In this document: positions 1-64,000 of the stretch, one piece after another
Position numbering within the stretch: position 1 is the stretch's first letter
How the letters are laid out: each line of letters opens with the position of its first letter
Source: Candidatus Giovannonibacteria bacterium RIFOXYD1_FULL_48_21
GTDB lineage: Bacteria > Patescibacteriota > Minisyncoccia > JACPKW01 > UBA11713
Reading direction: 5' to 3'
DNA: 64,000 bases
Assembly (NCBI GenBank): GCA_001778985.1
Contig: MFIU01000001.1
Location: forward strand, 50,111 to 114,110
Program-made: the position numbers and the translations under genes
Notes under the pieces: generated by a model
What the model was told of the DNA's origin: nothing
Databases searched by the model: none
The model's input: the letters and a program-made list of their open reading frames with translations, nothing else

Positions 1-1881
<1,881 letters not shown>

Positions 1882-1914
1882 TATCTTAATTTTTAGTACA
1901 CAAAGGAGGGGATA

Positions 1915-2178
1915 ATGTTCACGCAAGCGAATGCGGCTGAAGTTTTGTTCGAGAGCGTAAAAAGCAAGGTTGAGAGAGTAAATATCACGAAGGTTAAACA
2001 GATATTCTGTCTTAAACACACAGACTACCGCATCGAGCTTGAAAGGTTGGGGAACGAACTCAGAATAGGGAACGTGGACTGGCAGTTTTGGTCCAGGCGC
2101 TTGACTACTCTGATGCAAACCCTAGGATGCGACGAATGCATCTACTTTCTAGCTCAAAAGTTCAAAGGGACGGGATAG
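1915..2178 (+). CDS. Hypothetical small protein
   Basis: 87-aa ORF with a strong Shine-Dalgarno sequence (aaaggagggg) 5 nt upstream of the ATG. No recognisable family. Confidence 0.4.
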   Translation: MFTQANAAEVLFESVKSKVERVNITKVKQIFCLKHTDYRIELERLGNELRIGNVDWQFWSRRLTTLMQTLGCDECIYFLAQKFKGTG

Positions 2179-2202
2179 ACGTCCCTTTGCTATAATTAAA
2201 CT

Positions 2203-2904
2203 ATGATTTACCCCTACACCGCGACACTGCATGGGGTGATGGCAATCTTGTGTCTAGCGAGTCTCACCCACCTTTTCCGCCGCAAAAAATATGCTGCAAG
2301 CGAAACCGTCCGCGCCTGGTTTAACTGGTTTTTATTATTTTTTCTCTACAACCTAATCCTAGCGGTGCCGCTTGTAATTTTAGAGAAATTGGATCTTCGG
2401 AGCGGAATTTTTTATAACGTCGCCCTCGCCTTTCTAGCGCTCGCCGTCTGGCAGGCCTTTAATATCGCCATACAGATAGGAATCACGGACGAGAAGAGGA
2501 GGAAGGCGTTTTCGTTTCTTTTCATTGCCGGCGCCTCTCTGGCAGTACTTCTGCATTTTGCTTTCCCTGAAATTCCTACAGGCACGCCGAACGGAAAATG
2601 GGTACTTTGGTACTCTAGCCAGCCGATTTCGCTTTCGTATACCTTCTTTATGTTCGTGGCCGGGTGGACTTTTGCCTGGGTTCATTTCAAAGGAATGACC
2701 TATCTTTCCTCTCCGCTTCTGCGCTTGCGGTCTCTTGCCTTCGCGCTCGGAGCATTCGTCCTGCCTTTTTCGGCCTTCTATTACTTCGGTGCCCAGAAAC
2801 TCCAGCATATTTACCTGGGCTTCTCATTCTCTATAATTGGGCTTATCTTCTTTGCGTTGGGAAATATGACCATAGGAGTCGTAAAGACGGGGCGGGAATC
2901 TTGA
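2203..2904 (+). CDS. Hypothetical polytopic membrane protein
   Basis: 233-aa ORF with several hydrophobic helices. A tataat-like -10 sits just upstream. Confidence 0.5.
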
Positions 2905-2956
2905 CTGCGAAAAGTTTCGGGATTATACTTACGGCATATTCATGGAGGAAGAATCT

Positions 2957-3601
2957 ATGACTTATCTGATTCCGACCGTAATTGAAAAATCCCAATTCGG
3001 GGAGCGGGCCTACGATATTTATTCGAGGCTTTTGAAAGAACGGATAATTTTCTTGGGCGGGCCCATCGTGGATCCGGTGGCCAACACCGTAATCGCCCAG
3101 CTTTTGTTTCTGGAACACGAGGACCCTAAAAAAGACATTCATTTTTATATAAATTCTCCGGGCGGCTCGGTTTCGGCGGCTTTGGCCGTCTATGATGCCA
3201 TGCAGTACGTCAAGCCGGACGTTTCCACAATCTGCGTGGGGTTCGCGGCCTCTGCCGCGGCTATTTTGCTGGCCGCTGGCGAGAAAGGAAAGCGCTACGC
3301 TCTGCCTAACTCCGAAGTGATGATTCATCAGGTCTTTGGACAGGCCGAAGGACAAGCCTCGGATGTAAAAATAACCGCGGACCACATTGTTCACATAAAA
3401 GATAAGATAAATAAAATCCTCGCTAAGCACACCGGACAGCCTCTCTCCAAAGTGGAGAGAGATGCCGACCGGGATTTTTACATGGATGCCATAGACGCCA
3501 AGGAATACGGAATCGTGGACCAAATAATCAAAGCCAAAAGCGGAGGGCTTCCGATTGATAAAAGAGAAAATAAAGAAAGAGAAAAAGTTGCGGCGAAGTA
3601 G
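2957..3601 (+). CDS. clpP: ATP-dependent Clp protease proteolytic subunit
   Basis: Strong ClpP similarity ([21 protein letters not shown]...[46 protein letters not shown]). Start placed at the second ATG (2957), which has GGAGG 7 nt upstream; the ORF track starts at 2942. Lys-rich C-terminal tail. Confidence 0.9.
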
Positions 3602-3706
3602 AAAGCCGTAAGTAGGAGAGGTCTCCCCAGTCCCTCCTTCTGGGGACCCCGCCTCTGGTGGGGATAACGGCCTTGTGCCTAAGACCCCTCTTACTTCCGG
3701 TTTTTT

Positions 3707-3772
3707 ACCCCGTTAGAAACGCCGAAGATATTTCGGCCAGGCGTCTATTCGGCGCCTGGTTTCTAACGGGGT
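3707..3772 (+). terminator. Structured element between the convergent clpP and gpmI genes. A 14-bp outer stem (ACCCCGTTAGAAAC / GTTTCTAACGGGGT) encloses two 6-bp hairpins and is followed by TTATTTT. It probably acts as a terminator. It belongs to the repeated clamp family described in the findings.
   Basis: Base pairing read directly: 3707-3720 pairs with 3759-3772. Inner hairpins are gccgaa/ttcggc and caggcg/cgcctg. T-rich 3' flank. Confidence 0.6.
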
Positions 3773-3780
3773 TTATTTTC

Positions 3781-5328
3781 CTAAAGTCTTTCAATTAAAC
3801 TCACGCCGTTCATCTCTGGCGGTTGAGTAAGGTTTAAGAGTTCGAGCACGGTCGGAGCCACGTCGCTTAAAACGCCCCCGACTTCCTCGTAGAGCTTATA
3901 AATTTCTTCCTGGCTTCGCGGTTTTTTCCTCTGAAATTTTTTCCCAATCAGAAAAAAAGGCACCGGATTCGCGGTATGCTTGGTGCTTTTTTCGCCGGTA
4001 AGGCGGTGTCGCTTCTCTTCGGCGTTGCCGTGATCCGCGGTGATAATCGCGACCCCGTCCGCCTCTAAAACTTTTTTAACTATTTTCCCGACCTCCGTAT
4101 CCAGAATTTCGAGCGCCTGGACCGTGGCGTCAAAATCGCCGGTATGGCCTACCAAGTCGGCGTTCGCGAAATTCACCAAAATAAAATCGTAGCGGGCCAG
4201 ATTGTCTATAACGCTCTGGGTAATCTGGGACGCGGACATGGCCGGGTTCTTCTCGTAGCGCGAGCCTGGCAAAGACGGCACCAAAATCCGCTCTTCGCCC
4301 GGATAAGGATTTTCTTTGCCGCCGTCAAAAAAATAGGTAACGTGGGCGTACTTGTCGGTCTCGGCGATATGAAGCTGTGAAAGTCCTTTCTCCGAAAGGA
4401 TTCTGGCCAAAGGCCAAGAAACGTCCATCGGCTCGAAGGCCGCCTCGACCGGAAGATTTTTCTGGTATTCGGTCATGGTCACGAAAACTAAATTTTCCAG
4501 CTTTTCTCTGGGAAATTTATCAAACCCGGTTTCGGCGAAGACTTGGGTGAGCTCGCGCGCCGAATCTTCCCTGAAATTGAAAAATATTACGGCGTCATTC
4601 TTCTTGATTCGTGACCCTGGATCTCCGTCCCAGGCTGGTTCAACAAATTCATCCGTAATTCCTTTCTCGTATTGGGATTCAAGATATTCAACCGGGGAGG
4701 CAAGCAAACTCCCCTCGCCCCTCGCAAGCAGAGCGTGGGTTTTCTCAATTTTCGCCCAATCGCCATCCCGGTCCATGGCGAAATCTCGCCCGATTATCGA
4801 AACGATTTTGGCGAAAGGATAAAGTTTGGACAAACGTTCCCTAAACTCCTTCAAAAAAGTTCCGGCCTCTTTGGGCGGCGCGTCCCGGCCGTCCGTGAAA
4901 AGATGCAGATAAACCCGGGGGAGATTTTCAAGTTTAGCGAATTCCAAAAGCGCGTAAAGATGGTCGGGATAGGCGTGGACCGAGCCGGAAGAGAAAAGAC
5001 CTATCAGATGCAGAGCTCCGGCGGTTTTTTTTACGTGTTCCGCGGCTTTTTTAAAAGCCTTATTTTCAAAAAAGGTTTTGTCCTGAATGGAAACCGAGAT
5101 TCTGGGAAGATGATGATAAAGGGTTTTCCCGGCGCCCAAGGTCAAATGCCCTACTTCGGAATTTCCCTCCTCACCCCAGGGAAGACCGACCGCGATGCCC
5201 GAGGCTTGCAAAGTGGTGAAAGGGAAAAATTTTTCGAGATACTCAAAATTATCTCTCTTTGCCTCCCAAAAAGTCGAGTCTTTCGAACTCGGCACCCCCA
5301 GCCCGTCCAGAATAATCAAAACCACCAT
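3781..5328 (-). CDS. gpmI: 2,3-bisphosphoglycerate-independent phosphoglycerate mutase
   Basis: 515 aa. N-terminal MVVLIILDGLG..., metal-binding ADHGN and other iPGM motifs. Confidence 0.9.
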   Translation of the reverse strand: MVVLIILDGLGVPSSKDSTFWEAKRDNFEYLEKFFPFTTLQASGIAVGLPWGEEGNSEVGHLTLGAGKTLYHHLPRISVSIQDKTFFENKAFKKAAEHVKKTAGALHLIGLFSSGSVHAYPDHLYALLEFAKLENLPRVYLHLFTDGRDAPPKEAGTFLKEFRERLSKLYPFAKIVSIIGRDFAMDRDGDWAKIEKTHALLARGEGSLLASPVEYLESQYEKGITDEFVEPAWDGDPGSRIKKNDAVIFFNFREDSARELTQVFAETGFDKFPREKLENLVFVTMTEYQKNLPVEAAFEPMDVSWPLARILSEKGLSQLHIAETDKYAHVTYFFDGGKENPYPGEERILVPSLPGSRYEKNPAMSASQITQSVIDNLARYDFILVNFANADLVGHTGDFDATVQALEILDTEVGKIVKKVLEADGVAIITADHGNAEEKRHRLTGEKSTKHTANPVPFFLIGKKFQRKKPRSQEEIYKLYEEVGGVLSDVAPTVLELLNLTQPPEMNGVSLIERL

Positions 5329-5407
5329 TTTACTATTTTACTCCCTCTTGCGCTCCTCTGAAACTTTTGCTAAAATCCAGGTATTACTATTTTGATTTTA
5401 ACTTATC

Positions 5408-6937
5408 ATGACTTTAACCTCGCCATTGTTGGTGGCGCTTCTTTCGGTTCTGGTGGGGACGGCGCTCGGCTATGTCCTCCGGCAGATAATCGCGCAGTAC
5501 CGCAAAAACTCGCTCGAACTTCAAGTAAAAAAAATACTGCTGGACGCTAAAGACCGAGCGGTCGAGGCCCTAGACGCAGCCAAAAAGAAAGCCGACGAAC
5601 TCCTGGACCAAGCCCGCCGGGAAACCAAAGAGCGCGAAAACCAACTTCGAAAATTAGAAGAAAAAGTCCTGGTCAAAGACGAAGCCCTGGAAAAACGCAG
5701 GCGGGATTTGGAATTGGAAGTCGAAAATCTTAAGAAAAAAGCGGAGGAGATAAAGAGAATCCGGGAGGAGGCGGAGAAAATCGAGGCCGAGAAGCGCGCC
5801 CAACTCCAGAAAATCGCCAACCTTTCGGAAGAGGAAGCGAAAAAAGAGCTGATAGAGTCGGTCGAGAAAAAACACGAGATTGATATTTTGGCCAGAATTC
5901 AGAAGCTGGAAATCTTCGGCCAGGACCGGCTCGAGCATAAAGCCCGGGACATCTTGGCGACCGTTATCCAGCGGCTCGCCTCTTCCACTGCTTCCGAAGT
6001 TACAACCGCCGCGGTCACGATTCCTTCTGACGACATCAAAGGCAAAATCATCGGCAAAGAAGGTCGGAACATCCGGGCTCTGGAACGCGCGGCCGGAGTG
6101 GAGATAATCGTGGACGACACTCCGGGTTCGGTCGTCATCTCCAGTTTTGACCCGGTCCGGAGGCAGGTCGCCAAAATCGCCCTGGAAAATCTGATTCTGG
6201 ATGGCCGCATTCAGCCGGCGCGAATAGAAGAGACAGTTGAAAAAGCCAAAAACGAGATAGAGAAAATGATTAAAGACGCCGGTGAGAAGGCCGCGTTTGA
6301 AGTTGGAATTTTCGATATTGACCCCCGGCTCCTGATGCTCTTGGGCCGCTTAAAATTCAGAACTTCCTACGGCCAGAATGTTTTGCAGCATTCAATTGAA
6401 ATGTCCCACGTCGCGGGCATGCTGGCTTCGGAACTCGGCGCAGATATCGCCATCGCGAAAAAAGGAGCGCTTCTTCACGATATCGGCAAAGCCGTGGACC
6501 ATGAAATTCAGGGAACGCACGTGGAGATAGGTCGGAGAATCCTGCAAAAATTCAATGTGGATTCGAAAGTGATTCAGGCCATGCAGTCCCACCACGAGGA
6601 ATATCCTTATGAAACCCTCGAGTCGATTATCGTTCAGATCGCGGACGCCATCTCCGCCTCTAGGCCGGGCGCCAGGCGCGATTCCGTGGAAAACTACTTA
6701 AAGCGGCTGGAAGATTTGGAGCGAATCGCCAACTCCTTCGGAGTCGTGGAGAAATCCTACGCGATTCAGGCCGGAAGGGAGATTCGCGTCTTCGTGACTC
6801 CGGAAAAAATTTCCGACCTGGAGATGAAAAATCTCGCGCGTGATATCGCGAACCAGATTGAGCAAGAACTCAAATACCCCGGCGAGATTAAAGTCCACGT
6901 AATCCGCGAAAATCGGGCTGTGGAATACGCCCGGTAG
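5408..6937 (+). CDS. rny: Ribonuclease Y
   Basis: N-terminal TM helix, a long coiled-coil, a KH domain (IIGKEGRNIRALERAAGVEIIVDD) and an HD domain (LLHDIGKAVDHE). Confidence 0.9.
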   Translation: MTLTSPLLVALLSVLVGTALGYVLRQIIAQYRKNSLELQVKKILLDAKDRAVEALDAAKKKADELLDQARRETKERENQLRKLEEKVLVKDEALEKRRRDLELEVENLKKKAEEIKRIREEAEKIEAEKRAQLQKIANLSEEEAKKELIESVEKKHEIDILARIQKLEIFGQDRLEHKARDILATVIQRLASSTASEVTTAAVTIPSDDIKGKIIGKEGRNIRALERAAGVEIIVDDTPGSVVISSFDPVRRQVAKIALENLILDGRIQPARIEETVEKAKNEIEKMIKDAGEKAAFEVGIFDIDPRLLMLLGRLKFRTSYGQNVLQHSIEMSHVAGMLASELGADIAIAKKGALLHDIGKAVDHEIQGTHVEIGRRILQKFNVDSKVIQAMQSHHEEYPYETLESIIVQIADAISASRPGARRDSVENYLKRLEDLERIANSFGVVEKSYAIQAGREIRVFVTPEKISDLEMKNLARDIANQIEQELKYPGEIKVHVIRENRAVEYAR

Positions 6938-6969
6938 CTCGCCCCGGAAGATATGCTATACTGGAGAAT

Positions 6970-7257
6970 ATGAACAAAGCAGACCTATCCCAAAAACTCT
7001 GGGAGCTTCATTCCAAAAAAGGAGTGGATGTTTCCAAAAAACACGCCGAAGAGGTCGTGGATTTTATCTTCGATACCATCGCCGACTGCCTGAAGCGGGG
7101 CGATGAAGTTTCGATCGCGGGTTTCGGCTCTTTTCTGGTAAAACAGCGAAAAGCCAGAACCGCCCGAAATCCAAAGACCGGCGCTTCGGTCCAGGTCCCG
7201 GCCATGAAAGTCCCCAAATTCCGCGCCGGCAAGGGATTGAAAGACGCCGTTAAGTAG
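6970..7257 (+). CDS. hup: DNA-binding protein HU
   Basis: 95 aa with HU/IHF signature (GFGSF...RKARTARNPKTGASVQVPA). An extended -10 (TGcTATACT) and a GGAG sit upstream. Confidence 0.9.
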   Translation: MNKADLSQKLWELHSKKGVDVSKKHAEEVVDFIFDTIADCLKRGDEVSIAGFGSFLVKQRKARTARNPKTGASVQVPAMKVPKFRAGKGLKDAVK

Positions 7258-7269
7258 GTAGACCTCAAA

Positions 7270-7289
7270 CCTGCCTGCCGGCAGGCAGG
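7270..7289 (+). repeat. Perfect 20-nt palindrome CCTGCCTGCCGGCAGGCAGG downstream of hup
   Basis: Self-complementary sequence read directly. No T-run immediately follows it. Confidence 0.6.
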
Positions 7290-7322
7290 GACGCGGTCAA
7301 GTAGACAATTTTAGGTAAGGGT

Positions 7323-7353
7323 AAAGGGCGTTCTTGAAAAGAGAACGCTCTTT
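7323..7353 (+). terminator. Rho-independent terminator candidate after hup
   Basis: Stem aaagggcgttct / agaacgctcttt with a tgaaaag loop, followed by TCTTTCTCGTT. Confidence 0.5.
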
Positions 7354-7403
7354 CTCGTTAGAGAAAAGTAAGGATTGAAAAATTCCGTGAGAGACAATAT
7401 TAT

Positions 7404-8810
7404 ATGTTTATGGTATTCAAAAAAATTATCCAAAAAATGCCGTTGTTTTTTCTGTTCTTGATCTTCGCGTTTTCGGTTTCTATCGCTAGGACGGCGGGGG
7501 CTCAACAAACCGCAGGAAGTATTGATATAGCGAGCGGGTCACAACAGCTTTCATCAATAATTATATCAGTAAAAACTGATAAGGCCGAGTATATTGACGG
7601 AGAAAAAATTTTGATTTTCGTAACTGCAGAGAATCAATCTTCTCAAACAGTCATACTTAATTTTAACTCTTCTTATCAAGCGAATTATGTTGTTGACAAA
7701 ACATATAGTTGGTCTAGTGATAAAGCGTTTACACAAGCACTGACTGAAGTAGTGTTGCCGTCATTCGGTACAAAAACCTGGGAATTTATTCATGATACAG
7801 CCGTCAACCCATTATCAGTAGGCACGCATAACATTCAGGGAGAAGTAGTGGGATACGGCAATTCAGAAACTACATTTTCCGTCGCGGCTCCGCCCAGAGA
7901 GTATTTCGAAAGCTTTGAAAATGATTTCGGGGGATGGGTATCCGATCACTTTATTGATTGCGAACACCTCCCGCCGCCCGTAGGGCCTTGTACATTTACA
8001 TGGGGTATTGAACGCTCCACAGCACAGGCACAATATGGTAGCTGGGCGCTTAAAAGCTTTCTTGATGGCAGAAACGACGATGGCACGATTTGGGTGGAAA
8101 AGTCATTTTTGGCGCCCCCAAATTCATCGGTAGTAGATGTAGCTCTTACCTTCTATTTATGGAGCGAAACAGTTTCTCCGGTGAACAATTGGCCCGTTCA
8201 CGCATTCATAGGGTTATTTAATCCGGAAACTGAATTGGATCTTCCTATTATTGGAACAACCGATCGAACAAAAGGATGGCAATCCTATACTTATAAAAAA
8301 ACAATACTAACCGGCGCTGACGGCATGTTTTGGGTTGCATTTGGTTTCGGAGCCGTCTGGGAAGTAGAAAGAACTTATTTCATGGATTCCGTATCAGTAC
8401 AGATAGGCCCCGTGTCGCCCGCTCCCGCGCCGCAAGTAACATTATCCTTCACAAGAAACCTGGCAGGGGGCATGAGTGGCGATGACGTAAAAGAATTACA
8501 GAAAATATTAGCGAGCGATCCGGTGATTTATCCCGAAGGCCTTGTTAGCGGCTATTTTGGGCCCCTTACTCAAAAAGCAGTTATCAGATTCCAAGAGAAA
8601 TACGCCGCCGACATCCTTCTGCCCATAGGAATTGCTCAAGGAACAGGGTTGGTAGGACCAATGACTGTGAAAAAATTGAACGCGATACGGGTCGGCGTGC
8701 CAACAACAACCAGCTTGATTCAATCTCTTCAACTCCAAATTCAAGAATTACAAAAACAGATTGAAGATCTGCAAAACAAAATAAAACAGCTCGGCGGCGA
8801 AAGTAATTAA
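7404..8810 (+). CDS. Secreted protein with a C-terminal peptidoglycan-binding-like domain and a coiled-coil tail
   Basis: N-terminal signal peptide (MFMVFKKIIQKMPLFFLFLIFAFSVSIARTAGA). C-terminal PG_binding_1-like segment (GMSGDDVKELQKILASD...YFGPLTQKAVIRFQEKY). Confidence 0.7.
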   Translation: MFMVFKKIIQKMPLFFLFLIFAFSVSIARTAGAQQTAGSIDIASGSQQLSSIIISVKTDKAEYIDGEKILIFVTAENQSSQTVILNFNSSYQANYVVDKTYSWSSDKAFTQALTEVVLPSFGTKTWEFIHDTAVNPLSVGTHNIQGEVVGYGNSETTFSVAAPPREYFESFENDFGGWVSDHFIDCEHLPPPVGPCTFTWGIERSTAQAQYGSWALKSFLDGRNDDGTIWVEKSFLAPPNSSVVDVALTFYLWSETVSPVNNWPVHAFIGLFNPETELDLPIIGTTDRTKGWQSYTYKKTILTGADGMFWVAFGFGAVWEVERTYFMDSVSVQIGPVSPAPAPQVTLSFTRNLAGGMSGDDVKELQKILASDPVIYPEGLVSGYFGPLTQKAVIRFQEKYAADILLPIGIAQGTGLVGPMTVKKLNAIRVGVPTTTSLIQSLQLQIQELQKQIEDLQNKIKQLGGESN

Positions 8811-8819
8811 TTTAAAACT

Positions 8820-9059
8820 TTAATCCATCAAGACGCTCAAATTATTTTTGTCGTCCATCTCCAGGAAACCGGAATTTATCTCAAGCTTTTTGCTCGCGCC
8901 GTTCTCGAGGCCGATTTTGGCTTCGCCTTTCTCAAGCAGGGTTACGAGCGGCCGATGGTGGTTTAAAATCGTTATCTCGCCGCTTCTGGTCTTAACGTTG
9001 AAAGATAAAATCTTTCCTTCAAATTCGATTCCTTTCAAAGAATAAACTAAAAGCTCCAT
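8820..9059 (-). CDS. atpC: F1 ATP synthase epsilon subunit, N-terminal beta-sandwich only; the C-terminal helical hairpin is absent
   Basis: 79 aa (MELLVYSLKGIEFEGKI...GFLEMDD). Sits immediately downstream of atpD in the operon. Confidence 0.8.
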   Translation of the reverse strand: MELLVYSLKGIEFEGKILSFNVKTRSGEITILNHHRPLVTLLEKGEAKIGLENGASKKLEINSGFLEMDDKNNLSVLMD

Positions 9060-9063
9060 GAAT

Positions 9064-11350
<2,287 letters not shown>

Positions 11351-11351
11351 A

Positions 11352-12884
11352 TCAATAGCTGGACTTCTTAAAATTCCCCAAGGCGGCCTTTAATTTTTCC
11401 TCAACCTCGGAAGACAAATCTCCGGTTTTGCGAATTTTTTCCAAAATATCCTCGCGATGCAGTTTTTCCAGCCAATCCCAAAATCCTTCCATGAAAATTT
11501 TTATTTTAGAAAGCTCGACCTCTTCAAGAAGCCCGGAGATGCCGGCATAGAGGGCGACAACCTCTTTTTCAAAAGGAACCGGCTCGCCGTCCGCTTGTTT
11601 CAAAATCTCCGTCAAAAGTTCTCCGCGATGTATTTTCTTTCTGGTATCCGCATCCAAATCCGAGCTGAATTGCACGAAAGCAGCGAGCTCTCTGAACTGC
11701 GCGAGTTCCAAACGAAGCTTGCCGGCCACTTTTTTCATCGCCTTGGTCTGCGCGGCCGAACCCACGCGCGACACTGAAAGCCCGACGTTAACCGCGGGCC
11801 GGACGCCTTGATGGAAGAGGCTGGATTCCAGATAAATCTGGCCATCGGTGATGGAAATGACATTGGTCGGAATATAAGCGGAAACGTCTCCCAATTTTGT
11901 CTCGATAATCGGGAGGGCCGTCAAAGAACCGCCGCCTCTTTTTTCGCTCAATTTCGCCGCGCGCTCCAGAAGTCTCGCGTGAAGATAGAAGATATCGCCG
12001 GGATAGGCCTCGCGGCCCGGGGGGCGCCGCAGAAGCAAAGAAAGTTCGCGGTAAGCGTCGGCGTGCTTGGAAAGGTCGTCGTAGACGACAAGCGCGTCCT
12101 CGCCCTGCTCCATGAAATATTCTCCGATGGCGGCACCGGCAAAAGGAGCCAAATACTGCAGGGAAGCGTTCGAGGAGGCAGGAGCCGAAACAACTATGGT
12201 ATTTTTCATGGCTCCTCCTTCCTCGAGTCTTCTTATGATTTTCGCGACTTTTGAATTTTTCTGCCCAATCGCCACATAAATAGATATAACTGGTTTCTGC
12301 GACTTATCCTGGCTTTGGTTTAAAATCGTATCGAGGGCGATCGCGGTCTTTCCGGTCTGCCGATCTCCTATAATAAGTTCTCTCTGCCCGCGGCCGATTG
12401 GAATCATGGCGTCAACGGCTTTCACTCCCGTGTGCAGCGGCGTGCCAACGCTTTTTCGTTCAATCACTGACGGCGCTCTTTTCTCTAAAAAACAATCCTG
12501 GGCTTTTTCAGGACTCTTGAAAATAACCCCTTTGCCGTCCAAGGGCTCGCCCAAAGGGCCGACCACGCGGCCCAAAAGCTCCGGCCCGGCTTTCAGCGAA
12601 AGGATTTTTCCTGTTTTTAAAACCCGGTCCCCGACCTTAATCCTCTCGCGCTCGCCTAAAATAACCGCTCCAATGAAATTTTCTTCAAGATTAAAAACAA
12701 GGGCGGGTATTTTTTTCTCGCCCGCCTGAATGTCCAGCAGCTCGTGAGAGAGCGCCTGGGAAAGCCCGGAAATTCTTAAAATCCCGTCTCCGGCCTCGCT
12801 CACAATCCCGACCTCGCGGACACTTTTATCCTCGCGAAAGCCCTGAATTTCTTTTTTAAGTTTTTCGACAATCTCGTAAGACAT
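11352..12884 (-). CDS. atpA: F1 ATP synthase alpha subunit
   Basis: [18 protein letters not shown] Walker A motif. 510 aa. Confidence 0.95.
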
Positions 12885-13261
12885 TATGAAAATAATTTAT
12901 TAAGTCTGCCCTGAAAAGAAAAATCAAGCTCCTTCTCGCCGTCAATCAATATCCTAACGCCCGCCAGAAGCTCCGGGCGTTCCCTAAATTCCACAAAGTC
13001 TTTTTTGGAAAATATACTGGAGAGTTTTTTAACCAAATTCTCGTCAACTGGGCGCGAAAACTCGAGCGTAACGAATTTCCCTCCGGATTTTTCGACAATT
13101 ATCTTTTCAAAAGCGCGCAAAATTTTCTCGAAATTATCCGCGTCGTTGTTTTTCTCCAGAAGGGCGGAAAACCTTTTCAGCGCTTTACTTTCTTCTTTTC
13201 CTCCGTCTTCTTCCAGGGCCTCAAAAAGAGCCTGGGCGTATATTTCTGCGGGATATTTCAT
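12884..13261 (-). CDS. atpH: ATP synthase delta (OSCP) subunit, short form
   Basis: 125-aa ORF in the conserved operon slot between atpF and atpA. Weak OSCP-like C-terminus. Start overlaps the atpA stop. Confidence 0.65.
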
Positions 13262-13764
13262 ATCTCATGCTTCTTAAGTTCTTCGACCGCTCCCCCAATC
13301 AAAGCTTCGTCTACCGCATTCGGGTTAAGCGAAACAGCTTTGGCCAACGCTTCTCTCACAATTCCTCTGGCCTCCGAGGCCAGGGAGGACAAAGCCTCAA
13401 TCCTCCTCTGCTCTTCTATCTCCCGCGCCTTTTTAAGCGCGTCTTCGGCCTTCTTCTCGGCGCTCTCCAAAATTTCCCCTTCTCTTAACCTCGCGTTCTC
13501 TTCGGCCTTTTTTATCATCTCGAAAGCCGTCCTCTCGCCTTCCCGCAGTTTCGCGTCTTTCACTGCCTCTATCTGGGCAAGCCTTCTTTCCGCCTCTTCG
13601 GCTCCTTTCAAGCCCATCTCAATTTTCTTTCTCCTTTCCCCTAAAAGCTTCAGGAGCGGCCGATAGATAAAAACGGTAAGAACAACCAAGACAATGAAAA
13701 AATTTACTCCTTGGCTCAAAAGGAGTTTGAAATTAATCCCGAGCTGAGAAAGAAGCTCCGACAT
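13258..13764 (-). CDS. atpF: Fo ATP synthase subunit b
   Basis: Single N-terminal TM helix followed by a long charged coiled-coil (E/R/K/A-rich). Confidence 0.8.
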   Translation of the reverse strand: MSELLSQLGINFKLLLSQGVNFFIVLVVLTVFIYRPLLKLLGERRKKIEMGLKGAEEAERRLAQIEAVKDAKLREGERTAFEMIKKAEENARLREGEILESAEKKAEDALKKAREIEEQRRIEALSSLASEARGIVREALAKAVSLNPNAVDEALIGGAVEELKKHEI

Positions 13765-13767
13765 TTT

Positions 13768-13998
13768 TTATTCAACGAATTTTAAGATAAGGGAAACCAC
13801 TAGCGCGTAGATGGCTATGGCTTCCGCAAAAGCAATCGCGAGAATCATCGCGGTTTGAATCTTCGGCGCGGCCTCCGGATTTCGACCGATGGAGTCCGCC
13901 CCTTTCGAGCCGATGAGTCCGATGGCAACGGCGGGAAAAATCGTGCCCAGGCCCATCACAATCGCGATTGCTAGAAATCTTGCTACTTCTGGTTCCAT
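13768..13998 (-). CDS. atpE: Fo ATP synthase subunit c
   Basis: 76-aa two-helix proteolipid with a conserved carboxylate (AFAEAIAIYALVVSLIL). Confidence 0.9.
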   Translation of the reverse strand: MEPEVARFLAIAIVMGLGTIFPAVAIGLIGSKGADSIGRNPEAAPKIQTAMILAIAFAEAIAIYALVVSLILKFVE

Positions 13999-14033
13999 AA
14001 AATTAAAATAAAAAAATAATAATGACCTTTAAT

Positions 14034-14762
14034 TTAATGCGCCTCCTCTCTAACCGCCATGGCGACGAAAACGAGCGTTAACATGGAGAAGATGAAGGCC
14101 TGGATGAACCCTACGAATATCTCCAGAAACAAAAAGGGCAGGGGGATAAAATAGGGCACCAGAAAACCGACAATTACCAATAATACTTCTCCCGCAAAGA
14201 CGTTTCCGAAAAGGCGGAAAGAGAATGAGATTATTTTAATAAATTCAGAGATAAATTCAAGGAGCCCGACAAAAGAAAAAATTGGGCTTCGAATTGTGAA
14301 GAATTTGGAAAGATGCTTTTTGGGACCCAGGGCAAGCGCTCCGAGGATATTGACTCCGAAGACCGAGATAATCGCGAGCGCTATGGTGAAGTTCAAATCG
14401 CTTGCCGGGGAGCGAAAAAGTGGCAGAAAGTGAGAATTTTCAAGGCCGATGGAGCCCACGCCCGGGAGCAAGCCAAACCAGTTTGAAAAAAGTATGAAAA
14501 TAAAAACCGTGGCGATCAGGGGGAGATATTTTTCAGAAAGAGCCCGCGCTCCCAAAACCGAGTCCATTAAATCTAAAAGCTTGTCGAGAGAAAACTCCAA
14601 AAAATTTTGAAAACCTCCCGGAACCATCGAAAACCTCTTCCGAAAATAAAAAGCAACGGAGATTAAAATCAGCGAAACCGCAACCGCGAGCAAAAGCGCG
14701 TTCGTCACCGGAACGCCCATAAAATAAAAAAGCCTTTCAGCCTGTATTGAGATTTCCGGCAT
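14034..14762 (-). CDS. atpB: Fo ATP synthase subunit a
   Basis: 242-aa polytopic membrane protein with the conserved Arg region (SFSFRLFGNVFAGEVLL). Confidence 0.85.
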   Translation of the reverse strand: MPEISIQAERLFYFMGVPVTNALLLAVAVSLILISVAFYFRKRFSMVPGGFQNFLEFSLDKLLDLMDSVLGARALSEKYLPLIATVFIFILFSNWFGLLPGVGSIGLENSHFLPLFRSPASDLNFTIALAIISVFGVNILGALALGPKKHLSKFFTIRSPIFSFVGLLEFISEFIKIISFSFRLFGNVFAGEVLLVIVGFLVPYFIPLPFLFLEIFVGFIQAFIFSMLTLVFVAMAVREEAH

Positions 14763-14810
14763 CGTGCCTATACTTTAGCAATTTCTAAAAATAAGGAAAG
14801 GGGTGGCAAG

Positions 14811-14882
14811 TGCGGGTGGGGGTAGTCGAAACCCCATCTCCACTTTGGAAGAGTGGCATAATAGCCGTTATACGACACCCGC
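14811..14882 (-). tRNA. tRNA-Gly (anticodon TCC)
   Basis: Manual fold on the minus strand: acceptor gcgggtg/cacccgc; anticodon stem ccact/agtgg with loop cttccaa; T-arm ggggt-ttcgact-acccc; discriminator A; no encoded CCA. The D-stem is weak. Confidence 0.75.
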
Positions 14883-14887
14883 GATTT

Positions 14888-15655
14888 TCAAGTTCTTATT
14901 TTATATCCCTTTTTGAATAAATTCCAGACCCAAAAGCCCAAAACTAAAATCAGCGTGGAAATCAAAAACGCCCCGACAAAGCGGTTTGATTCTGAAACTC
15001 CAATCATAGAATAGCGCAACCCGTCCACGAAATAGAAAAATGGGTTTAAACGCACGAAAAACTGGAATTTCTCCGGCAACATATGAATAGAATTGAAAAG
15101 CCCGCCCAGAAAAGTAAGCGGCATTATTATGTAGGTCGCGGGCAGGGCGAGTTTTTCAAAGTCGTCTGCCCAAATCCCAATCAAAAGCCCCGCGAGCGAG
15201 AAAACGGTCGAAACCGAGATGACATAGAAAATAAAAAGCCCCAGATGAGAAACAGTGGCCACGGTGAAAAGAAGCGCCAAAACGTAAACTCCGGCTCCCA
15301 CTATCACGCCGCGCAAAATTCCGGCCGCGAGATGCCCGATTATCATCTCCAGGTAAGAGAGGGGCGCGGTTAGAATTTCTTCAATGTGCCGCGCGAAGCG
15401 CTTGAAATAAAGCGAGGAGGAAGTCTGTCCGAAAGAGGATTGCATCACGTTCATCATCAAAAGCCCGGGAATCACGAAATCAATGTAAGAAACTCCGTCA
15501 ATATTCCCGATTCTCCGGCCCACGATTTCTCCAAAAATGAAAATATACAAAAGCGCCGTAACCCACGGCGTAAAAAGCGTCTGCTGTCCCACCCGCAAAA
15601 ACCTCTGTATCTCCTGCCGAATGAAAGTATAAAGTCCGATGGGATTAAACTTCAT
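14888..15655 (-). CDS. ABC-2 family transporter permease
   Basis: 255 aa with six predicted TM helices. Start overlaps the stop of the adjacent ATPase gene. Confidence 0.8.
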   Translation of the reverse strand: MKFNPIGLYTFIRQEIQRFLRVGQQTLFTPWVTALLYIFIFGEIVGRRIGNIDGVSYIDFVIPGLLMMNVMQSSFGQTSSSLYFKRFARHIEEILTAPLSYLEMIIGHLAAGILRGVIVGAGVYVLALLFTVATVSHLGLFIFYVISVSTVFSLAGLLIGIWADDFEKLALPATYIIMPLTFLGGLFNSIHMLPEKFQFFVRLNPFFYFVDGLRYSMIGVSESNRFVGAFLISTLILVLGFWVWNLFKKGYKIRT

Positions 15656-16395
15656 ACGTTTGCTCCGTTTCTTTCAAGTTCGGCGTAATGCAGATAATGG
15701 TCCTCGATGCGCTTGCCGTCTTTAATCAATTCCTCTTTGGACTCCAGCGCCACGATTTTGCCGTTGAAAATTATGCCGATGCGGCCGCACAATTTTTCAG
15801 CTTCCTCCAAATAGTGCGTGGTCAAGAAAATTGTTTTTCCTTGTTTATTCAATTCGTCCAAAATCAGCCACAAATCGCGCCGAAGCTCCACATCCGCGCC
15901 GGCCGTGGGCTCGTCCAGAATCAAAATTTCCGGGTCGTGCATCATGGCCCGCGCCAGCATCAATCTGCGCTTAAACCCTCCGGAAAGCGCGCGAAACTGC
16001 TTGTCGGCGTACGGGGCGAGGCCCAGCTTTTCAAATAGATACTCCATCCGCTCTTTACGCTCCGCTTTTCTCATGCCAAAGTAGCCGCCGTAAAAATCCA
16101 GAACGTTTCTGACCGTCCCGAAAAAATCCACGTTGAATTCTTGCGGCGAGAGTCCGATTTTCCTTCTGGCTTCACGATAATCTTTTACCACATCCAGACC
16201 AAAAACCTTAATCTCGCCGGAATCAAACTTTCCGATGCCGGTTATGGAATTTATGGTTGTGGTCTTCCCGGCGCCGTTCGGACCCAAAAACCCGAAAAAT
16301 TCGCCTTTTTTGACTTGAAGGGAAACTCCGTTGACCGCCATTTTTTCTCCGTACCTCTTGGTGAGATTTTTTATTTCAATTGCCGGGATATCCAT
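15652..16395 (-). CDS. ABC transporter ATP-binding protein
   Basis: Walker A GPNGAGKTT, signature LSGGFKRRL, Walker B ILILDEPT. Confidence 0.9.
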   Translation of the reverse strand: MDIPAIEIKNLTKRYGEKMAVNGVSLQVKKGEFFGFLGPNGAGKTTTINSITGIGKFDSGEIKVFGLDVVKDYREARRKIGLSPQEFNVDFFGTVRNVLDFYGGYFGMRKAERKERMEYLFEKLGLAPYADKQFRALSGGFKRRLMLARAMMHDPEILILDEPTAGADVELRRDLWLILDELNKQGKTIFLTTHYLEEAEKLCGRIGIIFNGKIVALESKEELIKDGKRIEDHYLHYAELERNGANV

Positions 16396-16419
16396 GTTTT
16401 AGCTTATTTTATCGAATTG

Positions 16420-16490
16420 TCGGAGCGCCGAGATTCGAACTCGGGCTGCATGCTCCCAAAGCATGCGTGCTACCACTACACCACGCTCCG
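16420..16490 (-). tRNA. tRNA-Pro (anticodon TGG)
   Basis: Manual fold: acceptor cggagcg/cgctccg; anticodon stem gcatg/catgc with loop tttggga (T33, G37); T-arm with ttcgaat; no encoded CCA. Confidence 0.8.
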
Positions 16491-16492
16491 TC

Positions 16493-16861
16493 CTACTCTA
16501 AAATTATATTCTTAGTCCAACGTATTTTAGCCTTTTTTGCCTCTAAATCAAGGAAAACCGCCATCATATCTATCTGCCATTCAGCTTCTTCATATTCAGG
16601 GTGTTCCAAAAGCCAGGTCTGGATAGCCCTCCAAAGCCGTCTTTGTTTCCAGCTGTGGATATTGTCTTCTGGATGAACTCTTAAATCAGACGCGCCCTTT
16701 ACTTCAATAAAATGCAAAATATTGCTATTTTTCGCGACAATGTCAAGTTCGCCCCATTTTTTCCGATAATTTCTATCTATAATATCGAAATTTCTACTTG
16801 TCAAGTGCTTTGCCGCTATTTTCTCGCATATATCACCAAATTTTCGCTTTTCTGAAGGCAT
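16493..16861 (-). CDS. yraN: YraN/UPF0102 family endonuclease-like protein
   Basis: 122 aa with UPF0102-like core (GELDIVAKNSNILHFIEVKG). Confidence 0.75.
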   Translation of the reverse strand: MPSEKRKFGDICEKIAAKHLTSRNFDIIDRNYRKKWGELDIVAKNSNILHFIEVKGASDLRVHPEDNIHSWKQRRLWRAIQTWLLEHPEYEEAEWQIDMMAVFLDLEAKKAKIRWTKNIILE

Positions 16862-16863
16862 AT

Positions 16864-16983
16864 ATGTTTCACGTGAAACATCACAATATGTTTCACAGAT
16901 GTTTCACAAGATATTTTTGTAAAAAATGAATAGATAAATGTTTCACAATGTTTCACAAAATTATCAATATGTTTCGCGTGAAA
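16864..16983. promoter_or_regulatory. Array of repeated (A)TGTTTCAC half-sites: six direct copies and two inverted arms, including the perfect 18-bp palindrome ATGTTTCACGTGAAACAT. It lies immediately upstream of the yraN start.
   Basis: Direct copies at 16864, 16888, 16899, 16938, 16948 and 16968 (the last is ATGTTTCGC). Inverted arms at 16873-16881 and 16977-16983. Spacings of 10, 11, 20, 24 and 39 bp. The region is AT-rich. Confidence 0.6.
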
Positions 16984-17515
16984 CTTTTTTATATATTTCA
17001 TAACACGCCATAGCATCTGCCAAGGCCGTATGGTGGTTTTCGAGCTTTATGCCTAATTTCTGACAGATTGCGCTAAGACCAGAATCATTCCAGTCATATC
17101 CCATTTTAGCTACAACATAGGAATGAACGTCCAAAGTCCGCCTGTGGAAATCCAGTGGAATACCTGTCTTTGTTACTGCCGCATCCAAAAAGGAGTAATC
17201 GGCAAATGGCACAAAACCAGCTAAAATTGTGCCCTTAGACTTTTCAGATAGAAGTTCCATCGCTTGCTTCAGACTAATTGCGCCCCCCCATGTTTCTTGT
17301 TTATAACCGCTTATTTTAAGGGATTCTGGGTCAGCTGTTTCGAGATGTTCTGGTATTATCTTGGCCTCCCATGTTTCTATTATTTCAAGCTCGGGCTGGG
17401 AAGCCTTAATCAGCCCAATCTCGATTATTTCGTGCTTGGCTGACTCAAGTCCGGTCATTTCCAAATCAATAAAGGAGATTGGGGCGTTTTTGGTATCAAA
17501 TTCTTTGCCTTTCAT
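16964..17515 (-). CDS. DEDD-family 3'-5' exonuclease (DnaQ/epsilon-like)
   Basis: Exo I motif FIDLEMTGL and a C-terminal HTALADAMACYEIY motif. Confidence 0.8.
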   Translation of the reverse strand: MKGKEFDTKNAPISFIDLEMTGLESAKHEIIEIGLIKASQPELEIIETWEAKIIPEHLETADPESLKISGYKQETWGGAISLKQAMELLSEKSKGTILAGFVPFADYSFLDAAVTKTGIPLDFHRRTLDVHSYVVAKMGYDWNDSGLSAICQKLGIKLENHHTALADAMACYEIYKKVSRETY

Positions 17516-17551
17516 AACCCCTCATTGTGCCATGAAAAGGAAGACATAAGC

Positions 17552-17590
17552 AAAATAAATGCGCCCCTGGACGAAAACCGCCCAGGGGCA
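17552..17590 (-). terminator. Rho-independent terminator candidate downstream of yfiH on the minus strand
   Basis: Stem gcccctgg/ccaggggc (17563-17570 / 17582-17589) with a U-rich tract on the minus-strand 3' side (atttattttg). Confidence 0.5.
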
Positions 17591-17608
17591 AAAGCGAAAT
17601 TTGGGGAA

Positions 17609-18316
17609 TCAACTCTCCTTGAAACCCGCCACCGCAAGGTTTCGAAAAGAATTGTTATGCTTGCGGAAAGAAAAATATCCTTTAGGTGAGCAATGAGTGC
17701 ACTCTTTGCAATCTAAAACATTGTGGATTCCAGCGCGATGAAGCTGTTCCGTGATGATTCCGGCCAAGTCCACGAAGTATCGCCTGTTCCTGACCGCGAT
17801 GAAAGAGGGCCAATGAACAAAATTACGGAGCCCGTTTTCATCGTTTCTTACCTCAAAACAGCACCCGCGTATTCCGGGTCCCACGAGCGCGTTGATTTGG
17901 TCGCGCTTCACGACGTATCTCCAGCTAAAAAAATCTACCGCTTTAGGACCAACATTCTTCAGCGTACCGCGCCAGCCGGAATGAATAAGCGAGACCGCCC
18001 ACTCGGAAGAATGTGCCCAGAGAAAAATCATTGGGCAGTCTGCCGCAGCCGCAACTAAAGGTTGGCCTACGCTGTTTGTAATAACGGCGTCCGCTTCTAT
18101 AATTTTTTCTGGATCGCTCACAAAAGCGACTTCATCGCCATGGACAAGTTTAGCCTGGCAAATTCTCCCGGCATCAAACCCAAGACTGGAAACGAATCCA
18201 TCGCGGTTCGCTAACTTTTTAGGACTAGTACCATTTGCCTTAGGCATAGGACCGTGTTCAATGCCAGAGAAAGCCAAAACCAATCCAGGAAAACCCGGAA
18301 TATCTTTTTCTATCAT
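17609..18316 (-). CDS. pgeF: YfiH/PgeF (DUF152) laccase-domain protein. This is the purine nucleoside phosphorylase / peptidoglycan editing factor family.
   Basis: Conserved Cys/His residues (AADCPMIF, HSGWRG, GCCFEV, CTHC). Confidence 0.85.
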   Translation of the reverse strand: MIEKDIPGFPGLVLAFSGIEHGPMPKANGTSPKKLANRDGFVSSLGFDAGRICQAKLVHGDEVAFVSDPEKIIEADAVITNSVGQPLVAAAADCPMIFLWAHSSEWAVSLIHSGWRGTLKNVGPKAVDFFSWRYVVKRDQINALVGPGIRGCCFEVRNDENGLRNFVHWPSFIAVRNRRYFVDLAGIITEQLHRAGIHNVLDCKECTHCSPKGYFSFRKHNNSFRNLAVAGFKES

Positions 18317-18512
18317 CTTTCCATCCCTCCTTGTTATGTTGTTTTTATTTCAGAACCACTTTCGTCTTGATTTAAGCAGAAATAGAAAAATTCCGCAAGA
18401 GGATTGAAATGTATAAAACCATCTTAGCAAGGTGAGAAGCCCTTACTAAAGAGGGGGAATCTGGTATTATTGATATATGCATGATGCCGTCAAAAACCTA
18501 GGTTTGCGGAAC

Positions 18513-18527
18513 GAGAGAGAGAGAGAG
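18513..18527 (+). repeat. (GA)7 dinucleotide microsatellite in the 5' region of the large surface-protein gene
   Basis: gagagagagagagag read directly. It lies between the upstream ATGs (18477/18481/18484) and the main ORF. Confidence 0.9.
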
Positions 18528-18583
18528 TAAAAGCCGCCCGCCTGTCGGCGAGGCAGGCCGCGCTGATATTCTGCGCCGGGGTT

Positions 18584-21500
18584 TTGCTTTTAGGATTGGC
18601 AGCAAAAGCTCAAGCCGCTACTTATTATGTAGATAACACTATCACCGATACGAATGTCGGAAGCGCCACTCCCGATTGCACAAATTACAATACAACCACC
18701 TATACTTGTAGCGGCGGCTCATTAAGCGCATACGCCACCATCGCTGACATCAATGCCTTCTCTACGCTTGCGGCAGGCGATTCAGTCCTTTTCCGCAAAG
18801 GCCAGACTTGGAGGGAACAACTAACTGTTCCGGCTTCTGGCACAAGTGGAAATGTGATTACTTTTGGAGCGTATGGGACGAGTGATATACCTATCATCAG
18901 CGGCGCTGACGTGCTGAGCAGTATGGTAACTTCTTCCGCCTACATTGGCGGATACGTTACGCTGGATGGTACCACGGCGAAATATCTCTCAACCCCGGCA
19001 ACGGCAGGGAATGTGCTCTCAGGTACAAGCTTCCGACTGGAGGTGGATGCAGCCCTTGACGACTACACCACGAGTAGCGAGCAGGATTTAATTTCGAAAG
19101 ATGTATGCTGTACTGACACGAACCGGCACTTCGATTTTATCCTTATCAGTAACAACTTTATAGTGTGGCTGTTTGACGGTGCAGGCGGCGCATGGATGTA
19201 TGCATCGGCTGACATCAGTTCTCTACTAACCGACGGCACCCGTTACAAACTTCGGGCGGATATCGTGCCCGACGACAGTTCCGGAGGCTCGTCGGTCACT
19301 TTCTACTATTCGACGGACGGAATCACATATACACAAATTGGTAGTCCGGCGACAGGAACGAACCATGCACTCAATGCCAACAACACAGACATAGTTACTG
19401 TTGGCCGCCGGGGGGATGCAGCAGGGGCGGCGGCGGGGAAGTTTTATCGGGCACGAGCTTGGAGCGATATTACAGGTACGATCCTTGTGTTGGACATGAA
19501 CGTGGATGATGACACGGCCGCGGCGACCTCTTGGACGTCTTCCACCACCGGAGAAACATGGACGGTATCAGGCAGTGCGGCAATAACTGGGCCAACCAAC
19601 ACGACACTTTACTACCAAGCCAAACCAACGCAACCCAATCAGGTCTTCCGTGATGGCGCAAGGATTACGCAAATCGGAGTTCAGGACCAACTGTCTACGG
19701 GATATTGGTGGTGGAATTCGGGCAACAGCCAAGTGTGGATCTACGACAATCCCAGCGAACACATCGTTGAGGCAAGCCAGCGCGACAATGCCATATATGG
19801 TTTCACCAAGTCATATGTGACCGTCCAGAATTTGCAGACAGAAAAGGCCAACAGCCACGGCGTATACTTCCATAACGGCGGTGTGGAGATGGTGATTGCA
19901 GATGTGACCACGGCATATAACTACCATTCGGGAGTACGCTTCAACGGCACTGCCTCTTCCAACCATACCATTTCAAATAGCAACGCCATCTACAACGGAT
20001 ATTCCGGCCTTGACGCTTACGCCACGGGTGGGTGGATGGTTGACAACAATACCGTCCACGACAACTGTCAATCGACAGTATTCAATTACTGTGCGGGAAT
20101 AAAAGTCGAACCTGGAACAGATACCGCCAATTGCACGGTCACCAATAACCTTGTCTACTCTAATGGCATTGGGAATACGGATTGGCGCGGCGCAGGAATC
20201 TGGCTCGATACGGCGGGAACGGGCTGCGTCATCAAGTACAATAAGGTCTATTCCAATAATCTCATGGGCATCTACCTAGATGCCAGCAATGGAGACGTTG
20301 TTGCGTACAATGTCATTTATAGCAACGGACAGACAGGGGCGATTGACGGAGGAGGGATAGCGGTCTACGGGGACTCGCGACCTACTGCCGACAACTTGGT
20401 TTACGGAAACACGGTCCGTGGCAATCGCGGGCACGGAATCATCGTACAAGGGTCAAACCTTCAAGATGGGTGCACCAGCAATATCGTTAAGAACAATATC
20501 TCAGTTGGCGTGGTTTCGGGCACCAACTTCACCGCTAGCGGCGGATGTGAGAATCCTGGCATCAATGGCTCGGGCAATATCTACACATATAACAACTTCG
20601 GCTCCGAGGTGGCCAACTTTATCGAGTGGGGAAGCGGAGTTTACAAATCCACCTACGCCGACTTTGATACCGCTTACGGGTCAGCAACTCATTCCATAAC
20701 AGGAGACCCCATATTTACTAACGCCGCGGGAAACGACTTCACCCTCCAATCCACCTCTCCCGCCATTAATGCCGGAACGAATCTTGGTTCGGATTATGAC
20801 GACGGGCTTTCTCCCGCGTCAACTTGGCCCTCTTCAGTCACAACCATAGACCAAGACCTTCGCGGTTCTGGCTGGGAAATCGGAGCGTATGTTTATCCGG
20901 TTCCCCAAGTCCCCACCATCGGCACTCCTCAAACTTTGTCCGCTTCATCAATCAGATGGAATTTCACCGACAATGCAGGTGATGAAACGGGATTTAGGTT
21001 ATATGGTGGCAGCGACATTTTATCAGCCACCCGCGATCTGTCTTATCTTGATGAAACATCTTTATCATGCAACACCAGCTATTCGGGCCGCTATGTGGAA
21101 GCCTACAACTCCTACGGCTACAGCACGGCTTCTGGCGTAGCTTCTTCCGTGTCCACTCTTTCCTGCCCCGGCGGCGGTGGGATAATGACTGGTCCGGGCG
21201 GGCTCAAAGCTCCGGAGATTCCCGTTCAAACAGCGCTTTCGGCTCCGACGCCCGCCGAAGGCGGGGTCGGAGTCCCGACACCGAAGGTCGTCGGGACCCC
21301 TTTCGTATTTACTTCCAACCTCAAACTCGGCATGAAAGGAAACGATGTCAAACAGCTCCAGATATTCCTGAATCAGCGCCTTGACGTCCCGCTTGCTAAA
21401 TCAGGAGCCGGCTCGCCGGGAAATGAAACGGACTTTTTCGGGCCTTTGACCAAAGCCGCGGTGATTAGATACCAAGAGCAACACGCCCAAGACATCTTGG

Positions 21501-21586
21501 CTCCTTGGAATTTAACCAAAGGAACGGGCTTTGTTGGAAGAACCACCAGAGCGAAGATTAACGAGATGATGGTGAACAAAAGATGA
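18584..21586 (+). CDS. Large secreted multidomain surface protein (1000 aa). It has a parallel beta-helix repeat region, a lectin/LamG-like region, an FN3-like segment and a C-terminal PG-binding-like domain.
   Basis: Beta-helix repeats (NNTVHDN..., TVTNNLVYSNG, VIKYNKVYSNN, VAYNVIYSNG, LVYGNTVRGN). C-terminal GMKGNDVKQLQIFLNQ...FFGPLTKAAVIRYQEQH. The annotated TTG start falls inside the hydrophobic stretch of a putative signal peptide, so the true start is probably upstream. Confidence 0.75.
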   Translation: MLLGLAAKAQAATYYVDNTITDTNVGSATPDCTNYNTTTYTCSGGSLSAYATIADINAFSTLAAGDSVLFRKGQTWREQLTVPASGTSGNVITFGAYGTSDIPIISGADVLSSMVTSSAYIGGYVTLDGTTAKYLSTPATAGNVLSGTSFRLEVDAALDDYTTSSEQDLISKDVCCTDTNRHFDFILISNNFIVWLFDGAGGAWMYASADISSLLTDGTRYKLRADIVPDDSSGGSSVTFYYSTDGITYTQIGSPATGTNHALNANNTDIVTVGRRGDAAGAAAGKFYRARAWSDITGTILVLDMNVDDDTAAATSWTSSTTGETWTVSGSAAITGPTNTTLYYQAKPTQPNQVFRDGARITQIGVQDQLSTGYWWWNSGNSQVWIYDNPSEHIVEASQRDNAIYGFTKSYVTVQNLQTEKANSHGVYFHNGGVEMVIADVTTAYNYHSGVRFNGTASSNHTISNSNAIYNGYSGLDAYATGGWMVDNNTVHDNCQSTVFNYCAGIKVEPGTDTANCTVTNNLVYSNGIGNTDWRGAGIWLDTAGTGCVIKYNKVYSNNLMGIYLDASNGDVVAYNVIYSNGQTGAIDGGGIAVYGDSRPTADNLVYGNTVRGNRGHGIIVQGSNLQDGCTSNIVKNNISVGVVSGTNFTASGGCENPGINGSGNIYTYNNFGSEVANFIEWGSGVYKSTYADFDTAYGSATHSITGDPIFTNAAGNDFTLQSTSPAINAGTNLGSDYDDGLSPASTWPSSVTTIDQDLRGSGWEIGAYVYPVPQVPTIGTPQTLSASSIRWNFTDNAGDETGFRLYGGSDILSATRDLSYLDETSLSCNTSYSGRYVEAYNSYGYSTASGVASSVSTLSCPGGGGIMTGPGGLKAPEIPVQTALSAPTPAEGGVGVPTPKVVGTPFVFTSNLKLGMKGNDVKQLQIFLNQRLDVPLAKSGAGSPGNETDFFGPLTKAAVIRYQEQHAQDILAPWNLTKGTGFVGRTTRAKINEMMVNKR

Positions 21587-21634
21587 ATTTGAGTTCTTGC
21601 CGCATTGGACAATTTCTCCAGTCTTGACACGAGG

Positions 21635-21705
21635 TGGACCTAGGCAGAATTGAACTGCCGTCTCCGCAATGCGAATGCGGCGTATTGCCACTATACTATA
21701 GGCCC
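21635..21705 (-). tRNA. tRNA-Ala (anticodon CGC)
   Basis: Manual fold: acceptor gggccta/taggtcc with the G3:U70 wobble; anticodon stem ccgca/tgcgg with loop ttcgcat; T-arm ggcag-ttcaatt-ctgcc; discriminator A followed by CC. Confidence 0.8.
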
Positions 21706-21980
21706 ATTGGCTTACCAAATTTTATCAGATTTTCCTTCTTTTCGCGGCGCCATCCTTTAATCTGTGTTTCGCGGCGCCTGGCTTCCAATAAAGCCTCAAA
21801 TCTCTCTACATAAACCAATTCTTCAGTTTTATTTCTTCTCGTAAACTCCGCGCCGTCGCCACTTTTATGTCTCTCTGTCCGCCTTTCAATATCGCCAGTA
21901 TATCCTACATAGAGATGGCCCTTTGCGCCGCGAAGTATATAAACAAAATACATAATGGACCGGAGAAAGGTCAAAGACAT
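21696..21980 (-). CDS. GIY-YIG nuclease domain protein
   Basis: FVYILRGAKGHLYVGYTGDIERRTERH: GIY...YIG with a catalytic Arg. Its last 10 nt overlap the 5' end of tRNA-Ala. Confidence 0.75.
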   Translation of the reverse strand: MSLTFLRSIMYFVYILRGAKGHLYVGYTGDIERRTERHKSGDGAEFTRRNKTEELVYVERFEALLEARRRETQIKGWRREKKENLIKFGKPMGL

Positions 21981-22040
21981 TGAGCGAGCGGAGCTTCGAC
22001 AAGCTCAGCTCATTTCTCCTCGCTCCGCGAGTCGAAATGT

Positions 22041-22085
22041 CGGGGTGCGGAGAATTGAACTCCGTCTTCGCGCACCTTCACCCCG
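22041..22085 (-). other. Degenerate tRNA-like minihelix (pseudo-tRNA fragment). It has an acceptor stem plus a T-arm, and lacks D and anticodon arms.
   Basis: Minus-sense reading: cggggtg + aaggtgcgcgaaga + cggag-ttcaatt-ctccg + caccccg + A. The T-loop is identical to that of tRNA-Ala. Confidence 0.35.
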
Positions 22086-22099
22086 TTAGATATTTCAGG

Positions 22100-22171
22100 T
22101 CGGGCCGGAGGGAGTCGAACCCTCTATCTCACGGACCCGAACCGTGCATGTTGCCGATACACTACGGCCCG
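22100..22171 (-). tRNA. tRNA-Pro (anticodon CGG)
   Basis: Manual fold: acceptor cgggccg/cggcccg; D-arm gtgt...acat; anticodon stem cacgg/ccgtg with loop ttcgggt; T-arm gaggg-ttcgact-ccctc; discriminator A. Confidence 0.8.
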
Positions 22172-22181
22172 ATATATCTAA

Positions 22182-22220
22182 CGGGGCGCGGCGCGCGTAC
22201 TGCCGGTATACTACACCCCG
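22182..22220 (-). other. Degenerate tRNA-like fragment: an acceptor 5' strand and a D-arm-like hairpin joined directly to an acceptor 3' strand
   Basis: Minus-sense reading: cggggtg-ta-gtataccggcagtac-gcgcgccg-cgccccg. Resembles the 5' part of the neighbouring tRNA-Pro. Confidence 0.3.
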
Positions 22221-22256
22221 CCTTCGCCAAGGCTTCGGCGGGCAAGCCCGCTAAAC

Positions 22257-23735
22257 CTACGCCACCCAGAATTTTTCTTTTAATTCTCGGTCGCGGCTGG
22301 CTTCGACTTCTTCCTTTTTCTCTTTGCCGGATTCGGCCAATTTTTTAAGTTCTGCTTCCGAAAGCTCTCCCAGCTCTTTAATTCTACCAATTAAATATTC
22401 TTTAGTATTTTTTTTCGGCTCTTGTAAAACCTCTTCCAAAAGGGCGGAGAGAGCCATGCCGACTTTCGGCCCCGGTCGAATCCTCAAAATTTTCATCACG
22501 TCATCGCCTTTGACCTTAAGCATACCGACCGAAATTGGGTCTTTCTGCACCTTCTCCACCATAAACTTGAAGTGGCGGAGTTTGTAGGGGACTGCCTTGG
22601 GCACGCCGGAGCCGATGCGGTCGGCCTCACGCACCCGAATTAAATCCTCAATCAAATCCGGCCCGACGTTTCTTAAAACTCTTCGGACAGAAGACTCGGT
22701 CACTTCGCCCACATTGTAGTAAAAAAGATGCCAGCGAACGAGGCGGATGACTTTTTCTGAAAAATCTTTGGGAAAGCGCAACCGCTCCAAAATTTTAGCG
22801 GACATCTTGGCGCCCAAAACGTCGTGGCCGTAGAAAGTGGAAAATTTGCCTTCGCCGCGCTTGGCGCGAGGTTTGGCGATATCGTGCAAAAGCGAGGCCA
22901 ATTTAACCTCAAAAGAATAGCCTTTTTTTACCGTATATTCCAGGGCTTTCAAATTATGCTCCCAGACCGTGAAAACATGGTGGAGGTTTTGCCCCACGCC
23001 GACCCCCTCCAAAAGTTCCGGCAAAAATTCTTTAAGAAGACCGGATTCCCGGAGGAATTCAATTCCTTCCGCCGCCCCTTCAGACATAATCAATTTCACA
23101 AACTCATCCCTGATTCTTTCTTTTGAAATAAATTTTAAAAGTCCGGCGTTTTTCTTAACCGCTTCGCGGGTGCGCTCTTCGATGGTAAAATCCAGTTCGG
23201 CGGAAAACCTGACGGCGCGCAGAAGCCGCAGGGCGTCTTCCTGAAAACGTTCGGCTGGCTCGCCGACCGCGCGAATGATTTTGTTTTTCAAATCCTCTTT
23301 GCCGCCAACGAGGTCGATGATTTGGAAGTCCGACTTCCTAGGGAAGTCGGACTTCCCTAGGGCCATCGCCAGAGCATTTATGGTAAAATCCCTGCGGCCG
23401 ATGTCGTCCGCGAGGCTTTGCGCAAACTCAATTTTATCCGGATGGCGCTTGTCTGAATATTTGGCTTCGAGGCGAAAGGGAGTAACTTCAACCACTTTCA
23501 AAGTTTCATCGTCCGAGCCGGTTTTAACGCCCACGGTTCCAAAATCATTTTCATAAAAACTATCTGGAAAAATTTTCTGGATTTCTTCGGGCTTTGCGTT
23601 CGTCGTTATATCCCAATCCTTCGGCTTTTCTCCGCGCAAAAAATCCCGCACGCATCCGCCCACGAGAAAGGCCTCAAAATTATTTTCCCGAAGTTTTTTT
23701 ATAACTTCAACGATTTCTTTTGGAATTTTTGTCAT
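22257..23735 (-). CDS. cca: CCA-adding enzyme / poly(A) polymerase family with a C-terminal HD domain
   Basis: GGCVRDFLRG..DWDITT nucleotidyltransferase head; HD motif in LLHDIAKP. Start moved to MTKIPKEI (23735) because the ORF-track start (23777) runs into tRNA-Arg. Confidence 0.85.
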   Translation of the reverse strand: MTKIPKEIVEVIKKLRENNFEAFLVGGCVRDFLRGEKPKDWDITTNAKPEEIQKIFPDSFYENDFGTVGVKTGSDDETLKVVEVTPFRLEAKYSDKRHPDKIEFAQSLADDIGRRDFTINALAMALGKSDFPRKSDFQIIDLVGGKEDLKNKIIRAVGEPAERFQEDALRLLRAVRFSAELDFTIEERTREAVKKNAGLLKFISKERIRDEFVKLIMSEGAAEGIEFLRESGLLKEFLPELLEGVGVGQNLHHVFTVWEHNLKALEYTVKKGYSFEVKLASLLHDIAKPRAKRGEGKFSTFYGHDVLGAKMSAKILERLRFPKDFSEKVIRLVRWHLFYYNVGEVTESSVRRVLRNVGPDLIEDLIRVREADRIGSGVPKAVPYKLRHFKFMVEKVQKDPISVGMLKVKGDDVMKILRIRPGPKVGMALSALLEEVLQEPKKNTKEYLIGRIKELGELSEAELKKLAESGKEKKEEVEASRDRELKEKFWVA

Positions 23736-23745
23736 ATCAAAGGTG

Positions 23746-23819
23746 CGCCCTCGCCCCGATTCGAACGGGGAATACATGGTCCGAAGCCATGCGTGATATC
23801 CGTTTCACCACGAGGGCAA
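23746..23819 (-). tRNA. tRNA-Arg (anticodon TCG)
   Basis: Manual fold: acceptor gccctcg/cgagggc; anticodon stem catgg/ccatg with loop cttcgga; T-arm ccccg-ttcgaat-cgggg; discriminator G. Confidence 0.8.
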
Positions 23820-23829
23820 CGAGGGAATT

Positions 23830-24186
23830 TTATAATTGGCTTGCGAAATTTTCAATGGCGAGCGAAATAGCATTGGCTCCCACCACCAGCAAGGCTCCAA
23901 TCACCGCCCAGAAAAAAGTGGTTTTGGCTTTTTTTAACTGCTCCTCGTCGCCCCGGGCCGAGACGAATAAAAATCCGGCGTAAATCATAAATACCACCAC
24001 TAGGGGCAATCCAATCTTAGCCGCAATATCAGCAATCTTTGCCATCAGGTCAGCGAAGGTAGAAGACTGAATTGGGTTACAAATTTCTACCGCCGGATTA
24101 CAGCCGATAATCGCAAGTGTAAAAACAGGAAGGAGGAAAATCAAAGAGGGGGTTAGAAACCGCAACAAATGAAAAATTGATTTCAT
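23830..24186 (-). CDS. Small secreted two-TM protein, possibly a TrbC/VirB2-like pilin
   Basis: 118 aa: signal peptide, then two hydrophobic helices separated by a short charged loop (SARGDEEQLKKAKT). Topology only; no sequence signature. Confidence 0.45.
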   Translation of the reverse strand: MKSIFHLLRFLTPSLIFLLPVFTLAIIGCNPAVEICNPIQSSTFADLMAKIADIAAKIGLPLVVVFMIYAGFLFVSARGDEEQLKKAKTTFFWAVIGALLVVGANAISLAIENFASQL

Positions 24187-24285
24187 GAGCTTGCTTAAAT
24201 TTTATCATTTTTCCGGAAACATAAAAGGGGCAGATGCGTTAAGCAGCCGCCCCTCCGTTGCAAAATCCAAGGTGCAAATAAGGTA

Positions 24286-25200
24286 CTACAGGGCTTCGAA
24301 AATGAACACTCCCTCCGCCTTAATCTTAATCTTGAAGATACTTGGGTGATAAACGGAGGGACGAGTGCCATGCTGACGATAATACCCCTCAACATCTACT
24401 AATTCGATGTTGGATTTCCCCCACCTTCTCTCTCTTTCGAGATAAAAGCTCGGAAAATCACAGGCCAGGCACTCCACCCGAGCCCTACCTTCCAGCAGCC
24501 TGATACCTATTGGCTGTAGAAGATATTCTTTTTCTTCCCCCGGGCTCATGAACACTATTACTCCTCGGGGAAGAGTAGGAAGGACGAGTTCACCACTCGG
24601 TGCCCCTGGTCCAGGTTTTCCGCTGCCATCACCCCACGCCTTAGCCAGTTCATCCTTGAGCTTTCTCTGGGCATAAGCGTCGGCTATCCAATCCCCATCT
24701 TCTACAAAACGGGTAACGGCTCGGGGAACGGCAGGAAACAAAGAGCTAAGTAGGGCATAAATGAATGTTGCGACAAAAAGTCTAATCACCCATTTTTTGC
24801 CGGTCTCGCCCTTTGTCCAGCCAGCTTGCCAGGTGAAGAAAAGAGCCGCGATGGAAAGATATAACAAGAACGCAATCTGGTCGCTGCCCTTTATAGCAAG
24901 TCCGGGATAGCGCCCGCTCAAAATTCCCAAGAACTCTATCAAGACAAGGCTAGCCAAGACCCCAAAAATGAGAGTCTTAACCGCCCTGTAAAGCTTCACA
25001 CCCCTGCCGCCCAGCTTTCTGAAGAACCCCTCGGCCTGCTCCTGGTTCAATAGATAGAAAAGGCCGAAGAAAAGCAGAAAAAACCAAATACTCGTTGAGC
25101 CGCCGAGGAAGAAGATCGCGATAAAGGTTAGAACTACGGACATCGTGAAGAGCCAGAAAATATCAGAAAACTCTAACACAAGTTCTTTTTTCTCGTTCAT
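24286..25200 (-). CDS. Hypothetical membrane protein (304 aa) with a C-terminal soluble domain
   Basis: About four N-terminal TM helices. Part of a three-gene operon with overlapping stops and starts (24286-26663). Confidence 0.6.
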   Translation of the reverse strand: MNEKKELVLEFSDIFWLFTMSVVLTFIAIFFLGGSTSIWFFLLFFGLFYLLNQEQAEGFFRKLGGRGVKLYRAVKTLIFGVLASLVLIEFLGILSGRYPGLAIKGSDQIAFLLYLSIAALFFTWQAGWTKGETGKKWVIRLFVATFIYALLSSLFPAVPRAVTRFVEDGDWIADAYAQRKLKDELAKAWGDGSGKPGPGAPSGELVLPTLPRGVIVFMSPGEEKEYLLQPIGIRLLEGRARVECLACDFPSFYLERERRWGKSNIELVDVEGYYRQHGTRPSVYHPSIFKIKIKAEGVFIFEAL

Positions 25201-25958
25201 CTTGGACCTCCTTTTCCTAAGTGGGTACCGATGCCGGTTACAAGATCAATGAAGTCGACAAAGGTATCCAGAATCTGAACCCAGTTCCTTCTCGCGCCTG
25301 TTGGAACCGCTACTGGCGTGGCTTGCCGCCGTTCATCCCTCTCTCTCCGTTTTTGCTCAATCCACTCGCCGAATTCCTCTCTTCTGGCCGCCACTCCATA
25401 GAACAAGAGGGTCGGCAAGTAGAGTAAAACAAGAATAAACCAATGACTCCAGGAACGTAGCCCATAGAAGTTGCGTCTTTTTTCCGCCCTTTCCAGAGCT
25501 TCCTTCCTGACAGGTTTATTCCACCCGATAACGTTTCCTGCGCCGTCAAGCTGCCAATGTTTCAACAGCTTATCAGAAAATGTCGCAAGAACATTCTGAG
25601 AGCGCAGGGTTATCTCAGATGATTGAAGAGGTCGGACTTTATTGATAAATCCTTCCTCAACGCCGCGGACCAGGGGTTGCCCCCAGCCTACAAAGAGACA
25701 AAAGACAAAGAATGTGAAGGTGAGACCGGCCAGCCAGCACCAGCGCCTTTCGTTGGTTTCAAAGAAGCGCCGGTAGTCCGGATGGGCTGATATAGTCCGA
25801 GAAAAGGAGATAAGAACGGTTGAAAGCCACGCGAGATACGCGATGATCATCAACCAGGCAAGATTCTCTCCAGCTGGGTTTTTGGAAAACCACCAGAAGA
25901 GAATTAACACCGCCGCCACCGCCAGTAAAACGCTACAAACAAACATTCGTCTCGACAT
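25197..25958 (-). CDS. Hypothetical membrane protein (253 aa)
   Basis: Four predicted TM helices and a basic, charged C-terminus. Start/stop overlap with neighbouring genes. Confidence 0.6.
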   Translation of the reverse strand: MSRRMFVCSVLLAVAAVLILFWWFSKNPAGENLAWLMIIAYLAWLSTVLISFSRTISAHPDYRRFFETNERRWCWLAGLTFTFFVFCLFVGWGQPLVRGVEEGFINKVRPLQSSEITLRSQNVLATFSDKLLKHWQLDGAGNVIGWNKPVRKEALERAEKRRNFYGLRSWSHWFILVLLYLPTLLFYGVAARREEFGEWIEQKRRERDERRQATPVAVPTGARRNWVQILDTFVDFIDLVTGIGTHLGKGGPR

Positions 25959-25967
25959 AATGCCTCC

Positions 25968-26663
25968 TTACTGTCCGAAATAGATAGCACCTATGATAAG
26001 AAGCAGAAATATCAAAGCTCCAGATAACCAGAGCAATTTCTGCTCCAACGACATCGCGGGTATGGGCGTCAGGGGTTCTTTGATAACAAGCTCCTGCTCG
26101 CAATCGAGTTTCTCGAGCTTCACTTTCACTTTCGCCCGCCGAAAACCTTTCGGTAAACAGACCTCAAAGACATCCCTTCCTGATATATCCGCTCTCCGGG
26201 GGGATTCCCTGAAATCTCCATCCCATACAGCGGTATAAACATAATCCGCCTCAACACCGCACCCTTTCTCGTCCCGCACCTCTACCCCAACTAAAACCTC
26301 CCATTCCCAGCTACTTTTTTCGCTTATCGCATCTCGACGGAGCTCCATCTTTGGTTTTGGATAAGGCAAGCTTACCTCCAAAATATGGTTCCGGATCGGA
26401 GTGCCGTCCACATCCACTGAGATAATCGGCGGCGGGACAAGCGACACATCCTCAAGAATGGTAGAGACGCTACCATTTCCCAGAACTTCGGCGGTTTTGG
26501 AGAGATTCTTGTTTATAAAGAACCTAACCGCCCGTCCCGGACGCGCGAGTCGCGAACCGAAATAAGGAATAAGAATAAGACCGAGATTGGCAGTGGTCAA
26601 AGTCACGGGACTTACTTTTTGGTCCTTCAAAACTATCCTGAACCCACTTTCGTTGTCTGCCAT
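25968..26663 (-). CDS. Hypothetical tail-anchored protein (231 aa): soluble N-terminal domain with a single C-terminal TM helix
   Basis: C-terminal LLWLSGALIFLLLIIGAIYFGQ. First gene of the minus-strand operon. Confidence 0.6.
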   Translation of the reverse strand: MADNESGFRIVLKDQKVSPVTLTTANLGLILIPYFGSRLARPGRAVRFFINKNLSKTAEVLGNGSVSTILEDVSLVPPPIISVDVDGTPIRNHILEVSLPYPKPKMELRRDAISEKSSWEWEVLVGVEVRDEKGCGVEADYVYTAVWDGDFRESPRRADISGRDVFEVCLPKGFRRAKVKVKLEKLDCEQELVIKEPLTPIPAMSLEQKLLWLSGALIFLLLIIGAIYFGQ

Positions 26664-26749
26664 AAACTCACCTTCCTTTCTTTCTGGTTTGTTTTGTGCC
26701 TTTATTTAGCCTTTAAATTGTCAATGATTTGTTCAAAATTATAGCTGAT

Positions 26750-26778
26750 TTGACATAAAAAGTCAAGGATGATATATT
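26750..26778 (+). promoter_or_regulatory. Sigma70-like promoter TTGACA-N17-TATATT driving the 26785 gene, nearly leaderless, with an overlapping inverted repeat TTGAC-N7-GTCAA
   Basis: -35 at 26750-26755 and -10 at 26773-26778 read directly. ATG at 26785. Palindrome ttgacataaaaagtcaa. Confidence 0.5.
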
Positions 26779-26784
26779 TATAGA

Positions 26785-27054
26785 ATGTTGCCCGCATCTT
26801 TAAGGCCTCTTTTTTGGTCTTACGAGTTTGAAAAGCTTAACTTGGAAAAGGATGGACCTCTTATTATCCGACAAGTCATAAATTACGGGAGGTGGGAAGA
26901 TTGGAAGTGGCTTTTAAAAAATTACGGCAGGGGAAAAGTCAAAAAAACCATTCAAGCCACGCCGGCTTCCGGTTTCCGGCCCCAAGCCCTGAAACTCATT
27001 ACCCTTCTCCTAGGAGCGGCGGAACCAAAATATGCATCCAGAAGCACTCGCTGA
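26785..27054 (+). CDS. Small protein encoded upstream of, and overlapping, the nucleotidyltransferase gene. Candidate antitoxin-like partner.
   Basis: 89 aa. 23-nt overlap with the downstream gene. No recognised fold. Confidence 0.45.
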   Translation: MLPASLRPLFWSYEFEKLNLEKDGPLIIRQVINYGRWEDWKWLLKNYGRGKVKKTIQATPASGFRPQALKLITLLLGAAEPKYASRSTR

Positions 27055-27649
27055 AAGCGCGCGAATTCTCCTGCCTCGCCTGGGCGGAATAGATAATTTT
27101 TACCTGGCTGGAGGGAGTGCGTTAGCGCTTCAAATCGGGCACCGCCTTTCAGAGGATTTAGATTTTTTTTCTGACAGCAAAATTAAAAAAACCCTGCTCC
27201 CGAAAATTGAGAAAATTCTTGAAGGAGGGACGGCGAGAACGGGGGTGAACAACTCCGGGGAACTTACTTTGGTGTCAGGTTCAATAAAAATTACGTTTCT
27301 CCATTATCCTTTCCCCCTTCTTTTCCCATTACTAAATTACAAAGGAATCCGTTTGGCAAACATCAGAGAAATTGCCTGCATGAAGGCCTACACGATTGGA
27401 AGGCGCGGGAGCTTCAAGGACTACGTGGACATTTATTTCGTACTCAAAGAAGGGCTTGAAAAGATTGAGAACATCATTGCCGATGCCCGGAGAAAATATA
27501 CCGAAGCGTTTGACGCCAGGCTTTTTTTGGAACAACTTCTTTATCTCGAAGATATCCAGGATATGGAAATAAAGTTTCTAAAAAGCCGCATTGGGAGAGA
27601 AGAGATAAAAAATTTTTTCCAGAAAAAGATTAAAGCGATAAAGCTCTAG
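27032..27649 (+). CDS. Possible nucleotidyltransferase of the AbiEii/DUF1814-like toxin family
   Basis: Glycine-rich NTase-like head LAGGSALALQIGHRLSEDLDFF. 205 aa. Paired with an overlapping small upstream ORF. Confidence 0.55.
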   Translation: MHPEALAESARILLPRLGGIDNFYLAGGSALALQIGHRLSEDLDFFSDSKIKKTLLPKIEKILEGGTARTGVNNSGELTLVSGSIKITFLHYPFPLLFPLLNYKGIRLANIREIACMKAYTIGRRGSFKDYVDIYFVLKEGLEKIENIIADARRKYTEAFDARLFLEQLLYLEDIQDMEIKFLKSRIGREEIKNFFQKKIKAIKL

Positions 27650-27651
27650 AG

Positions 27652-28524
27652 TCAACCCTTCCGTCTTCTCGCATGAAACGCTCTATGGACCTCGCGCAAG
27701 GAGCGGTCAGTTACATGCGTATAAATCTGGGTGGTGGTGATGCTGGAATGCCCCAAAAGCGCCTGCACCGAACGCAAATCCGCTCCGTTTATAAGTAAAT
27801 CGGTCGCGAACATGTGGCGCAGGACATGCGGTGTCACTTTTTTCGAAATCCCGGCCTTGGCCGCGTAATATTTAAGGAGCCGCTCCACGGAACGGGGAGT
27901 GATGGGAAAAAGTTTTTCGGAAATATCCTCGCGTTTCTCCAAATATTCCTTGAGCGCTTTTTTGGCTCGGGACGACAAGAAAACCACCCTCACTTTCTCG
28001 CCCTTGCCCCTGACGGAAAATTCTTCTTTGTTCAAATCTACCGAATCTCTATCCAGTCCCGCGAGTTCCGAAACCCGGAGCCCGGTCGAAAATAAAAGCT
28101 CCACAATCGCGCGGTCCCGTAAAATTTTCAAATCGCCTCCCTCCGGAGCTTTCAGCAATCTTTCCAGCTCCTCGACTGAAATCAAATCCAAATCGCGCTC
28201 CGGCGCTTTGGCGAGTAAAATTCTCTCGGCCGACATACTCTCGACTCCGCGCCAAGCCAAGTACTTCAAAAAATTTCGAAGCGCGATTAAATGGTAGTTC
28301 TGGGTTCGCTTCTTAAAATTCTCGCGGTTCAAAAAAAGGCGAAAGCGCCTGACCAGCTCGTCGTTAATCGCGGCCGGCGAGGAAATGTTGGCAAAGCCGA
28401 AGAATTTTTTAAGGTAGCGGTCGTAATTTTCCACGGTTTTGAGCGAACGCCCCCGTTCGATTTCAAGGTATTCCAAAAATTGCCGGTGAAGCTCCTTTAA
28501 CTGCATAATTATATTTTGCGACAT
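27652..28524 (-). CDS. xerC: Tyrosine site-specific recombinase, XerC/XerD family
   Basis: C-terminal catalytic region HVLRHMFATDLLINGADLRSVQALLGHSSITTTQIYTHV, with R..HxxR..Y. Confidence 0.85.
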   Translation of the reverse strand: MSQNIIMQLKELHRQFLEYLEIERGRSLKTVENYDRYLKKFFGFANISSPAAINDELVRRFRLFLNRENFKKRTQNYHLIALRNFLKYLAWRGVESMSAERILLAKAPERDLDLISVEELERLLKAPEGGDLKILRDRAIVELLFSTGLRVSELAGLDRDSVDLNKEEFSVRGKGEKVRVVFLSSRAKKALKEYLEKREDISEKLFPITPRSVERLLKYYAAKAGISKKVTPHVLRHMFATDLLINGADLRSVQALLGHSSITTTQIYTHVTDRSLREVHRAFHARRRKG

Positions 28525-28568
28525 TGCCTAGAGTTGTCAAAGTCTAAAAATTATGCTATTCTTAAAAC

Positions 28569-28844
28569 ATGCTTAAAACCAAAGAAAAGCAGAAAGTTAT
28601 AGAGAAATTTAAAATCCACGAAAAAGACACCGGCTCCTCCCAGGTGCAGGCGGCGCTTTTGAGTGAAGAAATCAAACGTCTGACCGAGCATCTAAAAACC
28701 CACCGCAAGGACAAACATTCCCGCCGGGGCCTTTTGCAGATGGTTTCAAAAAGAAAAACTCTTCTGGATTATCTTTCGCGCCAAGACCCCAAGGCTTACG
28801 TCGAGGTGGCCAAGAAAGTCGGGCTTAAGGCCAAGGCATTATAA
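28569..28844 (+). CDS. rpsO: 30S ribosomal protein S15
   Basis: 91 aa (GSSQVQAALLSEEIKRLTEHLKTHRKDKHSRRGLLQMVSKR). TTGTCA-N17-TATTCT upstream. Confidence 0.95.
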   Translation: MLKTKEKQKVIEKFKIHEKDTGSSQVQAALLSEEIKRLTEHLKTHRKDKHSRRGLLQMVSKRKTLLDYLSRQDPKAYVEVAKKVGLKAKAL

Positions 28845-29350
28845 TGAACATCATCAAACATAAAAATCAGCGGGTCGCGGTTTTCATTGACGCCCAGAAT
28901 ATGTATCACTCGGCTAAAAGCCTTTTTCAGGGCCGGGTGAATTTCAAGGAGCTTTTGAAAACCGCCGTAGCCGGGCGGCAGCTTATTCGGGCCTTCGGAT
29001 ACGTTATCCGCACCAAAACCGGAGAGGAAAAGCCGTTTATTGACGCGCTTTTGAATCTAGGCATCGAGAGCCGGGAGAAAGATTTGCAGGAATTTTTCGG
29101 CGGAGCCAAAAAAGCTGACTGGGACGTCGGGATTGCGGTAGACGCGATCAGAACAGCCGAGATCGTGGACGCAATCGTCATCGCTTCGGGAGACGGCGAT
29201 TTCATTCCGCTCGTGGAATATTTAAAAAACCAGGGGAGGAGGGTGGAGGTGATGGCGTTCGGCCCTTCGGCTTCGGGCAAGCTCCGGGAAATTACGGACG
29301 AGTTCATTGACCTTGCCGAAGACCCCGGCAGGTATATACTAAAAAGGTAG
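28844..29350 (+). CDS. NYN/LabA-like (DUF88) domain protein
   Basis: VAVFIDAQNM, DVGIAVDAI and ASGDGDFIPLV: the acidic residues of a PIN-like NYN nuclease fold. Confidence 0.75.
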   Translation: MNIIKHKNQRVAVFIDAQNMYHSAKSLFQGRVNFKELLKTAVAGRQLIRAFGYVIRTKTGEEKPFIDALLNLGIESREKDLQEFFGGAKKADWDVGIAVDAIRTAEIVDAIVIASGDGDFIPLVEYLKNQGRRVEVMAFGPSASGKLREITDEFIDLAEDPGRYILKR

Positions 29351-29369
29351 CTATTATAAATTTTAAGGG

Positions 29370-29427
29370 GTGGTCTTTGGATAGGTAGTCCCTGAGCTTG
29401 TCGAAGGGCCTAAAATCTGGAGATCAC
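29370..29427 (+). promoter_or_regulatory. Structured leader element upstream of pnp. A 7-bp closing stem (GTGGTCT/AGATCAC) encloses about 45 nt that include the 15-mer CTGAGCTTGTCGAAG.
   Basis: Pairing read directly (29370-29376 with 29421-29427). The 15-mer is at 29392-29406. Confidence 0.4.
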
Positions 29428-29444
29428 CATCAAGATATAAAAAA

Positions 29445-31607
29445 ATGGTGACAAAAAAATATACGACTGATTTCGGCGGGAAGACTCTTTCCGTCGAATT
29501 TCCGGACCTCGCCGAGCAGGCCCACGGCTCGGCTTTGGTTCGCCTGGGCGACACCGTGATTCTCGCGACCGCGGTTATGTCTCAAAATATCCGCGAGGGA
29601 ATTGATTATTTTCCTTTGACGGTGGATTACGAAGAGCGTTTTTACGCCGCCGGGAGAATTTTGGGCTCGCGCTTTATCAGGCGCGAGGGACGCCCGTCCG
29701 AAGAGGCGATTTTAATTTCGCGCCTGATTGACCGCGGGCTAAGGCCTCTTTTCAACCACAAAATCAGAAACGAGGTTCAGGTGGTGGCTCTGGCTCTTTC
29801 TTTTGACGGCGAAAACGAGCCGGATATTCCGGCCATTCTCGCGGCCTCACTGGCCTTGGGAACTTCTTCCGTCCCTTGGTCAGGCCCGATCGGCGCTTTA
29901 AGAATAGGAAGAGTCAACGGCGAATTCGTTTTGAATCCGCTCCGCTCGGAGCTTGAAAAATCAGATTTGGACCTGGTCCTCTGCGGCAAGGATGGAAAAA
30001 TAAATATGGCGGAGGCCGGCGCCAAAGAAGTTCCGGAAGAAGAAATACTGAAAGCTCTCGAGTTTAGCCAGAAAAAACTTGAGAAAATCGAAATCTTCCA
30101 AAAAGAAGTTATCCGCGAGCTCGGCCAAGAGAAAGTGATGCCGCCCTTGAAAGAGGAGCCGGAAAAACTCGCTGAAATTTTTGAGAAAAATTTCCGTTCG
30201 CGCCTGGAGGAAACTTTGTATCTCAAGGAAAAGAAAGTCCGAAATCAAACTCTGTTCAAGCTAAAAGAAGAGTGGGACGAGAAAGTTACAAAAGAAGTCG
30301 GAGAAGAATTCAAAGAAGTTCTAAATAGATTTTGGGAAGAAAAAATCGATGAAATCGTCCACAAAAATATTTTGGAGAAAGAACTGCGTCCGGACGGCCG
30401 GGGACTTAAAGAACTCCGTCCGCTCTGGGCCGGAGTAGGAATTTTGCCCAGAATCCACGGCTCCGGACTTTTCTACCGCGGGGAAACTCACGTGCTCTCG
30501 CTCGCGACCTTGGGCGGCCCGGGCGACACCCAGCTCGTGGAAGGGATGAGCATTCGCGCCAAAAAACGCTTCATGCACCACTATAATTTTCCGCCTTTCG
30601 CTCCGGGTGAAACCGGGCGCATGGGAAATCCCGGGCGGCGCGAGATCGGGCACGGGGCGCTCGCGGAACGCTCGCTTTTGCCGATACTGCCGGGGATTTC
30701 CGAATTCCCTTATACGATTCGGGTGGTTTCTGAAGTTCTTTCCTCGAACGGCTCCACTTCCATGGCTTCAGCCTGCGCTTCGACTTTAGCGCTGATGGAT
30801 GCCGGCGTTCCGATAAAACGGCCGGTGGCCGGAATCGCCATGGGACTGGTCATGGAAAATCCGAAATCCGAAATCCGAAATCCGAAATTTAAAGTGCTGA
30901 CCGATATCCAAGGTCCGGAGGACCATTACGGCGATATGGACTTTAAATCCGCCGGAACCTCCCAGGGCGTTAGCGCGATTCAGATGGACGTAAAAGTTTT
31001 GGGAGTAACGCTTGAAATTTTGCGCCAAACTCTCGCCGACGCCAAAGCCGCCCGCGAGAAAATCTTGGCCGTTATGCTCTCGGCCCTACCCGCGCCTCGC
31101 GCCGAGCTCTCCCAATACGCTCCGCGAATCTTGACGCTTAAAATAAATCCGGAGAAAATCCGCGAGCTCATCGGCCCGGGCGGAAAAATGATTAACGCCA
31201 TCATCGCCGAGACCGGGGCCACGATAGACGTGGAACAGGACGGCACCGTCTTCGTCACCGGTTCCAAGGAAGCTTCGGAAAAAGCTTTGGAAAAAATAAA
31301 AGAAGTCACGCACGAATACCAAGTGGGGGAGACTTTCGAAGGTACTATTTCCAGAATTTTTGATTTCGGAGCCATGGTGGAATTCGCGCCCAAGCAGGAA
31401 GGCTTGGTGCATATCTCCGAGCTTGCGCCCTGGCACGTGAAAAACGTTACGGACGTGGTGGATATAGGCGACCGGGTTAAAGTCAAGATAAAAAGCATCG
31501 ACGAGCTGGGGCGCATCAATCTTTCCATCAAAGAGGTGGCAAGTCTTGAACCTAAAAAGCAGGCGGCAAAACCGGCAACATGGAGCCCCAAGCATCAGAG
31601 CCGCTGA
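29445..31607 (+). CDS. pnp: Polyribonucleotide nucleotidyltransferase (PNPase)
   Basis: Two RNase PH domains, a KH domain (IRELIGPGGKMINAII) and a C-terminal S1 domain. Contains an in-frame (AAATCCG)x4 tandem repeat at 30857-30888. Confidence 0.95.
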   Translation: MVTKKYTTDFGGKTLSVEFPDLAEQAHGSALVRLGDTVILATAVMSQNIREGIDYFPLTVDYEERFYAAGRILGSRFIRREGRPSEEAILISRLIDRGLRPLFNHKIRNEVQVVALALSFDGENEPDIPAILAASLALGTSSVPWSGPIGALRIGRVNGEFVLNPLRSELEKSDLDLVLCGKDGKINMAEAGAKEVPEEEILKALEFSQKKLEKIEIFQKEVIRELGQEKVMPPLKEEPEKLAEIFEKNFRSRLEETLYLKEKKVRNQTLFKLKEEWDEKVTKEVGEEFKEVLNRFWEEKIDEIVHKNILEKELRPDGRGLKELRPLWAGVGILPRIHGSGLFYRGETHVLSLATLGGPGDTQLVEGMSIRAKKRFMHHYNFPPFAPGETGRMGNPGRREIGHGALAERSLLPILPGISEFPYTIRVVSEVLSSNGSTSMASACASTLALMDAGVPIKRPVAGIAMGLVMENPKSEIRNPKFKVLTDIQGPEDHYGDMDFKSAGTSQGVSAIQMDVKVLGVTLEILRQTLADAKAAREKILAVMLSALPAPRAELSQYAPRILTLKINPEKIRELIGPGGKMINAIIAETGATIDVEQDGTVFVTGSKEASEKALEKIKEVTHEYQVGETFEGTISRIFDFGAMVEFAPKQEGLVHISELAPWHVKNVTDVVDIGDRVKVKIKSIDELGRINLSIKEVASLEPKKQAAKPATWSPKHQSR

Positions 31608-32383
31608 AAGAAAAACTGCCGCCCATCCGGACGATGCGGTCGGATGCCGCGGCCGCGTCTCAAAAGCCCGGGACCTCGGCCATCTCTCTTCTGGCCCGCC
31701 GCCTGAAACAAAAACGAGACGAAACCCCCCAAAAACCTTCTTCGCCAAAACGAACGTGGCTCATCGCGGGGATTTTGATTTTTTTCCTCCTCGCCGCTCT
31801 GGCCGGCGCTTGGATTTATTTCAAATATTTAAAACTAGAGCCGCCGCCAGCGCCCGTCGAAGAGCGGCCGGAGAAATTGATTGCGGCCGAAGAAGAAATC
31901 TTGGACATTAAAGAGTTGGAAAATATTCTTTCACACGGGCCTGAAGTTGAAAAATTTAAAGTTATTTTTTTCAACTTAAGCCCGGGAGAATTTCTGGCGC
32001 GGACGGGTTTAAAGCCGCCCGCCAGATTAAAATCCCAAATCCAAGTTTACAATCTGGGGCTGTTTAACGACGCGGGCCTGATTCACCCGTTTTTGATATT
32101 CAAAGTGGCCTCATTTGAGGAAGCGTTCGCCGGAACGCTTTTGTGGGAAAAAAATATGCCCAAGGAATTTCAAATATTTTTTCCTCGTCTTCGCGAGGTA
32201 AGTGAGCTGGAAATATCTTTTCAGGACCAAGTCATTAAAAACCAAGACGCCCGGGTGCTGGTCCGAGACGGCGCGGCCGAATTCCTCTACACTTTTTTCA
32301 ATAAAAATCTTTTGATAGTAACCGATTCCCAAAAAACGCTCGAGGCCATAATTTCTCGCTATACCATATTTAGACCGAATTAA
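31580..32383 (+). CDS. Hypothetical membrane-anchored protein
   Basis: 267 aa with one TM helix (WLIAGILIFFLLAALAGAWIYF). Overlaps the pnp 3' end by 28 nt, so the start is uncertain; an alternative ATG is at 31634. Confidence 0.5.
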   Translation: MEPQASEPLKEKLPPIRTMRSDAAAASQKPGTSAISLLARRLKQKRDETPQKPSSPKRTWLIAGILIFFLLAALAGAWIYFKYLKLEPPPAPVEERPEKLIAAEEEILDIKELENILSHGPEVEKFKVIFFNLSPGEFLARTGLKPPARLKSQIQVYNLGLFNDAGLIHPFLIFKVASFEEAFAGTLLWEKNMPKEFQIFFPRLREVSELEISFQDQVIKNQDARVLVRDGAAEFLYTFFNKNLLIVTDSQKTLEAIISRYTIFRPN

Positions 32384-32423
32384 AAAGGTTGCGCCTCCAA
32401 AAAATCTAGTCTAATCTGGGCTA

Positions 32424-32780
32424 ATGGCTTGGGAAAGATTCAAAAAACTTTTGGAAGAAGAGAAAGTTAGGCTCGAGAAAGAACTCTCCCAGATTGCGAG
32501 GAAAAACCCGGAAAACCCGGAGGATTGGGAAGTGAAGGCGCCGGAGATGAATCCGATGGTTTCTGACCAGTCGGAGCTCGCGGATATGTTTGAAGAATTG
32601 GAAACCCAGGCCGGCTTGGAATACCAGCTAGAAGAGAGATTGAAAAAAGTGAACGCGGCTTTGAAAAGAATCGAGGATGGAAGCTACGGCGTCTGCTCGG
32701 TCTGTAGCGAGAAAATCGACGAGAAGCGTCTCGAGGCAAATCCTTTGGCAAAAAACTGCATCGAGCACACCGAGCAATAG
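32424..32780 (+). CDS. DksA/TraR-family C4-type zinc-finger protein
   Basis: C-terminal CSVCSEKIDEKRLEANPLAKNCIEHT. Confidence 0.7.
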   Translation: MAWERFKKLLEEEKVRLEKELSQIARKNPENPEDWEVKAPEMNPMVSDQSELADMFEELETQAGLEYQLEERLKKVNAALKRIEDGSYGVCSVCSEKIDEKRLEANPLAKNCIEHTEQ

Positions 32781-32782
32781 AT

Positions 32783-34312
32783 ATGACCGCGGTCAAAACT
32801 CACTCTGCGGAAATTGTGGGCCTGGCGGGAGAGATAATCGACGTGGAGGTGGACCTCTCCCCGGGCCTTTTTCATTTTTCCATCGTGGGCCTCGCGGACA
32901 AGGCCGTGGAAGAATCAAAAGAACGGGTCTCCTCGGCCATTAAAAATTCCGGCCTCCGGCACCCCCAGAAAAAAAACCAGCGGGTCGTGGTTTCTCTCGC
33001 TCCGGCCGACCTCAAAAAAGAAGGACCTTTGTTTGACCTGGCGATTGCCTTAGGCTATCTTCTGGCTTCGAATCAGATTGAATTCGAGCCAAAAGGAAAA
33101 ATTTTTCTGGGAGAGCTTGCTCTCGACGGCGGCTTAAGAAAAATAAAAGGCGCGCTAGCGCTGGCGCTCGCGGCCAAAGACCAAGGCTTTCAGGAAATAA
33201 TTCTCCCGGAAGAAAATGCGGCGGAGGCCAGCTTGGTAGAAGGAATAAAAATATTTGGAGTTAAAAGCTTGGGTGAGGTGCTGAAACATCTTATCGGCGA
33301 GAAGACACTTTTACCCCAGCCGCGGCTTAAAATTGAAAATAAAACTTTTTATCCGTTTGATTTCGGGGAGATTAAAGGACAGGAGCTCTCAAAGAGAGGG
33401 CTCACCCTGGCCGCGGCCGGAGGACATCATGTTTTGATGGTGGGCCCTCCCGGAACCGGTAAAACCATGTTAGCCCGGGCCCTGCCTTCAATTCTTCCGG
33501 AGATGAACTTTGATGAAATGCTGGAGGTAACCCGGATTCACTCTGTTTCGGGAAATTTAAAAAAGGCTTACCTTTCGGAGCGTCCGTTTCGAAATCCGCA
33601 CCACACCGCCTCCTACGTGGCGCTGGTTGGCGGCGGCCAGAGTCCGCATCCGGGAGAGATTACTTTGGCGCACCGCGGGGTTTTGTTTCTGGATGAATTT
33701 CCGGAATTCGAACGAAGAGTTCTCGAAGCGCTCCGCCAGCCTCTGGAAGACGGCGAGATTACGGTTTCCCGCGCCAAAGGAACTATCACTTTTCCGGCGA
33801 GAAGCCTTTTGGTTTTTGCCATGAACCCCTGCCCTTGCGGGAATTTCGGCTCGGAGAAAAAACCCTGCCTCTGCTCCACGCAGACCTTGTATCGCTACCA
33901 AAGAAAGGTTTCAGGACCAATCGCGGACCGGATTGATATTTGGCTTGAGGTGCCGCACTTTGAACACGAGAAAATGAGTCAGAAATCCAAACCAGAAAGT
34001 GAAGCAATTCGACAAAGAGTGAAGAGGGCTCGGGAAATTCAGGGAGAGCGCTTTCACGGCAAAGACATCGCTCTGAACGCCGAGATGCGGCCGAAAGAGC
34101 TGGAGGAGCTTACCCCGCTCTCTGGAGAAAACCAGGAACTTCTGCACACGGCCGCTAAAAAATTAGACCTCTCGGCCCGGGCCTATCACCGCGTGATTAA
34201 ACTTTCGCGCACCATCGCGGACCTCGAAGAATCTAAAAACATAAAACAAGAGCATCTTTTGGAAGCGCTCCAATACCGCCCCCGAAAAAACTTTTTCGTG
34301 TATGAAACTTGA
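32783..34312 (+). CDS. comM: ComM/YifB Mg-chelatase-like AAA+ ATPase
   Basis: N-terminal Lon-like domain (VSLAPADLKKEGPLFDLAIALGYL); Walker A GPPGTGKTM; ChlI-type C-terminus. Confidence 0.9.
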   Translation: MTAVKTHSAEIVGLAGEIIDVEVDLSPGLFHFSIVGLADKAVEESKERVSSAIKNSGLRHPQKKNQRVVVSLAPADLKKEGPLFDLAIALGYLLASNQIEFEPKGKIFLGELALDGGLRKIKGALALALAAKDQGFQEIILPEENAAEASLVEGIKIFGVKSLGEVLKHLIGEKTLLPQPRLKIENKTFYPFDFGEIKGQELSKRGLTLAAAGGHHVLMVGPPGTGKTMLARALPSILPEMNFDEMLEVTRIHSVSGNLKKAYLSERPFRNPHHTASYVALVGGGQSPHPGEITLAHRGVLFLDEFPEFERRVLEALRQPLEDGEITVSRAKGTITFPARSLLVFAMNPCPCGNFGSEKKPCLCSTQTLYRYQRKVSGPIADRIDIWLEVPHFEHEKMSQKSKPESEAIRQRVKRAREIQGERFHGKDIALNAEMRPKELEELTPLSGENQELLHTAAKKLDLSARAYHRVIKLSRTIADLEESKNIKQEHLLEALQYRPRKNFFVYET

Positions 34313-34346
34313 CCGAGAGTTAAGAATCTACTAAAATTAGTTCATC

Positions 34347-34532
34347 ATGACTCTGAACACCGAGATAAAAATTAAGAAAATGGAACGGGAGATAAAAGAA
34401 CTCTGGCAAATAGTCGGGGATGAGATATTTTGGCATCCCTCGGTTATCGATGAAATAAAAAAACGCTCGCGCCAAAGCCATTTGAATTTGAAGAAACTCA
34501 AGACCGCCAAAGAGCTTTTCGCATCCATTTAG
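34347..34532 (+). CDS. Small putative antitoxin-like protein
   Basis: 61 aa, charged and helical. Its stop directly abuts the ATG of the truncated RelE/ParE-like ORF. Confidence 0.35.
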   Translation: MTLNTEIKIKKMEREIKELWQIVGDEIFWHPSVIDEIKKRSRQSHLNLKKLKTAKELFASI

Positions 34533-34664
34533 ATGGCTAAGGTCTTATTTTCACCTGCGGCGGAGAAAGACGTAAAACATCTCGAGGCAGGCGTCCAAAC
34601 TGAATTAAAAGATAAACACATTCGCGATAATTTCTATAAAAAGTTTTCTCGACGAATTCGCTAG
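34533..34664 (+). pseudogene. Truncated RelE/ParE-like toxin remnant (43 codons)
   Basis: MAKVLFSPAAEKDVKHLEAGVQTELKDKHI resembles the N-terminus of RelE/ParE toxins, but the ORF stops after 43 aa with no continuation in the other frames. Confidence 0.35.
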
Positions 34665-34699
34665 CAACGAAAAAGCGCGTAAGGCCTTATTTTTCGAGG

Positions 34700-35719
34700 C
34701 TAAAACGGGTTCCTCGCCCCGCGGACCTCAAAATGCACATGGCAGCCGGTGGATTGGCCGGTGCGGCCGACATAGCCCAAAACCTGGCCCTGAACCACAT
34801 GCCAGCCAGGAGACGCAATGATTCCGTTTAAGTGAGCGTAAAGAGTCTGGGTACCGTTGGAATGGGAGAGGACGGCATACTGGCCGTAGCCGCCGTTCCA
34901 GCCGGTCGGCCGCGAAATCAAAACCTCTCCCGAAGCCGAGGCCAAAATCGGCGAGCCGCAATAAGTCGCGAGGTCAACTCCGTTATAGCCGTGAAGCCCT
35001 TGTGACTTCCGGCCGCCATTTATCGGTCTAATATAGTACCCGGAGTAACTCGGGCCGCCGGTTCCGCGGACGTTAGACGACGAATAGCTGACAAGCGGTT
35101 CTGCTTCACCGTTGGGAATGATGAGGGCCATCCCTTCCTCTAAAACGTCTTCCGAACCAAGCCCGTTGAAGCTTAAAATCTCTTCAGCATCCCCGCCGAA
35201 TTTTTTGGCAATGAACTTAAGCGTATCGCCTTTTTTAACCGTGTACTGCACTCCGGAGACCGGCAGAATCACCAGCACTTCGCCGGGGCTTATCAGGGTG
35301 GAGCGCGTAAGGTTGTTAGCCCAGCGGATGGTGTTGACTGAAACCCCGAAAATTCTGGCGATGGAAGAAAGAGTATCTCCCTGCCGCACCGCGTAAAGCG
35401 AGATTGAATCCGGCCGTTGCTCCACCACGTCCGCGATGGAGCCCAACGGCCCGGTTACGGGCAAGAGGGCGGAATTTTGCACGATATTAACCTCACCGCC
35501 GCCCACGCCCGCCAAAAGATTGGCGTTAAACGGCGCCGAAAGCAGGGGCAGGGTTTGAGAATTCCCCGAGATCGTGCTGGCCTCATTGGTCCAGCCGAGA
35601 ATCTTCTCAAAAATATTGAAAAATTTAGCCTCTGCTCGGGAAAGGCCTAAAAGAAAAGAAAAAAACAAAGAAATAATCAAAAAGCCGAGAAGAAAAAGCG
35701 CGTTTGAATTGGAGTACAA
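34700..35719 (-). CDS. M23-family metallopeptidase with two LysM domains
   Basis: LysM repeats (YAVRQGDTLSSIARIFGVSVNTI and YTVKKGDTLKFIAKKFG). M23 catalytic motifs (HGYNGVDL, HVHFEV). Confidence 0.85.
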   Translation of the reverse strand: MYSNSNALFLLGFLIISLFFSFLLGLSRAEAKFFNIFEKILGWTNEASTISGNSQTLPLLSAPFNANLLAGVGGGEVNIVQNSALLPVTGPLGSIADVVEQRPDSISLYAVRQGDTLSSIARIFGVSVNTIRWANNLTRSTLISPGEVLVILPVSGVQYTVKKGDTLKFIAKKFGGDAEEILSFNGLGSEDVLEEGMALIIPNGEAEPLVSYSSSNVRGTGGPSYSGYYIRPINGGRKSQGLHGYNGVDLATYCGSPILASASGEVLISRPTGWNGGYGQYAVLSHSNGTQTLYAHLNGIIASPGWHVVQGQVLGYVGRTGQSTGCHVHFEVRGARNPF

Positions 35720-35833
35720 TGGTTTATGGTCTAATGAATTAAAAGATAGCTATACGCTATCTCAATTTCATACTTTACCATTTTTTAGGCTCTTTCTTAT
35801 CCCCACGGAAAATAAAGATATACTTTTAATAAT

Positions 35834-37711
35834 ATGTCAATGGAATTTAGCTTAAATCAGGCTCAAGAAAGGGCTGTATTGACAGCGGACGGCCCAGTAT
35901 TGATAGTAGCAGGGGCTGGTTCAGGCAAAACCATGGTCTTGGCGCACCGCATAGCGCATCTGATTGAAAAAGGCGTCAAGGCAGACCAGATTTTGGCCAT
36001 CACTTTCACCAATAAGGCGGCTGAAGAGATGCGGAATCGCATAAACTCCTTAATTCCCAATTCCCAATTCCCAATTCCCAAACCCTGGGTGGGCACCTTT
36101 CACTCTTTTTCGGCCTTTGTCCTGCGCCAATCAGGCCGGGCCATTGGCGTTGGCAAAACTTTCTCGATTGTGGACGAAGAAGACAGCTTGGCCCTGGTCA
36201 AAGAAGCGCTCGCGGATTTAGAATTGGACCCTAAAAAATTTGAACCAAGAAAACTTCGCGCCCTAATCTCTCGAAAGAAAAACGAAATGGAAGGCCGGGA
36301 AAATTTTAATCAAAGTTATTTTGAAAAAATTCTCGTCCGGGTCTGGGAAAAATATGAAGAGAAGTTGGAAAAAGCCAAAGCGCTCGACTTTGACGACCTG
36401 CTTTTGAAAACCGTGGAACTTTTCTCTAAACACCCCGGGATTTTGGAAGAATGGCAGGAACGCTTCCGCTATCTCCACGTGGACGAATACCAGGACACCA
36501 ATTTGGTGCAGTACCATCTGGCGAAACTTCTCGCCCAAAAATACAGAAATATCTGCGTGGTGGGCGATATTGACCAGGCGATTTACTCCTGGCGCGGCGC
36601 AGACTTCAGAAACATCCTTCATTTCGAACGGGACTGGCCGGAGGCGAAAATAATCACCCTGGAGGAAAATTACCGCTCCACCCAATTGATTCTCGACGCC
36701 GCGAACGCCGTGATTGTCAAAAACAAATCACGCGTTCCTAAAAATCTTTTCTCACAGAAAAAATCCGGCCCCAAGATTACTCTTTTTGAATCCGTAAGCG
36801 AAGAAGAAGAGGCCAGCTTCATCGCGGCGCTTTCCAAAACCCTGGTTCGGGACGGCAAAATCCCGCCGCGGGAGATCGCGGTTCTGTACCGCACCAATTT
36901 CCAGTCGCGGATTCTGGAAGAAAAAATGTTAGAGGAGAATATTCCATACCAAGTGGTGGGCGTTAAATTTTACGAACGAAAAGAAATCAAAGACACGCTC
37001 GCCTACCTCAAGGCCTCGTTAAATAGCGAAGATTTGCTTTCAGTAAAAAGAATAATAAATTTTCCGCCGCGCGGAATCGGGAAAGCGCTTTTGACGAAGT
37101 TTTTGGCTGGAGAAAAATTGCGACAGGCAGAAGAGTTCATAAAAATAACCTCGGAAATTAAAGATGCAATCGAAACAAAAAACGCGAGTGAGGCTGTAAA
37201 AAGCGTCATCCAAAAATCCGGCCTCGAGGACTATCTTCAAGACGGAACAGAGGAAAGCGAGATGAGGCTTTCAAATATAAAAGAACTCGTGACCCTTGCC
37301 AGGCGCTATGACGAAGCTAAACCGCCGGAAGGGATTTTAAAACTTTTGGAGGACGCGGCGTTGATGTCTGAACAGGATACCATGAAAAAGGAAGAGAACT
37401 CCGTGAAACTTATGACCGTGCACGCGGCCAAAGGCCTGGAATTTAAAATGGTTTTTATCGCGGGCCTCGAAGAAGGATTATTTCCGCACCGCGCCATCTC
37501 CAGAGAAGACGAAGAACTGCGCCAGGAAGAAGAAAGACGGCTTTTTTACGTGGCCTTAACCCGCGCCAAGGAGAAAATCTATCTCTCCTACGCCGTTTTT
37601 CGGACTATTTTCGGAGAGCGAAGAATCAATCTTCCGTCGAGTTTTCTCTTGGATATCCCGGAGGAGTTTTTAGAGCGCGCCCCGGATAAAATAATCACTT
37701 TGGAATCATGA
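35834..37711 (+). CDS. pcrA: ATP-dependent DNA helicase PcrA/UvrD, short form
   Basis: GAGSGKT Walker A, DEYQDTN motif II, TVHAAKGLEF motif. Contains an in-frame (AATTCCC)x4 repeat at 36052-36079. Confidence 0.9.
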   Translation: MSMEFSLNQAQERAVLTADGPVLIVAGAGSGKTMVLAHRIAHLIEKGVKADQILAITFTNKAAEEMRNRINSLIPNSQFPIPKPWVGTFHSFSAFVLRQSGRAIGVGKTFSIVDEEDSLALVKEALADLELDPKKFEPRKLRALISRKKNEMEGRENFNQSYFEKILVRVWEKYEEKLEKAKALDFDDLLLKTVELFSKHPGILEEWQERFRYLHVDEYQDTNLVQYHLAKLLAQKYRNICVVGDIDQAIYSWRGADFRNILHFERDWPEAKIITLEENYRSTQLILDAANAVIVKNKSRVPKNLFSQKKSGPKITLFESVSEEEEASFIAALSKTLVRDGKIPPREIAVLYRTNFQSRILEEKMLEENIPYQVVGVKFYERKEIKDTLAYLKASLNSEDLLSVKRIINFPPRGIGKALLTKFLAGEKLRQAEEFIKITSEIKDAIETKNASEAVKSVIQKSGLEDYLQDGTEESEMRLSNIKELVTLARRYDEAKPPEGILKLLEDAALMSEQDTMKKEENSVKLMTVHAAKGLEFKMVFIAGLEEGLFPHRAISREDEELRQEEERRLFYVALTRAKEKIYLSYAVFRTIFGERRINLPSSFLLDIPEEFLERAPDKIITLES

Positions 37712-37781
37712 ACCCCGTTAGAAATAAATCGCCCAAGGCGATTGCCGACATGCCTTTGGCAAGTCGGATTTCTAACGGGGT
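37712..37781 (+). other. Second copy of the clamp-type structured element. A 14-bp outer stem (ACCCCGTTAGAAAT / ATTTCTAACGGGGT) encloses two hairpins, between the pcrA stop and the ksgA start.
   Basis: 37712-37725 pairs with 37768-37781. Inner hairpins are aatcgcc/ggcgatt and ccgac..tgcc-ttt-ggca..gtcgg. The probable ksgA ATG (37750) lies inside the second hairpin. Confidence 0.55.
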
Positions 37782-38520
37782 GAAGCCAAAAAAGCGGCTG
37801 GGACAGCATTTTTTAAGGAATAAAAAAATTCTGGAAGAAATTGCTCGGGCGGCCGAGCTTTCGAAGCGAGATATAGTTCTAGAAGTTGGCCCGGGACACG
37901 GAGAACTTACGGAATTTTTGGCCGCATCCGCTGGAAAAGTTATCGCCGTGGAAAAAGACCATGAACTTACTCTATTTCTTAAAGAAAAATTCAAAAATTA
38001 CAAAAATGTCGAAATCGTTGAAGGAGATATTTTGAAAATTGGAAAATTGAAAATTGAAAATTATAAAGTGGCGGCAAATCTTCCATACTACATTACTTCG
38101 CGTTTTTTGCGGGCTTTTCTGGAGGCAAAAAATAAGCCAAAGCTCATGGTCTTAATGGTACAATACGAGGTCGCAAAACGAATTTGCGCGAAGCCGCCCG
38201 GAATGAATTTGCTGGCGCTCTCGGTTCAGGCTTACGCCCGACCGAAGTTTATCAGAAAAGTTTCAAAAAAATATTTCTTCCCTCCGCCCAAAGTTGACTC
38301 TGCTATTATCAAATTGTTGAACATTGAATGTTCAACATGTTCGACATTGCCGCCAAAGTTTTGGAAGGTAGTGCGCTTGGCCTTCCAGCAGAAACGAAAA
38401 ATGCTCCGGCATTTATCCGTGCCGAAAAAATATGAAACCAAGCGCCCCCAGGAACTTTCGCTGGAAGATTGGCTAAAAATCATCCGCAGCCGCAAATATT
38501 TAACATGCCATCCCAAATAA
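37750..38520 (+). CDS. rsmA: 16S rRNA (adenine1518/1519-N6)-dimethyltransferase
   Basis: RLGQHFL, SAM-binding VLEVGPGHGELT, NLPYYIT. Start chosen at MPLASRISN; the ORF track starts at 37708. Contains an in-frame (GAAAATT)x4 repeat at 38034-38062. Confidence 0.85.
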   Translation: MPLASRISNGVKPKKRLGQHFLRNKKILEEIARAAELSKRDIVLEVGPGHGELTEFLAASAGKVIAVEKDHELTLFLKEKFKNYKNVEIVEGDILKIGKLKIENYKVAANLPYYITSRFLRAFLEAKNKPKLMVLMVQYEVAKRICAKPPGMNLLALSVQAYARPKFIRKVSKKYFFPPPKVDSAIIKLLNIECSTCSTLPPKFWKVVRLAFQQKRKMLRHLSVPKKYETKRPQELSLEDWLKIIRSRKYLTCHPK

Positions 38521-39607
38521 ACGGCTTGCCGCGTCCGCCGCAAAGATTCCAGCATCCTAAATAACCGCAACACGGGCTTGCGATGCAACAAGGAACTCCA
38601 TAAAGGTTACCCCCGGTAAGACTTGGCACACCCTCTTGGAAGCAAAACAGGGGCGTTGAACAATGACACTTGCATTTTGCTTCAACAATATTGATAGGCA
38701 GCGCGGTAAGAAGTAAATTCATAAGCCCGGTGAGATATTTCGAGAGCACTCGCCTGCCGCTTCCGGAATCTGGCGCTTGGGAAGTAGGACCCTCGCCGGA
38801 TGATCTCAATATCTCATTGAATTCGTCGCCGTAACCTTGGCTTTCCATAAGCTCCCTAAACTCTTTTTCCGCCTCTTCCGGCGAAGCCCATGTCCCAGTC
38901 ACGGGTATTCTGCCTTCTCTAATAGCTTTGAGGGATATCGCCTCCTTTAATTTGAAGTTGTCCGAAGCGCCGAAAACAAGTTTAGCGCCTTCCAAATACG
39001 CCTCATAGCCCGTCTGATCAATAATGCCGCTGCTTAAAAGATACCCAAAGAGACGGTCATTAAAATTCTTCACTTCTTCTTCGTTTCTGAAAGCAACCTT
39101 TTCACTGGAACGCAATGCGCCTTCTTCTATTAAAAACGCCTGCGCCTGGTTCAGCGCTTCAATGTAAAAATCCGGATAAAGCAGGTCAAAAATTTCCTCT
39201 TTGGTAAGCGAGCTGGACGAGGCCGCGTTGGCAGGCGAAGCCGGCAATGGAGGCAAGCCCGGAAACAGCGGGGAAGCGGGCGGAAACGGCGAGAAAATTT
39301 TTCCGAATGTTTCCAAAAACGGCCCAAGGGCCTCGGAAGAGGGTTCTAAAATCGCCTCCGCAGAGGGGGCATTGAATATTGAAAAATTTCCGCTGGCAGG
39401 ATTTTCGTTAAAAACTCCGCCTTGAATAGGTACAAAAGCGCGACCAGCGGTTCCAGAATCAGGAAATAGCCGTAAATCCGGACTTCTGGCCGAAGGAGAG
39501 CTCGTGGAAACATTAAAAGCCGAGTACCAAACGTAAATAAGAAGGCTAAAAATAGCCAAAATTGCCGCCGCAATCAAAAAAAGGAAATTATACCTGCTTT
39601 TCAACAT
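38480..39607 (-). CDS. Hypothetical secreted protein with an N-terminal anchor, a Pro/Ala/Ser-rich linker and a Cys-rich C-terminus
   Basis: 375 aa. C-terminal ...CKCHCSTPLFC...CCIASPCCGYLGCWNLCGG...ICGCG. Its 3' end overlaps the ksgA 3' end; the genes are convergent. Confidence 0.55.
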   Translation of the reverse strand: MLKSRYNFLFLIAAAILAIFSLLIYVWYSAFNVSTSSPSARSPDLRLFPDSGTAGRAFVPIQGGVFNENPASGNFSIFNAPSAEAILEPSSEALGPFLETFGKIFSPFPPASPLFPGLPPLPASPANAASSSSLTKEEIFDLLYPDFYIEALNQAQAFLIEEGALRSSEKVAFRNEEEVKNFNDRLFGYLLSSGIIDQTGYEAYLEGAKLVFGASDNFKLKEAISLKAIREGRIPVTGTWASPEEAEKEFRELMESQGYGDEFNEILRSSGEGPTSQAPDSGSGRRVLSKYLTGLMNLLLTALPINIVEAKCKCHCSTPLFCFQEGVPSLTGGNLYGVPCCIASPCCGYLGCWNLCGGRGKPFIWDGMLNICGCG

Positions 39608-39695
39608 CCTAATTCAATTATCGCCCACCAAATCCACAATTTCTAGAAAGTTTATGCACAAAATGAACCCAGAAAACCCCCTATAATAAAGTAGG

Positions 39696-40634
39696 GTGAA
39701 GTATTTACCGAGCCCAAGAATTTTAGGCTTTTTTGTCATAATTTCAGCCCTCGCCGGGGTGGGGTGGTTTTGGTATTTTTCTCCTTCTTCGAACAAAAGC
39801 GAGGTCTATGAAAACGGCGCCTTGACAGCCGGGTCCGTAAATAAAATCACGGCAGACGCTGACGGCGACGGGCTGCAAGACTGGGAAGAGGTTTTATGGA
39901 AAACCGACCCCAAAAACCCGGATTCTGACGGAGACGGCATATTTGATGGCGACGAAACAAGGCCAGCAAACAATCTAAAAGCCGCCATTTCAGAAAAACT
40001 TCCCGAAGAGCCGAACCTGACCGAAGCCTTCTCTGGAGCTTTCGCGCGCTCAATCGGCCCGAGAATTCTGGAAGAAGGCGGGCTGTCCGGCATATCCGCC
40101 GCCGATCTGCAGGGGATCGCAGGCTATCTCCCGAGTTCGGATTCGCTGCTGCCTGAACCTGAAAAAATAACGAGCGACGACATAATTATCTCTGAGAAAA
40201 ATGACAATACTGCGGTTAAAAAATATTTTTCGGATCTCTTTTCCGTCTACGAAAAAACTTTCTACACGCTCACAGAAGACGATTTCTCTATACTGGAGCG
40301 CGCCTTTCGGGAAGAAAATTTCAGCGAACTCGCCAAGATTGACGAAATCATAAATGTTTTTGAAAAAAGTTTTCAGGGAGTGAAAAAACTTCCCGTGCCC
40401 GGGGGTTGGGAAAATTTCACGATAAAAGAACTTGGCTATATTCTGCGCACCAAACAGATTTTGGAAAAAATCAGGGGCGCGGGCCAAGATCCTCTCTCCG
40501 CGCTGATTTTGCTTCCGAAGCGAGTAGAACTTATGAACGAGGTTAATAAATTTCACAAAGAAACCGGAGAACTTCTTAAAGATAAGGGAATAACTTTCAG
40601 CGAGAGCGAAGGGGCTTATAAAATTTTCCATTAA
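39696..40634 (+). CDS. Membrane-anchored secreted protein with Ca-binding-like Asp-rich repeats. First gene of the T4SS-like cluster.
   Basis: N-terminal TM helix, then DADGDGLQDWEE...DPKNPDSDGDGIFDGDE (thrombospondin-type-3-like DxDxDG). TATAAT at 39683 and GGGTGA upstream. Confidence 0.55.
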   Translation: MKYLPSPRILGFFVIISALAGVGWFWYFSPSSNKSEVYENGALTAGSVNKITADADGDGLQDWEEVLWKTDPKNPDSDGDGIFDGDETRPANNLKAAISEKLPEEPNLTEAFSGAFARSIGPRILEEGGLSGISAADLQGIAGYLPSSDSLLPEPEKITSDDIIISEKNDNTAVKKYFSDLFSVYEKTFYTLTEDDFSILERAFREENFSELAKIDEIINVFEKSFQGVKKLPVPGGWENFTIKELGYILRTKQILEKIRGAGQDPLSALILLPKRVELMNEVNKFHKETGELLKDKGITFSESEGAYKIFH

Positions 40635-40636
40635 GC

Positions 40637-41914
40637 ATGGGCGGTTTTTCAGAAAAATACAAAAAATTTTTATCGATCTCTGCCATAGTTTTGATTTTAT
40701 CATCCGCCTTCTTTCCGTTTTCCAAGGCGCAGGCCATCGTTCCTGTTTTTGACGCTCCGGCAAATGTACTTCTAGGAACTATAAGCGGCTTTACGGGTTC
40801 GACGGCCGGTTTCACGGGAAGCTTAGTAGCCAAAGAATTCGGCTTCGATTCAATTGCTTGGCTCGTGGGAAAAGCTTTACTCCGAACCATCACCACGCAA
40901 ATTGTCAACTGGATTAAAACCGGTGACACCAGGGGGCCTTTGTTCGTGGAAAATTTTCTGGAGCATTTCTCGCGCGAAATGGACAACGCCGTGGGACTTT
41001 TCTTGGAGCAATATTTCGGCAGGAACTCCCAGCTTTTGGGGCTTTTATGCAGTCCGTTTCGCCTGACCCTGCCGCAACTTCTGGGCGTGCACCGCAGGTC
41101 CCAAGACTTCACCCAGCAGGCGCGCTGTAAGCTCTCGGACATCGTCAGAAACGTCGAGAATTTTAACGTTAACTTGTATTTCAACGACTTTTCGCACGGC
41201 GGCTGGGACGCCTGGTTCGCGATGCTGGAGCCGGAACACAATATGTTCGGGCAATATCTGACGGGCGTTTCTCGGCTTGAACGAGAGCGCGCCAGCGCAT
41301 TTTTCGCAGGCCAAACCGAAGCTCAGACTACCGGCGGCGGGCTTTTGTCCTGGCAGGAATGCGAAACCATCGCGATTCCGAGCCCAGACGGCATTGTCGC
41401 GGACGAAAGATTAAGACAAAACTGCAAAATTATGACGCCCGGCAAACTGGTTGAAGATTCTCTGGCGAACGCTTTTGGCTCGGGCATTAAACAATTGGAG
41501 CTTGCAGACGAGCTGAACGAAATCCTGGTCGCCTTCTTCCAGCTCTTGATAGACCAAATTCTTTCGCAAGGATTTTCAAGAACAAACCCAGGCACCATTA
41601 CTCCGCCTCCGGCGCCTCTTTTTGACTATTATCTTTTGACAAACGGGAGTATCAACGTAACTCGCGGAGCTTCGGGTTCTAATACGATTACCCGCGTGCT
41701 TATTTCCGGCACGCCGGCCGTCGTAAGTGTCGCGGCCTCGGGGCTTCCGGCTGGGACTACGGCCTCTTTCACCAACAACCCCTGCACAGTGCCCTGCGCC
41801 AGCGCCCTTACCATCAGCACGGCGTCAAGCACGCCTGACGGAAGTTTTTCTATTACAGTCACTGGCTCTCCCTTAAATAGGACCGCCACTTTCAGTCTAA
41901 TTGTTTCGCCATGA
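40637..41914 (+). CDS. Hypothetical secreted protein (425 aa)
   Basis: Signal peptide, with a C-terminal Ig-like Thr/Ser-rich region. Confidence 0.55.
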   Translation: MGGFSEKYKKFLSISAIVLILSSAFFPFSKAQAIVPVFDAPANVLLGTISGFTGSTAGFTGSLVAKEFGFDSIAWLVGKALLRTITTQIVNWIKTGDTRGPLFVENFLEHFSREMDNAVGLFLEQYFGRNSQLLGLLCSPFRLTLPQLLGVHRRSQDFTQQARCKLSDIVRNVENFNVNLYFNDFSHGGWDAWFAMLEPEHNMFGQYLTGVSRLERERASAFFAGQTEAQTTGGGLLSWQECETIAIPSPDGIVADERLRQNCKIMTPGKLVEDSLANAFGSGIKQLELADELNEILVAFFQLLIDQILSQGFSRTNPGTITPPPAPLFDYYLLTNGSINVTRGASGSNTITRVLISGTPAVVSVAASGLPAGTTASFTNNPCTVPCASALTISTASSTPDGSFSITVTGSPLNRTATFSLIVSP

Positions 41915-43875
41915 GAAACGTCTTTTTCCGAAAATTTATAGTAGCGCTTCTCATCCTGGGATTTTTTGTTATGTTTTTCGCGCCGCGCGCGAGTTTCGCG
42001 CAACCAAGCATAACATCAAACCTTTCTGGGTGTTCTTGGGGGGTTTTTTCTGTGCTTAATGACATAAACTGCCTCGCCTTTCCGGTAGCATATATACTCG
42101 ATTTTGTATTCACTTTTGTCGGTTGGTTTTTTGTGGGCATTTTAGGAAATATTTTTAGCTACACTTTAGGTTTGACGATTAACAACGGGTTATATCAAAA
42201 CATTGAACCGATAGCGACCGGCTGGGCTTTCACGCGCGATGTTGTAAACATATTTTTCATATTCGCGCTTCTTTTCATAGCCATCGCGACCATTCTTGGA
42301 ATCGAATCTTACGGAGTCAAAGCTTTACTGCCGCGGCTCATAATAATCGCCTTACTGGTAAACTTTAGTCTATTGGCGACTCAAGCAATCATTTTTGTTA
42401 CCAACGCCCTAGCATACGAACTTTACAGCGTTGTTACGGTAACGGGCGTCTCCTCCAAAATTCTTTCAAACTACGCTCAGCCTGGATTCAATCGTGATAT
42501 CGCGGGAGCTATCATGCAGGGCATCGGGCAACAGAGATTATTTAACGTCAATCCCTCGGGGCTTCAGCCGGGCTCTAGCGCTCCCCCAACCAGCGCCGCC
42601 CAGGTTAATATTGCCGTGATTGTGACCCTTGGGGCCTCTATATTCATAATGGCATTTGCCGGCTTTATATTTTTGGCGGGGTCATTTTTCTTCATTGTCC
42701 GAATGGCAACTTTATGGCTCTTGATGGTGCTCGCTCCTTTTGGCTTTGTCTTCTTAATTCTTCCCGCAACCAAAGGTTATGCCCAGAAGTGGTGGACCAC
42801 GCTTCAATCCCAAGCTTTATTCGCGCCCGCCTTCATGTTCTTTATAATAATTACCGTAAAAATGTCCAACGCGGATCTATTCGGAATAGTAAGAAGAATA
42901 AATAGTAATCCCAACATGGGCGCGACCGATCTCATTTTTCTTTTGATTATTCAAAGCACTGTTATTTTTCTTCTGCTGGGCGGCTCACTTATCATCGCCA
43001 AAACTCTCGGCATCTATGGCGCCGGAGCGGCGATAGGCATGGCCGCCGGCGCCGGCAAGGCGTTCAGGGGGTATGTGGGGAAGGGGGCGCTTAGGATGGG
43101 AGCGCTACCTGCCCGCGGACTAAACAAATTAGCTACGGCACCCGGAAGAATTCCATATGCCGGCCCCGTTTTCCGTGCATTACTTAAACCGCTAACTGCC
43201 GCTACGGGCGCGGCCGTAAGAGTAACGGATAAAGAAAAAACCGAACGCCAAGAAAGCTGGAAAAAACTTTCTCCTATTGCGCTTGCCGAAACATATCGTG
43301 GCGCAGTAAATCCGTTAACGCGAAAGGAAATACTGAAAGCTGCGGGAGAGTCTGGAAAATTAGATAAATTTAGTGAGGGTGAACTGCAAACAGCTTACAG
43401 TCAATTTAAAGATAAGCCGGCGGATGCAAGGGCCTACAATAATGTCGTAAAAGCAAGGCCGGACTTAATCGAAAAAGATAGTTCTCTTTCGCCCGCCGAT
43501 AAACGAACACGAATGACCGACGCATTGAGCAGGATGTCAGAAAAAGATATCGAAGAAAAACTGGATAAGAAAACTTTTGATCCAGCCAATGCCTTGACAC
43601 AAGAGTTGATGGTACTGACGTGGGGAGAAAGAGAAATGACCGCAGCCATCAGAAAACACGGAGAAGCAGCCAGAAATGCTGTAAACCAATCACTCGCTAC
43701 AATGGGGCCACCAGATGTTCAGTTCCGCAACTTATACGACAACAATAAAAGTTTCATCAAAGGTCTTTTCAGAAATCCAGCCCTTGCGCTTCAATTCGGC
43801 GTACTTAGAACTAACATGGAGAGAGCGGCAGCGCGGGCATATCCTGATTGGGAACATAGATTAGGAATTACATAA
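41911..43875 (+). CDS. Polytopic membrane protein, candidate VirB6/TrbL-like channel component
   Basis: 654 aa. Signal peptide, then at least six TM helices, then a hydrophilic C-terminal extension. Architecture only. Confidence 0.5.
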   Translation: MRNVFFRKFIVALLILGFFVMFFAPRASFAQPSITSNLSGCSWGVFSVLNDINCLAFPVAYILDFVFTFVGWFFVGILGNIFSYTLGLTINNGLYQNIEPIATGWAFTRDVVNIFFIFALLFIAIATILGIESYGVKALLPRLIIIALLVNFSLLATQAIIFVTNALAYELYSVVTVTGVSSKILSNYAQPGFNRDIAGAIMQGIGQQRLFNVNPSGLQPGSSAPPTSAAQVNIAVIVTLGASIFIMAFAGFIFLAGSFFFIVRMATLWLLMVLAPFGFVFLILPATKGYAQKWWTTLQSQALFAPAFMFFIIITVKMSNADLFGIVRRINSNPNMGATDLIFLLIIQSTVIFLLLGGSLIIAKTLGIYGAGAAIGMAAGAGKAFRGYVGKGALRMGALPARGLNKLATAPGRIPYAGPVFRALLKPLTAATGAAVRVTDKEKTERQESWKKLSPIALAETYRGAVNPLTRKEILKAAGESGKLDKFSEGELQTAYSQFKDKPADARAYNNVVKARPDLIEKDSSLSPADKRTRMTDALSRMSEKDIEEKLDKKTFDPANALTQELMVLTWGEREMTAAIRKHGEAARNAVNQSLATMGPPDVQFRNLYDNNKSFIKGLFRNPALALQFGVLRTNMERAAARAYPDWEHRLGIT

Positions 43876-43879
43876 AGAA

Positions 43880-44548
43880 ATGATGACGGATGTAGAAAAA
43901 AATTTTTACCAACTCCTAGAAAAACTTCCGAAGGATTTGCAAAATGCTATCTCGGGCGTGGATACTGCTGACGCTATCGAAAGCATCGCGAAGAAATACT
44001 CTCTACTTATCGACAAAATGGGTATTTTGGCCGAGGAGACTGGCTTAGTGATGCTGGGCATTACCCATCCAAAAGATTTTATCTCAAATCTTTCGCAGAA
44101 GCTCGGCGTGGACCGCGAAACCGCGAGAAAAATCGCCGAAGATATAAATCAGCAGATTTTTCAGAAAGTGAGAGAAAGTTTGCGGAAAATACACGGAATC
44201 AAAGAAGAAGCTCCGAGCATTTCGTCTGTTTCTCCTGTTTCGCCGGTATCCAAACCTCCTCCTCCCTTGCCCGCCGAAGCCTTGGCGAAGGCGGGGCCGT
44301 CAGTTTCCCAACCGCCAAAAAAGGAAATTCCCAAAGAAGAAATACGTCCACTGGAAATCCGCCCGATGAAAAGTTTCGCCGAAGAAACTAAAAAAGAAAT
44401 CAAACTTGCCGAGCCCGTGAAACCGGTGCCGCAGCTTGAAAAAATAAAAGTTATGCCTGTAGAAAAGGCGGCGCCGCCTCCAAATCTGCCGATTGCCGAC
44501 GAAAAAATAAAGAAAAAGTTCGACCCGTATAGAGAACCAATGAAGTAA
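43880..44548 (+). CDS. Hypothetical protein with a Pro-rich C-terminal half
   Basis: 222 aa (SPVSPVSKPPPPLPAEALAKAGPSVSQPPKKE). Confidence 0.5.
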   Translation: MMTDVEKNFYQLLEKLPKDLQNAISGVDTADAIESIAKKYSLLIDKMGILAEETGLVMLGITHPKDFISNLSQKLGVDRETARKIAEDINQQIFQKVRESLRKIHGIKEEAPSISSVSPVSPVSKPPPPLPAEALAKAGPSVSQPPKKEIPKEEIRPLEIRPMKSFAEETKKEIKLAEPVKPVPQLEKIKVMPVEKAAPPPNLPIADEKIKKKFDPYREPMK

Positions 44549-44550
44549 CC

Positions 44551-44970
44551 ATGTACCAATTTCAAGTGCCGCAATTCATAGAAGTGGAGGATAAAATTTT
44601 CGGGCCACTGACCCTGAAGCAGTTTTTGTACGTTTTGGGCGGCGGTTCCATAATTTTCCTCCTCTACGTCTTCTTGCCGTTTTTTCTGATGGTGCTTTTT
44701 GCCGCGCCAGTGGCGGTTCTCTTTGGAGCCCTCGCTTTCTACAAAATAAACGGCCAGCCTCTTGTAAAAATTTTGGAAGGGGCGCTTGAACACTATACCC
44801 GCTCGAGGCTTTTCATTTGGAAAAAGGTGGAACGTCCTAGAAAAACATCGGATGTTTCTCATTCAACATCCGATGTTGGAAAGACCGGCCTCTTTCTCCC
44901 CAAACTTACCGAGTCGAAATTAAAAGAATTAGCCTGGTCGCTGGATATCCAACATGGCAAACGCAGTTAG
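44551..44970 (+). CDS. PrgI/VirB3-like small membrane protein
   Basis: N-terminal EVEDKIFGPLTLKQFLYVLGG followed by two TM helices. Sits directly upstream of the VirB4-like genes. Confidence 0.55.
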   Translation: MYQFQVPQFIEVEDKIFGPLTLKQFLYVLGGGSIIFLLYVFLPFFLMVLFAAPVAVLFGALAFYKINGQPLVKILEGALEHYTRSRLFIWKKVERPRKTSDVSHSTSDVGKTGLFLPKLTESKLKELAWSLDIQHGKRS

Positions 44971-45610
44971 CGCCAAGAGCGCGCAAGAGTTTGTCCCGAT
45001 TCAGGAGATTCGGGAAGGGGTGGCGATTTTAAAAGACGGGGCTTTGCGAATGATTCTGATGGCCTCCTCGCTTAACTTCGCGCTCAAATCCGCGGACGAG
45101 CAGGAGGCGATTATTCTGCAGTACCAAAATTTTCTGAACTCGCTCGATTTCACGGTTCAGTTTTTCATCCAGTCCAGAAAGCTCAACATCAATCCCTATC
45201 TGGACACGCTCCGGGAAGCCGAGAAAAATCAGGTAAACGAGCTTCTTAAAATTCAGACTCGGGAATATATCGAGTTCATAAAGAATTTCGTGGAAGCTTC
45301 AAACATCGTTACCAAAGCTTTCTACGCCGTGGTGCCTTACCAGCCGCCGGTTTTCACCTCGGCCAAAGAAGCGGCCGGAACGATTATGGGAATTTTCAAG
45401 AAGAAAGACGAATCTCCGGTCGGGCTCTCGGACGAAAAATTTGAAGAATACAAAACCCAGCTTTTCCAAAGAGTAGATACGGTCGCGCAGGGCTTGACGC
45501 GTTCCGGAGTCAGGGTCGCGCCCTTGAACACCGAGGAGCTGATTGAGCTTTATTACTCGCTCTTTAATCCCGGGGAGCTTGAAAAAGGCAAAGCCCCGGA
45601 AGTGGGATAA
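44954..45610 (+). CDS. VirB4/TraC-family protein, N-terminal domain only, encoded as a separate ORF
   Basis: FVPIQEIREGVAILKDGALRMILMASSLNFALKSADEQEAIILQYQNFLNSL matches the N-terminal region of Gram-positive-type VirB4 (PrgJ/TcpF-like). Ends with TAA 5 nt before the next ATG. Confidence 0.6.
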   Translation: MANAVSAKSAQEFVPIQEIREGVAILKDGALRMILMASSLNFALKSADEQEAIILQYQNFLNSLDFTVQFFIQSRKLNINPYLDTLREAEKNQVNELLKIQTREYIEFIKNFVEASNIVTKAFYAVVPYQPPVFTSAKEAAGTIMGIFKKKDESPVGLSDEKFEEYKTQLFQRVDTVAQGLTRSGVRVAPLNTEELIELYYSLFNPGELEKGKAPEVG

Positions 45611-45615
45611 AAAAG

Positions 45616-47427
45616 ATGGCGTTCTTCAGAAAAAAACAACCAGAAAAAGAGCCGGAAATTTTATCGGTTTTCCCGCAGGACATTTACGAGGCCGGAGTTT
45701 TGGAGCTTCAGGATGTCATCGCGCCCGCGGCCCTTGAGATAAATTCCAACTTCATAAAGCTCGGAGAAAAAGTGGCGCGCACTCTTTTCATCTTCGCCTA
45801 TCCCAGATACCTCGCGGTCAACTGGTTTTCGCCCATTATCAATCTGGATAAAGTTTTCGACGTTTCTATTTTTATCCATCCCTTGGATACCGGCGCCGCG
45901 CTCCGCCAGCTTCAGAAAAAAGTGGCCGAGGTGCAATCCCAGATTCATCTGCGGGAGGAGAAGGGGCTCGTGCGCGACCCGATGCTCGATACGGCGCACC
46001 AGGACCTGGAAGCGCTTCGGGACAAACTCCAGCAGGCTCAAGAAAAACTTTTCTCATTCGGGCTTTATCTAACGATTTACGCCGACAGCCCGGAAGAACT
46101 GAATAAAACCGAAACAGAAATCCGCTCCATTCTGGAATCCAAGCTGGTCTACGCCAAACCGGCTCTGTTCCAGCAGGCTCCAGGGCTCGAGAGCGTCTTG
46201 CCGCTCGGCACGGACAAGCTCGAAGTCAACACCAAGCTTAATTCCTCTCCCATCTCCTCGCTTTTTCCCTTTATCTCTTTTGACCTGACTTCCAATAAGG
46301 GCATTCTCTACGGAATCAACCGCCACAATTCTTCTTTGGTTCTTTTTGACCGCTTTTCGCTCGAGAATTACAACTCCGTGGTCTTCGGCAAGGCCGGCGG
46401 CGGCAAAAGTTACGCCGTGAAATTGGAAATTCTCCGCTCGCTGATGCTGGACACCGATGTCATTGTGATTGACCCGGAGCGGGAGTATGAATATCTGGCC
46501 GAAACCGTGGACGGCAGATATTTCAATATCTCCCTCACCTCTCACCACCATATAAATCCTTTTGACCTGCCGCCGCCCCGCGAAGACGAATCTCCAGCCG
46601 ACGTTTTGCGCTCGAACATCATAAACCTGGTGGGGCTTTTGAGAATCATGTTCGGGGGCCTCACTCCGGAAGAAGACGCGATTTTGGACCGGGCCATCAC
46701 TGAAACCTATGCCTCGAGGGATATCACGCCGGAATCTGATTTTTCAAAAATAAATCCGCCGATTCTCTCGGATTTAGAGCTGGTCTTGGCAAATATGGAA
46801 GGCGGCGAATCTTTGGCCCAGCGCTTGAGAAAATACACTCAAGGAACTTGGGCCGGGTTCATCAACCAGCCCACGAACGTGGATATAAATAAGAAGCTCG
46901 TAGTCTTCTCGGTGAGAGATATGGAAGACGAACTTCGTCCCATCGCGATTTATCTGATTATCCACCATGTCTGGAACACGGTCCGAGCTTCTCTGAAAAA
47001 ACGGCTCCTGATAGTGGACGAGGCCTGGTGGCTCATGAAAACCGAGGACGGCGCTTCCTTTCTCTTCGGCATCGCCAAGCGCGCGAGAAAATACTACCTG
47101 GCCCTCTCCACCATCACCCAGGACGTGGGCGATTTTCTGAACTCGCCCTACGGAAAATCAATCATCACCAACTCCTCCTTACAGCTTTTGTTAAAACAGG
47201 CTCCGGCCACGATTGACTTGGTTAAAGAAACTTTCAATCTTACGGATGAAGAAAAGTTTTTGCTCCTGGAATCGGACGTGGGCGAAGGAATCTTTTTCGC
47301 GGGATTGAAGCATATCGCGATTAAAATTTTGGCTTCCTACACCGAGGACCAGATAATAACCTCCGACCCTTCCCAGCTTTTGGCGATTAAAAAGGCGAAA
47401 GAAGAGTATCAAAAAGCTAATTTGTAA
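45616..47427 (+). CDS. VirB4/TraC/CagE-family conjugation/secretion ATPase, C-terminal ATPase part
   Basis: Walker A GKAGGGKSY and Walker B LLIVDEAWW. 603 aa. Confidence 0.75.
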   Translation: MAFFRKKQPEKEPEILSVFPQDIYEAGVLELQDVIAPAALEINSNFIKLGEKVARTLFIFAYPRYLAVNWFSPIINLDKVFDVSIFIHPLDTGAALRQLQKKVAEVQSQIHLREEKGLVRDPMLDTAHQDLEALRDKLQQAQEKLFSFGLYLTIYADSPEELNKTETEIRSILESKLVYAKPALFQQAPGLESVLPLGTDKLEVNTKLNSSPISSLFPFISFDLTSNKGILYGINRHNSSLVLFDRFSLENYNSVVFGKAGGGKSYAVKLEILRSLMLDTDVIVIDPEREYEYLAETVDGRYFNISLTSHHHINPFDLPPPREDESPADVLRSNIINLVGLLRIMFGGLTPEEDAILDRAITETYASRDITPESDFSKINPPILSDLELVLANMEGGESLAQRLRKYTQGTWAGFINQPTNVDINKKLVVFSVRDMEDELRPIAIYLIIHHVWNTVRASLKKRLLIVDEAWWLMKTEDGASFLFGIAKRARKYYLALSTITQDVGDFLNSPYGKSIITNSSLQLLLKQAPATIDLVKETFNLTDEEKFLLLESDVGEGIFFAGLKHIAIKILASYTEDQIITSDPSQLLAIKKAKEEYQKANL

Positions 47428-47429
47428 AT

Positions 47430-47879
47430 ATGGCTGAAGCAGCTGCAATTGAGAATGCAGAACAAATGGAAGCGGAGCGAAGTATGAAGCTCCAGGAATC
47501 GCGCCTGAGAGCAAGGATTTCCAGAAGCGCCAAGGCTCAAGTGGCGGCCGGAGTCAAAATAGGTTTAGCGGCGGCATTTTTGATGCTTGGTTTTGCTGGT
47601 ATGCTGGATTTAGTAGACTGGCTCGGGGTAGGGTCGATTCCTCTGATCGGAGATATTCTGGACATATTTGGCGGCTTGGTCATTTACTTCTGGGTAAAAA
47701 TTAAGGGTCTTGATCAGAAAAAACCCTGGTACATTTCATGGCTAGCCGGCGGAGGAACGTTAGTGGAACTGATACCGGGCGGAGATATTCTTCCTTCATA
47801 TATTTTGACGGTCCTAGTAATCATAATCGTCAATACCTCGTGGGGTCAAAGATGGGCAAAGTTTCTCTCGCCAATATGA
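47430..47879 (+). CDS. Hypothetical membrane protein (149 aa)
   Basis: Charged N-terminus followed by three hydrophobic helices. Confidence 0.5.
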   Translation: MAEAAAIENAEQMEAERSMKLQESRLRARISRSAKAQVAAGVKIGLAAAFLMLGFAGMLDLVDWLGVGSIPLIGDILDIFGGLVIYFWVKIKGLDQKKPWYISWLAGGGTLVELIPGGDILPSYILTVLVIIIVNTSWGQRWAKFLSPI

Positions 47880-48874
47880 AATTTTGGATTTTAAATATAA
47901 TTTATATAATATTAGGAATATTGCTACTGCCAGCTCTTTCCGCCCAGGCCCAGCTTAGACTTCCGGGAGGGGCAAGCCTTTCCATAAAAATTTCTCCGGA
48001 ATTTCCGGATCCCGGAGCAGAAGTAAGGGCGGAGCTTCTCTCTTATAGTCTTGACGTGAACCGGGCCAGTATCACCTGGGCGCTCGACGGAAAAGCGCTG
48101 GCAAGCGGCGTTGGGGTTAAAGAAGTTTCGTTCAAAGCGGCCGCTCATGGTGCAAAAAATACTTTAAGCGCGAGTGCGACGAGCCCGGGCGGCGAAAGAT
48201 TCGAAACTTCGGTCGTTATCCGGCCTCAATCTGTGGACCTGATTCTTGACGCGAAAAGCCGCGTACCTCACTGGTACCGGGGCGCCGCGCTTCCCATTTC
48301 AAGAACCAGGGTGGTGGTGAGCGCGATTCCTAATTTCATCTCCAGCGGCGCCAGAATCAATCCTTCTTCCCTGCAATATGAATGGAGGGTTGACCGCCGA
48401 TTGATATCGGACTTTTCAGGGCGCGGCAAAGACAGCATTTCGGTTTTGACTCCGGGTCTAGGTGAAGTCGCCAAAGAAGTCATGGTCAAAGTAAGTTCGT
48501 CTGACGCTAGCTTGGTCAAAGAGGCGCGCGCGATGGTTCAGGCTTTTTCTCCAGAGATTCTTTTTTATGAGCGGCTGCCCCTCGAAGGAATTAAAACCTC
48601 TTTGGCCTTAAGGACTAAAAATCTTTTCGCCGGAGGCGAGTTCGAAGTCCAAGCCGTGCCTTTTTCCATGAATTACTCCTCTCTCTCTGACCTAAGTTTC
48701 TCCTGGAGCTTTGACGGCAACGCTACCGACCCCCTCTCTGGAGAGCCGGACACGCTCCTCGTAAAAACCGGTGGCGGCTCCGAGGGCCAATCGGGTTTGA
48801 TAGGAATCTTGGTATCAAATCTTAAAACTTTATTCGAATCGGTAAACGCGTCTTTCGATGTCAATATCCAGTAA
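47876..48874 (+). CDS. Hypothetical secreted protein
   Basis: Start set at MKFWILNIIYIILGILLLPALSAQA (a signal peptide). The ORF track's 47738 start overlaps the previous gene. Confidence 0.5.
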   Translation: MKFWILNIIYIILGILLLPALSAQAQLRLPGGASLSIKISPEFPDPGAEVRAELLSYSLDVNRASITWALDGKALASGVGVKEVSFKAAAHGAKNTLSASATSPGGERFETSVVIRPQSVDLILDAKSRVPHWYRGAALPISRTRVVVSAIPNFISSGARINPSSLQYEWRVDRRLISDFSGRGKDSISVLTPGLGEVAKEVMVKVSSSDASLVKEARAMVQAFSPEILFYERLPLEGIKTSLALRTKNLFAGGEFEVQAVPFSMNYSSLSDLSFSWSFDGNATDPLSGEPDTLLVKTGGGSEGQSGLIGILVSNLKTLFESVNASFDVNIQ

Positions 48875-49436
48875 AAAAATAATTTTATTTGCGGCCCTGC
48901 TTCTGATTTTGGGAGCGTCAAACGTTCAGGCGCTTGAAATCACGGCTGGAGCTTCAGCGCAGCCTCCTAATGATTTTCTAAGCTACGCAAAATTTCTCTA
49001 TCCGTTCGCGCTTTCCGTGGCCGCGGTCTTGGCGGTAATCATGATAATAATCGCCGGGCTTGAAATGATGACCGCTTCCGAGGGCCTTCGCGAAGACGCC
49101 AAGAAAAAAATCTGGGGCGCGGTTCTGGGGCTTTTGCTTGCAGTCGGCTCCTTTCTGATTTTACGCACTATAAATCCGCAGCTGATAAATTTAAATATAG
49201 ACACGAGCAGATTAGAAGTCATCACCCCAATCACCCCAGGTCCTGGACCGGGGCCAGGCGGTGTAGCTGACTGTATCGTAGATGGAAGGACATTTGAACT
49301 GACTAGAGCGCAATGCGCTTCTCACGGTGGCTGTTTTAAGAGTGGACGTATATTTGAGCTAACTAAAGCACAATGTGATTCTCACCAAGGTTGTTTTATC
49401 GGAACAGTCGGGAGTATAGGCGACTGCCACATATAA
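48858..49436 (+). CDS. Pilin-like protein (TrbC/VirB2-like topology) with a Cys-rich duplicated C-terminal motif
   Basis: Signal peptide, then two TM helices separated by TASEGLREDAKKK, then two copies of (T/I)FELT(R/K)AQC(A/D)SH(G/Q)GCF. Confidence 0.5.
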   Translation: MSISSKKIILFAALLLILGASNVQALEITAGASAQPPNDFLSYAKFLYPFALSVAAVLAVIMIIIAGLEMMTASEGLREDAKKKIWGAVLGLLLAVGSFLILRTINPQLINLNIDTSRLEVITPITPGPGPGPGGVADCIVDGRTFELTRAQCASHGGCFKSGRIFELTKAQCDSHQGCFIGTVGSIGDCHI

Positions 49437-49448
49437 GCAATTAAAACT

Positions 49449-50600
49449 ATGCCAAACTTTTTCACAACCAGAAATCTGATAATCGCGGTGGCGGCGCTTT
49501 TGATTGTTGGCGGCGGACTCGTCTGGTATTTGACTTTGCCCAAGGGCGCTGACGAAGAAAGAAAAAGTGCGGCAGAATTTTTCTATGGGCTTTTTCCGGG
49601 AGGAGGCGAGAGAGAACTGACCGAAGCCCCGACGCCTGAAGGGGTCGGGGTCCCGACTCCCGACGCTCTGGGTCGGGACGTCGGGAGAGAAAGTTTTCAG
49701 ATGGTTCAAGAATCTGTTTCCGGCGCAATCGTGGTCAAGGATAAAGTCCGCTACATTGAAAAATCATCCGGGCACGTTTTTGAGATGGGTCTCGACGGCG
49801 GAAATAAACAAAGAATTTCCAACACCACCATTCCCGGAATTTTTGAGGTCATCTGGTCGGGGACCGGTAGCCGCGCGATTTTAAAATATCTTTCCGGAGA
49901 AAAACTGAACATTCTTTCCGCCAATTTTACGGGCTCTTCCACCCAAGGCACGTTTCTCTCGCCGGATATCAAAGACGCGCTTTTTTCTCTAAAAGGAGAC
50001 CGCATCGCTTATGTCATAGAAGCTCCAGACGAAACTCTGGTGATAACCGCGACCCCGGACAATAAAAACCAAACCGTCAGGCTCAGAAGCCCTTATTCTT
50101 CCTGGAAAATTTTATGGCCCGAAGACAATAACATCTACTTATTAACTTCGCCTTCGGCCTATCTGGACGGCTTTCTTTATAGAATAAATTTGGCTTCGGG
50201 CAGCTTTACAAAAATTCTGGGGCCAAAACCCGGACTTTTGGCTTCGTCAAATGGCACTGCCTGGTTTACTTCAGAAGCTGACCTAGACAATAAAACCGTT
50301 ATAAACTCTCTCGCCATTAAAACCTTTCCGGAAAAATGCGTCTGGTCTAAAAAATCTAAAGATATTATATTCTGCGGCGTCCCCTTGTCGTTTCCGGCCG
50401 GAATTTATCCCGACGACTGGTATAAAGGCAAAGTTTCTTTTGATGACGCGATTTTAAAAATTAATTTGAGCGGCTCGGCAAGCTCGGTTTTCACTCCGGA
50501 AAACGCTGAGGTAATCAATCCGGTTTTATCAGAAGACGAAACCCTCCTCTTTTTCATAAATAAGAAAGACGGAACTTTATGGCGCGTCAAGCTGGAATAA
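49449..50600 (+). CDS. Hypothetical membrane-anchored extracellular protein (383 aa)
   Basis: N-terminal TM anchor. Beta-rich repeats suggest a propeller-like fold. Confidence 0.5.
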   Translation: MPNFFTTRNLIIAVAALLIVGGGLVWYLTLPKGADEERKSAAEFFYGLFPGGGERELTEAPTPEGVGVPTPDALGRDVGRESFQMVQESVSGAIVVKDKVRYIEKSSGHVFEMGLDGGNKQRISNTTIPGIFEVIWSGTGSRAILKYLSGEKLNILSANFTGSSTQGTFLSPDIKDALFSLKGDRIAYVIEAPDETLVITATPDNKNQTVRLRSPYSSWKILWPEDNNIYLLTSPSAYLDGFLYRINLASGSFTKILGPKPGLLASSNGTAWFTSEADLDNKTVINSLAIKTFPEKCVWSKKSKDIIFCGVPLSFPAGIYPDDWYKGKVSFDDAILKINLSGSASSVFTPENAEVINPVLSEDETLLFFINKKDGTLWRVKLE

Positions 50601-51096
50601 AGGGTTTTATCACCACCCGGCGGTTCGGCGCCTCGCCGACGGATTGGGTAATGATGTCGGGGTATTCGGTGAGGACGGCGTGCACGATTCGGCGCTCGTA
50701 AGAGCTCATAGGCCTTAACTCGATTTCTTTTTTAAAATATCTCACCCGCTGGGCCGAGAGCCGGGCCAAATCTTTGAGCTCCTCGGCTTTCTGTTTTTGG
50801 TAATCATTTACGTCAATGGAAAAGGGCAGTCTGGTTTTGCCGATTTTAGTCTCCGCCATTCTTCTCAAAATATAATTCAGGGCGATAAGATTTTCTCCTC
50901 TCTCGCCGATTAACAGCCGGGCCTCCGGCGTCCGGATGGAGAATTGAATATTTTCCGTCGTTTCCAAAACGCTAACCTCGCCCCGCACGCCCATTTTTTC
51001 CAAGAGGGCTTCAGTCAATTCTTTTATCTTTTGTTCCTCCGGTTCCATAGCGAAGCCGGGCTCTCTGCCGCACCACGGCTTCATGTAAAGTAGCAA
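50587..51096 (-). CDS. jag: Jag/SpoIIIJ-associated protein (KH and R3H domains)
   Basis: R3H motif (YERRIVHAVLTEYPDIITQSVGEAPNRRVVIKP). Downstream of yidC. The true start may be the internal Met at 51048, which would reduce the overlap with yidC. Confidence 0.8.
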   Translation of the reverse strand: MLLYMKPWCGREPGFAMEPEEQKIKELTEALLEKMGVRGEVSVLETTENIQFSIRTPEARLLIGERGENLIALNYILRRMAETKIGKTRLPFSIDVNDYQKQKAEELKDLARLSAQRVRYFKKEIELRPMSSYERRIVHAVLTEYPDIITQSVGEAPNRRVVIKPFIPA

Positions 51097-51751
51097 AAAC
51101 GTTGGAAGCTGTCCAATAAAGAGGGAGGGCCGCCGGGAAACGAAACGAGATGAAAAAAATCAAAATTGGAAAAATGTAGAGCGATTGAATCGAGATGGCC
51201 CTAGAGAGCTCCTCCTTAAAATTCGCGCTGGTTTTGGGAATGAGGGGATTGGAAAGTTTTATCTGCAGAAATTGAGAAAGACCGGCGAGCGCGGCCAAAA
51301 TCCAGCTCTTGGAACTTAACTCGATTAACCCCAGAAATTTAGTCTGCAGCGCTTCTGGAGCCTGGATAAAGCTATAAAGCGGCACGGAATTTTCAAAAAT
51401 TCCGTGCCAGAAAACTTGGTAGAGCGCGATTAGAATCGGCAATTGAATAATCAGAAGGAAACAGCCGGAAAGGGGGTTGACGCCGTGGGCTTGGTACAGT
51501 TCCATCATTTTTCGTCCTTGCTCTTCGGTACTGGGATGTTGGGCCTTAATTTTGCTTATCTCGGGCTCGAGCTCCTTAAGTTTGAGCTGGGTCACGAGCG
51601 AGCGATGGGTCAGTGGGAAAATAATTATTCGCACCAAAAGCGTCAGCAAAATTATAGCCAAGCCGACATCGTGCCCCGGCACGAGCGCGGTAAGAAATAC
51701 TAAGGCGTTCGCCAGCGGGCGGTAAAGGATTTCGTTATACAACTGGATCAT
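51011..51751 (-). CDS. yidC: Membrane protein insertase YidC/Oxa1, short form
   Basis: 246 aa with five TM helices and a conserved core. Confidence 0.85.
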   Translation of the reverse strand: MIQLYNEILYRPLANALVFLTALVPGHDVGLAIILLTLLVRIIIFPLTHRSLVTQLKLKELEPEISKIKAQHPSTEEQGRKMMELYQAHGVNPLSGCFLLIIQLPILIALYQVFWHGIFENSVPLYSFIQAPEALQTKFLGLIELSSKSWILAALAGLSQFLQIKLSNPLIPKTSANFKEELSRAISIQSLYIFPILIFFISFRFPAALPLYWTASNVFATLHEAVVRQRARLRYGTGGTKDKRID

Positions 51752-51962
51752 AAAATTTCTTTTGGAAGGGGTGGCATCTCAAAATCCTGAAAAATCCGCG
51801 CTTCAGCCCGTAAAAAACTCCGTGGCGTAAAATTGCCTGGCGGGTATACTCGGAGCAGGTTGGTTCTAAAACGCAAAATTTTCTTCCGGAAGAAAAAATC
51901 CCTTGGTCCGGAGACAGAATGATTTGATAAATTCTGATGAGTTTAGAAAAAAATAATTTCAT
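51735..51962 (-). CDS. yidD: Membrane protein insertion efficiency factor YidD
   Basis: FCVLEPTCSEYTRQAILRHGVFYG, the hemolytic-domain signature. Confidence 0.8.
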   Translation of the reverse strand: MKLFFSKLIRIYQIILSPDQGIFSSGRKFCVLEPTCSEYTRQAILRHGVFYGLKRGFFRILRCHPFQKKFYDPVV

Positions 51963-52234
51963 TTTAATAACTTAAACCGGGACAACTCTCCCAAAATTTC
52001 TTTTTCCAACTCTTGAAAAGAAAGAGCGGCCGCGGGTTTTGAGAAAATAAAAAAAAGATCATACCCTGCTTTGATTTTATCAAGGTTTTTGCGGAAAATC
52101 TCTCGCGCCCGGCGCTTCAAGAGATTTCTCACGGTCGCTTTTTTACTCACCCGTCTGGATACAGTCAAGCCCGCCGTCATTTTTTCCGATTTATTCTTTT
52201 GGAACTTTAAATTAAAGTAGGAGTTCGGAAGCAT
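51959..52234 (-). CDS. rnpA: RNase P protein component
   Basis: Basic 91-aa protein (VRNLLKRRAREIFRKN). Located between rpmH and yidD. Confidence 0.8.
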   Translation of the reverse strand: MLPNSYFNLKFQKNKSEKMTAGLTVSRRVSKKATVRNLLKRRAREIFRKNLDKIKAGYDLFFIFSKPAAALSFQELEKEILGELSRFKLLK

Positions 52235-52368
52235 TATACCGTCAGCCGTTTCCGTTTCTTGCGCCGCCGCCGCACCAACACATTTCTTCCTCCGGGGGTT
52301 CGGCCTCTCTTCAAAAACCCGTGGCTTCTTTTTCTTTTTTTCTTTTTGGGTTGATAGGTAAAAGACAT
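52234..52368 (-). CDS. rpmH: 50S ribosomal protein L34. Not in the ORF track because it is under 60 aa.
   Basis: Minus-strand translation [44 protein letters not shown]. Its stop overlaps the rnpA start (TAATG). Confidence 0.85.
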
Positions 52369-52480
52369 TATCATTCAGTATCCGTCAATATTAACAAAAA
52401 ATCAAGAGTTTATTAACATTCTAATAACGTTGGGAGAAGATAGTAAATTTCTTCCATGAGTATAAGATACTCTTATCACC

Positions 52481-53848
52481 ATGACTAACGAGGAATTGTG
52501 GCAAGCCGCCCTGAATGAGCTGGAACTAGCCGTTTCCAAAGCCAACTTCATAACCTGGTTCCAGAATACTTCAATCGCGGCGCACCAGGACGGAGTGGTG
52601 GTTTTAAACGTACCAAACGCTTTCGCCAAAGAATGGCTGGAATATAAATACCATAAATTTATCGTAAAGGCGCTAAGAGGACTTTCGCCGGAGATTAGAA
52701 ATATTGAATACGTGATTTCTTCGGAACTGGCGCCGCTTTTGCAAAAACGCCGCCGCGAGAAGGGGATCGCGCCGCAAGAAGAGCAATTGGAATTTAAAGA
52801 ATTAATGGTGGACCGGGAAACTAATCTAAACCCCCGCTACACCTTTGATTCTTTTGTGGTGGGGCCTTTTAACGAACTCGCGCACGCGGCCGCGGCGGCG
52901 GTGAGCAAAAATTTAGGGCGGGCGTATAATCCTTTATTCGTATACGGCGGGGTTGGTCTGGGAAAAACCCATCTCTTGCAGGCCGTGGGCAACGCCGTCA
53001 AAAAAAATTCTCCGCGCCTGAAATTAATCTACACCACCTCGGAACGCTTCACCACCGAATTGGTGAATTTTATCCAAAACAATGAAACGCATATTTTTAA
53101 AGACAAATACCGCTCTTATGATTTACTGATAATTGACGACATCCAATTTATTTCCGGGAAGGTAAAGACCCAGGAAGAACTTTTTCATATCTTTAACTTG
53201 TTATACGAAACCGGAAAACAAATTATATTTTCTTCAGACAAGCCTCCGCACGCGATTCATGATTTGGAAGAGAGATTGAAAAGCAGATTTGAGGGAGGAA
53301 TGGTGGCGGATATCGGTCAGCCGGAGTATGAATCGAGGTTGGCAATTTTAAAATCAAAGTCTTTTGGAAAAGAAAATTATTTAAACCCAGAAGTCTTGGG
53401 TTTTATCGCTGCCAATGTCCAAAAAAATATAAGGGAGCTGGAGGGGGCGCTAAATTCAGTGGTCGCGAAATCCAAACTTTCCGGGAGAATTTTAAATATA
53501 CCGGAAGTTAAGGAAATTATAGATAAAAACACGCAACCAAAAAGAATCGTAACCGCAAACCAGATAATAAAATGCGTGGCTGAATTTTATGACATAAATG
53601 AGAAGATATTATTCGAAAAAACCAGGAAAAAAGAGGTGGTTAAGCCAAGACAGATAGCCATGTATTTATTAAGGGAGGATTTCAGCGGCTCTTATCCTTT
53701 TATTGGACAGCGTTTTGGGGGAAGAGACCACACCACCGCCATCCATTCCTATGAAAAGATTTTCAATGAGTTGAAAAAGAATGCACAACTTATTGAAGAA
53801 GTGAAGAGAATCCGTGAATTATATGATTACAATTATTTAAATAAATAA
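52481..53848 (+). CDS. dnaA: Chromosomal replication initiator DnaA
   Basis: AAA+ motifs GGVGLGKTHLLQA and LLIIDDIQF. C-terminal DNA-binding domain. Confidence 0.95.
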   Translation: MTNEELWQAALNELELAVSKANFITWFQNTSIAAHQDGVVVLNVPNAFAKEWLEYKYHKFIVKALRGLSPEIRNIEYVISSELAPLLQKRRREKGIAPQEEQLEFKELMVDRETNLNPRYTFDSFVVGPFNELAHAAAAAVSKNLGRAYNPLFVYGGVGLGKTHLLQAVGNAVKKNSPRLKLIYTTSERFTTELVNFIQNNETHIFKDKYRSYDLLIIDDIQFISGKVKTQEELFHIFNLLYETGKQIIFSSDKPPHAIHDLEERLKSRFEGGMVADIGQPEYESRLAILKSKSFGKENYLNPEVLGFIAANVQKNIRELEGALNSVVAKSKLSGRILNIPEVKEIIDKNTQPKRIVTANQIIKCVAEFYDINEKILFEKTRKKEVVKPRQIAMYLLREDFSGSYPFIGQRFGGRDHTTAIHSYEKIFNELKKNAQLIEEVKRIRELYDYNYLNK

Positions 53849-53981
53849 AATTAATAAAATTTCATCACGACCTTTCTTCAGTTTTTCAACAGGTAGTTCT
53901 ATATTAATAAATTGAAAAATAAATAAATTTAAACAATAAAATAATCTTTCCACATTATAAACAGATCTAAATAATATTAAT

Positions 53982-55079
53982 ATGAAATTAATATGTGATA
54001 AGAATGAATTTTATAAATTATTAACACTGGCGGAAAGAAATACCAGTAAAAATCCAACCCTCCCCGCACTTTCCGCCGTCTTACTTAAAACTTCTAAAAA
54101 TAGACTTATTATTATTAGTACAAATTTAGAAGTAGGTTTTGAGGGCACCATACCTTCCAAAATAGAAGAGGAGGGCGAGGTGACCCCGCCTATTAAAACC
54201 TTAATTTCCGTCATATTTTCGATTCCCGAGGGGGAAATAGCCCTGGAAAGCAAAAATCAAAACCTGAAAATAATCTCTAAAACCTCCACCACAAATTTAA
54301 AATGTTTTTCCACAGAAGATTTTCCCCTACTGCCAAAAATAAAAAAAGAAAATTATTTAAATATTCCCCAAGAAACCCTCACCCACGCGCTTAGAAATAC
54401 TCTCCCCGCCAGCGCCGCCACCTACACCAAGCCGGAATTAGCCAGTATTTATATTTTTTCCCAAAATAAAATTCCCCTGACTTTCGTGGCCACTGATTCT
54501 TTTCGTCTCGCGGAACAAAAAACTCAAATTACTTCTCCGGCCCTTTCCCTGCTTTTACCTCAAAAAAGCGGCCAGGAGGTAGTTAGGATTTTTGAAGAAA
54601 CCCAAGGCGACATTGAAATTATTTTCAATAAAAACCAAATTGTTTTTCAAAATAAAAACCTGTCCTTTATCTCGCGCCTGACAGAGGGTAAATTTCCCGA
54701 ATATCAAAATATCATTCCCCAGTCATTTTTAACCCAAGTAGTTGCCGATAAAAATAATCTTATAAATTCCATCCGCGCCGCCGGCATTTTTTCGAGCCGC
54801 CTCTCAGAGGTTTTAATTTCCGTAAATTCAACAGAGGGAATTTTAGAAGTAAAATCTTCCAATAGTGATACCGGGGAATATCTCTCCTCCACGCCCGCCA
54901 AAATCTCCGGTCAGAGCTTAGAGATTAACTTCAACTATCACTATTTTCTGGAAGCCCTGCAAGCCATCTCCAATCAGAAAGTTTTTCTGGGTTTTAACGG
55001 CCCCCAGAAAGCGGTTTTAGTCAGGGGGTTTGAGGAGAGCTCCTATTTGCATCTAGTCATGCCCCTGAAGGGAGTTTAG
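53982..55079 (+). CDS. dnaN: DNA polymerase III beta sliding clamp
   Basis: 365-aa three-domain clamp in the canonical position after dnaA. Confidence 0.9.
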   Translation: MKLICDKNEFYKLLTLAERNTSKNPTLPALSAVLLKTSKNRLIIISTNLEVGFEGTIPSKIEEEGEVTPPIKTLISVIFSIPEGEIALESKNQNLKIISKTSTTNLKCFSTEDFPLLPKIKKENYLNIPQETLTHALRNTLPASAATYTKPELASIYIFSQNKIPLTFVATDSFRLAEQKTQITSPALSLLLPQKSGQEVVRIFEETQGDIEIIFNKNQIVFQNKNLSFISRLTEGKFPEYQNIIPQSFLTQVVADKNNLINSIRAAGIFSSRLSEVLISVNSTEGILEVKSSNSDTGEYLSSTPAKISGQSLEINFNYHYFLEALQAISNQKVFLGFNGPQKAVLVRGFEESSYLHLVMPLKGV

Positions 55080-55194
55080 ATGGCTTTTCAAAAAATAAGT
55101 AAATTTTTAAAACCCTTAAGCTCTCAAAGAAAGATTTCCAGAGTGATTCCGGACTCGGTTTTGAGAAGCGAACTTTTCATTAAAAAAAGAAGTC

Positions 55195-57690
55195 CTAAAA
55201 ATCTTCAGAAGAAAGGGTAATTATTTTTTCCACGGCGGTTTTATTTCTGACTCTATCATAGACGTTAGCTACAAAATTAATTTCTTCGCCCGGGAGACCC
55301 TCTATGGTTGTCGAAAATTCATAAGGAGGAAATTTAGCCGAACCTAAAAATTCCGGACCGGCAAACAAATCCACCTGTTCGATGCCGAATTTACCTTCGG
55401 CCGCTACGGAAATTTTTATTTTTTTTCCGGGAACGGCCCTTTCCGGAGTTAATATTATCTCGGCGCGGGGAAGATACTCCGGAAGATGGAGGTCGTCTTT
55501 TTCTTTAGGAATGACGCCTTCGTCTTCCTCCCGAATGCCCTGTGACATAACCCAGGCGCGAATCTGGTTCTCCCAATTTTTAAACTGAGGGTCGTCTTTT
55601 CTATCCAGCCAATATAAAATCGAGTGTATTTCTTTTATAACTTTTTCTTCAATTAGTTCCTCGGGAGTAAAATCCGTGGCTAATTTTTTTGAGATTTTGT
55701 CGATTTGGTAGACCCGGCCGCCCCGCCACTCGCCCTCCAACACCGGTTTCGAAACCTCGGGAATTTTTGGGGGCTGAAACTCTTCTCGGGGCAGTTCTTT
55801 GAAAATTTCGGCGAGGGCCGCGTTCCAAAGGGGCGCGGCGATAAAACCAGCAACTTTTTTCTCCATCGCGGTATTGTCGCTGTTTCCCGCCCAGACACCC
55901 AGGGCGATATTCGGCGTATAGCCCACCACCCACGCGTCGCGGTAATCGTTGGTGGTTCCTGTTTTCACGGCCACGGGCCGCTCAGGAAAATAAAGAAAAG
56001 AGCTTTCGCCAAAGGCCGGAGCGCGAGCCTTGTTGTCCGAGAGAACATCTGAAATCATTAACGCGATATTAGGCTCGAGCACCTCGGTCTTTTTTTCTTG
56101 AAACTCTTCCAAAATTCTTCCTTGACCGTCCTCCACCTTAAGAATCGGAGTGGCCGGGGCAAATTTGCCTTCGTTAGCGAAAACACCGTAGGCATTAACC
56201 ATCTCCAGAAGTTTGACCTCGCCGCCTCCCAGAACCAAGGATAGGCCGTAGCGCGCCGGGTCGGTCAGGGTGGTTATTCCCATTTCTCTTGCGAGTTTTA
56301 AAGAATCCGCTAGCCCGGCTAAGTAGAGGACTTTTACCGAAGGAACGTTTATAGATTGGGCCAAGGCCTCCCGCAGAGTAACGGGGCCTCTGAATTTCTC
56401 ATCGTAATTCTGGGGGTGATAACATTTTTCCTGATCAAAATCAGTCGGCGCGCTCCCGTCCGGATGGCAGAGAGGATTAAATTCCGTGGGCAGGTCGAAG
56501 AGCGCTGTTTCTGGAATGTAGCCCTTTTGGAAAGCCGTGGCGTAGACAAAGGGCTTAAAGGCGGAACCGGGCTGGCGGGCGCGAATGGGGATATTGACCT
56601 GCGGGTCGAATTGGCAATTCACTCCAGGAGCGCAGCCTTCCGGCCGCGGCTCCGCAAGATAATCGCGAGAACCCACCAAGACTAAAATTTCGCCACTTTC
56701 GGGGTCGAGCGCCACCAACCCGGCATTAAAAGCGTTGAATTTTTTCTCATTATCGGCCGCGAAGTTTCGAACCAGCTCCTCGATTTTCTCCTGCCAAGCC
56801 CAATTCAGCGTGGTGGTAACTTTTAGGCCGCCTCTTTCCACCACGTCCTCTCCGTATTTTTCAACCAAATACTCCTTAACGTAGAGGGAGAAATGCGGAG
56901 CTTTGATGCTGCCGACCCCGCGGCCCAAAAATTGCACTTTCTCTTCCAGGGCCGCGTCGTGCTCGGCTGGGGTGATGAACTCGGCCCCAAGCAGCCGGTC
57001 CAGCACCAGGTTTTTTCTGGTTTCCAATTCTTCCCGTCTTGAACCGTAAGGAGAATAGCGGGTCGGCGCTTGAGGAAGGGAAGCGAGGTAGGCCGCCTCG
57101 GCCAGGGTTAATTCCTGGGCGTGTTTTCCGAAATAAGTTTGGCTCGCCGCTTCTACCCCGTAGGCGTTGGCGCCGTAAGGAATTTCGTTCAAGTAAAAAT
57201 TTAAAATTTCATCCTTTGAAAAATTCATCTCTACCTTGAGCGCCAAAACCCACTCTTTTATTTTTCTGGAAATTGTTTTTTCCGAAGTCAAAAAAGTATT
57301 TTTAACCAACTGCTGAGTGATTGTGCTCCCGCCCTGCCGAAATTCTCCGGAGAAAATATTCACCACCACGGCGCGAAGCATTCCCAATGGGCTGATTCCA
57401 AAATGTCGGTAGAAGCCCTGGTCCTCCATCACCACCGTGGCGTTTTTCATATGGCGAGGTATTTTATCAAAAGAAATAACTGTCCGCTTTACCTCGCCGT
57501 GAACATCGTAGAGAATCACTTCTCCGGTGCGGTCGTAAATCTTGGTGGATTGGATTATTTTTCGCTCTTCCAGAGAATCAAAATCAGGAACCGTGGTGGT
57601 GGCGAAAACCCAAACCCCGGACAAAAACAAAATAAGGGCCGCTCCCAGCCTCCAGAGATAAAATTTTTTACGCTTCAGAATTCCTCTCAT
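55195..57690 (-). CDS. Class A penicillin-binding protein (bifunctional glycosyltransferase/transpeptidase, PBP1A-like)
   Basis: GT51 motifs (EDQGFYRHFGISP, GGSTITQQLVKN). Transpeptidase SxxK. N-terminal TM anchor. Confidence 0.9.
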   Translation of the reverse strand: MRGILKRKKFYLWRLGAALILFLSGVWVFATTTVPDFDSLEERKIIQSTKIYDRTGEVILYDVHGEVKRTVISFDKIPRHMKNATVVMEDQGFYRHFGISPLGMLRAVVVNIFSGEFRQGGSTITQQLVKNTFLTSEKTISRKIKEWVLALKVEMNFSKDEILNFYLNEIPYGANAYGVEAASQTYFGKHAQELTLAEAAYLASLPQAPTRYSPYGSRREELETRKNLVLDRLLGAEFITPAEHDAALEEKVQFLGRGVGSIKAPHFSLYVKEYLVEKYGEDVVERGGLKVTTTLNWAWQEKIEELVRNFAADNEKKFNAFNAGLVALDPESGEILVLVGSRDYLAEPRPEGCAPGVNCQFDPQVNIPIRARQPGSAFKPFVYATAFQKGYIPETALFDLPTEFNPLCHPDGSAPTDFDQEKCYHPQNYDEKFRGPVTLREALAQSINVPSVKVLYLAGLADSLKLAREMGITTLTDPARYGLSLVLGGGEVKLLEMVNAYGVFANEGKFAPATPILKVEDGQGRILEEFQEKKTEVLEPNIALMISDVLSDNKARAPAFGESSFLYFPERPVAVKTGTTNDYRDAWVVGYTPNIALGVWAGNSDNTAMEKKVAGFIAAPLWNAALAEIFKELPREEFQPPKIPEVSKPVLEGEWRGGRVYQIDKISKKLATDFTPEELIEEKVIKEIHSILYWLDRKDDPQFKNWENQIRAWVMSQGIREEDEGVIPKEKDDLHLPEYLPRAEIILTPERAVPGKKIKISVAAEGKFGIEQVDLFAGPEFLGSAKFPPYEFSTTIEGLPGEEINFVANVYDRVRNKTAVEKIITLSSEDF

Positions 57691-57709
57691 TTGTTATAGT
57701 ATTATAGGC

Positions 57710-58882
57710 ATGGCGAAAGTTTTAAGCAAAGAAATTAAAGAGCTCTTGGAGCGAAATACGTCCACCATCATCAAGCGCGAAAGCTTGGAGAGAAAACTCC
57801 GTTCCGGGAAAAAACTTCGCGTGAAGTACGGAATTGACCCGACGGGCGAAAAAATTCATATTGGGCGCGCGGTCGTCTTGCGAAAGCTAAGGGCTTTTCA
57901 GGAGCTCGGGCACAAAGCAGTTCTGATTGTCGGCGACTTTACGGCCCAGATCGGCGACCCTTCGGACAAACTTGAAAAGCGGCCATTTTTAAGCGAGGCC
58001 CAGATAAAGAAAAATCTTAAAAATTATTTGCCGCAGATTGGAAAGATAATTGACCTAAAAAAGGCCGAACTCCATTACAACAGCCGCTGGCTTTCCAAAT
58101 TAAATTTCCGCGAAATCTCGAAGCTGGCGGAGCGTTTCACCATCCAGCAGATGCTCGGGCGCAGAAATTTCAAAGAGCGCTTTCAGAAACAGCAAGAGAT
58201 AAGCTTGAGGGAGATTTTATACCCCCTGATGCAGGGTTATGATTCCGTGGCTATTCGGGCCGAGGTGGAACTGGGCGGCACTGACCAGCTTTTCAATCTG
58301 CTGGCGGGCCGGACGATTCAGGAATTTTATAAACAAAAACCTCAAGATATTTTGGCCACCGAGATGCTGGAAGGAACGGACGGCAGAAAAATGTCGACTT
58401 CTTGGGGGAATGTCATTAATATTTCGGACGCGCCAAGCGATATGTTCGGGAAAGTGATGGCGCTGCGGGACGAACTTATCAAAAAATATTTTTTTCTGGC
58501 AACCGAACTTTCCGAAAAAGAAATCCTTCAGGTTCTAAAGTCACCGCCCCTCGAATCTAAGGAAGGGCTGACTTTTGAGCTTGTAAAGCTTTACCACGGC
58601 GAGAAAAAGGCGAAGGAAGCTAGGGAATTTTTCAACAAAACATTCCGCCAGAAAAAACTTCCCCAGAGAGTCCCAATCTATAAATTTTCGCCGGGGCTTA
58701 GCCTTAAGGCGGTTTTAAAAAATTCCGGCTTGGTTAGTTCGAATTCAGAGTTTCGCAGGCTTTTATACTCCGGCGCAATCGAAATTGACCAAAAAGTTGT
58801 TGACGACCCGAATTTTAAACCAGGCTCCGAGGTGGTCGTCCGGATTGGCAAGAAAAAGTTTCTGAAAATTTCTCCTAAATAA
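57710..58882 (+). CDS. tyrS: Tyrosyl-tRNA synthetase
   Basis: KIHIGRA (HIGH-like), KMSTS, and a C-terminal S4-like domain. Confidence 0.9.
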   Translation: MAKVLSKEIKELLERNTSTIIKRESLERKLRSGKKLRVKYGIDPTGEKIHIGRAVVLRKLRAFQELGHKAVLIVGDFTAQIGDPSDKLEKRPFLSEAQIKKNLKNYLPQIGKIIDLKKAELHYNSRWLSKLNFREISKLAERFTIQQMLGRRNFKERFQKQQEISLREILYPLMQGYDSVAIRAEVELGGTDQLFNLLAGRTIQEFYKQKPQDILATEMLEGTDGRKMSTSWGNVINISDAPSDMFGKVMALRDELIKKYFFLATELSEKEILQVLKSPPLESKEGLTFELVKLYHGEKKAKEAREFFNKTFRQKKLPQRVPIYKFSPGLSLKAVLKNSGLVSSNSEFRRLLYSGAIEIDQKVVDDPNFKPGSEVVVRIGKKKFLKISPK

Positions 58883-58884
58883 AA

Positions 58885-58916
58885 CCCCGCCCGGCAAAAG
58901 CCGGGCGGGGTTTTAT
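58885..58916. terminator. Bidirectional rho-independent terminator
   Basis: Stem ccccgcccggc / gccgggcgggg with an aaaa loop. TTTTATT on the plus side and A-rich on the other side. Confidence 0.8.
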
Positions 58917-59047
58917 TCTCCTTCTTCCTCTTCAGCCTCAATGTCTTCCAATGGTTCTTCCGGCAGTCCCTCCCCGGTATTCTTATCGTCGTCTCCATCC
59001 TCGTCATCGTAAGAATCATTGAAGACGTCAACGTTCTTCTTTTTCAT
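58913..59047 (-). CDS. Possible small acidic protein (44 aa), not in the ORF track
   Basis: Minus-strand ATG..TAA ORF reading MKKKNVDVFNDSYDDEDGDDDKNTGEGLPEEPLEDIEAEEEEGE. No family assigned. Confidence 0.3.
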   Translation of the reverse strand: MKKKNVDVFNDSYDDEDGDDDKNTGEGLPEEPLEDIEAEEEEGE

Positions 59048-59115
59048 GCGAAGTGGCTTATGAAATTTAGTCCGACCTTTTTAGTCTTTATAGTCTTCTT
59101 TGAAAATAACGGGTC

Positions 59116-59601
59116 TTAATTCTTTTGCAAAGTGCCGCTGTGGATAACGGCCGAACAGGCGATAGCCAAGGCGTCTGACTCGTCGTCTAAGATTTTTCCC
59201 GAAGGAAGTTCTATTATTTTTTCCAGCATTTTTAAAACCGCTTCTTTGTCGGCCCGGCCGTAGCCGGAGATCGTTTTTTTAACTTCAATCGGCGTGAATT
59301 CTTTGGTTTTAAGGCCGTATTTCCCCGCGAGAGCCAGCAGAATTCCCCTCACTTCGCCTATCACGAAAGCTGTTTTCGCGTTTTTCGCGAAAATTATTTT
59401 TTCTAAACATAAAATTTCCGGCCCTGCTTCCAGAATTTTACTTTCAACAAAACTTTGAATCTCGAAAAGTCTCGTTTCTTTTGGTTTTGTTTTTGAAGTT
59501 CTCTTGACCCCCGAGTCAATTCTTTTTATTTCTCCCGGCCGGCCCTCAATTACCGCCCACCCCAAGCGCTCAATACCAGGGTCAATGCCCAGTACTTTCA
59601 T
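59116..59601 (-). CDS. ruvC: Holliday junction resolvase RuvC
   Basis: MKVLGIDPGIERLGWAVIEG catalytic Asp. 161 aa. Confidence 0.9.
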   Translation of the reverse strand: MKVLGIDPGIERLGWAVIEGRPGEIKRIDSGVKRTSKTKPKETRLFEIQSFVESKILEAGPEILCLEKIIFAKNAKTAFVIGEVRGILLALAGKYGLKTKEFTPIEVKKTISGYGRADKEAVLKMLEKIIELPSGKILDDESDALAIACSAVIHSGTLQKN

Positions 59602-59784
59602 GTTTTAATTATAACAACTTTCTGGTTCAGCCCAATTTGTAATTTCCGAATCTGCACTTAATCAGCTATCGCCGGATAAGTGCAAGTTTGATTTTTAACA
59701 AATTTTAAGGCAATTTTTGGGGTGCTTACAGCTTGTGGTCTCGAGGACCTTTACTTGAGCACGATTTCGGTTATACTTAGATAA

Positions 59785-60036
59785 GTGCCGAAAATAACCT
59801 TCAGTGCGCACGCGCGCTATCAATTGAAGGAGCGTAATCTTTCGGAAAGAGAGGTAAAAAGAGCACTTAGAAATCCCGATAAAATTTATAAACAATCCGC
59901 GAATAGATTCCGCGCCATTAAAATGAGCAGGAAACAAGGCAAGGGTTATCTCGTAGTTGTCGTTTACGAAACAATAAATTCAACACAAGAAATAATAACG
60001 GTTTTCATAACTTCTAAAATTAAGAAATATTTATGA
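59785..60036 (+). CDS. DUF4258-family small protein, toxin-like; GTG start
   Basis: 83 aa beginning (GTG)PKITFSAHARYQLKERNLSEREV, ending ...VVVVYETINSTQEIITVF. ATGA overlap with the next ORF. Confidence 0.55.
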   Translation: MPKITFSAHARYQLKERNLSEREVKRALRNPDKIYKQSANRFRAIKMSRKQGKGYLVVVVYETINSTQEIITVFITSKIKKYL

Positions 60037-60275
60037 GGTTTCATTACGATAAAAAAATAGATGCGCTCTATATCCGCTTCAACGAGAAGCGTTATGCTGA
60101 AAGTGACGAGGTAAAAAAGGGGGTTATTTTTGATTACGACAAAGCAGGTAAAATCATCGGCATTGAGGTTCTGGACGCTTCCAAACGTTTTCCGCGAGAG
60201 TTCAGCTCTAAGTTTCAAAAGAAGAAGATTCCGGTCGCGCTGGATTTTGTTCAAGCCCCAGCCCCGGTGAGATAA
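60033..60275 (+). CDS. DUF2283-family small protein, the partner of DUF4258
   Basis: DALYIRFNEKRYAESDEVKKGVIFDYDKAGKIIGIEVLDASK. Confidence 0.55.
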   Translation: MRFHYDKKIDALYIRFNEKRYAESDEVKKGVIFDYDKAGKIIGIEVLDASKRFPREFSSKFQKKKIPVALDFVQAPAPVR

Positions 60276-60284
60276 TTTCTAAAT

Positions 60285-60836
60285 TTACGGCAATTGGGCG
60301 TTGGAATAGACCTCCTCCACGTCGTCCTGGTCGGAGAGGGTTTCCAGAAGAGCTTCAAATTTTTTCGCGTCCTCCGGAGAAAGAGCTTGCGGAAACTTGG
60401 CTTTAAATTCATTGCCGGATTTCTCGAAAGCCCACATTGCCGAACCCGCCACGCCTAGTTTGGCGTCATTTTGGGCGAGGATATGTTTTATTTCGTTGGT
60501 AGTGCGGTTGGGATTGTCTGTGACCGCGCTCACAATCAAGGCTGAACCGCCTGGCCCAAACACTTCATATAAAACTTCTTTCAGCTCGCCGGATTCTTTT
60601 TCGCCAGCCCGCCCAATCGCGCGCTCGATATTGTCCGAGGGCATATTGGCCGAACGCGCTTCTTCGATGGCCGCTGCGAGTTTGGGGTTGGTTTTCGGGT
60701 CCGCCCCTCCGCCAGCTGGCGGACCTTTTGCCGCCAGAGTTATGGTGCGCGATAGTTTCGAGAAAATTTTCCCCTTTTTGGCGTCCGAGGCCGCTTTTTT
60801 ATGCTTAATCTGCGCCCAGCGCGAATGCCCGCTCAT
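60285..60836 (-). CDS. yebC: YebC/PmpR-family transcriptional regulator (DUF28), short
   Basis: MSGHSRWAQIKHKKAASDAKKGKIFSKLSRTITLAAK...NMPSDNIERAI. Confidence 0.85.
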   Translation of the reverse strand: MSGHSRWAQIKHKKAASDAKKGKIFSKLSRTITLAAKGPPAGGGADPKTNPKLAAAIEEARSANMPSDNIERAIGRAGEKESGELKEVLYEVFGPGGSALIVSAVTDNPNRTTNEIKHILAQNDAKLGVAGSAMWAFEKSGNEFKAKFPQALSPEDAKKFEALLETLSDQDDVEEVYSNAQLP

Positions 60837-61324
60837 TTTTGATGCGTTTTAATATTTAATATCAAGTCTCGGGCGACATGGGGCCGGGGAACTTCTTTGA
60901 TGGAGAAGTTTATTTCGCCCGCGGTCTGAATGGTGATGTTGCCGTAATGAAACAGGGTGGCTACGAAATTCGGTATTTCAATCGTCACGTCCTGCACCCG
61001 CTCCAGACGAAATTCCGAAACCACGTGCTTAAAAAGCCCTTCCTGGTTTACGTTTAAAATCCGGCGGTCAGTTATCACCAGGGCGTCGAGGTAATAATCA
61101 ATCCAAAAAGCAAAAGCTAAGAGCAACGCGGCCAGATACCAGAGGCTGGAGATGAAGAAGAAGAGCGGCAAGACAAGACGGGCCGTCGCCAGCGCGGCCA
61201 CGAAAGGCAGGATAACCAGCGGCAGGAGCGCCAAAAATATAATAAAAATCATCTGCCCCAAAATTGAAATCCAATGGTGATGCAATATCATTAAAACTTT
61301 TTCTTCCGGCTCAAGATTGAGCAT
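60833..61324 (-). CDS. Membrane protein with a bacterial PH-like (bPH_2/DUF304, YdbT-like) domain
   Basis: Two N-terminal TM helices followed by ITDRRILNVNQEGLFKHVVSEFRLERVQDV. Confidence 0.6.
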   Translation of the reverse strand: MLNLEPEEKVLMILHHHWISILGQMIFIIFLALLPLVILPFVAALATARLVLPLFFFISSLWYLAALLLAFAFWIDYYLDALVITDRRILNVNQEGLFKHVVSEFRLERVQDVTIEIPNFVATLFHYGNITIQTAGEINFSIKEVPRPHVARDLILNIKTHQK

Positions 61325-61526
61325 AGTTTATGAGTTGGGCCCAATTGATTTGCCCGAAAAGCAATATTGCGAACACCCCGAGGATAAGAGCGGCTAGAAC
61401 AAAAAATCTGGTCACCCATTTGGCCGAGCGCGAGAAGGAGTAAGTATTTAAGTGCCAGATGACGGCGAGTGAAAAAATCGCGTAGAGCGAGAGAAATAAA
61501 GCTAGAAAAGCCCAGCCGAAAGTCAT
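61311..61526 (-). CDS. Small two-TM membrane protein (YdbS-like partner?)
   Basis: 71 aa, hydrophobic. Overlaps the downstream bPH_2 gene. Confidence 0.4.
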   Translation of the reverse strand: MTFGWAFLALFLSLYAIFSLAVIWHLNTYSFSRSAKWVTRFFVLAALILGVFAILLFGQINWAQLINYAQS

Positions 61527-62536
61527 GCGAGAAAAGAGCTTTCGGCCGGGCGGGGCCGGCCCAAATGTTCGTAGGCGCGCCGAGTGGCCACGCGGCCCCT
61601 GGGAGTACGTTCAATAAATCCGAGCTGCATTAAATACGGCTCATAAACCTCTTCAATGGTTTCTTTTTCTTCCGAGGTGGCCGCCGCCAAAGTGGAGAGT
61701 CCCACTGGCCCGCCGCCGAATTTGGAGATAATTGTTTCCAAAATCATCCGGTCCGTGTTCTCAAGGCCAGCCAAATCAATCTCCAGAAGCTCAAGCGCCC
61801 TCACCGCAAAATCTTTATTCAGCAGGGCGGCTTTTTCAACCTGGGCGAAATCCCGGGCGCGCTTCAAGAGACGGTTCGCCACCCGCGGCGTGAAGCGGGA
61901 GCGCTTGGCGATTTCCTCAATGGCCCCGTTGTCAATTTCGATTCCCAGGATTTTAGCGGAGCGCTCGATTATTTTTTTGATTTCCTCTTCGCTGTAAAAA
62001 TCCAGCCGGAAAGTTCCGCCGGAGAAGCGGGAGCGAAGAGGCGAAGATAAAAGCGCGATGCGGGTGGTGGCGGCGACGAGGGTGAAGGGAGGCAGGTCCA
62101 GCTGAATCGTTCGGGCCGAAGGCCCCTTGCCGATGACAATGTCCAGAGAGCGCGATTCCAAGGCCGGGTATAAAATTTCCTCAATCAGCTTATTCAAGCG
62201 GTGCGCCTCGTCGATGAAGAGAATGTCGCCGGCGGAAAGATTGGTGAGGATGGAGGCCAGGTCTCCGACTCTTTCGATGGCCGGGCCGGAAGTCACCTTC
62301 ATCTGAGTCCGAAGCTCCTTGGCGATCAGGTGAGCGAGCGTGGTTTTGCCCAAGCCGGCCGGACCATAGAAAAGCAAATGTTCAATCGGCTCGCCCCGCT
62401 CCTGGGCGGCTTGGATTAAGATTTTCAGGTTTTTCTTGACCGCTTCCTGGCCGATATACTCTGCCCAAACCTGGGGGCGGAGAGTCAGGTCTAGAGAGCG
62501 GTCCTCTGATTGGATTTTAGGGTCAGTTAGTACCAT
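61523..62536 (-). CDS. ruvB: Holliday junction branch-migration helicase RuvB
   Basis: Walker A GPAGLGKTTLA, Walker B ILFIDEAHRL, C-terminal winged helix. Confidence 0.95.
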   Translation of the reverse strand: MVLTDPKIQSEDRSLDLTLRPQVWAEYIGQEAVKKNLKILIQAAQERGEPIEHLLFYGPAGLGKTTLAHLIAKELRTQMKVTSGPAIERVGDLASILTNLSAGDILFIDEAHRLNKLIEEILYPALESRSLDIVIGKGPSARTIQLDLPPFTLVAATTRIALLSSPLRSRFSGGTFRLDFYSEEEIKKIIERSAKILGIEIDNGAIEEIAKRSRFTPRVANRLLKRARDFAQVEKAALLNKDFAVRALELLEIDLAGLENTDRMILETIISKFGGGPVGLSTLAAATSEEKETIEEVYEPYLMQLGFIERTPRGRVATRRAYEHLGRPRPAESSFLA

Positions 62537-62757
62537 CCCTTGACTTTTTATAAAATATCTGCTAAACTTTTACTCGAAATTGGGTTGATTTTTGGCACGT
62601 GGTCTCTAGGCATACAAGGGAGATATTGCCGAAGGATGGCCTGGTCTGAGCTTGTCGAAGACTGGAGCCTATCCTCGTTACTTCTCTCAACTCCCGCTAC
62701 CCATGGTAGGAGGTCTGTCTGGAGGCTACTTGCCAGAATTTTACCCGTCCCGGAGGA

Positions 62758-64000
62758 CTAGCTGCCCACCACCCTTTCAAGCTCTTTCCACGAGGTCATA
62801 CCCGAGAGCATTTTCAGAATACCATCTTGTTTCATAGTCAGCATCCCCTGCAAAATCGCGGCTTCGTGCAAAGCCACCTGGGAAGGTTCTTTTAGAATCA
62901 GCCGTTCTATTTTATCGTCTATCAAAAACGCCTCAAAAACCCCAACCCGGCCCTTAAAACCTGTCCCACCGCAGGCCTCGCAGCCCACCGCTTCGTAAAG
63001 AGTGATTTTCTTGAGGTCTGGTTTTGTTATTTTCTTTGGAAGGCGCGCCAATTCCTTTTCAATCCGCGCCCGCTCCTCGGCGCCGGCTTTTTTTGCCTTG
63101 GCGCAAGCTTTGCATAAGCGCCGCACCAGACGCTGGGCCATGGTGATATTTATCGCCGGCGCGATGATATTGGGCTTAACTCCCATGTCAATCAAGCGGG
63201 GTATGGTCCCGGCGGCGTCATTGGTGTGAAGCGTGGAGAAAACCAAATGCCCGGTGAGCGCGGCGTGGAGGGCGGTTTCCGCGGTTTCAAAATCCCGAAT
63301 CTCGCCCACCATGATTACGTCCGGGTCTTGCCGCAATATCGACTTTAGGCCGTTTGAAAAATCATAGCCCTTTTCCGAATCAACCTGGGTCTGCGTAACG
63401 CCGGAAATGTGATACTCAATCGGGTCTTCAATGGTGATTATTTCAATTCCCGGCTCGGATATTTTTTTTATGAAGGCATAAAGCGTGGTGGTCTTGCCCG
63501 AACCAGTCGGTCCTGTGGTTAAAATCATGCCGTTCGGTTTTAAGAGTTCCCGCTCCACGAGCTCCAGAAGGTAGGGATGTATTCCCAAATCATCGAGTTT
63601 CAAAGCGATGGTTTTAGGATGCAGTACCCGAAGCGAGACAGACTCGCCGTAGGGACCTGGCAGGGTGGAAGTCCGGACCTCGATGTCCGTCTCCTTTGTG
63701 CGAATCGTGAAGCGGCCGTCTTGGGCCTTGTCTTTGACGTTTAATTTAAGCTCCGAGAGCAATTTTATTCTGGAAAGCAAAAGCTGATATATTTTGGGGT
63801 TGAAAGCGGCGAGCTCCTGCAGGACCCCGTCGATTCTAAGCCTCAACTTCACTTTTGCTTCCCCCGGCTCCACGTGAACATCCGAAGCCTCGATAGAGAG
63901 AGCTCCGGCCAGAATAAGCTCCAAGATCTCTGAAATTTTTCGGGATTCCGTGAGGGTGCCGGCCTTTGACAAAAGAGTTCTTAAATTGTTGACGCTTTTT
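62758..64000 (-). CDS. pilB: Type II/IV secretion / type IV pilus assembly ATPase (GspE/PilB family). It is 5' partial: the reading frame is open to the window end.
   Basis: Walker A GPTGSGKTTTLYA and a C-terminal tetracysteine (CEACGGTGFKGRVGVFE). The frame remains open upstream of the ORF-track TTG start. Confidence 0.85.
   Translation of the reverse strand, partial: KSVNNLRTLLSKAGTLTESRKISEILELILAGALSIEASDVHVEPGEAKVKLRLRIDGVLQELAAFNPKIYQLLLSRIKLLSELKLNVKDKAQDGRFTIRTKETDIEVRTSTLPGPYGESVSLRVLHPKTIALKLDDLGIHPYLLELVERELLKPNGMILTTGPTGSGKTTTLYAFIKKISEPGIEIITIEDPIEYHISGVTQTQVDSEKGYDFSNGLKSILRQDPDVIMVGEIRDFETAETALHAALTGHLVFSTLHTNDAAGTIPRLIDMGVKPNIIAPAINITMAQRLVRRLCKACAKAKKAGAEERARIEKELARLPKKITKPDLKKITLYEAVGCEACGGTGFKGRVGVFEAFLIDDKIERLILKEPSQVALHEAAILQGMLTMKQDGILKMLSGMTSWKELERVVGS

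Follow-up and report, generated by a model that had tools for sequence, protein, structure and literature searches.

Within the window analyzed here, a 64,000-bp stretch of chromosomal DNA from an uncultured groundwater member of the CPR/Patescibacteria (Candidatus Giovannonibacteria), a dense array of short repeats at 16864-16983 is probably an origin-proximal chromosomal centromere, i.e., a compact parS cluster for a putative ParB (Spo0J) of this lineage; we put the probability of this reading at roughly 80%. Consensus chromosomal parS, TGTTNCACGTGAAACA, is the loading site of ParB/Spo0J, while GTTTCAC or GTTCCAC constitutes the half-parS heptamer (PMC7022226), which is occupied in vivo by the ParB of P. 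aeruginosa and by a few other ParBs (PMC7022226, PMC10419367). The array matches the consensus at 16 of 16 positions in one dyad (16865-16880) and at 14 of 16 in the other (16970-16985), an identity with the ParB/Spo0J site that went unrecognized in the preliminary description of this region. Four features characterize the array as parS: the match to the 16-bp inverted repeat, the proximity of dnaA-dnaN, the small number of clustered copies, and conservation that is independent of reading frame and promoter. The main element is of a known kind, a textbook parS, and the two dyads bracketing phased half-sites are a modest architectural variant of it. We found no description of parS in CPR bacteria in the searchable literature; the cluster is newly pinned down here for the Giovannonibacteria and Parcubacteria.

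A scan of the whole window recovered six exact copies of TGTTTCAC, all within 16865-16956, with five on the plus strand (starting at 16865, 16889, 16900, 16939 and 16949) and one on the minus strand (16873-16880). The expected number in shuffled versions of the window is 1.1, and none of 100 shuffles contained at least six copies, which bears out the dense array initially described. The start-to-start spacings of the half-sites are 24, 11, 39, 10 and 21 bp. The left-hand dyad (dyad B, 16865-16880) is the perfect consensus parS TGTTTCACGTGAAACA, a 16-mer palindrome with 0 mismatches that lies 3 nt upstream of the ATG of yraN, a minus-strand gene; including the flanking A/T, it forms the perfect 18-bp palindrome with a CACGTG core (16864-16881) that had been noted before. 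Direct pair 2 (16889-16907, plus strand) consists of two copies of TGTTTCAC (16889-16896 and 16900-16907) at 11 bp start-to-start, and pair 1 (16939-16956, plus strand) of two further copies (16939-16946 and 16949-16956) at 10 bp. The two pairs are separated by an AT-rich spacer of 31 bp (16908-16938), the sequence and length of which vary in relatives. The right-hand dyad (dyad A, 16970-16985) is an imperfect parS, TGTTTCGCGTGAAACT, with 2 mismatches (14/16); it overlaps the final codons of the upstream exonuclease gene, specifying C-terminal residues K-V-S-R-E-T-Y, with the stop codon at 16964-16966. The centers of the two dyads are 105 bp apart.

Outside the full palindrome there are four lone exact GTTTCAC heptamers (at 16890, 16901, 16940 and 16950), and outside the cassette the heptamer occurs at chance frequency (7 in 64 kb, with 7.8 expected). 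Across ~81 kb, made up of the window and ~17 kb retrieved past its two ends, neither a further dyad with ≤3 mismatches nor another exact copy of TGTTTCAC was found. The count of eight half-sites given in the preliminary description holds, with the qualification that two of them, TGTTTCGC and AGTTTCAC, are imperfect; similarly, five of the six direct copies of ATGTTTCAC reported there are exact, while the sixth carries a mismatch. The spacing of one or two helical turns applies, as one turn, to the two direct pairs but not to the other intervals, and the placement of the array between the 3' end of the exonuclease gene and yraN is mostly accurate, except that the right-hand dyad is coding rather than intergenic. 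The suspicion that the region might be a misassembled or low-complexity repeat can be set aside: the 160-bp array segment has the same sequence in five independent assemblies and is therefore no assembly artifact.

Read along the minus strand, the locus comprises a strong terminator-like hairpin (17590-17562), a gene for a DnaQ-like 3'-5' exonuclease (RNase_T family based on Pfam; 16964-17515, minus strand), the array, yraN (UPF0102; 16493-16861, minus strand) directly downstream of it, tRNA-Pro(tgg) (16419-16490), an ABC transporter, tRNA-Gly and the F-ATPase operon. The window also contains the origin-region marker dnaA-dnaN (52481-55079, plus strand; dnaA at 52481-53848) at a distance of 35.6 kb from the array, which makes the earlier wording "not near dnaA" misleading. 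GC skew over the 64 kb is uninformative; origin proximity was gauged from dnaA-dnaN. The dnaA-dnaN spacer (53849-53981) is 82% A+T. There is no recognizable DnaA-box cluster in the rpmH-dnaA and dnaA-dnaN spacers (51752-54000), despite the canonical DNA-binding motif of the encoded DnaA, and no canonical DnaA-box cluster occurs anywhere in the 64-kb window; the origin of this CPR chromosome is unrecognizable by the standard box consensus.

For an assessment of conservation, orthologous loci were gathered by protein homology to the exonuclease, which makes the sample unbiased by the presence of the motif. The clade set contains ten strains or species (the window, L006, L008, L014-L019 and L217), whose exonucleases are 60-87% identical to the protein encoded in the window. 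In every one of these Giovannonibacteria-clade loci, a heptamer cluster is present at the same place and is the sole cluster of the locus; the comparison with orthologous regions that the preliminary description had proposed thus shows the array retained at the same spot in all ten. More distant CPR lineages have no cluster near the exonuclease homolog. An alignment of nine of the spacers reveals that only four motif blocks are conserved, with unconserved DNA between them, and that their usual order is dyad A, half-site pair 1, phased direct pair 2 and dyad B.

The individual blocks are retained to different degrees. The dyad B block is kept in 8 of the 9 aligned spacers, and in most Giovannonibacteria it ends 3-8 nt from the yraN ATG. 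Direct pair 2 is spaced at 10-11 bp in L006, L014, L015 and L018 as well, while pair 1 has the tail-to-tail form GTnAAAC.GTTTCAC in most relatives and is direct in the window; adjacent same-orientation half-sites are 10-12 bp apart in 11 of 20 instances in this clade. In L008, about nine half-sites are present but a full dyad is missing. Under a clamp-loading model, the L008 array alone would be a poor loading site, and a full parS may be located elsewhere in the L008 genome. Long-range helical phasing between the dyads was considered and rejected, with a distance of 105 bp in the window versus 71-101 bp in relatives.

Sites also extend into coding DNA. Half-sites occur within the 5' coding region of yraN in L016, L017 and L019; a third dyad is found ~130-145 bp inside yraN in L014, L017 and L019, and extra dyads lie 130-170 bp inside this gene in L014, L019 and the more distant L238. 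Dyad A is coding in some species and follows the stop codon in others (L010, L012), and its conservation is therefore at the DNA level, regardless of reading frame. Because sites have been gained, lost and moved into coding sequence, the comparison indicates that selection acts on the DNA motif itself, rather than on protein sequence or RNA pairing. The dyads in coding DNA repeatedly read V-S-R-E/D-T (window, 16967-16987; L014, 2792-2807; L019, 10787-10802; L238, 10168-10183), in segments that correspond to the exonuclease C-terminus and a variable YraN loop; K-F-L-V-K-H is the reading of a further dyad within yraN. Tolerant protein segments accommodate the centromere sites.

Three loci from more distant Parcubacteria containing yraN (L236-L238) were fetched to separate tracking of yraN from tracking of the locus. 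These share the gene order PNPase, NYN, S15, Xer-type integrase, CCA enzyme, yraN, HU and RNase Y. None of the three has a tight array in the yraN leader; each has 3-6 parS-like dyads (≤2 mismatches) in the cca-yraN neighborhood, where ~0.005 per locus would occur by chance, and these dyads are inside genes (cca, a Mur-ligase-like gene and yraN). Because the dyads of these distant Parcubacteria are intragenic in the same neighborhood, the element belongs to the origin-proximal locus and not to the yraN promoter, as is typical of parS and atypical of an operator.

In L238, yraN is ~8 kb from dnaA and the equivalent parS cluster is 8-10 kb from it. Compared with L238, the block extending from ClpP to a LysM/M23 peptidase (~3-35 kb of the window) is inverted relative to dnaA and, unlike in L238, is split by the F-ATPase operon and the ABC transporter. 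This rearrangement moves the parS cluster from ~8 kb to 35.6 kb from dnaA. The region at 39696-50600 contains mostly unannotated ORFs, including a TraG-like P-loop ATPase and T4SS-pilin-like proteins, and might represent a pilus island, or one related to conjugation, that separates the centromere from dnaA. An AbiEii toxin gene (27032-27649) adjoins the Xer-type integrase gene.

Related arrangements were observed on other CPR-like contigs. Arrays are present upstream of UPF0102 genes on two of these, L222 and L229. The CPR-like contig L221 (G+C 0.30) has 17 full parS dyads in 3.4 kb (953-4351). This ORF-poor stretch follows immediately after genes for an Xer-type integrase and a CCA enzyme and constitutes an unusually dense centromere region. 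A second repeat, TTGCC(A/G)GACT, is present in 3-9 copies beside the parS arrays of three CPR-like contigs (L222, 4285-4870; L229, 2489-3834; L226, ~1000-1100); TTGCCRGACT is at chance level in the 64-kb window. On the metagenomic contig L234 (60-145), a parS dyad and two half-sites are interleaved with two perfect TTATCCACA DnaA boxes, an instance of a parS lying within a likely oriC.

A link to ParB comes from metagenomes. We searched for a composite pattern of a perfect core dyad followed, after 2-30 nt, by two GTTTCAC heptamers 9-12 bp apart (28 specified bases), and found it in 21 metagenomic contigs with G+C contents of 0.30-0.70. In 6 of the 21, the composite is located 23-118 bp upstream of parA-parB (tblastn with B. 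subtilis Soj and Spo0J, E values of 1e-56 to 1e-110): L216 (4686-4800), L219 (1168-1216), L225 (2164-2216), L227 (1141-1189), L228 (10852-10906) and L231 (3970-4081). These six contigs are unrelated (G+C 0.41-0.61) and carry a parS dyad with one or two extra half-sites in the same orientation, frequently as a half-site 11-12 bp from the full dyad ("1.5x parS"). The ParB encoded on L219 has the domains ParB_N, HTH_ParB and ParB_C (Pfam). The Spo0J query was validated by Pfam and was 100% identical to the Spo0J of B. subtilis. Promoter regions of parAB thus seem to feature a dyad with an extra half-site recurrently, an arrangement that we have not found described, and the phased layout extends beyond a single CPR clade.

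Partition genes were also sought in the organism and its relatives. No ParA or ParB is encoded in the window (Pfam, 58 ORFs) or in the adjoining ~7 kb on the left and ~10 kb on the right (~81 kb in total), and tblastn with B. subtilis Spo0J and Soj gave no parAB match in any of the Giovannonibacteria, Parcubacteria and CPR loci fetched. A database-wide Spo0J search returned only Bacillus among the 120 matches listed. For ParB in CPR bacteria or Giovannonibacteria, the searchable literature yielded only a CPR-wide family table, in which the ParB family (PF02195/K03497) is recorded for 1717 CPR and 947 non-CPR genomes and described as "equally distributed" (PMC6744442, Suppl. Data 1); the corresponding numbers for GyrB are 1985 CPR and 1057 non-CPR genomes (PMC6744442). 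We infer that a ParB exists in this organism and that it binds the array; a lineage without ParB, in which a different protein reads the parS motif, is very improbable.

A looser pattern, a dyad plus a single half-site, was found in more than 120 viral contigs (IMG/VR). These contigs (L094-L213) have 2-4 perfect ATGTTTCACGTGAAACA sites arranged in tandem at intervals of 23-35 bp (e.g., L110, 2834-2937; L166, 7464-7530; L095, 5526-5565), and those with Pfam-checked flanking ORFs are phi29-like podoviruses of 8-18 kb. None of the 120 viral contigs listed contains a parB gene. Bacteriophage phi29 exploits the Spo0J of its host through parS sites (PMC2731898). The viral arrays fit this use of host Spo0J and broaden it considerably; since phi29-like arrays lack parB and phi29 relies on the Spo0J of the host, motif arrays can serve a ParB that is encoded elsewhere.

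The array could be read in other ways, and the preliminary description favored an operator or an iteron-like element. As an operator, it would be bound by a dedicated non-ParB transcription factor controlling yraN/tRNA-Pro, with dimers on the dyads and extra protomers on the half-sites. We consider this unlikely, although the array fills the exonuclease-yraN spacer, its dyad ends within 3-8 nt of the yraN ATG in most Giovannonibacteria, arrays precede UPF0102 genes in two other lineages (L222 and L229), and the tail-to-tail pair TGTGAAACGTTTCACA fits TGTGA-N6-TCACA, a CRP-like geometry. A search for the same dyad upstream of other genes, which had been suggested as a means to define a regulon, revealed no second target in ~81 kb. 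In this stretch the motif does not recur in other promoters, and across species it is not tied to one: the dyads of L236-L238 are within the coding DNA of cca, the Mur-ligase-like gene and yraN rather than in a yraN promoter, and those deep inside yraN in L014, L019 and L238 are likewise coding. Moreover, the dyad has exactly the consensus parS sequence, the array has no conserved regulator gene beside it, and a simple scan of the spacer detected no sigma-70-like promoter. It is scarcely credible that the array acts at the RNA level, as a terminator, an attenuator or a protein-binding leader in the exonuclease-yraN transcript. The minus-strand RNA does fold better than shuffled sequences (z = -3.5), but a good fold is the trivial outcome of inverted copies of a single motif. 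There is neither an Rfam family match nor a terminator-like T-tract; relatives keep the motif itself in every copy and in both orientations, rather than maintaining base-pairing via compensatory changes, and the half-sites of pair 1 are direct in some loci and tail-to-tail in others. Searches of Rfam, promoter and terminator scans and folding gave nothing specific.

A DnaA-box cluster, either a true oriC or a datA/DARS-like titrating or reactivating site with TGTTTCACA as the box of this lineage, is also very unlikely. This was evaluated from the flanks of dnaA, the translated DnaA sequence, the cumulative skew, and scans for TTWTNCACA and for TTATCCACA (≤2 mismatches). In its favor, TGTTTCACA departs from the relaxed E. 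coli pattern TTWTNCACA at a single position, gaps of 1-2 bp separate the direct 9-mers, an AT-rich 31-bp stretch lies between the pairs, and no canonical box cluster is visible beside dnaA. However, the canonical GGRDHTT recognition motif is intact in the DnaA of this organism, which leads one to expect a box resembling TTATCCACA, and the array units deviate from it at 3-5 of 9 positions. The C of GTGAAAC, nearly invariant (48 of 51 sites), is at the conserved T/A of the box, and the base 5' of GTGAAAC, where a DnaA box needs T, is more often C than T, L008 included. Relatives do not conserve the AT-rich stretch, which is short; the cumulative GC skew runs straight through the site with no inflection, the flanking genes are co-directional, and two half-sites abut exactly in parS register. 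The array thus offers neither 9-mers close to TTATCCACA nor an AT-rich unwinding element nor a skew switch; no alternative oriC was found, and the initial rejection of an oriC role was reasonable. Even less likely is that the array belongs to an integrated mobile element, as a cluster of iterons or as a ParR-type (type Ib/II) centromere. Direct repeats at ~10-11 bp do resemble parC-type or iteron-type arrays, and the AbiEii toxin gene, an integrase gene and the T4SS-like gene cluster are present elsewhere in the window. Against this, the flanks are housekeeping genes in an order conserved across the Parcubacteria, the integrase is the conserved Xer-type gene of the syntenic block, no rep, parR or parM-like gene is adjacent, and the repeat unit is 7-9 bp instead of 17-22 bp. 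Repeats of 17-22 bp or ~10-11 bp beside rep or parMR genes on a mobile replicon were thus not observed, and the iteron-like interpretation is not supported, there being neither a rep-like gene nor an iteron-sized unit. We disfavor the operator, DnaA-box, RNA and iteron readings. The origin proximity given by the distance of 35.6 kb to dnaA is part of the evidence for a centromere.

The parS cluster resembles known systems in some respects and differs in others. The chromosomal parS sites of B. subtilis, C. crescentus, P. aeruginosa (parS1-4), C. glutamicum and M. xanthus contain the same 16-bp palindrome, TGTTNCACGTGAAACA, and are also few in number and clustered around the origin; many are located within genes, and related species keep them at corresponding positions (PMC7022226). 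In contrast to the full sites distributed over kilobases that are usually described for known chromosomal clusters, the dyads of the window are 105 bp apart, with four same-orientation half-sites between them. The half-parS sites of P. aeruginosa (Kawalek et al.; PMC5961200, PMC10419367) have the same heptamer, GTTTCAC, and binding of ParB to them involves no spreading and is independent of the CTP patch and of dimerization (PMC10419367); by analogy, this non-spreading binding is the behavior that we propose for the lone half-sites of the array. The Pseudomonas half-sites number in the hundreds and are genome-wide, whereas here they are concentrated in one ~120-bp cassette, in phased pairs (10-12 bp) conserved across species; hundreds of dispersed copies are not seen, given the chance-level frequency of the heptamer in the rest of the 64 kb. 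The phi29-family arrays likewise consist of tightly packed consensus sites with no ParB encoded nearby, and their role is spore entrapment and not chromosome segregation (PMC2731898). They differ from the array in being composed of tandem full dyads 23-35 bp apart, with no direct half-site pairs phased at one turn. The architecture is also reminiscent of plasmid centromeres. In the P1 parS (box A/box B) and R1 parC systems, short units in direct and inverted orientation, phased at about one turn, assemble a higher-order partition complex; P1 uses ParB with IHF, and R1 parC uses the ribbon-helix-helix protein ParR. The unit of the present array is instead a chromosomal parS half-site, and both the proteins and the motifs are different.

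Our model of how the cluster might function builds on established ParB biology. The initial proposal of a multi-site binding platform for a dimeric DNA-binding protein was reasonable, and that protein would be ParB, dimers of which would recognize the two head-to-head dyads (the perfect one at 16865-16880 and the imperfect one at 16970-16985). At abutting half-sites, two ParB subunits would clash, leading to N-domain engagement and closure of a CTP-locked clamp, such that the dyads would act as loading sites from which the closed ParB clamp could slide onto flanking DNA. The resulting partition complex would be the substrate for ParA and/or SMC. Between the dyads, the four half-sites share one orientation and the members of each pair are a helical turn apart; these lone half-sites would be unable to close the clamp, and most likely each statically holds a single DNA-binding domain of ParB, with the bound protein on one face of the helix. 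Such static binding could raise the local ParB concentration, or anchor or bridge the complex. With only 3 nt between dyad B and the start codon of yraN, ParB bound there would probably also damp expression of yraN and tRNA-Pro. That the phased same-orientation half-parS pairs are an undescribed functional module of ParB centromeres, static docking sites that would tune nucleation, retention or bridging, is a tentative suggestion from the layout of the sites, and we hold it with considerably less assurance than the identification of the cluster as parS.

If correct, these results would locate the chromosomal centromere of the Giovannonibacteria and related Parcubacteria, ultra-small uncultured bacteria whose cell cycle has barely been studied. 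The parS cluster would then serve as a practical landmark of the origin-proximal domain in CPR genomes that have no recognizable DnaA-box clusters. Furthermore, the ~120-bp cassette would provide a natural, evolutionarily validated template for testing the role of half-parS sites in ParB loading, retention and bridging, a question left open by the work on Pseudomonas.

Follow-up and report, generated by a model that had tools for sequence, protein, structure and literature searches.

How can a large, apparently secreted protein be made from a gene whose first start codon in frame, the TTG at 18584, falls inside the hydrophobic core of its own signal peptide? This question is raised by a locus in a 64-kb window (the whole stretch of 64,000 nucleotides that was analysed) from Candidatus Giovannonibacteria, an uncultivated groundwater bacterium. 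From our point of view, the 5' coding leader of the gene likely acts as a contingency switch, in which a simple sequence repeat changes length by slipped-strand mispairing and which is present here in its OFF state. The features on which this reading is based are listed in Table 1.

Table 1. Features of the locus, in window coordinates.
Feature	Position	Strand	Reading or basis
TGGTATTAT, extended -10-like box 5 nt before ATG 18477	18463..18471	+	putative promoter, inferred
Start codon ATG and 12 leader codons, MHDAVKNLGLRN	18477..18512	+	out of frame with main ORF at (GA)7
AGG at the site of the second ATG of the sister species (MFAARERERVKAL...)	18500..18502	+	CTATGTTTGCGGCAC in L055/L035 vs CTAGGTTTGCGGAAC in the window
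(GA)7G simple sequence repeat, GAGAGAGAGAGAGAG	18513..18527	+	direct reading; mutable element of the proposed switch
Signal peptide codons in main frame, VKAARLSARQAALIFCAGVLLLGLAAKAQA	18527..18616	+	charged n-region, hydrophobic core, AQA cleavage motif; predicted from translation
TAA closing the ATG-initiated frame right behind the tract at (GA)7	18528..18530	+	translation
ORF as annotated, TTG start, 1000 aa and stop	18584..21586	+	secreted, cell-wall-bound right-handed beta-helix protein (predicted)
Beta_helix, aa 403-569	19790..20290	+	Pfam
PG_binding_1, aa 919-967	21338..21484	+	Pfam

An earlier note on this DNA had described a (GA)7 tract in front of the gene, an annotated TTG start within the hydrophobic stretch of the signal peptide, an ATG in another frame with a short product, and a main frame that stays open upstream through the tract, encodes charged and hydrophobic regions and contains no ATG or GTG. 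All of these readings are borne out by the sequence, its translation and TRF (7.5 copies, period 2, 100% matches). The frame that starts at the ATG at 18477 (frame 0) encodes MHDAVKNLGLRNERERE and ends at the TAA directly behind the tract, and frame 2, to which the long ORF belongs, contains no stop from 18485, behind a TGA at 18482, up to the end of the ORF at 21586. Upstream of 18584 this frame reads CRQKPRFAERERERVKAARLSARQAALIFCAGV and also lacks a TTG; only the rare near-cognate codons CTG (18542 and 18563) and ATA (18566) are present. At (GA)7 the main frame is without a start codon since the position of the second ATG of the sister species is occupied by AGG. The GA tract is the only dinucleotide tract of at least six units within the 64 kb, and dinucleotide-preserving shuffles give an expectation of 0.03 GA runs of 14 bases per window, with the observed count being reached in none of 100 shuffles. 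Other simple repeats of the window include a (CT)5 at 48679 and a C7 at 17283. With seven units, the tract is of modest length. The repeat separates the start codon from the ORF body, and as its unit length is not a multiple of three, the frame changes with the number of units. In silico, an ATG-initiated fusion is obtained at n = 3, 6, 9 and 12 only (1033-1039 aa); n = 7 yields a peptide of 17 aa, and n = 5 and n = 8 yield dead-end ORFs of 51 and 53 aa, respectively.

The context of the ATG at 18477 fits the usual pattern of the genome, in which a -10-like box is followed by ATG. All of the 44 long ORFs examined in the window begin with ATG, many of them with a TATAAT-like box 5-9 nt before it, and an SD-like motif is found in only 10 of the 44. 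The putative promoter may drive a leaderless or very short-leader mRNA; a generic sigma-70 promoter scan made no call on the + strand, and the proposed -10-like box is based on the comparison with other gene starts. The context TTATTATTGAAGATATG is kept, and even duplicated, in the closest relative (L049). The TTG at 18584 possesses neither an SD nor a -10-like box. The idea that the GA run might serve a downstream start in the manner of a Shine-Dalgarno element was discarded, as there is no ATG, GTG or TTG 5-13 nt past the tract.

The body of the ORF comprises 1000 codons without a stop or further frameshift. Its Pfam matches are Beta_helix, NosD and PG_binding_1 only, and a PDB sequence search returned only AlgG-type beta-helices, with a weak match to the AlgG C5-epimerase. 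In the fused form, the Beta_helix and the C-terminal PG_binding_1 domain are preceded by an N-terminal signal sequence with an AQA/A cleavage motif, and the predicted mature protein begins with ATYYVD at 18617; for comparison, the signal sequence of protein P0016 reads MKKTALILLCASFLFFGLTVKAQA and is followed by ATYYVDN. The product would thus be expected to face the cell surface. A tblastn search for paralogues within the window found one full member, the sole other match being the C-terminal PG-binding domain of the ORF at 7404-8810. Orthologues that initiate at the same TTG, which the earlier note had regarded as potential counter-evidence, were not what we found, as the homologues all carry N-terminal signal sequences of 20-70 aa that end just before (A/T)TYYVD. 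Public gene calls start either at TTG 18584 (1000 aa, OGF96302.1) or at TTG 18596 (996 aa, OGF65882.1 and others), and a usable signal peptide is missing from both. These public TTG starts are artefacts of the OFF phase. The gene is regarded as phase-OFF at (GA)7 because its body has neither a start codon nor a usable signal peptide.

According to the proposed mechanism, translation of an mRNA with probably no leader or a short one would start at the ATG at 18477, and only if n is a multiple of 3 would the ribosome pass through (GA)n and go on to translate the signal peptide and the body of 1000 aa. Units of GA that are gained or lost during replication would shift the frame. At (GA)7, the ribosome would halt at the TAA after 17 residues, and the ON state would be restored by the loss of one unit or the gain of two. 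Switching in this species may be frequent and reversible, and its benefit may lie in a variable surface exposure towards host cells or phages.

As an alternative, the earlier note had offered an assembly error, and indeed a sequencing or assembly artefact in the dinucleotide repeat of a metagenome contig could be imagined from the general difficulty of assembling repeats, which is all that speaks for it. We consider this explanation negligible, since the same (GA)7 with identical leader and flanks is found in seven of seven separately assembled contigs of this Giovannonibacteria population (L001-L005, L030, L031). These differ in sample, assembler and archive of origin and comprise ANAN16 scaffolds, k141 MEGAHIT-style contigs, Logan assemblies and an NCBI MAG; runs with this population include SRR2177986, SRR6487560 and SRR3989339 and those behind ERZ28563774, ERZ28563660 and ERZ4903072. 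As evidence for the switch, the assemblies do not count as independent populations, because the samples largely represent one aquifer population. The exact TTG-called protein is present on 21 contigs.

The invariant (GA)7 in all seven assemblies could also indicate a young pseudogene, in which the GA tract would be a mere mutational hot spot and the frameshift would be fixed, with no reversible switch being maintained. The AGG in place of the second ATG of the sister species is in line with this idea as well. However, the intact 1000-codon body argues against decay, and an in-frame (GA)6 product of the gene exists. This product, P0009 (SRR3989339), is a protein fragment of 171 aa that begins with MHDAVKTLGLRNERERVKAARL and matches the predicted n = 6 fusion MHDAVKTLGLRNERERVKAARLSARQAALIFCAGVLLLGLAAKAQAATYY..., as such agreeing with the proposal of the earlier note that the loss of one GA unit (7 to 6) fuses the ATG to the main ORF. 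The repeat number in this species is n = 7 in all DNA assemblies and n = 6 only in P0009, so that repeat-length heterogeneity within the species is represented by one protein-level fragment. Since the SRC catalogue, from which P0009 originates, was presumably assembled at the protein level (Plass), the fragment could stem from minority or stutter reads, and no DNA record behind it was found. An exact look-up of the full-length fused proteins with n = 3, 6 and 9 in a collection of 15 billion proteins found none of them, a scan of JGI metagenomes with GGTTTGCGGAAC-N{4,30}-GTAAAAGCCGCCCGCCTG for tract-length variants of this species gave 0 matches, and the species' own locus was not among the returns of a GTDB genome scan.

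A comparison of tract length in relatives, as suggested by the earlier note, is provided by the sister locus of Giovannonibacteria RIFCSPLOWO2_02_FULL_45_28 / GW2011_GWC1_45_13. Here, the tract is (GA)8 in six assemblies (L007-L010, L034, L035) and (GA)7 in L055, and L055 and L035 show 0 differences across 1400 + 1880 (3,280) flanking bases. In this locus n = 8 is OFF, and n = 7 is ON via the second ATG (P0172, MFAARERERVKALTLIF...). Run SRR1658466 contains the locus at n = 7. ON and OFF alleles that differ in tract length alone speak against the pseudogene. It is, on the other hand, a point in favour of the latter that in all assemblies of the sister locus, including the leader-ON L055, the gene is split by a further frameshift at a G7 run; this frameshift could reflect decay there instead of regulation. 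The similarity between window and sister locus starts at the ATG at 18477 (MPDTIKNLCLRH in L035), and an in-frame indel of 21 nt (7 codons) separates the two between tract and TTG. The alignment of the two proteins is poor past residue ~130. The dN/dS of ~0.35 was not counted as evidence, because what the proteins have in common is an N-terminal module, so that they are not clean orthologues, and because dS is near saturation (pS 0.70).

The same pattern extends to other homologues. In two other MAGs, L057 with (CT)15 and L058 with (CT)16 show 0 differences across 4,800 flanking bases, and of two ATGs, one is in frame with (CT)15 and the other with (CT)16. Perfect (GA)7-14 tracts occupy the same place in homologues, and the tracts overall range over (GA)7-14, (CT)5-16 and G9-11. 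The reading frame is ON with (GA)8 in L028, L029 and L049/L050, with (GA)10 in L056, with (GA)14 in L051-L054 and with (CT)5 in L038; it is OFF with (CT)6 in L013 and with G10 in L033. One MAG even holds two paralogues, of which L036 (G9) is ON and L037 (G11) is OFF. ON alleles are hence represented by P0009, P0172, L028, L029, L049, L051, L036 and L038, and OFF alleles by the window, L035, L013, L033 and L037. The arrangement GAGAG-TAA or -TAG straight behind the tract is also found in L035, L049, L028, L029/L056 and L021. A set of 23 non-redundant homologue loci contains 11 simple repeats ((GA)n, (CT)n, poly-G and one T9), and 10 of these lie inside the 250-bp leader, a region that makes up 9.4% of the bases (binomial p = 5.6e-10).

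No synonymous changes interrupt the GA tracts, which are perfect repeats, and the frame in which they are read differs by species (ERER-VKA or ERERE-SK). It is therefore the DNA repeat that is conserved and not the peptide, and selection for an ERER peptide was rejected. Perfect repeats of three kinds at the same functional spot in 10 of the 23 homologue loci are a further argument against a mere hot spot, as hot spots that destroy genes should be purged across species. We thus regard the pseudogene as unlikely. The phase-variable switch, which the earlier note had put forward, gains support from the change of tract length in the sister locus, from P0009 and from the N-termini of the homologues.

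One could also speculate that the protein is made despite (GA)7, either via a non-canonical start (CTG 18542, giving MSARQAALIFCAGVLLLGLAAKAQA) or via ribosomal or transcriptional slippage by 2 nt, and that the tract tunes expression. Besides the three near-cognate codons in frame, CTGATATTC is common to the window, L035 and L049, a GC-rich hairpin is located at 18536-18558 downstream of the tract, and, by reasoning only, a 2-nt slip on a dinucleotide repeat would let a tRNA pair perfectly again. However, the CTG at 18542 and the hairpin both sit in the 21-nt segment that is absent from the sister locus, and the CTG and ATA codons have no SD or -10-like context. In addition, the required shift varies, being -1 in the window, +1 in L035 and none in L028, L029 and L049, unlike that of programmed frameshift sites, in which the shift is conserved. 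The RNA fold of 18470-18600 is not better than shuffles (z = 0.10), and an Rfam search of 18200-18800 (E<=1) found no match. Expression despite (GA)7 consequently appears even less probable to us than the pseudogene. On the same observations, a structured leader or frameshift stimulator was rejected (fold z-score), as was a programmed ribosomal frameshift site (shift direction not conserved, hairpin segment missing in the sister locus, Rfam).

Phase variation by simple repeats is textbook knowledge for Helicobacter, Neisseria, Haemophilus, Campylobacter, Mycoplasma and other host-adapted pathogens. The CPR/Patescibacteria are tiny, uncultivated and attached to other microbes, and how they handle contact with hosts and phages is little understood. 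In a full-text literature search, no report of repeat-driven phase variation in this group was found. Beyond the single locus, we are inclined to believe, if with less assurance, that the (GA)n-GTAAA leader, together with its (CT)n and poly-G equivalents, is an evolutionarily maintained contingency cassette of the TYYVD-type beta-helix surface proteins, a large family with some 13,000 members found, and that within the Patescibacteria it spans Giovannonibacteria, Moranbacteria, Taylorbacteria and other Paceibacterota. In this case, ultra-small groundwater episymbionts would use a pathogen-style stochastic ON/OFF switching of surface proteins, in which two ATGs often put two of the three phases ON and which presumably serves conflicts with host cells or phages, and the cassette would count as the first system of contingency loci to be reported from the Candidate Phyla Radiation. 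A conserved switchable family of this kind would mark molecules under fluctuating selection at the host/phage interface and would explain the routine mis-annotation of its members, which are called as split genes or from truncated TTG starts. The idea is directly checkable in existing metagenome reads and metaproteomes.

One of the closest parallels is found in Helicobacter pylori, where CT dinucleotide repeats in the signal-peptide coding region of oipA (hopH) set the frame by their unit number and slipped-strand mispairing switches the gene ON or OFF (PMC10564699). As in oipA, sabA, sabB and hopZ, the dinucleotide repeat of the window is located in the gene of a surface protein, downstream of the ATG and before the signal peptide ends, and the homologues L013, L038 and L057/L058 even use (CT)n coding for LSLSLS, as H. 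pylori does. In contrast to H. pylori, the repeat of the window is GA on the coding strand and sits in the n-region, before the hydrophobic core begins. The beta-helix / PG-binding protein further shares no sequence homology with the outer-membrane, porin-like Hop proteins, its host is an aquifer CPR bacterium with a PG-binding cell-wall anchor and not an animal pathogen, and its switching is a prediction from sequence. Neither Pfam nor PDB sequence searches revealed homology of the protein to Hop or Neisseria Opa, and the likeness is one of mechanism.

The opa genes of Neisseria encode a multigene family of surface proteins and carry CTCTT pentamer repeats in the signal-peptide coding region. 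They resemble the present family in having a conserved 5' leader with a coding repeat and in that paralogues of one genome are separately ON or OFF, as seen for L036 (G9) and L037 (G11); they differ in the pentamer units and the proteins encoded, and the window holds one full member only. In lic1 and lic2A of Haemophilus influenzae, which encode cytoplasmic enzymes of LOS biosynthesis, (CAAT)n is combined with alternative ATGs that differ in frame. A pair of start codons in two frames, by which two of three phases are translated, likewise precedes the repeat in L055/L035, L057/L058, L049, L051 and L033, whereas the units of the lic genes are tetranucleotides and the gene of the window has one usable ATG. 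Homopolymer contingency loci are known from Campylobacter jejuni and Mycoplasma. Some homologues (L033, L036, L037, L042) carry poly-G tracts of 9-11 in their leader or promoter and are comparable in this to poly-G contingency genes (PMC8437040); in contrast, the tract of the window is a dinucleotide repeat, and the lineages are unrelated. Overall, judged by analogy with H. pylori oipA and Neisseria opa, this would be a known mechanism in a new occurrence, namely in Candidatus Giovannonibacteria.

The leader of the window gene reads, 5' to 3', ...TGGTATTATTGATAT-ATG-CATGATGCCGTCAAAAACCTAGGTTTGCGGAAC-(GA)7G-TAAAAGCCGCC..., and the earlier note described its tract and frames accurately in every particular. 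The frame of ATG 18477 (MHDAVKNLGLRNERERE) is ended by TAA 18528, while the long ORF lies in a different frame that is open from 18485, through the tract, to its end at 21586 and holds no ATG, GTG or TTG between 18485 and TTG 18584. When the leader was rebuilt in silico with varied numbers of repeat units (n), ATG 18477 was joined to the long ORF at n=3, 6, 9 and 12 only, so that the loss of one GA (7 to 6) indeed fuses the two; n=7 yields a peptide of 17 residues, and the products at n=5 or 8 are dead ends of 51-53 residues. The tract (18513-18527; period 2, 7.5 copies, 100% pure by TRF) is the sole dinucleotide tract of at least 6 units within the 64-kb window, and the expected count of a 14-base GA run in shuffles is 0.03 per window. 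Elsewhere in the window there are two perfect heptanucleotide repeats, with a unit length not divisible by 3, so that the gain or loss of one unit would frameshift the PNPase or UvrD-type helicase gene, and, as the only other simple repeats, one (CT)5 and one C7 (see table).

The exact 1000-aa product (OGF96302.1, from a Candidatus Giovannonibacteria MAG of aquifer metagenomes) is present on 21 public contigs. By Pfam, it contains a right-handed beta-helix (aa 403-569), a NosD match and, at the C-terminus, PG_binding_1, and the PDB sequence matches are AlgG-type beta-helices only; judging from these matches, we read the product as a secreted, wall-bound protein that is probably carbohydrate-active. 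The start called at TTG 18584 leaves only MLLGLAAKAQA ahead of mature ATYYVD, too few residues for a signal peptide, as had been suspected, and the homologues carry signal sequences of 20-70 residues that end directly ahead of (A/T)TYYVD (in P0016, for example, MKKTALILLCASFLFFGLTVKAQA followed by ATYYVDN). Since all 44 long ORFs examined in the window start with ATG, since TGGTATTAT is located 5 nt 5' of ATG 18477 and since neither an SD-like motif nor a TATAAT-like box precedes TTG 18584, ATG 18477 is the credible start, probably on a leaderless mRNA. An SD-like motif precedes only 10 of these ORFs, and in many of them a TATAAT-like box lies 5-9 nt 5' of the ATG, which suggests that leaderless or very short-leader mRNAs are widespread in this genome.

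The alternative that the tract is an assembly error was not borne out: the identical leader with (GA)7 occurs in seven independent assemblies (L001-L005, L030 (GCA_003510385.1) and L031) from different samples and pipelines, and an artefact can practically be dismissed. Within the 90% cluster of the window protein, one fragment known as protein sequence alone, P0009 (171 aa, SRR3989339), has the N-terminus MHDAVKTLGLRNERERVKAARLSARQAALIFCAGVLLLGLAAKAQAATYY, identical to the n=6 fusion save for one substitution; full-length fused forms had no match in the protein collection. As its source catalogue was presumably assembled at protein level, P0009 may derive from minority reads, and as a sign of switching in this species it is suggestive but not conclusive.

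Homologues with the shared N-terminal module were gathered from JGI metagenomes, GTDB genomes and protein collections, and tract length, which the earlier note proposed to compare in related strains, differs among them. The sister locus in Giovannonibacteria RIFCSPLOWO2_02_FULL_45_28 / GW2011_GWC1_45_13, with 63-65% identity to the window protein across the N-terminal ~130 residues, has the same layout, ATG-MPDTIKNLCLRH-(GA)8-GTAAAAGCC (L007-L010, L034, L035), with the body in the other OFF frame. In L055, the same locus from a separate groundwater run, the tract is (GA)7, without further difference over 1400 upstream and 1880 downstream bases, and a second ATG is in frame (P0172, MFAARERERVKALTLIF...). 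This ATG is AGG in the window (18500-18502), which is why n=7 is OFF there. Similarly, two NCBI MAGs differ solely by (CT)15 (L057) versus (CT)16 (L058), with 4,800 identical flanking bases, and the two CT phases are each in frame with an ATG of their own. Such pairs of ATGs in different frames recur (see table), so that full-length protein can arise from two of the three repeat phases. Non-CPR homologues (Terracidiphilus, Nitrospiraceae) are without such tracts.

Of the 11 repeats in 23 non-redundant loci, 10 lie in the 250 bp ahead of the YYVD motif, a leader that makes up 9.4% of bases (binomial p=5.6e-10). Based on these numbers, the L055 versus L035-type alleles and L057 versus L058, the phase-variation interpretation of the earlier note is supported, and we consider it likely that the window gene is a slipped-strand contingency switch that is phase-OFF here. 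It could be imagined instead that the gene is a young pseudogene, but this is improbable, as the window ORF is intact and repeats are retained in the leader family-wide. Counting against the switch, however, is a second frameshift at G7 that splits the sister homologue in all assemblies of that locus, the leader-ON one included; past it, the beta-helix goes on for at least 185 codons in another frame, and the split may represent a second switch or beginning decay.

Leaders coded as ERERE or LSLSLS turn up repeatedly in a set of 141 family representatives (50% identity), namely in P0013, P0018, P0055, P0084, P0090, P0118, P0153 and P0138. In the homologues the tracts are always perfect and the reading frame differs between species (ERER-VKA or ERERE-SK); what is conserved is the DNA repeat, not the peptide. 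Expression despite n=7, via CTG 18542 or 2-nt slippage, is less probable still than a young pseudogene, as the segment is without conservation, the shift needed varies between species, the RNA fold is unremarkable (z=0.10) and there is no Rfam match.

Some leaders depart from the simple layout. The duplication in L049, the closest relative, places two ATGs, each in a frame of its own, before (GA)8, and a third overlaps the beginning of the tract. In L021, a mini-ORF lies ~100 nt 5' of a family member that has an in-frame ATG and a signal peptide of its own; the mini-ORF could represent either a leader left as a relic or a repeat at the level of the 5'-UTR or promoter. The G10 of L042, a Taylorbacteria homologue with only a short (GA)3 relic in frame (YERVKAS), looks like a promoter-spacer type switch.

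Repeats and start-codon arrangements in the window and in homologous loci (ON, start codon in frame with the body; OFF, out of frame)
Locus	Feature	Positions	State
Window	AAATCCG x4.6, inside PNPase gene (29445-31607); peptide ENPKSEIRNPKF	30857-30888	
Window	AATTCCC x4.3, inside UvrD-type helicase gene (35834-37711); peptide LIPNSQFPIPKP	36052-36081	
Window	(CT)5, near 3' end of ORF 47738-48874, which overlaps start of T4SS-pilin-like ORF (48858-49436)	48679-48688	
Window	C7, inside RNase_T-family gene, minus strand	17283-17289	
L028, L029, L049/L050	(GA)8		ON
L056	(GA)10		ON
L051-L054	(GA)14		ON
L013	(CT)6		OFF
L038	(CT)5		ON
L033	G10		OFF
L036	G9		ON
L037 (paralogue of L036, same MAG)	G11		OFF
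L035	G7 (= L055 2862-2868)	2763-2769	
L057/L058	Two ATGs, two frames, ahead of repeat	1001-1045	
L055	Two ATGs, two frames	1478-1530	
L049	Two ATGs, two frames	469-530	
L051	Two ATGs, two frames	232-292	
L033	Two ATGs, two frames	1346-1400	
L049	Start-codon context GTTATTATTGAAGATAT, tandem duplicate, 17 nt x2	447-487	
L021	(GA)7 mini-ORF, MQNILGKIERERE then stop	655-697	
L042	G10 between two TATAAT-like boxes, 5' of ATG	1335-1344, 1405-1420	

A full-text literature search brought up no report of repeat-driven phase variation from CPR/Patescibacteria; the nearest publication, on an in-frame PTD repeat that is hypervariable in a Gracilibacterium (PMC6851277), concerns a different phenomenon. 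The kind of switch is already known, and we found no earlier description for this lineage or protein family. The proposed switch in the window resembles that of Neisseria opa, and the relatives with two ATGs are comparable to H. influenzae lic1. By Pfam and PDB sequence search, the window protein has no homology to the oipA, opa or lic1 products. In its working, the switch is like that of H. pylori oipA, where the CT repeats are located in the part that encodes the signal peptide (PMC10564699).

Follow-up and report, generated by a model that had tools for sequence, protein, structure and literature searches.

Integrative elements commonly target tRNA genes, anticodon loops included, and leave tRNA fragments behind. 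The locus analyzed here lies in a 64,000-nt stretch of DNA from a Candidatus Giovannonibacteria genome (the window), and it resembles the sites of such tRNA-targeting elements (genomic islands, prophages and the archaeal pNOB8/SSV-type elements) in that foreign DNA occupies a tRNA gene, as it often does in the anticodon loop, that the incoming tRNA sequence would preserve the function, and that a displaced tRNA fragment remains. Unlike those elements, the window insert is only 114 nt long, encodes no integrase, and has inverted-repeat ends, not direct att repeats. Further, it contains a whole independent tRNA, whereas integrative elements supply a 3′ segment that is fused to the resident 5′ part, and both resident halves stay around the insert. 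An archaeal model of a disrupted tRNA gene is that of the Caldiarchaeum tRNA-Thr (PMC3293823).

Small palindromic repeats make the second comparison. REP/REPIN elements are mobilized by RAYT transposases, and MITEs include the Correia, RUP and ERIC elements. The element in the window shares with them the perfect complementarity of the arms, the non-coding nature, the multiple copies in a single genome, the intergenic positions, the copy-in-copy nesting and a conserved tetranucleotide at the hairpin foot, although this tag is TGAA vs. the GTAG or CGTC of REPs (PMC3733652). Unlike REPs and MITEs, however, the element has a highly variable center able to hold a working tRNA gene, its target duplication is inconsistent, and where it has entered a tRNA gene, the site is a D, anticodon or T loop.

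Patescibacteria tRNAs are also known to carry group I introns in the anticodon loop, position 35/36 included (PMC13011429). As with tRNA introns and disrupted tRNAs, the break in the window gene falls in the anticodon loop, other cases being broken in the D or T loop, and a helix is present at the junction; unlike in tRNA introns, there is no ribozyme core or bulge-helix-bulge, the anticodon of the window gene is deleted, and the interrupter is itself a tRNA gene. With tRNA minihelices, the 3′ piece of the window gene shares a T arm and a genuine acceptor 3′ strand, but its supposed 5′ acceptor strand is an arm of the insert, and the real partner lies 170 nt upstream. Literature searches that covered nested tRNA genes, the introns of CPR bacterial tRNAs and the replacement of tRNA genes returned no account of this arrangement.

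A resident tRNA-Pro(CGG) gene split by a tRNA-carrying hairpin

The resident tRNA-Pro(CGG) gene of the window, which directly follows the gene for the CCA-adding enzyme, is split in its anticodon loop by a 114-nt hairpin-shaped insert that carries its own complete tRNA-Pro(CGG) (Table 1). The loop bases TTCG are swapped for the 114 nt, which run in the order CGCG, arm CCCCGTTAGATAT, complete tRNA-Pro(CGG), arm ATATCTAACGGGG and TGAA, with the inner tRNA in the same orientation as the broken outer gene; a 2-nt spacer AT (22173-22172) follows the left arm, and a 6-nt spacer CCTGAA (22099-22094) precedes the right one. When introns were allowed, ARAGORN called 22039-22220 as a single tRNA with a 110-nt insert. 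The locus was identical in eight examined contigs from independent samples and assemblers, and is not an assembly artefact.

Table 1. Coordinates of the nested locus and of the two further element copies in the window
Feature	Coordinates	Strand	Description
Outer tRNA-Pro(CGG), 5′ part	22191..22220	-	tRNA positions 1-31; joined to the 3′ part by ARAGORN intron mode
Junction tetranucleotide CGCG	22187..22190	-	TTCG in the intact gene (positions 32-35)
Insert left arm CCCCGTTAGATAT	22174..22186	-	Perfect 13-bp complement of 22093-22081
Inner (cargo) tRNA-Pro(CGG)	22100..22171	-	ARAGORN; Rfam RF00005; cloverleaf fold
Insert right arm ATATCTAACGGGG	22081..22093	-	Complement of the left arm
TGAA	22077..22080	-	Tetranucleotide after the right arm in most family members
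Outer tRNA-Pro(CGG), 3′ part	22040..22076	-	37/37 nt match L088 and L089
Second window copy, no tRNA	3708..3771	.	TTTA, CCCCGTTAGAAAC, 38 nt, GTTTCTAACGGGG, TTTA
Third window copy, no tRNA	37713..37780	.	TGAA, CCCCGTTAGAAAT, 42 nt, ATTTCTAACGGGG, TGAA

The inner tRNA-Pro(CGG), already recognized in the preliminary description of this DNA, scored 56.3 bits against RF00005 (gathering threshold 29), and its minimum free energy (MFE) structure was the cloverleaf. It is complete, with C1-G72 and A73 present and CCA not encoded, differs in sequence from the outer gene, and is presumed to be the working gene. The outer 5′ part consists of the acceptor strand CGGGGTG, TA, the D arm GTAT-ACCGGCA-GTAC, G26 and the anticodon-stem strand CGCGC, and the outer 3′ part of G36, G37, T38, GCGCG, the variable loop AAGA, the T arm CGGAG-TTCAATT-CTCCG, CACCCCG and A73. 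Once the insert is subtracted, a residual loop CGAAGGT or TGAAGGT remains, without U33 and without a CGG anticodon; because the TTCG of TTCGGGT has been lost, the outer gene cannot make a decoding tRNA. The junction CGCG may have come with the insert as its left end, or it may be the resident TTCG after a TT-to-CG change; at this position, other element copies have CTTG, CACG or CCTG.

In two sister Giovannonibacteria, L088 and L089, whose CCA enzymes are 85 and 80% identical to that of the window, respectively, an intact 71-nt tRNA-Pro(CGG) gene starts 1-2 nt past the CCA-enzyme stop codon. It equals window 22220-22191 plus TTCG plus 22076-22040 with 0 mismatches over 67 nt, including 30/30 nt of the 5′ part at this syntenic site, and the 50-nt spacer downstream of the outer gene is common to the window, L088 and L089 (100% identical). 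In distant relatives, the CCA enzyme gene is likewise followed by an un-nested tRNA-Pro(CGG) and then by tRNA-Ala(CGC). The window represents a filled site and L088 and L089 the empty one at the same tRNA position, the sole such pair found; a polymorphic empty site was sought in the strain variants L315 and L316, and both were identical to the window. The window insertion is younger than the split from L088.

These loci bear on the preliminary description, in which the tRNA-Pro was flanked by two separate degenerate tRNA-like half-molecules, either relics of a tandem duplication or functional minihelix RNAs. All strings quoted there were found on the minus strand where they had been placed: 22220-22182 reads CGGGGTG-TA-GTAT-ACCGGCA-GTAC-GCGCGCCG-CGCCCCG, and 22085-22041 reads CGGGGTG-AAGGTGCGCGAAGA-CGGAG-TTCAATT-CTCCG-CACCCCG. 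On paper, each piece can be closed on itself, via cggggtg/cgccccg or cggggtg/caccccg. The two pieces are, however, the undamaged nt 1-31 and nt 36-73 of one single gene that is intact in L088 and L089. They are indeed tRNA-gene remnants, but of one interrupted gene and not of a tandem duplication, as the sisters have one intact tRNA equal to the joined pieces and no tandem array. Full-length orthologs unlike the pieces had been named as evidence against the half-molecules; a full-length tRNA does stand in L088 and L089, but it is identical to the joined pieces. What was taken for an acceptor 5′ strand at 22085-22079 is CGGGG of the arm end plus TG, and the assumed 14-nt linker is the TGAA of the insert end plus tRNA positions 36-48 of the split gene.

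Folding gave the same answer. The 190-nt context had an MFE of -94.2 kcal/mol (z = -6.0), matched by 0/200 shuffles, in which the outer CGGGGTG (22220-22214) paired with CACCCCG (22047-22041), the two 15-nt clamp arms paired together, and at the junction an internal loop (1 nt/2 nt) separated a helix of 8 bp from one of 15 bp. With three separate units forced, the energy was -75.1 kcal/mol, a 19 kcal/mol penalty relative to the nested fold, so that the separately closed stems proposed before are disfavored. Folded alone, the 3′ piece did form an acceptor stem plus T-arm minihelix, with marginal significance (z = -1.7), while the 5′ piece was no better than shuffled sequences (z = -0.4) and its D hairpin was missing from the MFE structure. 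Moreover, the self-closing partners of both pieces belong to insert arms that are also found away from tRNAs (3708-3771, 37713-37780 and phage contigs). In L091 and L296, whose insertion is older than the species split, decay has affected the outer pieces but not the inner tRNA, which speaks against functional flanking RNAs. Two independent half-molecules are thus scarcely credible.

The occurrence of flanking repeats around tRNAs was also assayed. Among 209 scanned ARAGORN calls (189 without duplicate copies of the window locus), a perfect flanking inverted repeat of at least 12 bp was found at 6 distinct places, and 4 of these 6 were insert copies or nested cases (window, L029, L051 and L091). 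The best flanking repeat was at most 8 bp for nearly all other scanned tRNAs, and the pattern is far from chance.

Cognate tRNA genes nested at other loci

The same arms enclose the same cargo tRNA-Pro in the Parcubacteria L091 and L296, the cargo being 71/72 identical to that of the window and 72/72 between the two. Their locus, downstream of a HIT gene, is unrelated to the window locus, and the outer tRNA-Pro remnant differs as well, with the acceptor CTCTCCG vs. CACCCCG in the window. The arms show a compensatory difference between the window and L091 (GATAT/ATATC vs. GAAA/TTTC). In neither genome is the outer 5′ half whole, being either broken or gone, and one of the two arms has degenerated; their insertion is older than the split of these two species, whose ROK proteins are 70% identical. 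Similarly, the outer tRNAs of L051 have stem mismatches plus a second insertion. These patterns of change indicate an outer gene that is apparently dead and an inner gene that appears to be under selection.

Further nested cases, at other loci of these ultra-small bacteria (Patescibacteria), involve other tRNAs. Ala is nested in Ala in L084, and Ala(CGC) in Ala(CGC) in L039, with the insert exactly at 37/38 and the outer anticodon loop intact. L051 has three nested pairs: a tRNA-Val(CAC) gene sits in the D loop of another Val(CAC) gene, an Ala(CGC) gene interrupts an Ala(CGC) gene, and the T loop of an Arg(CCT) gene holds a second Arg(CCT). In L029, the cargo is likewise Arg(CCT) and the site a T loop; the anticodon of the outer tRNA could not be read. 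In every nested case where the outer gene is readable, its anticodon equals the inner one, and all cargo tRNAs are sense-oriented; relative to the asymmetric element ends, the cargo orientation of L084 differs from the others. Strict automatic detection of outer halves yielded only two cases, the window and Ala in L051, and missed the others because their outer genes have decayed or are split within the D or T arm; these were parsed by hand and checked by ARAGORN reconstruction, in which the L051 tRNAs became callable again after removal of the inserts. In metagenome scans, an exact 32-nt pattern of the inner tRNA returned nothing, and a degenerate pattern returned only L091.

The intact anticodon loop of L039 and the restored L051 tRNAs would suit a new type of tRNA intron, in which the insert is cut out of the RNA and the inner and outer tRNAs are both functional. 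The position of the window insert, in the loop where the group I introns of Patescibacteria occur (PMC13011429), and the outer halves without substitutions fit this too, and the clamp would keep both halves together. Excision of the inner tRNA by RNase P and RNase Z, followed by trimming of the clamp by a ligase or another nuclease, could serve as a route. In the window, precise removal of the hairpin does not restore the lost anticodon. A group I intron was defined by a P3-P8 core detected by Rfam Intron_gpI and a length of ~200 nt or more; 72 of the 114 nt of the insert are tRNA, and Intron_gpI had no match on it at the gathering threshold nor at E ≤ 10. A bulge-helix-bulge was defined as two 3-nt bulges on opposite strands with a 4-bp helix between them at the exon-intron junctions; none was present at the window junction, with its 1 × 2 nt internal loop, nor, by manual inspection, in L084 and L051. 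Bacteria are not known to have a splicing endonuclease. The outer genes decay in L091, L296 and L051, a second tRNA with an identical anticodon would be redundant, and the same element is also present in non-tRNA DNA. Taken together, an intron is improbable.

Palindromic elements in the window and beyond

The arms of the insert belong to a family of short palindromic non-coding elements with arms CCCCG..../....CGGGG, usually then TGAA, and a central loop of 3 nt to ~140 nt. The second window copy sits between convergent ClpP and iPGM genes and the third at the junction of uvrD-like and ksgA-like genes; the arm core CCCCGTTAGA of the tRNA-carrying insert is common to these two, L091 and phage contigs. 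Terminal inverted repeats were found in dispersed copies, three of them in the 64-kb window, plus L091, L296 and L084, and the same 10-13 nt arms occurred in ~15 further IMG/VR contigs, the phage-like ones holding copies that include nested ones. TGAA follows the arm in the third window copy, L029, L051 (twice), L084 (other strand), L231, L246, L268 and L296. Direct repeats of 4 nt flank some copies (TGAA/TGAA, TTTA/TTTA), and in copies that lie within tRNA genes the left flank is CNNG and the right flank TGAA. Palindromes or A/T runs occur as flanks in phage copies, and because many of these, with A-run and T-run flanks, resemble ordinary bidirectional terminators, the shared stem could partly reflect a functional hairpin instead of transposition.

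In Rfam, no family matched the element, and the cargo-less copies had only sub-threshold matches to generic hairpins. No transposase, RAYT, TnpB, Y1_Tnp or other mobilizing enzyme was present among the ~50 window ORFs, which again differs from the REP system; we therefore infer the mobility of the element from its distribution only. The nearest recombinase gene, a XerC/D-type integrase (tyrosine recombinase), is 5.5 kb off with unrelated genes between. The GIY-YIG gene at 21980-21696 was considered as the responsible homing nuclease and rejected, since it is absent beside the L091, L296 and L084 copies and thus has no link to the element. An IS200/IS605-style insertion 3′ of a TTCA target did not reproduce the observed junctions, in that TTCA/TGAA moves along as part of the element and the TTCG of the resident gene is missing. 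The clamp CGGGG is not the resident anticodon either, as the Ala elements have CAGGG, unrelated to CGC. The likeness to integron attC sites (RYYYAAC ... GTTRRRY, cassette outside the hairpin) was judged coincidental: the order is reversed (GTTAGAT ... ATCTAAC), conservation is lacking at the seventh base, and the hairpin encloses the cargo. The 114-nt insert had no match in curated phage genomes, and viral contigs scanned for the inner tRNA or cargo-sized copies contained none; a loose gapped pattern gave only chance matches in the viral-contig scans.

Origin of the nested arrangement

We consider it probable that the resident single-copy tRNA-Pro(CGG) gene was inactivated by a small non-autonomous palindromic mobile element, whose cognate tRNA cargo took over its function. 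The element would arrive at the DNA level, with its enzyme provided in trans, and its insertion would destroy the resident anticodon, leaving an outer gene that would no longer yield a decoding tRNA. The resident promoter would still transcribe the locus, the outer 5′ part plus left arm forming a 5′ leader and the right arm plus outer 3′ part a trailer, and the 13-15 bp clamp would insulate the inner tRNA as it folds. The inner tRNA would then be freed by RNase P together with a 3′ nuclease (endonuclease or exonuclease), and the CCA would be added enzymatically because neither the inner nor the outer gene encodes it. In this way, the cargo tRNA would take over the function destroyed by its own insertion. 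The match of cargo and target could arise because, with single-copy tRNA genes in a reduced genome, only cognate sense-oriented insertions would survive; the outer halves would decay over time, and the net effect would be tRNA gene turnover. The pristine outer halves in the window are also what is expected if the outer gene continues to function, which counts against the replacement.

More broadly, and tentatively, with the odds put slightly below even, Patescibacteria may harbor miniature palindromic mobile elements with a whole tRNA gene in the loop that hit the cognate chromosomal tRNA gene in its D, anticodon or T loop, knock it out and substitute for it. Where genomes have only single-copy tRNAs, such "selfish tRNA genes" would be a driver of horizontal tRNA gene turnover; the window, with its pristine outer halves, would be a fresh insertion and L091, L296 and L051 older ones.

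Homologous recombination could also have spread the nested allele by transformation, with the tRNA halves and flanks as homology arms. This would automatically put the allele in a cognate gene, and the 100% identity of the outer tRNA-Pro and the 50-nt spacer among the window, L088 and L089 would make recombination within the genus easy. At the same locus, the neighboring tRNA-Ala(CGC) is only 55/71 identical between these species, while tRNA-Arg and tRNA-Pro(TGG) are 100% identical, a difference that clearly points to a swap of tRNA-Ala(CGC) and suggests that tRNA turnover may be common in these bacteria. However, recombination explains neither how a tRNA of a given type was entered for the first time, the outer remnant and locus of L091 and L296 differing from those of the window, nor the cargo-less copies at non-tRNA sites. 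As the whole explanation it is unlikely; as a secondary route it is compatible with the mobile element.

A scar of integrase-mediated island or prophage integration, which brought its own tRNA-Pro and was later almost wholly deleted, would agree with the frequent use of tRNA genes by integrative elements, with the archaeal model (PMC3293823), with the tyrosine recombinase gene in the neighborhood, and with the simple att-type duplications of tRNA halves in L040 and L012. Yet att-type duplication of a tRNA segment was absent from the window junctions, which have no direct repeats of tRNA, each half being present once and the two complementing each other to a single gene. A 13-15 bp inverted repeat from a multi-copy hairpin family bounds the insert, and the same compact unit (same arms, same 72-nt tRNA) in L091 and L296 would not be reproduced by independent deletions. 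Such a scar is very improbable, more so than an intron.

If the mobile-element explanation holds, the filled and empty site pair would show directly a foreign cognate copy replacing a tRNA gene in a minimal genome. The data point to a small, undescribed mobile element that is unusual both in its cargo and in its target, the loops of tRNA genes and of other hairpins, and suggest that a logic in which only cognate hits survive can mimic target specificity. The nested genes would also be natural constructs for the handling by RNase P and RNase Z of a tRNA clamped by a leader-trailer helix. With regard to annotation, standard tools report the inner gene alone, and the stray tRNA halves could pass for novel RNAs; intron-aware tools mis-call the outer gene, as tRNA-Phe in the window and as tRNA-Glu in L084.

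The resident tRNA-Pro(CGG) gene and its insert

In relatives of this Candidatus Giovannonibacteria (Patescibacteria/CPR) genome, the CCA-adding enzyme gene is followed by an un-nested ordinary tRNA-Pro(CGG) and then by tRNA-Ala(CGC). In the two sister Giovannonibacteria loci, L088 and L089, whose CCA proteins are 85 and 80% identical to that of the window, respectively, an intact 71-nt tRNA-Pro(CGG), CGGGGTGTAGTATACCGGCAGTACGCGCGC-TTCG-GGTGCGCGAAGACGGAGTTCAATTCTCCGCACCCCGA, lies 1–2 nt past the CCA stop codon. Window positions 22220-22191 match nt 1–30 of that tRNA and positions 22076-22040 its final 37 nt, both with 0 mismatches, and the following 50-nt spacer is common to all three loci. The loop bases TTCG (positions 32–35) of the outer tRNA are swapped in the window for a 114-nt insert, while an equally valid parse places 110 inserted nt between G35 and G36, with T32T33 changed to CG. 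The nested locus was identical base for base in the 8 contigs examined, which came from independent samples and assemblers, thus ruling out an assembly artefact.

The preliminary description had read two separate tRNA-like half-molecules on either side of a tRNA-Pro(CGG). All strings quoted there were found in the window and the observation is real, but the parse was wrong: joined through TTCG, the pieces give the intact tRNA of L088 and L089, and judged from this alignment they are one resident tRNA-Pro(CGG) gene, split by a palindromic insertion that bears a second tRNA as cargo. Its supposed second acceptor strand cggggtg (22085-22079) is the right-arm end of the insert plus TG. With introns allowed, ARAGORN likewise treated 22039-22220 as a single tRNA interrupted by 110 nt; the anticodon it reported, gaa, has no meaning, the true outer anticodon being gone. 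We regard this structure of the locus as very nearly certain.

Features of the nested locus and cargo-less hairpin copies in the window
Feature	Position	Strand	Description
CCA-adding enzyme gene	23735-22257	minus	
GC-rich stretch, 36 nt	22256-22221	minus	
5′ piece of the preliminary description	starts 22220	minus	
Insert, 114 nt	22190-22077		Left to right: CGCG; left arm CCCCGTTAGATAT; spacer AT; tRNA-Pro(CGG); spacer CCTGAA; right arm ATATCTAACGGGG; TGAA
tRNA-Pro(CGG), inner	22171-22100	minus	
3′ piece of the preliminary description	ends 22041	minus	
Small GIY-YIG gene	21980-21696	minus	
tRNA-Ala(CGC)	21705-21635	minus	
Cargo-less copy, same arms	3708-3771		TTTA-CCCCGTTAGAAAC...GTTTCTAACGGGG-TTTA; between convergent ClpP and iPGM genes
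Cargo-less copy, same arms	37713-37780		TGAA-CCCCGTTAGAAAT...ATTTCTAACGGGG-TGAA; uvrD/ksgA junction

The 190-nt region had a predicted fold of -94.2 kcal/mol (z = -6.0), in which the outer acceptor strands pair together, the outer T arm is formed, and a rod runs from an 8-bp CG helix through a 1 x 2 internal loop to a 15-bp clamp that carries the inner tRNA at its tip. Forcing the earlier scheme of three self-closed units on the region gave -75.1 kcal/mol; folded alone, the 5′ piece was not better than shuffles (z = -0.4) and the 3′ piece was marginal (z = -1.7). These energies, together with the sister-species alignment, contradict both readings previously offered for the pieces, remnants of tandem duplication and minihelix RNAs. 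The inner tRNA-Pro(CGG) is complete (Rfam score 56 bits) and differs in sequence from the resident gene; it has C1-G72 and A73, typical of bacterial tRNA-Pro, and its CCA is not encoded.

Distribution of the arms and of the arm-plus-tRNA unit

The arms are repeated in the window in two cargo-less copies. The one at the uvrD/ksgA junction (37708-37790) overlaps the uvrD-like stop codon (37711) and falls within codons 1–25 of the longest ksgA-like ORF, the frame being open throughout the element. The same 10–13-nt arms occurred in ~20 IMG/VR contigs; where checked, a Mu-type transposase, capsid proteins or a serine recombinase marked the contigs as truly phage-like. Loop sizes in these viral copies ranged from 3 to 142 nt and some copies were nested in each other; in the phage-like contig L246 / L255 (2599-2766), mutually nested copies directly adjoin a large serine recombinase gene (Pfam Resolvase, Recombinase, Zn_ribbon_recom) at its 3′ end. 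The inner stem varies between copies, yet perfect Watson-Crick complementarity is kept. Flanking tetranucleotides also vary, some copies having TGAA/TGAA or TTTA/TTTA and the tRNA-inserted ones CNNG/TGAA; most Patescibacteria copies have TGAA after the right arm. Many phage copies have A-run and T-run flanks resembling bidirectional terminators, and some family members may simply represent a terminator-like hairpin of wide occurrence. No Rfam family matched the hairpin. No transposase was found among the ~50 window ORFs, the sole recombinase being a XerC/D-type integrase 5.5 kb off.

The cargo itself was found again in Parcubacteria, in L091 by one degenerate metagenome scan and then in L296 by a protein-anchored look-up (ROK proteins 70% identical). 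Both carry the same tRNA-Pro(CGG) within the same arms; their locus follows a HIT gene and is unrelated to that of the window. The arm-plus-cargo unit is horizontally distributed. The cargo tRNAs are identical at 72/72 positions between L091 and L296 and at 71/72 to the window, and the arms CCCCGTTAGAAA/TTTCTAACGGGG show a compensatory change relative to the window. Both the lack of direct repeats and the reappearance of this compact unit contradict an integrase scar as an alternative origin. L296 shares with the window the TGAAG after the right arm; its left arm is degenerate. Its HIT stop codon is followed by the first 15 nt of a resident tRNA-Pro, a gene that further insertions have broken up. 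On its right side L091 has the 3′ half (positions 38–73) of a further, different tRNA-Pro, whose acceptor is CTCTCCG. As read from these sequences, the outer gene is decaying and one arm is lost in this lineage while the inner tRNA is unchanged, and the insertion is older than the split of the two species.

The window insertion is younger than the split from L088. Between these two genomes the CCA gene DNA is 82% identical, and tRNA-Arg(TCG) and tRNA-Pro(TGG) are 100% identical. A pseudogene as old as the split would be expected to carry several substitutions in 67 nt, and 0 were seen.

Cognate nesting at other loci and a proposed mechanism

When 189 tRNAs in ~85 Patescibacteria loci were checked for flanking inverted repeats, long ones were found in only a handful of cases, which on inspection were nested tRNAs. 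A tRNA-Ala(CGC) lies in the anticodon loop of an outer tRNA-Ala in L084 (arms CCCTGTTAGA/TCTAACAGGG; ends TTCA...CAAG) and exactly at 37/38 of an outer tRNA-Ala(CGC) in L039, where a second small hairpin insert is present. L051 holds a tRNA-Val(CAC) in the D loop of a tRNA-Val(CAC), with a cargo-less copy in the outer anticodon loop, a tRNA-Ala(CGC) at position 33/34 of a tRNA-Ala(CGC), and a tRNA-Arg(CCT) in the T loop of a tRNA-Arg(CCT); in L029, a tRNA-Arg(CCT) occupies the T loop of an outer gene with an unreadable anticodon. With the inserts removed in silico, the ARAGORN anticodon of every readable outer gene was that of its cargo, and the cargo always had the orientation of the outer gene. 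Since there are ~40 tRNA species per genome, 5/5 cognate matches cannot be due to chance.

In L051 (CAYOTC010000002.1, 1604-2119 and 2699-2915), nested replacement has affected all three neighbours, Val-CAC, Ala-CGC and Arg-CCT, and additional 20–130-nt hairpin inserts lie in the outer genes, while in the syntenic cluster of L029 Arg alone is nested and Val and Ala are intact, which would make the pair a good system to date nesting events. At L039 1659-1840, a tRNA-Pro(CGG) stands between badly decayed outer tRNA-Pro-like halves (CGGGGATTAGCGCAGCGGTAGCGCGCCACC ... ATCCCCGA) and has a 9-bp imperfect clamp without CCCCG/TGAA motifs, possibly the result of an earlier replacement at this same site downstream of the CCA gene. 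Elsewhere, a full tRNA gene has a stray or duplicated 5′ half beside it (Pro-TGG, L040 1701-1823; Ala, L012 5163-5200; Gly-GCC, L072 1504-1540); the L040 duplication ends within the anticodon loop, pointing to scars of the att type, separate from the palindromic element. In intron mode ARAGORN gave many spurious long-intron tRNAs by pairing half of one gene with half of its neighbour (window 34086-34915 and several loci) and misread real nested anticodons (Phe for the window, Glu for L084), an annotation hazard.

A spliceable tRNA-in-tRNA intron would fit the intact outer loop of L039; it is unlikely, as the outer anticodon is deleted in the window, neither a group I core nor a bulge-helix-bulge motif was found, and outer genes decay at other loci. 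A mobile element with rescue is, we infer, the probable mechanism. The insert would be a non-autonomous DNA element that depends for its movement on an enzyme encoded elsewhere and prefers single-stranded loops of hairpin or cloverleaf DNA, such loops being the D, anticodon and T loops as well as those of other copies. Insertion would kill the resident tRNA gene, whose promoter would then drive the cargo tRNA; RNase P and 3′ processing would release it and the CCA enzyme would add CCA, with the clamp preventing false pairing between the inner cloverleaf and the outer halves, which resemble it. Where the tRNA genes of a genome are single-copy, only cognate, sense-oriented hits would survive, thereby creating an apparent target specificity. 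Homologous recombination via the conserved halves could spread a nested allele further within a genus.

The nearest known systems are integrative elements, which target and restore tRNA genes (PMC3293823), REP, REPIN and MITE palindromic repeats (PMC3733652), and the recently catalogued group I introns of Patescibacteria tRNAs (PMC13011429). For none of them is a whole tRNA gene described as cargo of a miniature palindromic element nested in the cognate gene. No report of the arrangement was found in the literature searched, which is not proof of absence. The window locus is one instance of a recurrent, apparently undescribed route of tRNA gene replacement in Patescibacteria.

Neighbouring sequence

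In the window, a GC-rich palindromic sequence of 36 nt (GTTTAGCGGGCTTGCCCGCCGAAGCCTTGGCGAAGG) separates the CCA stop codon from the outer tRNA. L088 and L089 lack it, their tRNA beginning 1–2 nt past the stop; the distant relative L009 has a nearly identical sequence ahead of tRNA-Pro(CGG) (about 4875-4911). The 36-nt sequence is probably another small repeated element. The spacer past the outer tRNA (CATTTCGACTCGCGGAGCGAGGAGAAATGAGCTGAGCTTGTCGAAGCTCCGCTCGCTCAATGTC; window 21975-22039, minus; L088 2128-2190; L089 4047-4100) forms an imperfect hairpin. The window and L088 hardly differ in it, despite an identity of only 82% in the DNA of the adjoining CCA gene.

The small GIY-YIG gene (product 85–94 aa, PF01541) shares 10 nt with the start of tRNA-Ala(CGC) (window 21635-21980, minus) and is absent in L088 and L089. 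The tRNA-Ala(CGC) is identical to that of L088 at only 55/71 positions, compared with 100% for tRNA-Arg(TCG) and tRNA-Pro(TGG), indicating that it was also replaced. By analogy with phage T4, which has the SegB nuclease in a tRNA cluster, it was possibly replaced as a GIY-YIG plus tRNA cassette. At 52481-55079, dnaA and dnaN are adjacent, so that the window probably includes the replication origin region.

Follow-up and report, generated by a model that had tools for sequence, protein, structure and literature searches.

Short tandem repeats lie inside the reading frames of four core enzymes in a genome of Candidatus Giovannonibacteria, a tiny groundwater bacterium, and in three of these enzymes the repeated unit has seven nucleotides, a length that is not a multiple of three. 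The question raised by this locus is how such repeats arose within genes of this kind, and whether they are kept there because they serve a purpose. The repeats are found in a window of 64,000 nucleotides (the whole stretch of DNA analysed), which contains the following features.

22257..23735, minus strand: cca, class II CCA-adding tRNA nucleotidyltransferase with HD domain (open reading frame; NCBIfam, 273 bits)
23324..23362, minus strand: palindromic module of cca, in frame (TRF 18/19-nt unit x2.1, sequence, translation, RNA fold)
29445..31607, plus strand: pnp, polynucleotide phosphorylase (open reading frame; NCBIfam NF008805, 884 bits)
30857..30888, plus strand: pnp array, (AAATCCG)x4.57 (TRF x4.6), 100% match (TRF, sequence, translation)
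35834..37711, plus strand: pcrA/uvrD-family helicase (open reading frame; TIGR01073, 728 bits, below the equivalog cut-off; UvrD-helicase Pfam architecture found)
36052..36081, plus strand: pcrA array, (AATTCCC)x4.29 (TRF x4.3), 100% match (TRF, sequence, translation)
37708..38520, plus strand: ksgA/rsmA 16S rRNA dimethyltransferase (open reading frame; TIGR00755, 211 bits, above the cut-off of 171)
38032..38062, plus strand: ksgA array, (TTGAAAA)x4.3, with one extra G, 92% match (TRF, sequence, translation)

The gene identities proposed in the preliminary description of this DNA agree with the NCBIfam matches. The cca gene call comprises 492 amino acids, and its start at 23735 is likely because a longer open reading frame, extending to 23777, runs into the tRNA-Arg gene located at 23745-23817. 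All four repeats of that description are present, displaced by at most 2 nt, each is read in frame (TRF, translations), and the peptides that it quoted are identical to those obtained here. The pcrA array starts at 36052, as reported, but ends at 36081 instead of 36079; the ksgA array, reported as four copies of GAAAATT, is also there, although the count was slightly generous because only the three copies at 38042-38062 are perfect. The heptamer arrays belong to a known class, the heptanucleotide simple-sequence repeats, being head-to-tail units of 7 nt beyond chance: the window holds three perfect period-7 arrays of at least three copies, against none in each of 100 Markov-3 simulations, in agreement with the non-randomness first suspected.

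As seven is not a multiple of three, the ribosome reads the heptamer unit in all three frames in turn, and the encoded peptide has a period of seven residues per 21 nt. The pnp array encodes residues 471-481 (ENPKSEIRNPK) and the pcrA array encodes IPNSQFPIPK, between helicase motif Ia (TFTNKAA) and WVGTFH. The ksgA array, which begins within the Leu-Lys codons of the conserved GDILK motif, encodes KIGKLKIEN. These peptides are hydrophilic tips of beta-hairpins or linkers, and the placement of the repeats in variable loops is borne out. In the structural model the residues encoded by the pnp array form a coil at the hairpin tip, flanked by strands 462-470 and 482-486, and the pLDDT there dips to 61; the two sites modelled (pnp and cca) both lie in coil at the tip of a beta-hairpin, where confidence drops locally. 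The idea that the frame would be kept by compensation in the flanks holds for one array, that of ksgA, through a single 1-nt compensating indel.

Loops of relatives and flanking codons

The repeats had been regarded as lineage-specific insertions, which orthologue alignments support in part. The pnp array is absent from the 94% relative L087, whose loop is 6 aa shorter, and an insertion in cca is apparent relative to L087 only; in pcrA and ksgA, on the other hand, relatives have loops of the same or similar length at the site, and the insertion reading does not hold. Hence, judging from the alignments, it is only the pnp array that appears as a recent net insertion. The pcrA loop of relatives is non-repetitive and of similar length, P0246 has a same-length periodic variant (LISNSKFLISKP), and L013 carries an (AATGTCA) array within that same loop, while L018 holds (TTGGAAA)x4.29 in the loop of ksgA. 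In this way the same loops of pnp, pcrA and ksgA contain heptamer arrays of different units in independent Parcubacteria lineages, and recurrence in independent lineages is also observed at the cca loop. The arrays found at the same loops in relatives are decayed and free of length polymorphism. The ksgA peptide of relatives outlasts the decayed repeats.

The codons that flank the arrays indicate where the units came from. A codon-level comparison shows that the ksgA unit varies together with the Leu codon of the neighbouring GDILK motif in five lineages. The unit is TTGAAAA or TTGGAAA where the conserved Ile-Leu-Lys is written ATT TTG AAA (the window and L018), and TCTAAAA or TCTTAAA where it is written ATT CTA/CTT AAA (L087, L091 and L092). 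The match between units and synonymous codons of the adjacent conserved motif therefore points to tandem duplication in place. The four pnp arrays compared (window, L088, L089 and L072) all begin at the same Glu codon, GAAA.., and no donor copies of any heptamer unit were found elsewhere in the 64-kb window. For pcrA, the evidence that the unit derives from local sequence is suggestive; the local seed is less evident in pnp and pcrA than in ksgA because one copy of the unit cannot be clearly made out there in their closest array-free relatives. A recombination patch from a distant pnp, considered on account of the unit common with L088, was rejected, the flanks beside the array resembling L087 and not L088; the likeness of the pnp unit to that of L088 is attributed to the GAA AAT seed codons that both have in common.

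The arrays are probably ordinary heptanucleotide repeats that arose in place, with selection acting as a filter, the cca repeat being a separate palindromic module. According to this mechanism, seven bases overlapping conserved flanking codons would be duplicated in tandem, by replication slippage or short-range template switching, and the duplicated DNA would encode indel-tolerant beta-hairpin tips or linkers in PNPase, PcrA and KsgA. Selection would do no more than filter the arrays that fall in genes. Such an array would survive if its net change in length is a multiple of three, sometimes by means of a 1-nt indel as in ksgA, if its unit is stop-free in every frame, and if the translated strand gives a hydrophilic peptide in an exposed loop. 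Once established, it would stay long at its loop and would not work as a high-frequency switch; it would occasionally be re-homogenised with a mutated unit and otherwise decay by point substitution. The cca module would differ in nature while occupying a similarly permissive site: it would be palindromic and old, and the most economical way of keeping its arms complementary would be intrastrand template switching, with one arm serving as template for the other. The enzymology of slippage and template switching is suggested by the footprints that these events would have left. To go from roughly 1.5 to roughly 4.5 copies, an array in an essential gene would have to gain several units in one event or pass briefly through frameshifted intermediates.

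The cca palindrome and possible functions

The cca module contains two palindromes of 15 nt each, at 23324-23338 (GGAAGTCCGACTTCC) and 23342-23356 (GGAAGTCGGACTTCC), which are mutual reverse complements, and the pattern has two matches against 0.16 expected. It is translated as KSDF-PR-KSDF and occupies the disordered tip of the beta-hairpin 123-126/137-140, with a pLDDT below 50 at residues 129-134 of the model. Folded as RNA, it gives a 15-bp stem of -36.4 kcal/mol (z=-6.2); folding of the heptamer arrays, by comparison, yielded no RNA structure (z 0 to +1.8). The hairpin is kept in six lineages, in which RNAalifold finds 14 pairs, 8 of them with double (compensatory) changes; individual folds range from -22 to -36 kcal/mol in five lineages, and the degenerate L216 folds at -9.7 kcal/mol. 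In L087, a relative of 89% identity, the element is missing. A dispersed REP-like element was considered and rejected: the palindrome occurs in the window at this site only, and among 212 loci in cca only. Covariation of this kind is usually taken as evidence of function. However, template switching can make and maintain perfect hairpins with multi-base compensatory changes, and predicts the same covariation pattern as selection on the cca RNA (PMC8794818). Either selection keeps the cca hairpin or template switching maintains it.

It is unlikely that the repeats are kept for a function, be it as Lys/Asn-rich substrate-binding loops, as a G-quadruplex in the template strand of pcrA, or as a regulatory RNA or DNA hairpin in cca. 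Such a role would be in keeping with the fact that all four hosts act on nucleic acids and that the loops are Lys-rich, that the same loops carry repeat-derived, often basic, peptides in many lineages, and that the ksgA peptide SK(I/V)LNLKSEYK is conserved in relatives as the DNA repeat decays. Loop sequences, however, vary between lineages and are Gly/Ser-rich, acidic or absent in close relatives, and relatives of 93-94% identity cope with loops that are 6-11 residues shorter in pnp and 8 residues shorter in cca; moreover, the tips are of low confidence and have no packed structure in the models. With regard to DNA structure, the reverse complement of 36052-36081 is TTGGGAATTGGGAATTGGGAATTGGGAATT, so that the antisense strand of pcrA reads (GGGAATT)4, of the type that forms G4 in vitro (PMC4692102). 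The pcrA array, and none of the others, has at least four G3 tracts with short loops, in antisense, a putative G-quadruplex as far as sequence goes. The cca hairpin has in its favour the six lineages, the compensatory changes and the strongly negative z-score described above; against it, covariation in a DNA palindrome may arise by template switching without selection (PMC8794818), no terminator-like U-tract was found in the sequence 3' of the hairpin, and no Rfam family matched the hairpin or any array, the only hit being a sub-threshold plant miRNA (24 bits versus a gathering score of 101.7). The peptides and the hairpin would seem to be without function.

Heptamer repeats in other genomes and known systems

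Seven is the commonest tandem period in the 783 kb of CPR loci, where it accounts for 13 of some 46 arrays, and the non-CPR loci (641 kb) contain no period-7 arrays. A count over 422 kb of unrelated loci from metagenomes gave 75 arrays of period 7, with 31, 17, 2 and 2 for periods 5, 6, 8 and 9, respectively. The preliminary description had envisaged a repeat-generating process specific to this lineage. The period-7 excess in CPR loci agrees with a tendency to generate repeats, but its restriction to the lineage has to be abandoned, because the same arrays are found in contigs whose GC content ranges from 32 to 70%, and because repeats of seven nucleotides have already been described as a class. 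The unit AAATCCG is itself arrayed in 119 or more metagenome stretches, whose source organisms likewise span 32-70% GC, and the 89 perfect arrays have a length peak at 32 nt with none longer than 34 nt. Some AAATCCG arrays form inverted pairs or lie within longer inverted repeats.

Within long open reading frames, AAATCCG arrays are read in the hydrophilic NPKSEIR sense rather than otherwise in a proportion of 36:10, and in intergenic arrays the units carry stops on both strands. Per base, arrays are about ten times commoner in non-coding DNA (coding density about 94%). The copy number of about 4.5 is not set by the frame, given that arrays have the same size in long-ORF and short-frame contexts. 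A frame filter of 1+3n copies behind the 4.x copies was discarded, the 3.x:4.x ratio of AAATCCG being 20:26 in long ORFs and 22:21 in short-frame contexts. The idea that no perfect heptamer array exceeds about 34 nt was discarded as a rule too, since 7 of the 41 GAAAATT arrays in viral contigs measure 36-77 nt. AAATCCG and neighbouring arrays peak at 31-33 nt, and simple open-ended slippage does not account for the period-7 preference or for the 32-nt peak of AAATCCG.

A dedicated, length-limited, multi-phylum process that, in place of ordinary slippage, writes heptamer arrays some 30 nt long and the hairpins derived from them is improbable, as is a separately selected cis-element in the cca hairpin. 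If true, CPR core enzymes would owe their new loop sequence mainly to that process, and the cca element could, for example, govern how stable the mRNA of the CCA-adding enzyme itself is or how it is translated.

It is also improbable that the arrays and the palindrome of cca were left behind by small mobile or selfish elements inserting in frame, in the manner of Rickettsia palindromic elements (RPEs), which are documented to insert in frame into metabolic genes (PMC10969869). The occurrence of one identical unit, AAATCCG, in so many stretches of diverse GC content, its discrete modal size and the inverted arrangement of some arrays could be understood as signs of mobility. Nevertheless, each array here has a different unit, no other copy of the units or of the cca palindrome exists in the 64 kb, and neither terminal inverted repeats nor target-site duplications were seen. 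The alignment with L087 shows replacement of, or merging with, flanking codons and no duplicated target; the arrays are in register with the adjacent conserved codons, sharing their sequence and synonymous state; and pcrA and ksgA exhibit constant-length replacement instead of presence or absence. Furthermore, the elements measure 30-40 nt versus about 150 bp for RPEs. The cca module and RPEs are alike in being palindromic DNA translated within conserved enzymes at structurally tolerant positions; RPEs are dispersed, multi-copy and mobile, with a conserved peptide (PMC10969869), whereas the cca module, of about 33 nt, is single-copy in the window and confined to one site across lineages. Quasipalindrome or template-switch mutagenesis is a further parallel in that it generates perfect inverted repeats in one step and concerted, compensatory change of the two arms, also in coding sequence (PMC7202029, PMC8794818, PMC8604942); it is a mutational mechanism and not an element family, and its action in cca would be deduced from the pattern.

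The heptamer arrays are close to repeats already described. Heptanucleotides are the most abundant class of long-unit repeats in most prokaryotes and have been ascribed to polymerase slippage (Mrazek et al. 2007, as cited in PMC4679880). The prokaryotic heptanucleotide LSSRs, as described in PMC4679880, are alike in their period-7 excess, low copy number, proposed slippage and higher non-coding density. In that survey the in-gene units are mainly multiples of three, whereas the units found here have 7 nt, are translated in core housekeeping genes and turn up in different lineages at homologous loops of the proteins. Reverse-complemented, the pcrA unit reads GGGAATT and, with the four G3 tracts of its array, belongs to the GGGNATC sequence type of Xanthomonas and Nostoc, for which about four units are preferred (Rehm et al. 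2015, PMC4692102). The Xanthomonas and Nostoc repeats lie for the most part between genes, close to gene ends, and were interpreted as G-quadruplex regulators, unlike the intragenic pcrA array. Since the pnp and ksgA units have no G-tracts and yet form arrays of the same size, the preference for four units is suggested not to be G4-specific, which argues against a purely G-quadruplex account of it.

The TAACTGA repeats of marine Beggiatoaceae and cyanobacteria are likewise heptamer direct repeats of 2-6 copies across distant phyla; they differ in having one dominant, stop-containing unit per genome, mainly located just upstream of start codons (PMC4679880). Each window array has a unit of its own, stop-free on the sense strand. 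Cyanobacterial STRR heptamers are further heptamer direct repeats akin to TAACTGA. [quoted passage not shown] 2023, PMC9879509), instead of 7-nt units amounting to about 1.5 peptide periods.

Stability of the arrays and their meaning

The repeats had also been proposed as hypermutable sites. In a comparison based on consensus assemblies, the arrays are identical in six assemblies of 99.91-100% identity, which differ by up to 12 SNPs in 14 kb, and copy number is the same in all 90%-identity cluster variants covering the region (8 for pnp, 8 for pcrA and 4 for ksgA). The sole variation in the arrays among cluster variants is a substitution, I->N, in pcrA of three strain variants. Because copy number is constant and only a point change is seen, the arrays are not hypermutable. 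There is consequently very little room for contingency, in which gain or loss of 7 nt would switch pnp, pcrA and ksgA on a phase-variable basis or vary their loops. Heptanucleotide repeats do mediate phase variation elsewhere, an example being the HMW1A promoter repeats of H. influenzae (PMC8262952), and perfect arrays of more than four copies are in principle prone to slippage. Here, however, neither the six independent assemblies nor the cluster variants of pnp, pcrA and ksgA differ in copy number, and the PNPase protein recurs without any change in 35 indexed blocks of the collection. The hosts, moreover, are core housekeeping genes in which any change of one unit is a frameshift, namely those of PNPase, PcrA, KsgA and the CCA-adding enzyme, and not surface, antigen or restriction-modification genes; and the arrays at the same loops in relatives have decayed rather than become polymorphic in length. 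Lastly, chance low-complexity sequence or assembly artefacts, which metagenome-assembled data and A-rich coding sequence might bring to mind, are refuted by the Markov-3 simulations, by arrays much shorter than reads and assembly k-mers, by identity across NCBI, ENA, JGI and Logan assemblies, and by long conserved ORFs that stay intact through the arrays.

The arrays, then, belong to a known class of bacterial repeats, unusual here in lying inside genes, and are neither a mutation switch nor a new system. They offer a concrete case of non-triplet microsatellites being turned into protein sequence in very small, gene-dense genomes, where a 7-nt unit taken from conserved flanking codons and read in three frames would supply a new hydrophilic hairpin tip. 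A few loops of PNPase, PcrA, KsgA and the CCA-adding enzyme would act as long-lived sinks for repeats across the Parcubacteria. For annotation, this means that the loop peptides are to be regarded as repeat-derived and not as functional motifs; for alignment and phylogeny of CPR core genes, it means that the loop columns do not represent residue-by-residue homology.

Four repeats and their host genes

Tandem Repeats Finder delimits four repeats in the window, all contained in long ORFs by an ORF scan, and the raw sequence agrees with its output at every site:

23324-23362, minus strand, in cca (22257..23735): 18/19-nt unit, x2.1
30857-30888, plus strand, in pnp (29445..31607): (AAATCCG)x4.6, 100% match
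36052-36081, plus strand, in pcrA (35834..37711): (AATTCCC)x4.3, 100% match
38032-38062, plus strand, in ksgA (37708..38520): period 7, x4.3, one indel

NCBIfam identifies the host ORFs as CCA-adding tRNA nucleotidyltransferase, PNPase, PcrA/UvrD helicase and RsmA/KsgA, respectively. Their translations hold exactly the peptides quoted in the preliminary description, which had claimed in-frame repeats in these genes; the pcrA array ends later than described there, at 36081, and of the ksgA units just three are perfect, while one (TTGGAAAA) has 8 nt. By regex census the window has three perfect arrays of period 7 with three or more copies, against none in 100 Markov-3 simulations. The four repeats are real and non-random.

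The three heptamer arrays all lie inside 7.2 kb (30857-38062) of the 64-kb window, with the A-rich strand as sense (+) in each. By our own arithmetic the chance of such clustering is ~0.035, and it may simply reflect where permissive genes lie. Opposite the pcrA array (36052-36081, minus strand), the sequence is (GGGAATT)4, so that the template strand of this essential helicase gene holds a predicted canonical G-quadruplex motif, its four G3 tracts being spaced by 4-nt loops. At its N-terminus the KsgA ORF is extended by 24 residues (MNPVRNKSPKAIADMPLASRISNG, 37708-37779), which the orthologue of the syntenic relative L087 (94% identity) lacks; in both, the ksgA start overlaps the pcrA end by 4 nt. 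The start of cca is likely at 23735 (492-aa product), since the longest ORF runs into tRNA-Arg(TCG) (23745-23817, minus strand), which lies directly upstream and overlaps its first 14 codons (23736-23777).

Five minus-strand tRNA genes are found between 14.8 and 23.8 kb. Downstream of tRNA-Pro, an intergenic cluster at 16864-16985 contains at least seven copies of TGTTTCAC, two TGTTTCACGTGAAACA palindromes among them, and by its sequence looks like a candidate cluster of iterons or operators of a DNA-binding protein, or else resembles an origin. A toxin-antitoxin-like DUF6922/AbiEii pair (26785-27649) adjoins an XerC/D-type integrase (27652-28524) and, being missing from L087, is a strain-level indel. 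In an AT-rich stretch at 53831-53994 (GC ~0.40 for 52-54 kb), several short tandem repeats occur, their periods being 6, 9 and 16.

Repeat-bearing loops in relatives

AlphaFold models PNPase with a pLDDT of 80.6; residues 471-481 come out as coil, flanked by strands 462-470 and 482-486, and confidence dips locally there. The model of the CCA enzyme (pLDDT 87.7) has KSDFPRKSDF at the tip of hairpin 123-126/137-140, where the sole stretch with pLDDT <50 falls.

The pnp loop is short (MKDEKNFK, MGDK) in relatives of 94%, 93% and 80% identity, so that the array of the window has recently added a net 6 residues. The pcrA loop of relatives is non-repetitive and of similar length, so this array replaces sequence and does not add any. 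In ksgA, the relatives L087, L091 and L092 have an older, decaying heptamer array of TCTAAAA type (x6.1 at 75% by Tandem Repeats Finder in L087), of the same length as that of the window and encoding SK(I/V)LNLKSEYK. The cca element is missing in L087, and a longer related one occurs in L092 (~70% identity). Hence, the lineage-specific insertions proposed earlier reduce to one clean recent case among the four repeats, that of pnp.

The same loops hold heptamer arrays of other units in independent lineages:

pnp loop: degenerate CGAAATC in L088, AAAAACC in L089, GAAAGTW in L072
pcrA loop: AATGTCA in L013; LISNSKFLISKP in the PcrA homologue P0246, versus LIPNSQFPIPKP in the window
ksgA loop: TTGGAAA x4.29 in L018; 7-periodic peptides in many representatives

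In 120 homologues the cca loop, which lies between motif B (DFTINA) and IIDLVGG, has 6 to 47 residues, and periodic or palindromic peptides abound in it. At the pnp loop, another CPR PNPase (L020, 3700-3765) carries the insertion DPSTSSGQA, encoded by non-repetitive, GC-richer DNA, and further relatives have Gly/Ser/Ala-rich insertions there; the pnp loop therefore accepts several kinds of insertion.

The palindromic module in cca

The cca element consists of two 15-nt palindromes, mutual reverse complements, which fold into a perfect 15-bp hairpin (-36.4 kcal/mol, z=-6.2); no RNA structure was detected in the heptamer arrays (fold z of 0 to +1.8). Hairpins occupy the same position in L092, L213, L214 and L215, with a degenerate form in L216. 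The arms vary (GGAAGTC/GACTTCC, GGACATC/GATGTCC, GGGGTC/GACCCC, CCGAAGT/ACTTCGG), the encoded peptide changes in step (KSDF, TSDV, GSDP), and RNAalifold gives 14 pairs with compensatory double changes in 8 of them. Such concerted arm changes are the pattern that selection on the hairpin would give, and a selected cis-element in cca is a live minority reading. Template switching during replication also yields them without selection (PMC8794818; PMC8604942, PMC7202029). Since the element is missing in the 89%-identical relative L087, and its site is a disordered tip, the neutral explanation is favoured. The hairpin has no Rfam match, and no dispersed copies of the palindrome were found in the window and comparison loci.

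Distribution, turnover and origin of the arrays

Among repeats with long units, the heptanucleotide class is described as the most frequent in most prokaryotes and is ascribed to polymerase slippage, repeats within genes usually having units that are multiples of three (Mrazek et al. 2007, as cited in PMC4679880). Published GGGNATC heptamers favour arrays of four units (PMC4692102), and the pcrA unit, whose reverse complement is GGGAATT, belongs to their sequence type. In 783 kb of CPR loci the modal tandem period is 7 (13 arrays), and 641 kb of non-CPR loci contain no period-7 array. About half of the CPR arrays lie in long ORFs and half in short frames. With a coding density of ~94% (summed from gene calls), this makes array density ~10 times higher in non-coding DNA. 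In intergenic arrays, both strands of the unit contain stop codons. Arrays of the stop-containing TAGTTTT occur in two CPR loci (L005, 16682-16705; L024, 13280-13306), in short open frames only and probably intergenic; a related TAGGTTT array, read on the opposite strand, lies inside a ThiI-like ORF (L067, 3277-3310).

A metagenome scan for (AAATCCG)x3 matched at least 119 stretches, the contigs ranging in GC from 32 to 70%, and the phenomenon is therefore not specific to the lineage of the window, a possibility raised in the preliminary description. Those of the matched arrays that lie in long ORFs favour the hydrophilic NPKSEIR sense by 36:10 (z ~3.8, own arithmetic). Perfect AAATCCG arrays (L094-L173, n=89) peak at 32 nt with none >34 nt, and the bystander arrays of period 7 that accompany them, with other units, fall into two size groups (17-20 and 31-33 nt), which open-ended slippage does not explain. 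Nor does a reading-frame filter account for size, because the copy-number profile is alike in long-ORF and short-frame contexts, and a universal length ceiling is excluded by GAAAATT arrays of viral contigs, which reach 41 nt and in one case 77 nt. On unrelated, often high-GC metagenome contigs, AAATCCG arrays form inverted pairs 36-170 nt apart or are themselves enclosed, as the loop, by a longer inverted repeat (gtagcagccgacgtgaggaggctc...) (L095, L098, L100, L122, L171; L104, L105, L141, L149), which suggests putative REP-like hairpin elements built around heptamer arrays.

The best PNPase matches among species representatives are Patescibacteria of <=58% identity, protein searches assign the lineage to Candidatus Giovannonibacteria, and contigs of many samples encode the exact PNPase. 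Compared with the window, six loci taken from NCBI, ENA and JGI assemblies show 99.91-100% identity, and in these consensus assemblies the repeats are identical wherever covered (three sites in 6/6 loci, cca in 4/6). In 90%-identity protein clusters all members covering a repeat share one length there, the sole difference being that three variants have Asn in place of Ile within the pcrA array. At consensus level, this shows that on the strain time scale arrays change by substitution and not by copy number, and such stability contradicts the hypermutable sites suggested earlier as a possibility.

The start of the ksgA array falls within the conserved motif GDILK, and the unit matches whichever synonymous Leu codon the lineage uses there, being TTGAAAA or TTGGAAA with ATT TTG AAA (window, L018) and TCTAAAA or TCTTAAA with ATT CTA/CTT AAA (L087, L091, L092). 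The four pnp arrays all start at one shared Glu codon, as GAAA.., which explains the AAATCCG unit common to the window and the distant L088. No second copy of any array unit was found elsewhere in the 64-kb window, and the arrays show neither target-site duplications nor terminal repeats; together with the flank-tracking units, this supports local tandem duplication. Between the window and L087 every unit of the ksgA array differs in the same way, which supports re-homogenisation. Arrays would thus be born by tandem duplication of local sequence and occasionally re-homogenised later, and both they and the palindromic module would arise in place in indel-tolerant loops and then be filtered by translation. 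The best account of the four repeats is three heptanucleotide simple-sequence repeats and, in cca, a palindromic module. This class of element is already known; what goes beyond the published descriptions found is that arrays recur at homologous loops in different Parcubacteria, that flanking codons seed the units and that arrays turn over in concert while their length stays constant.
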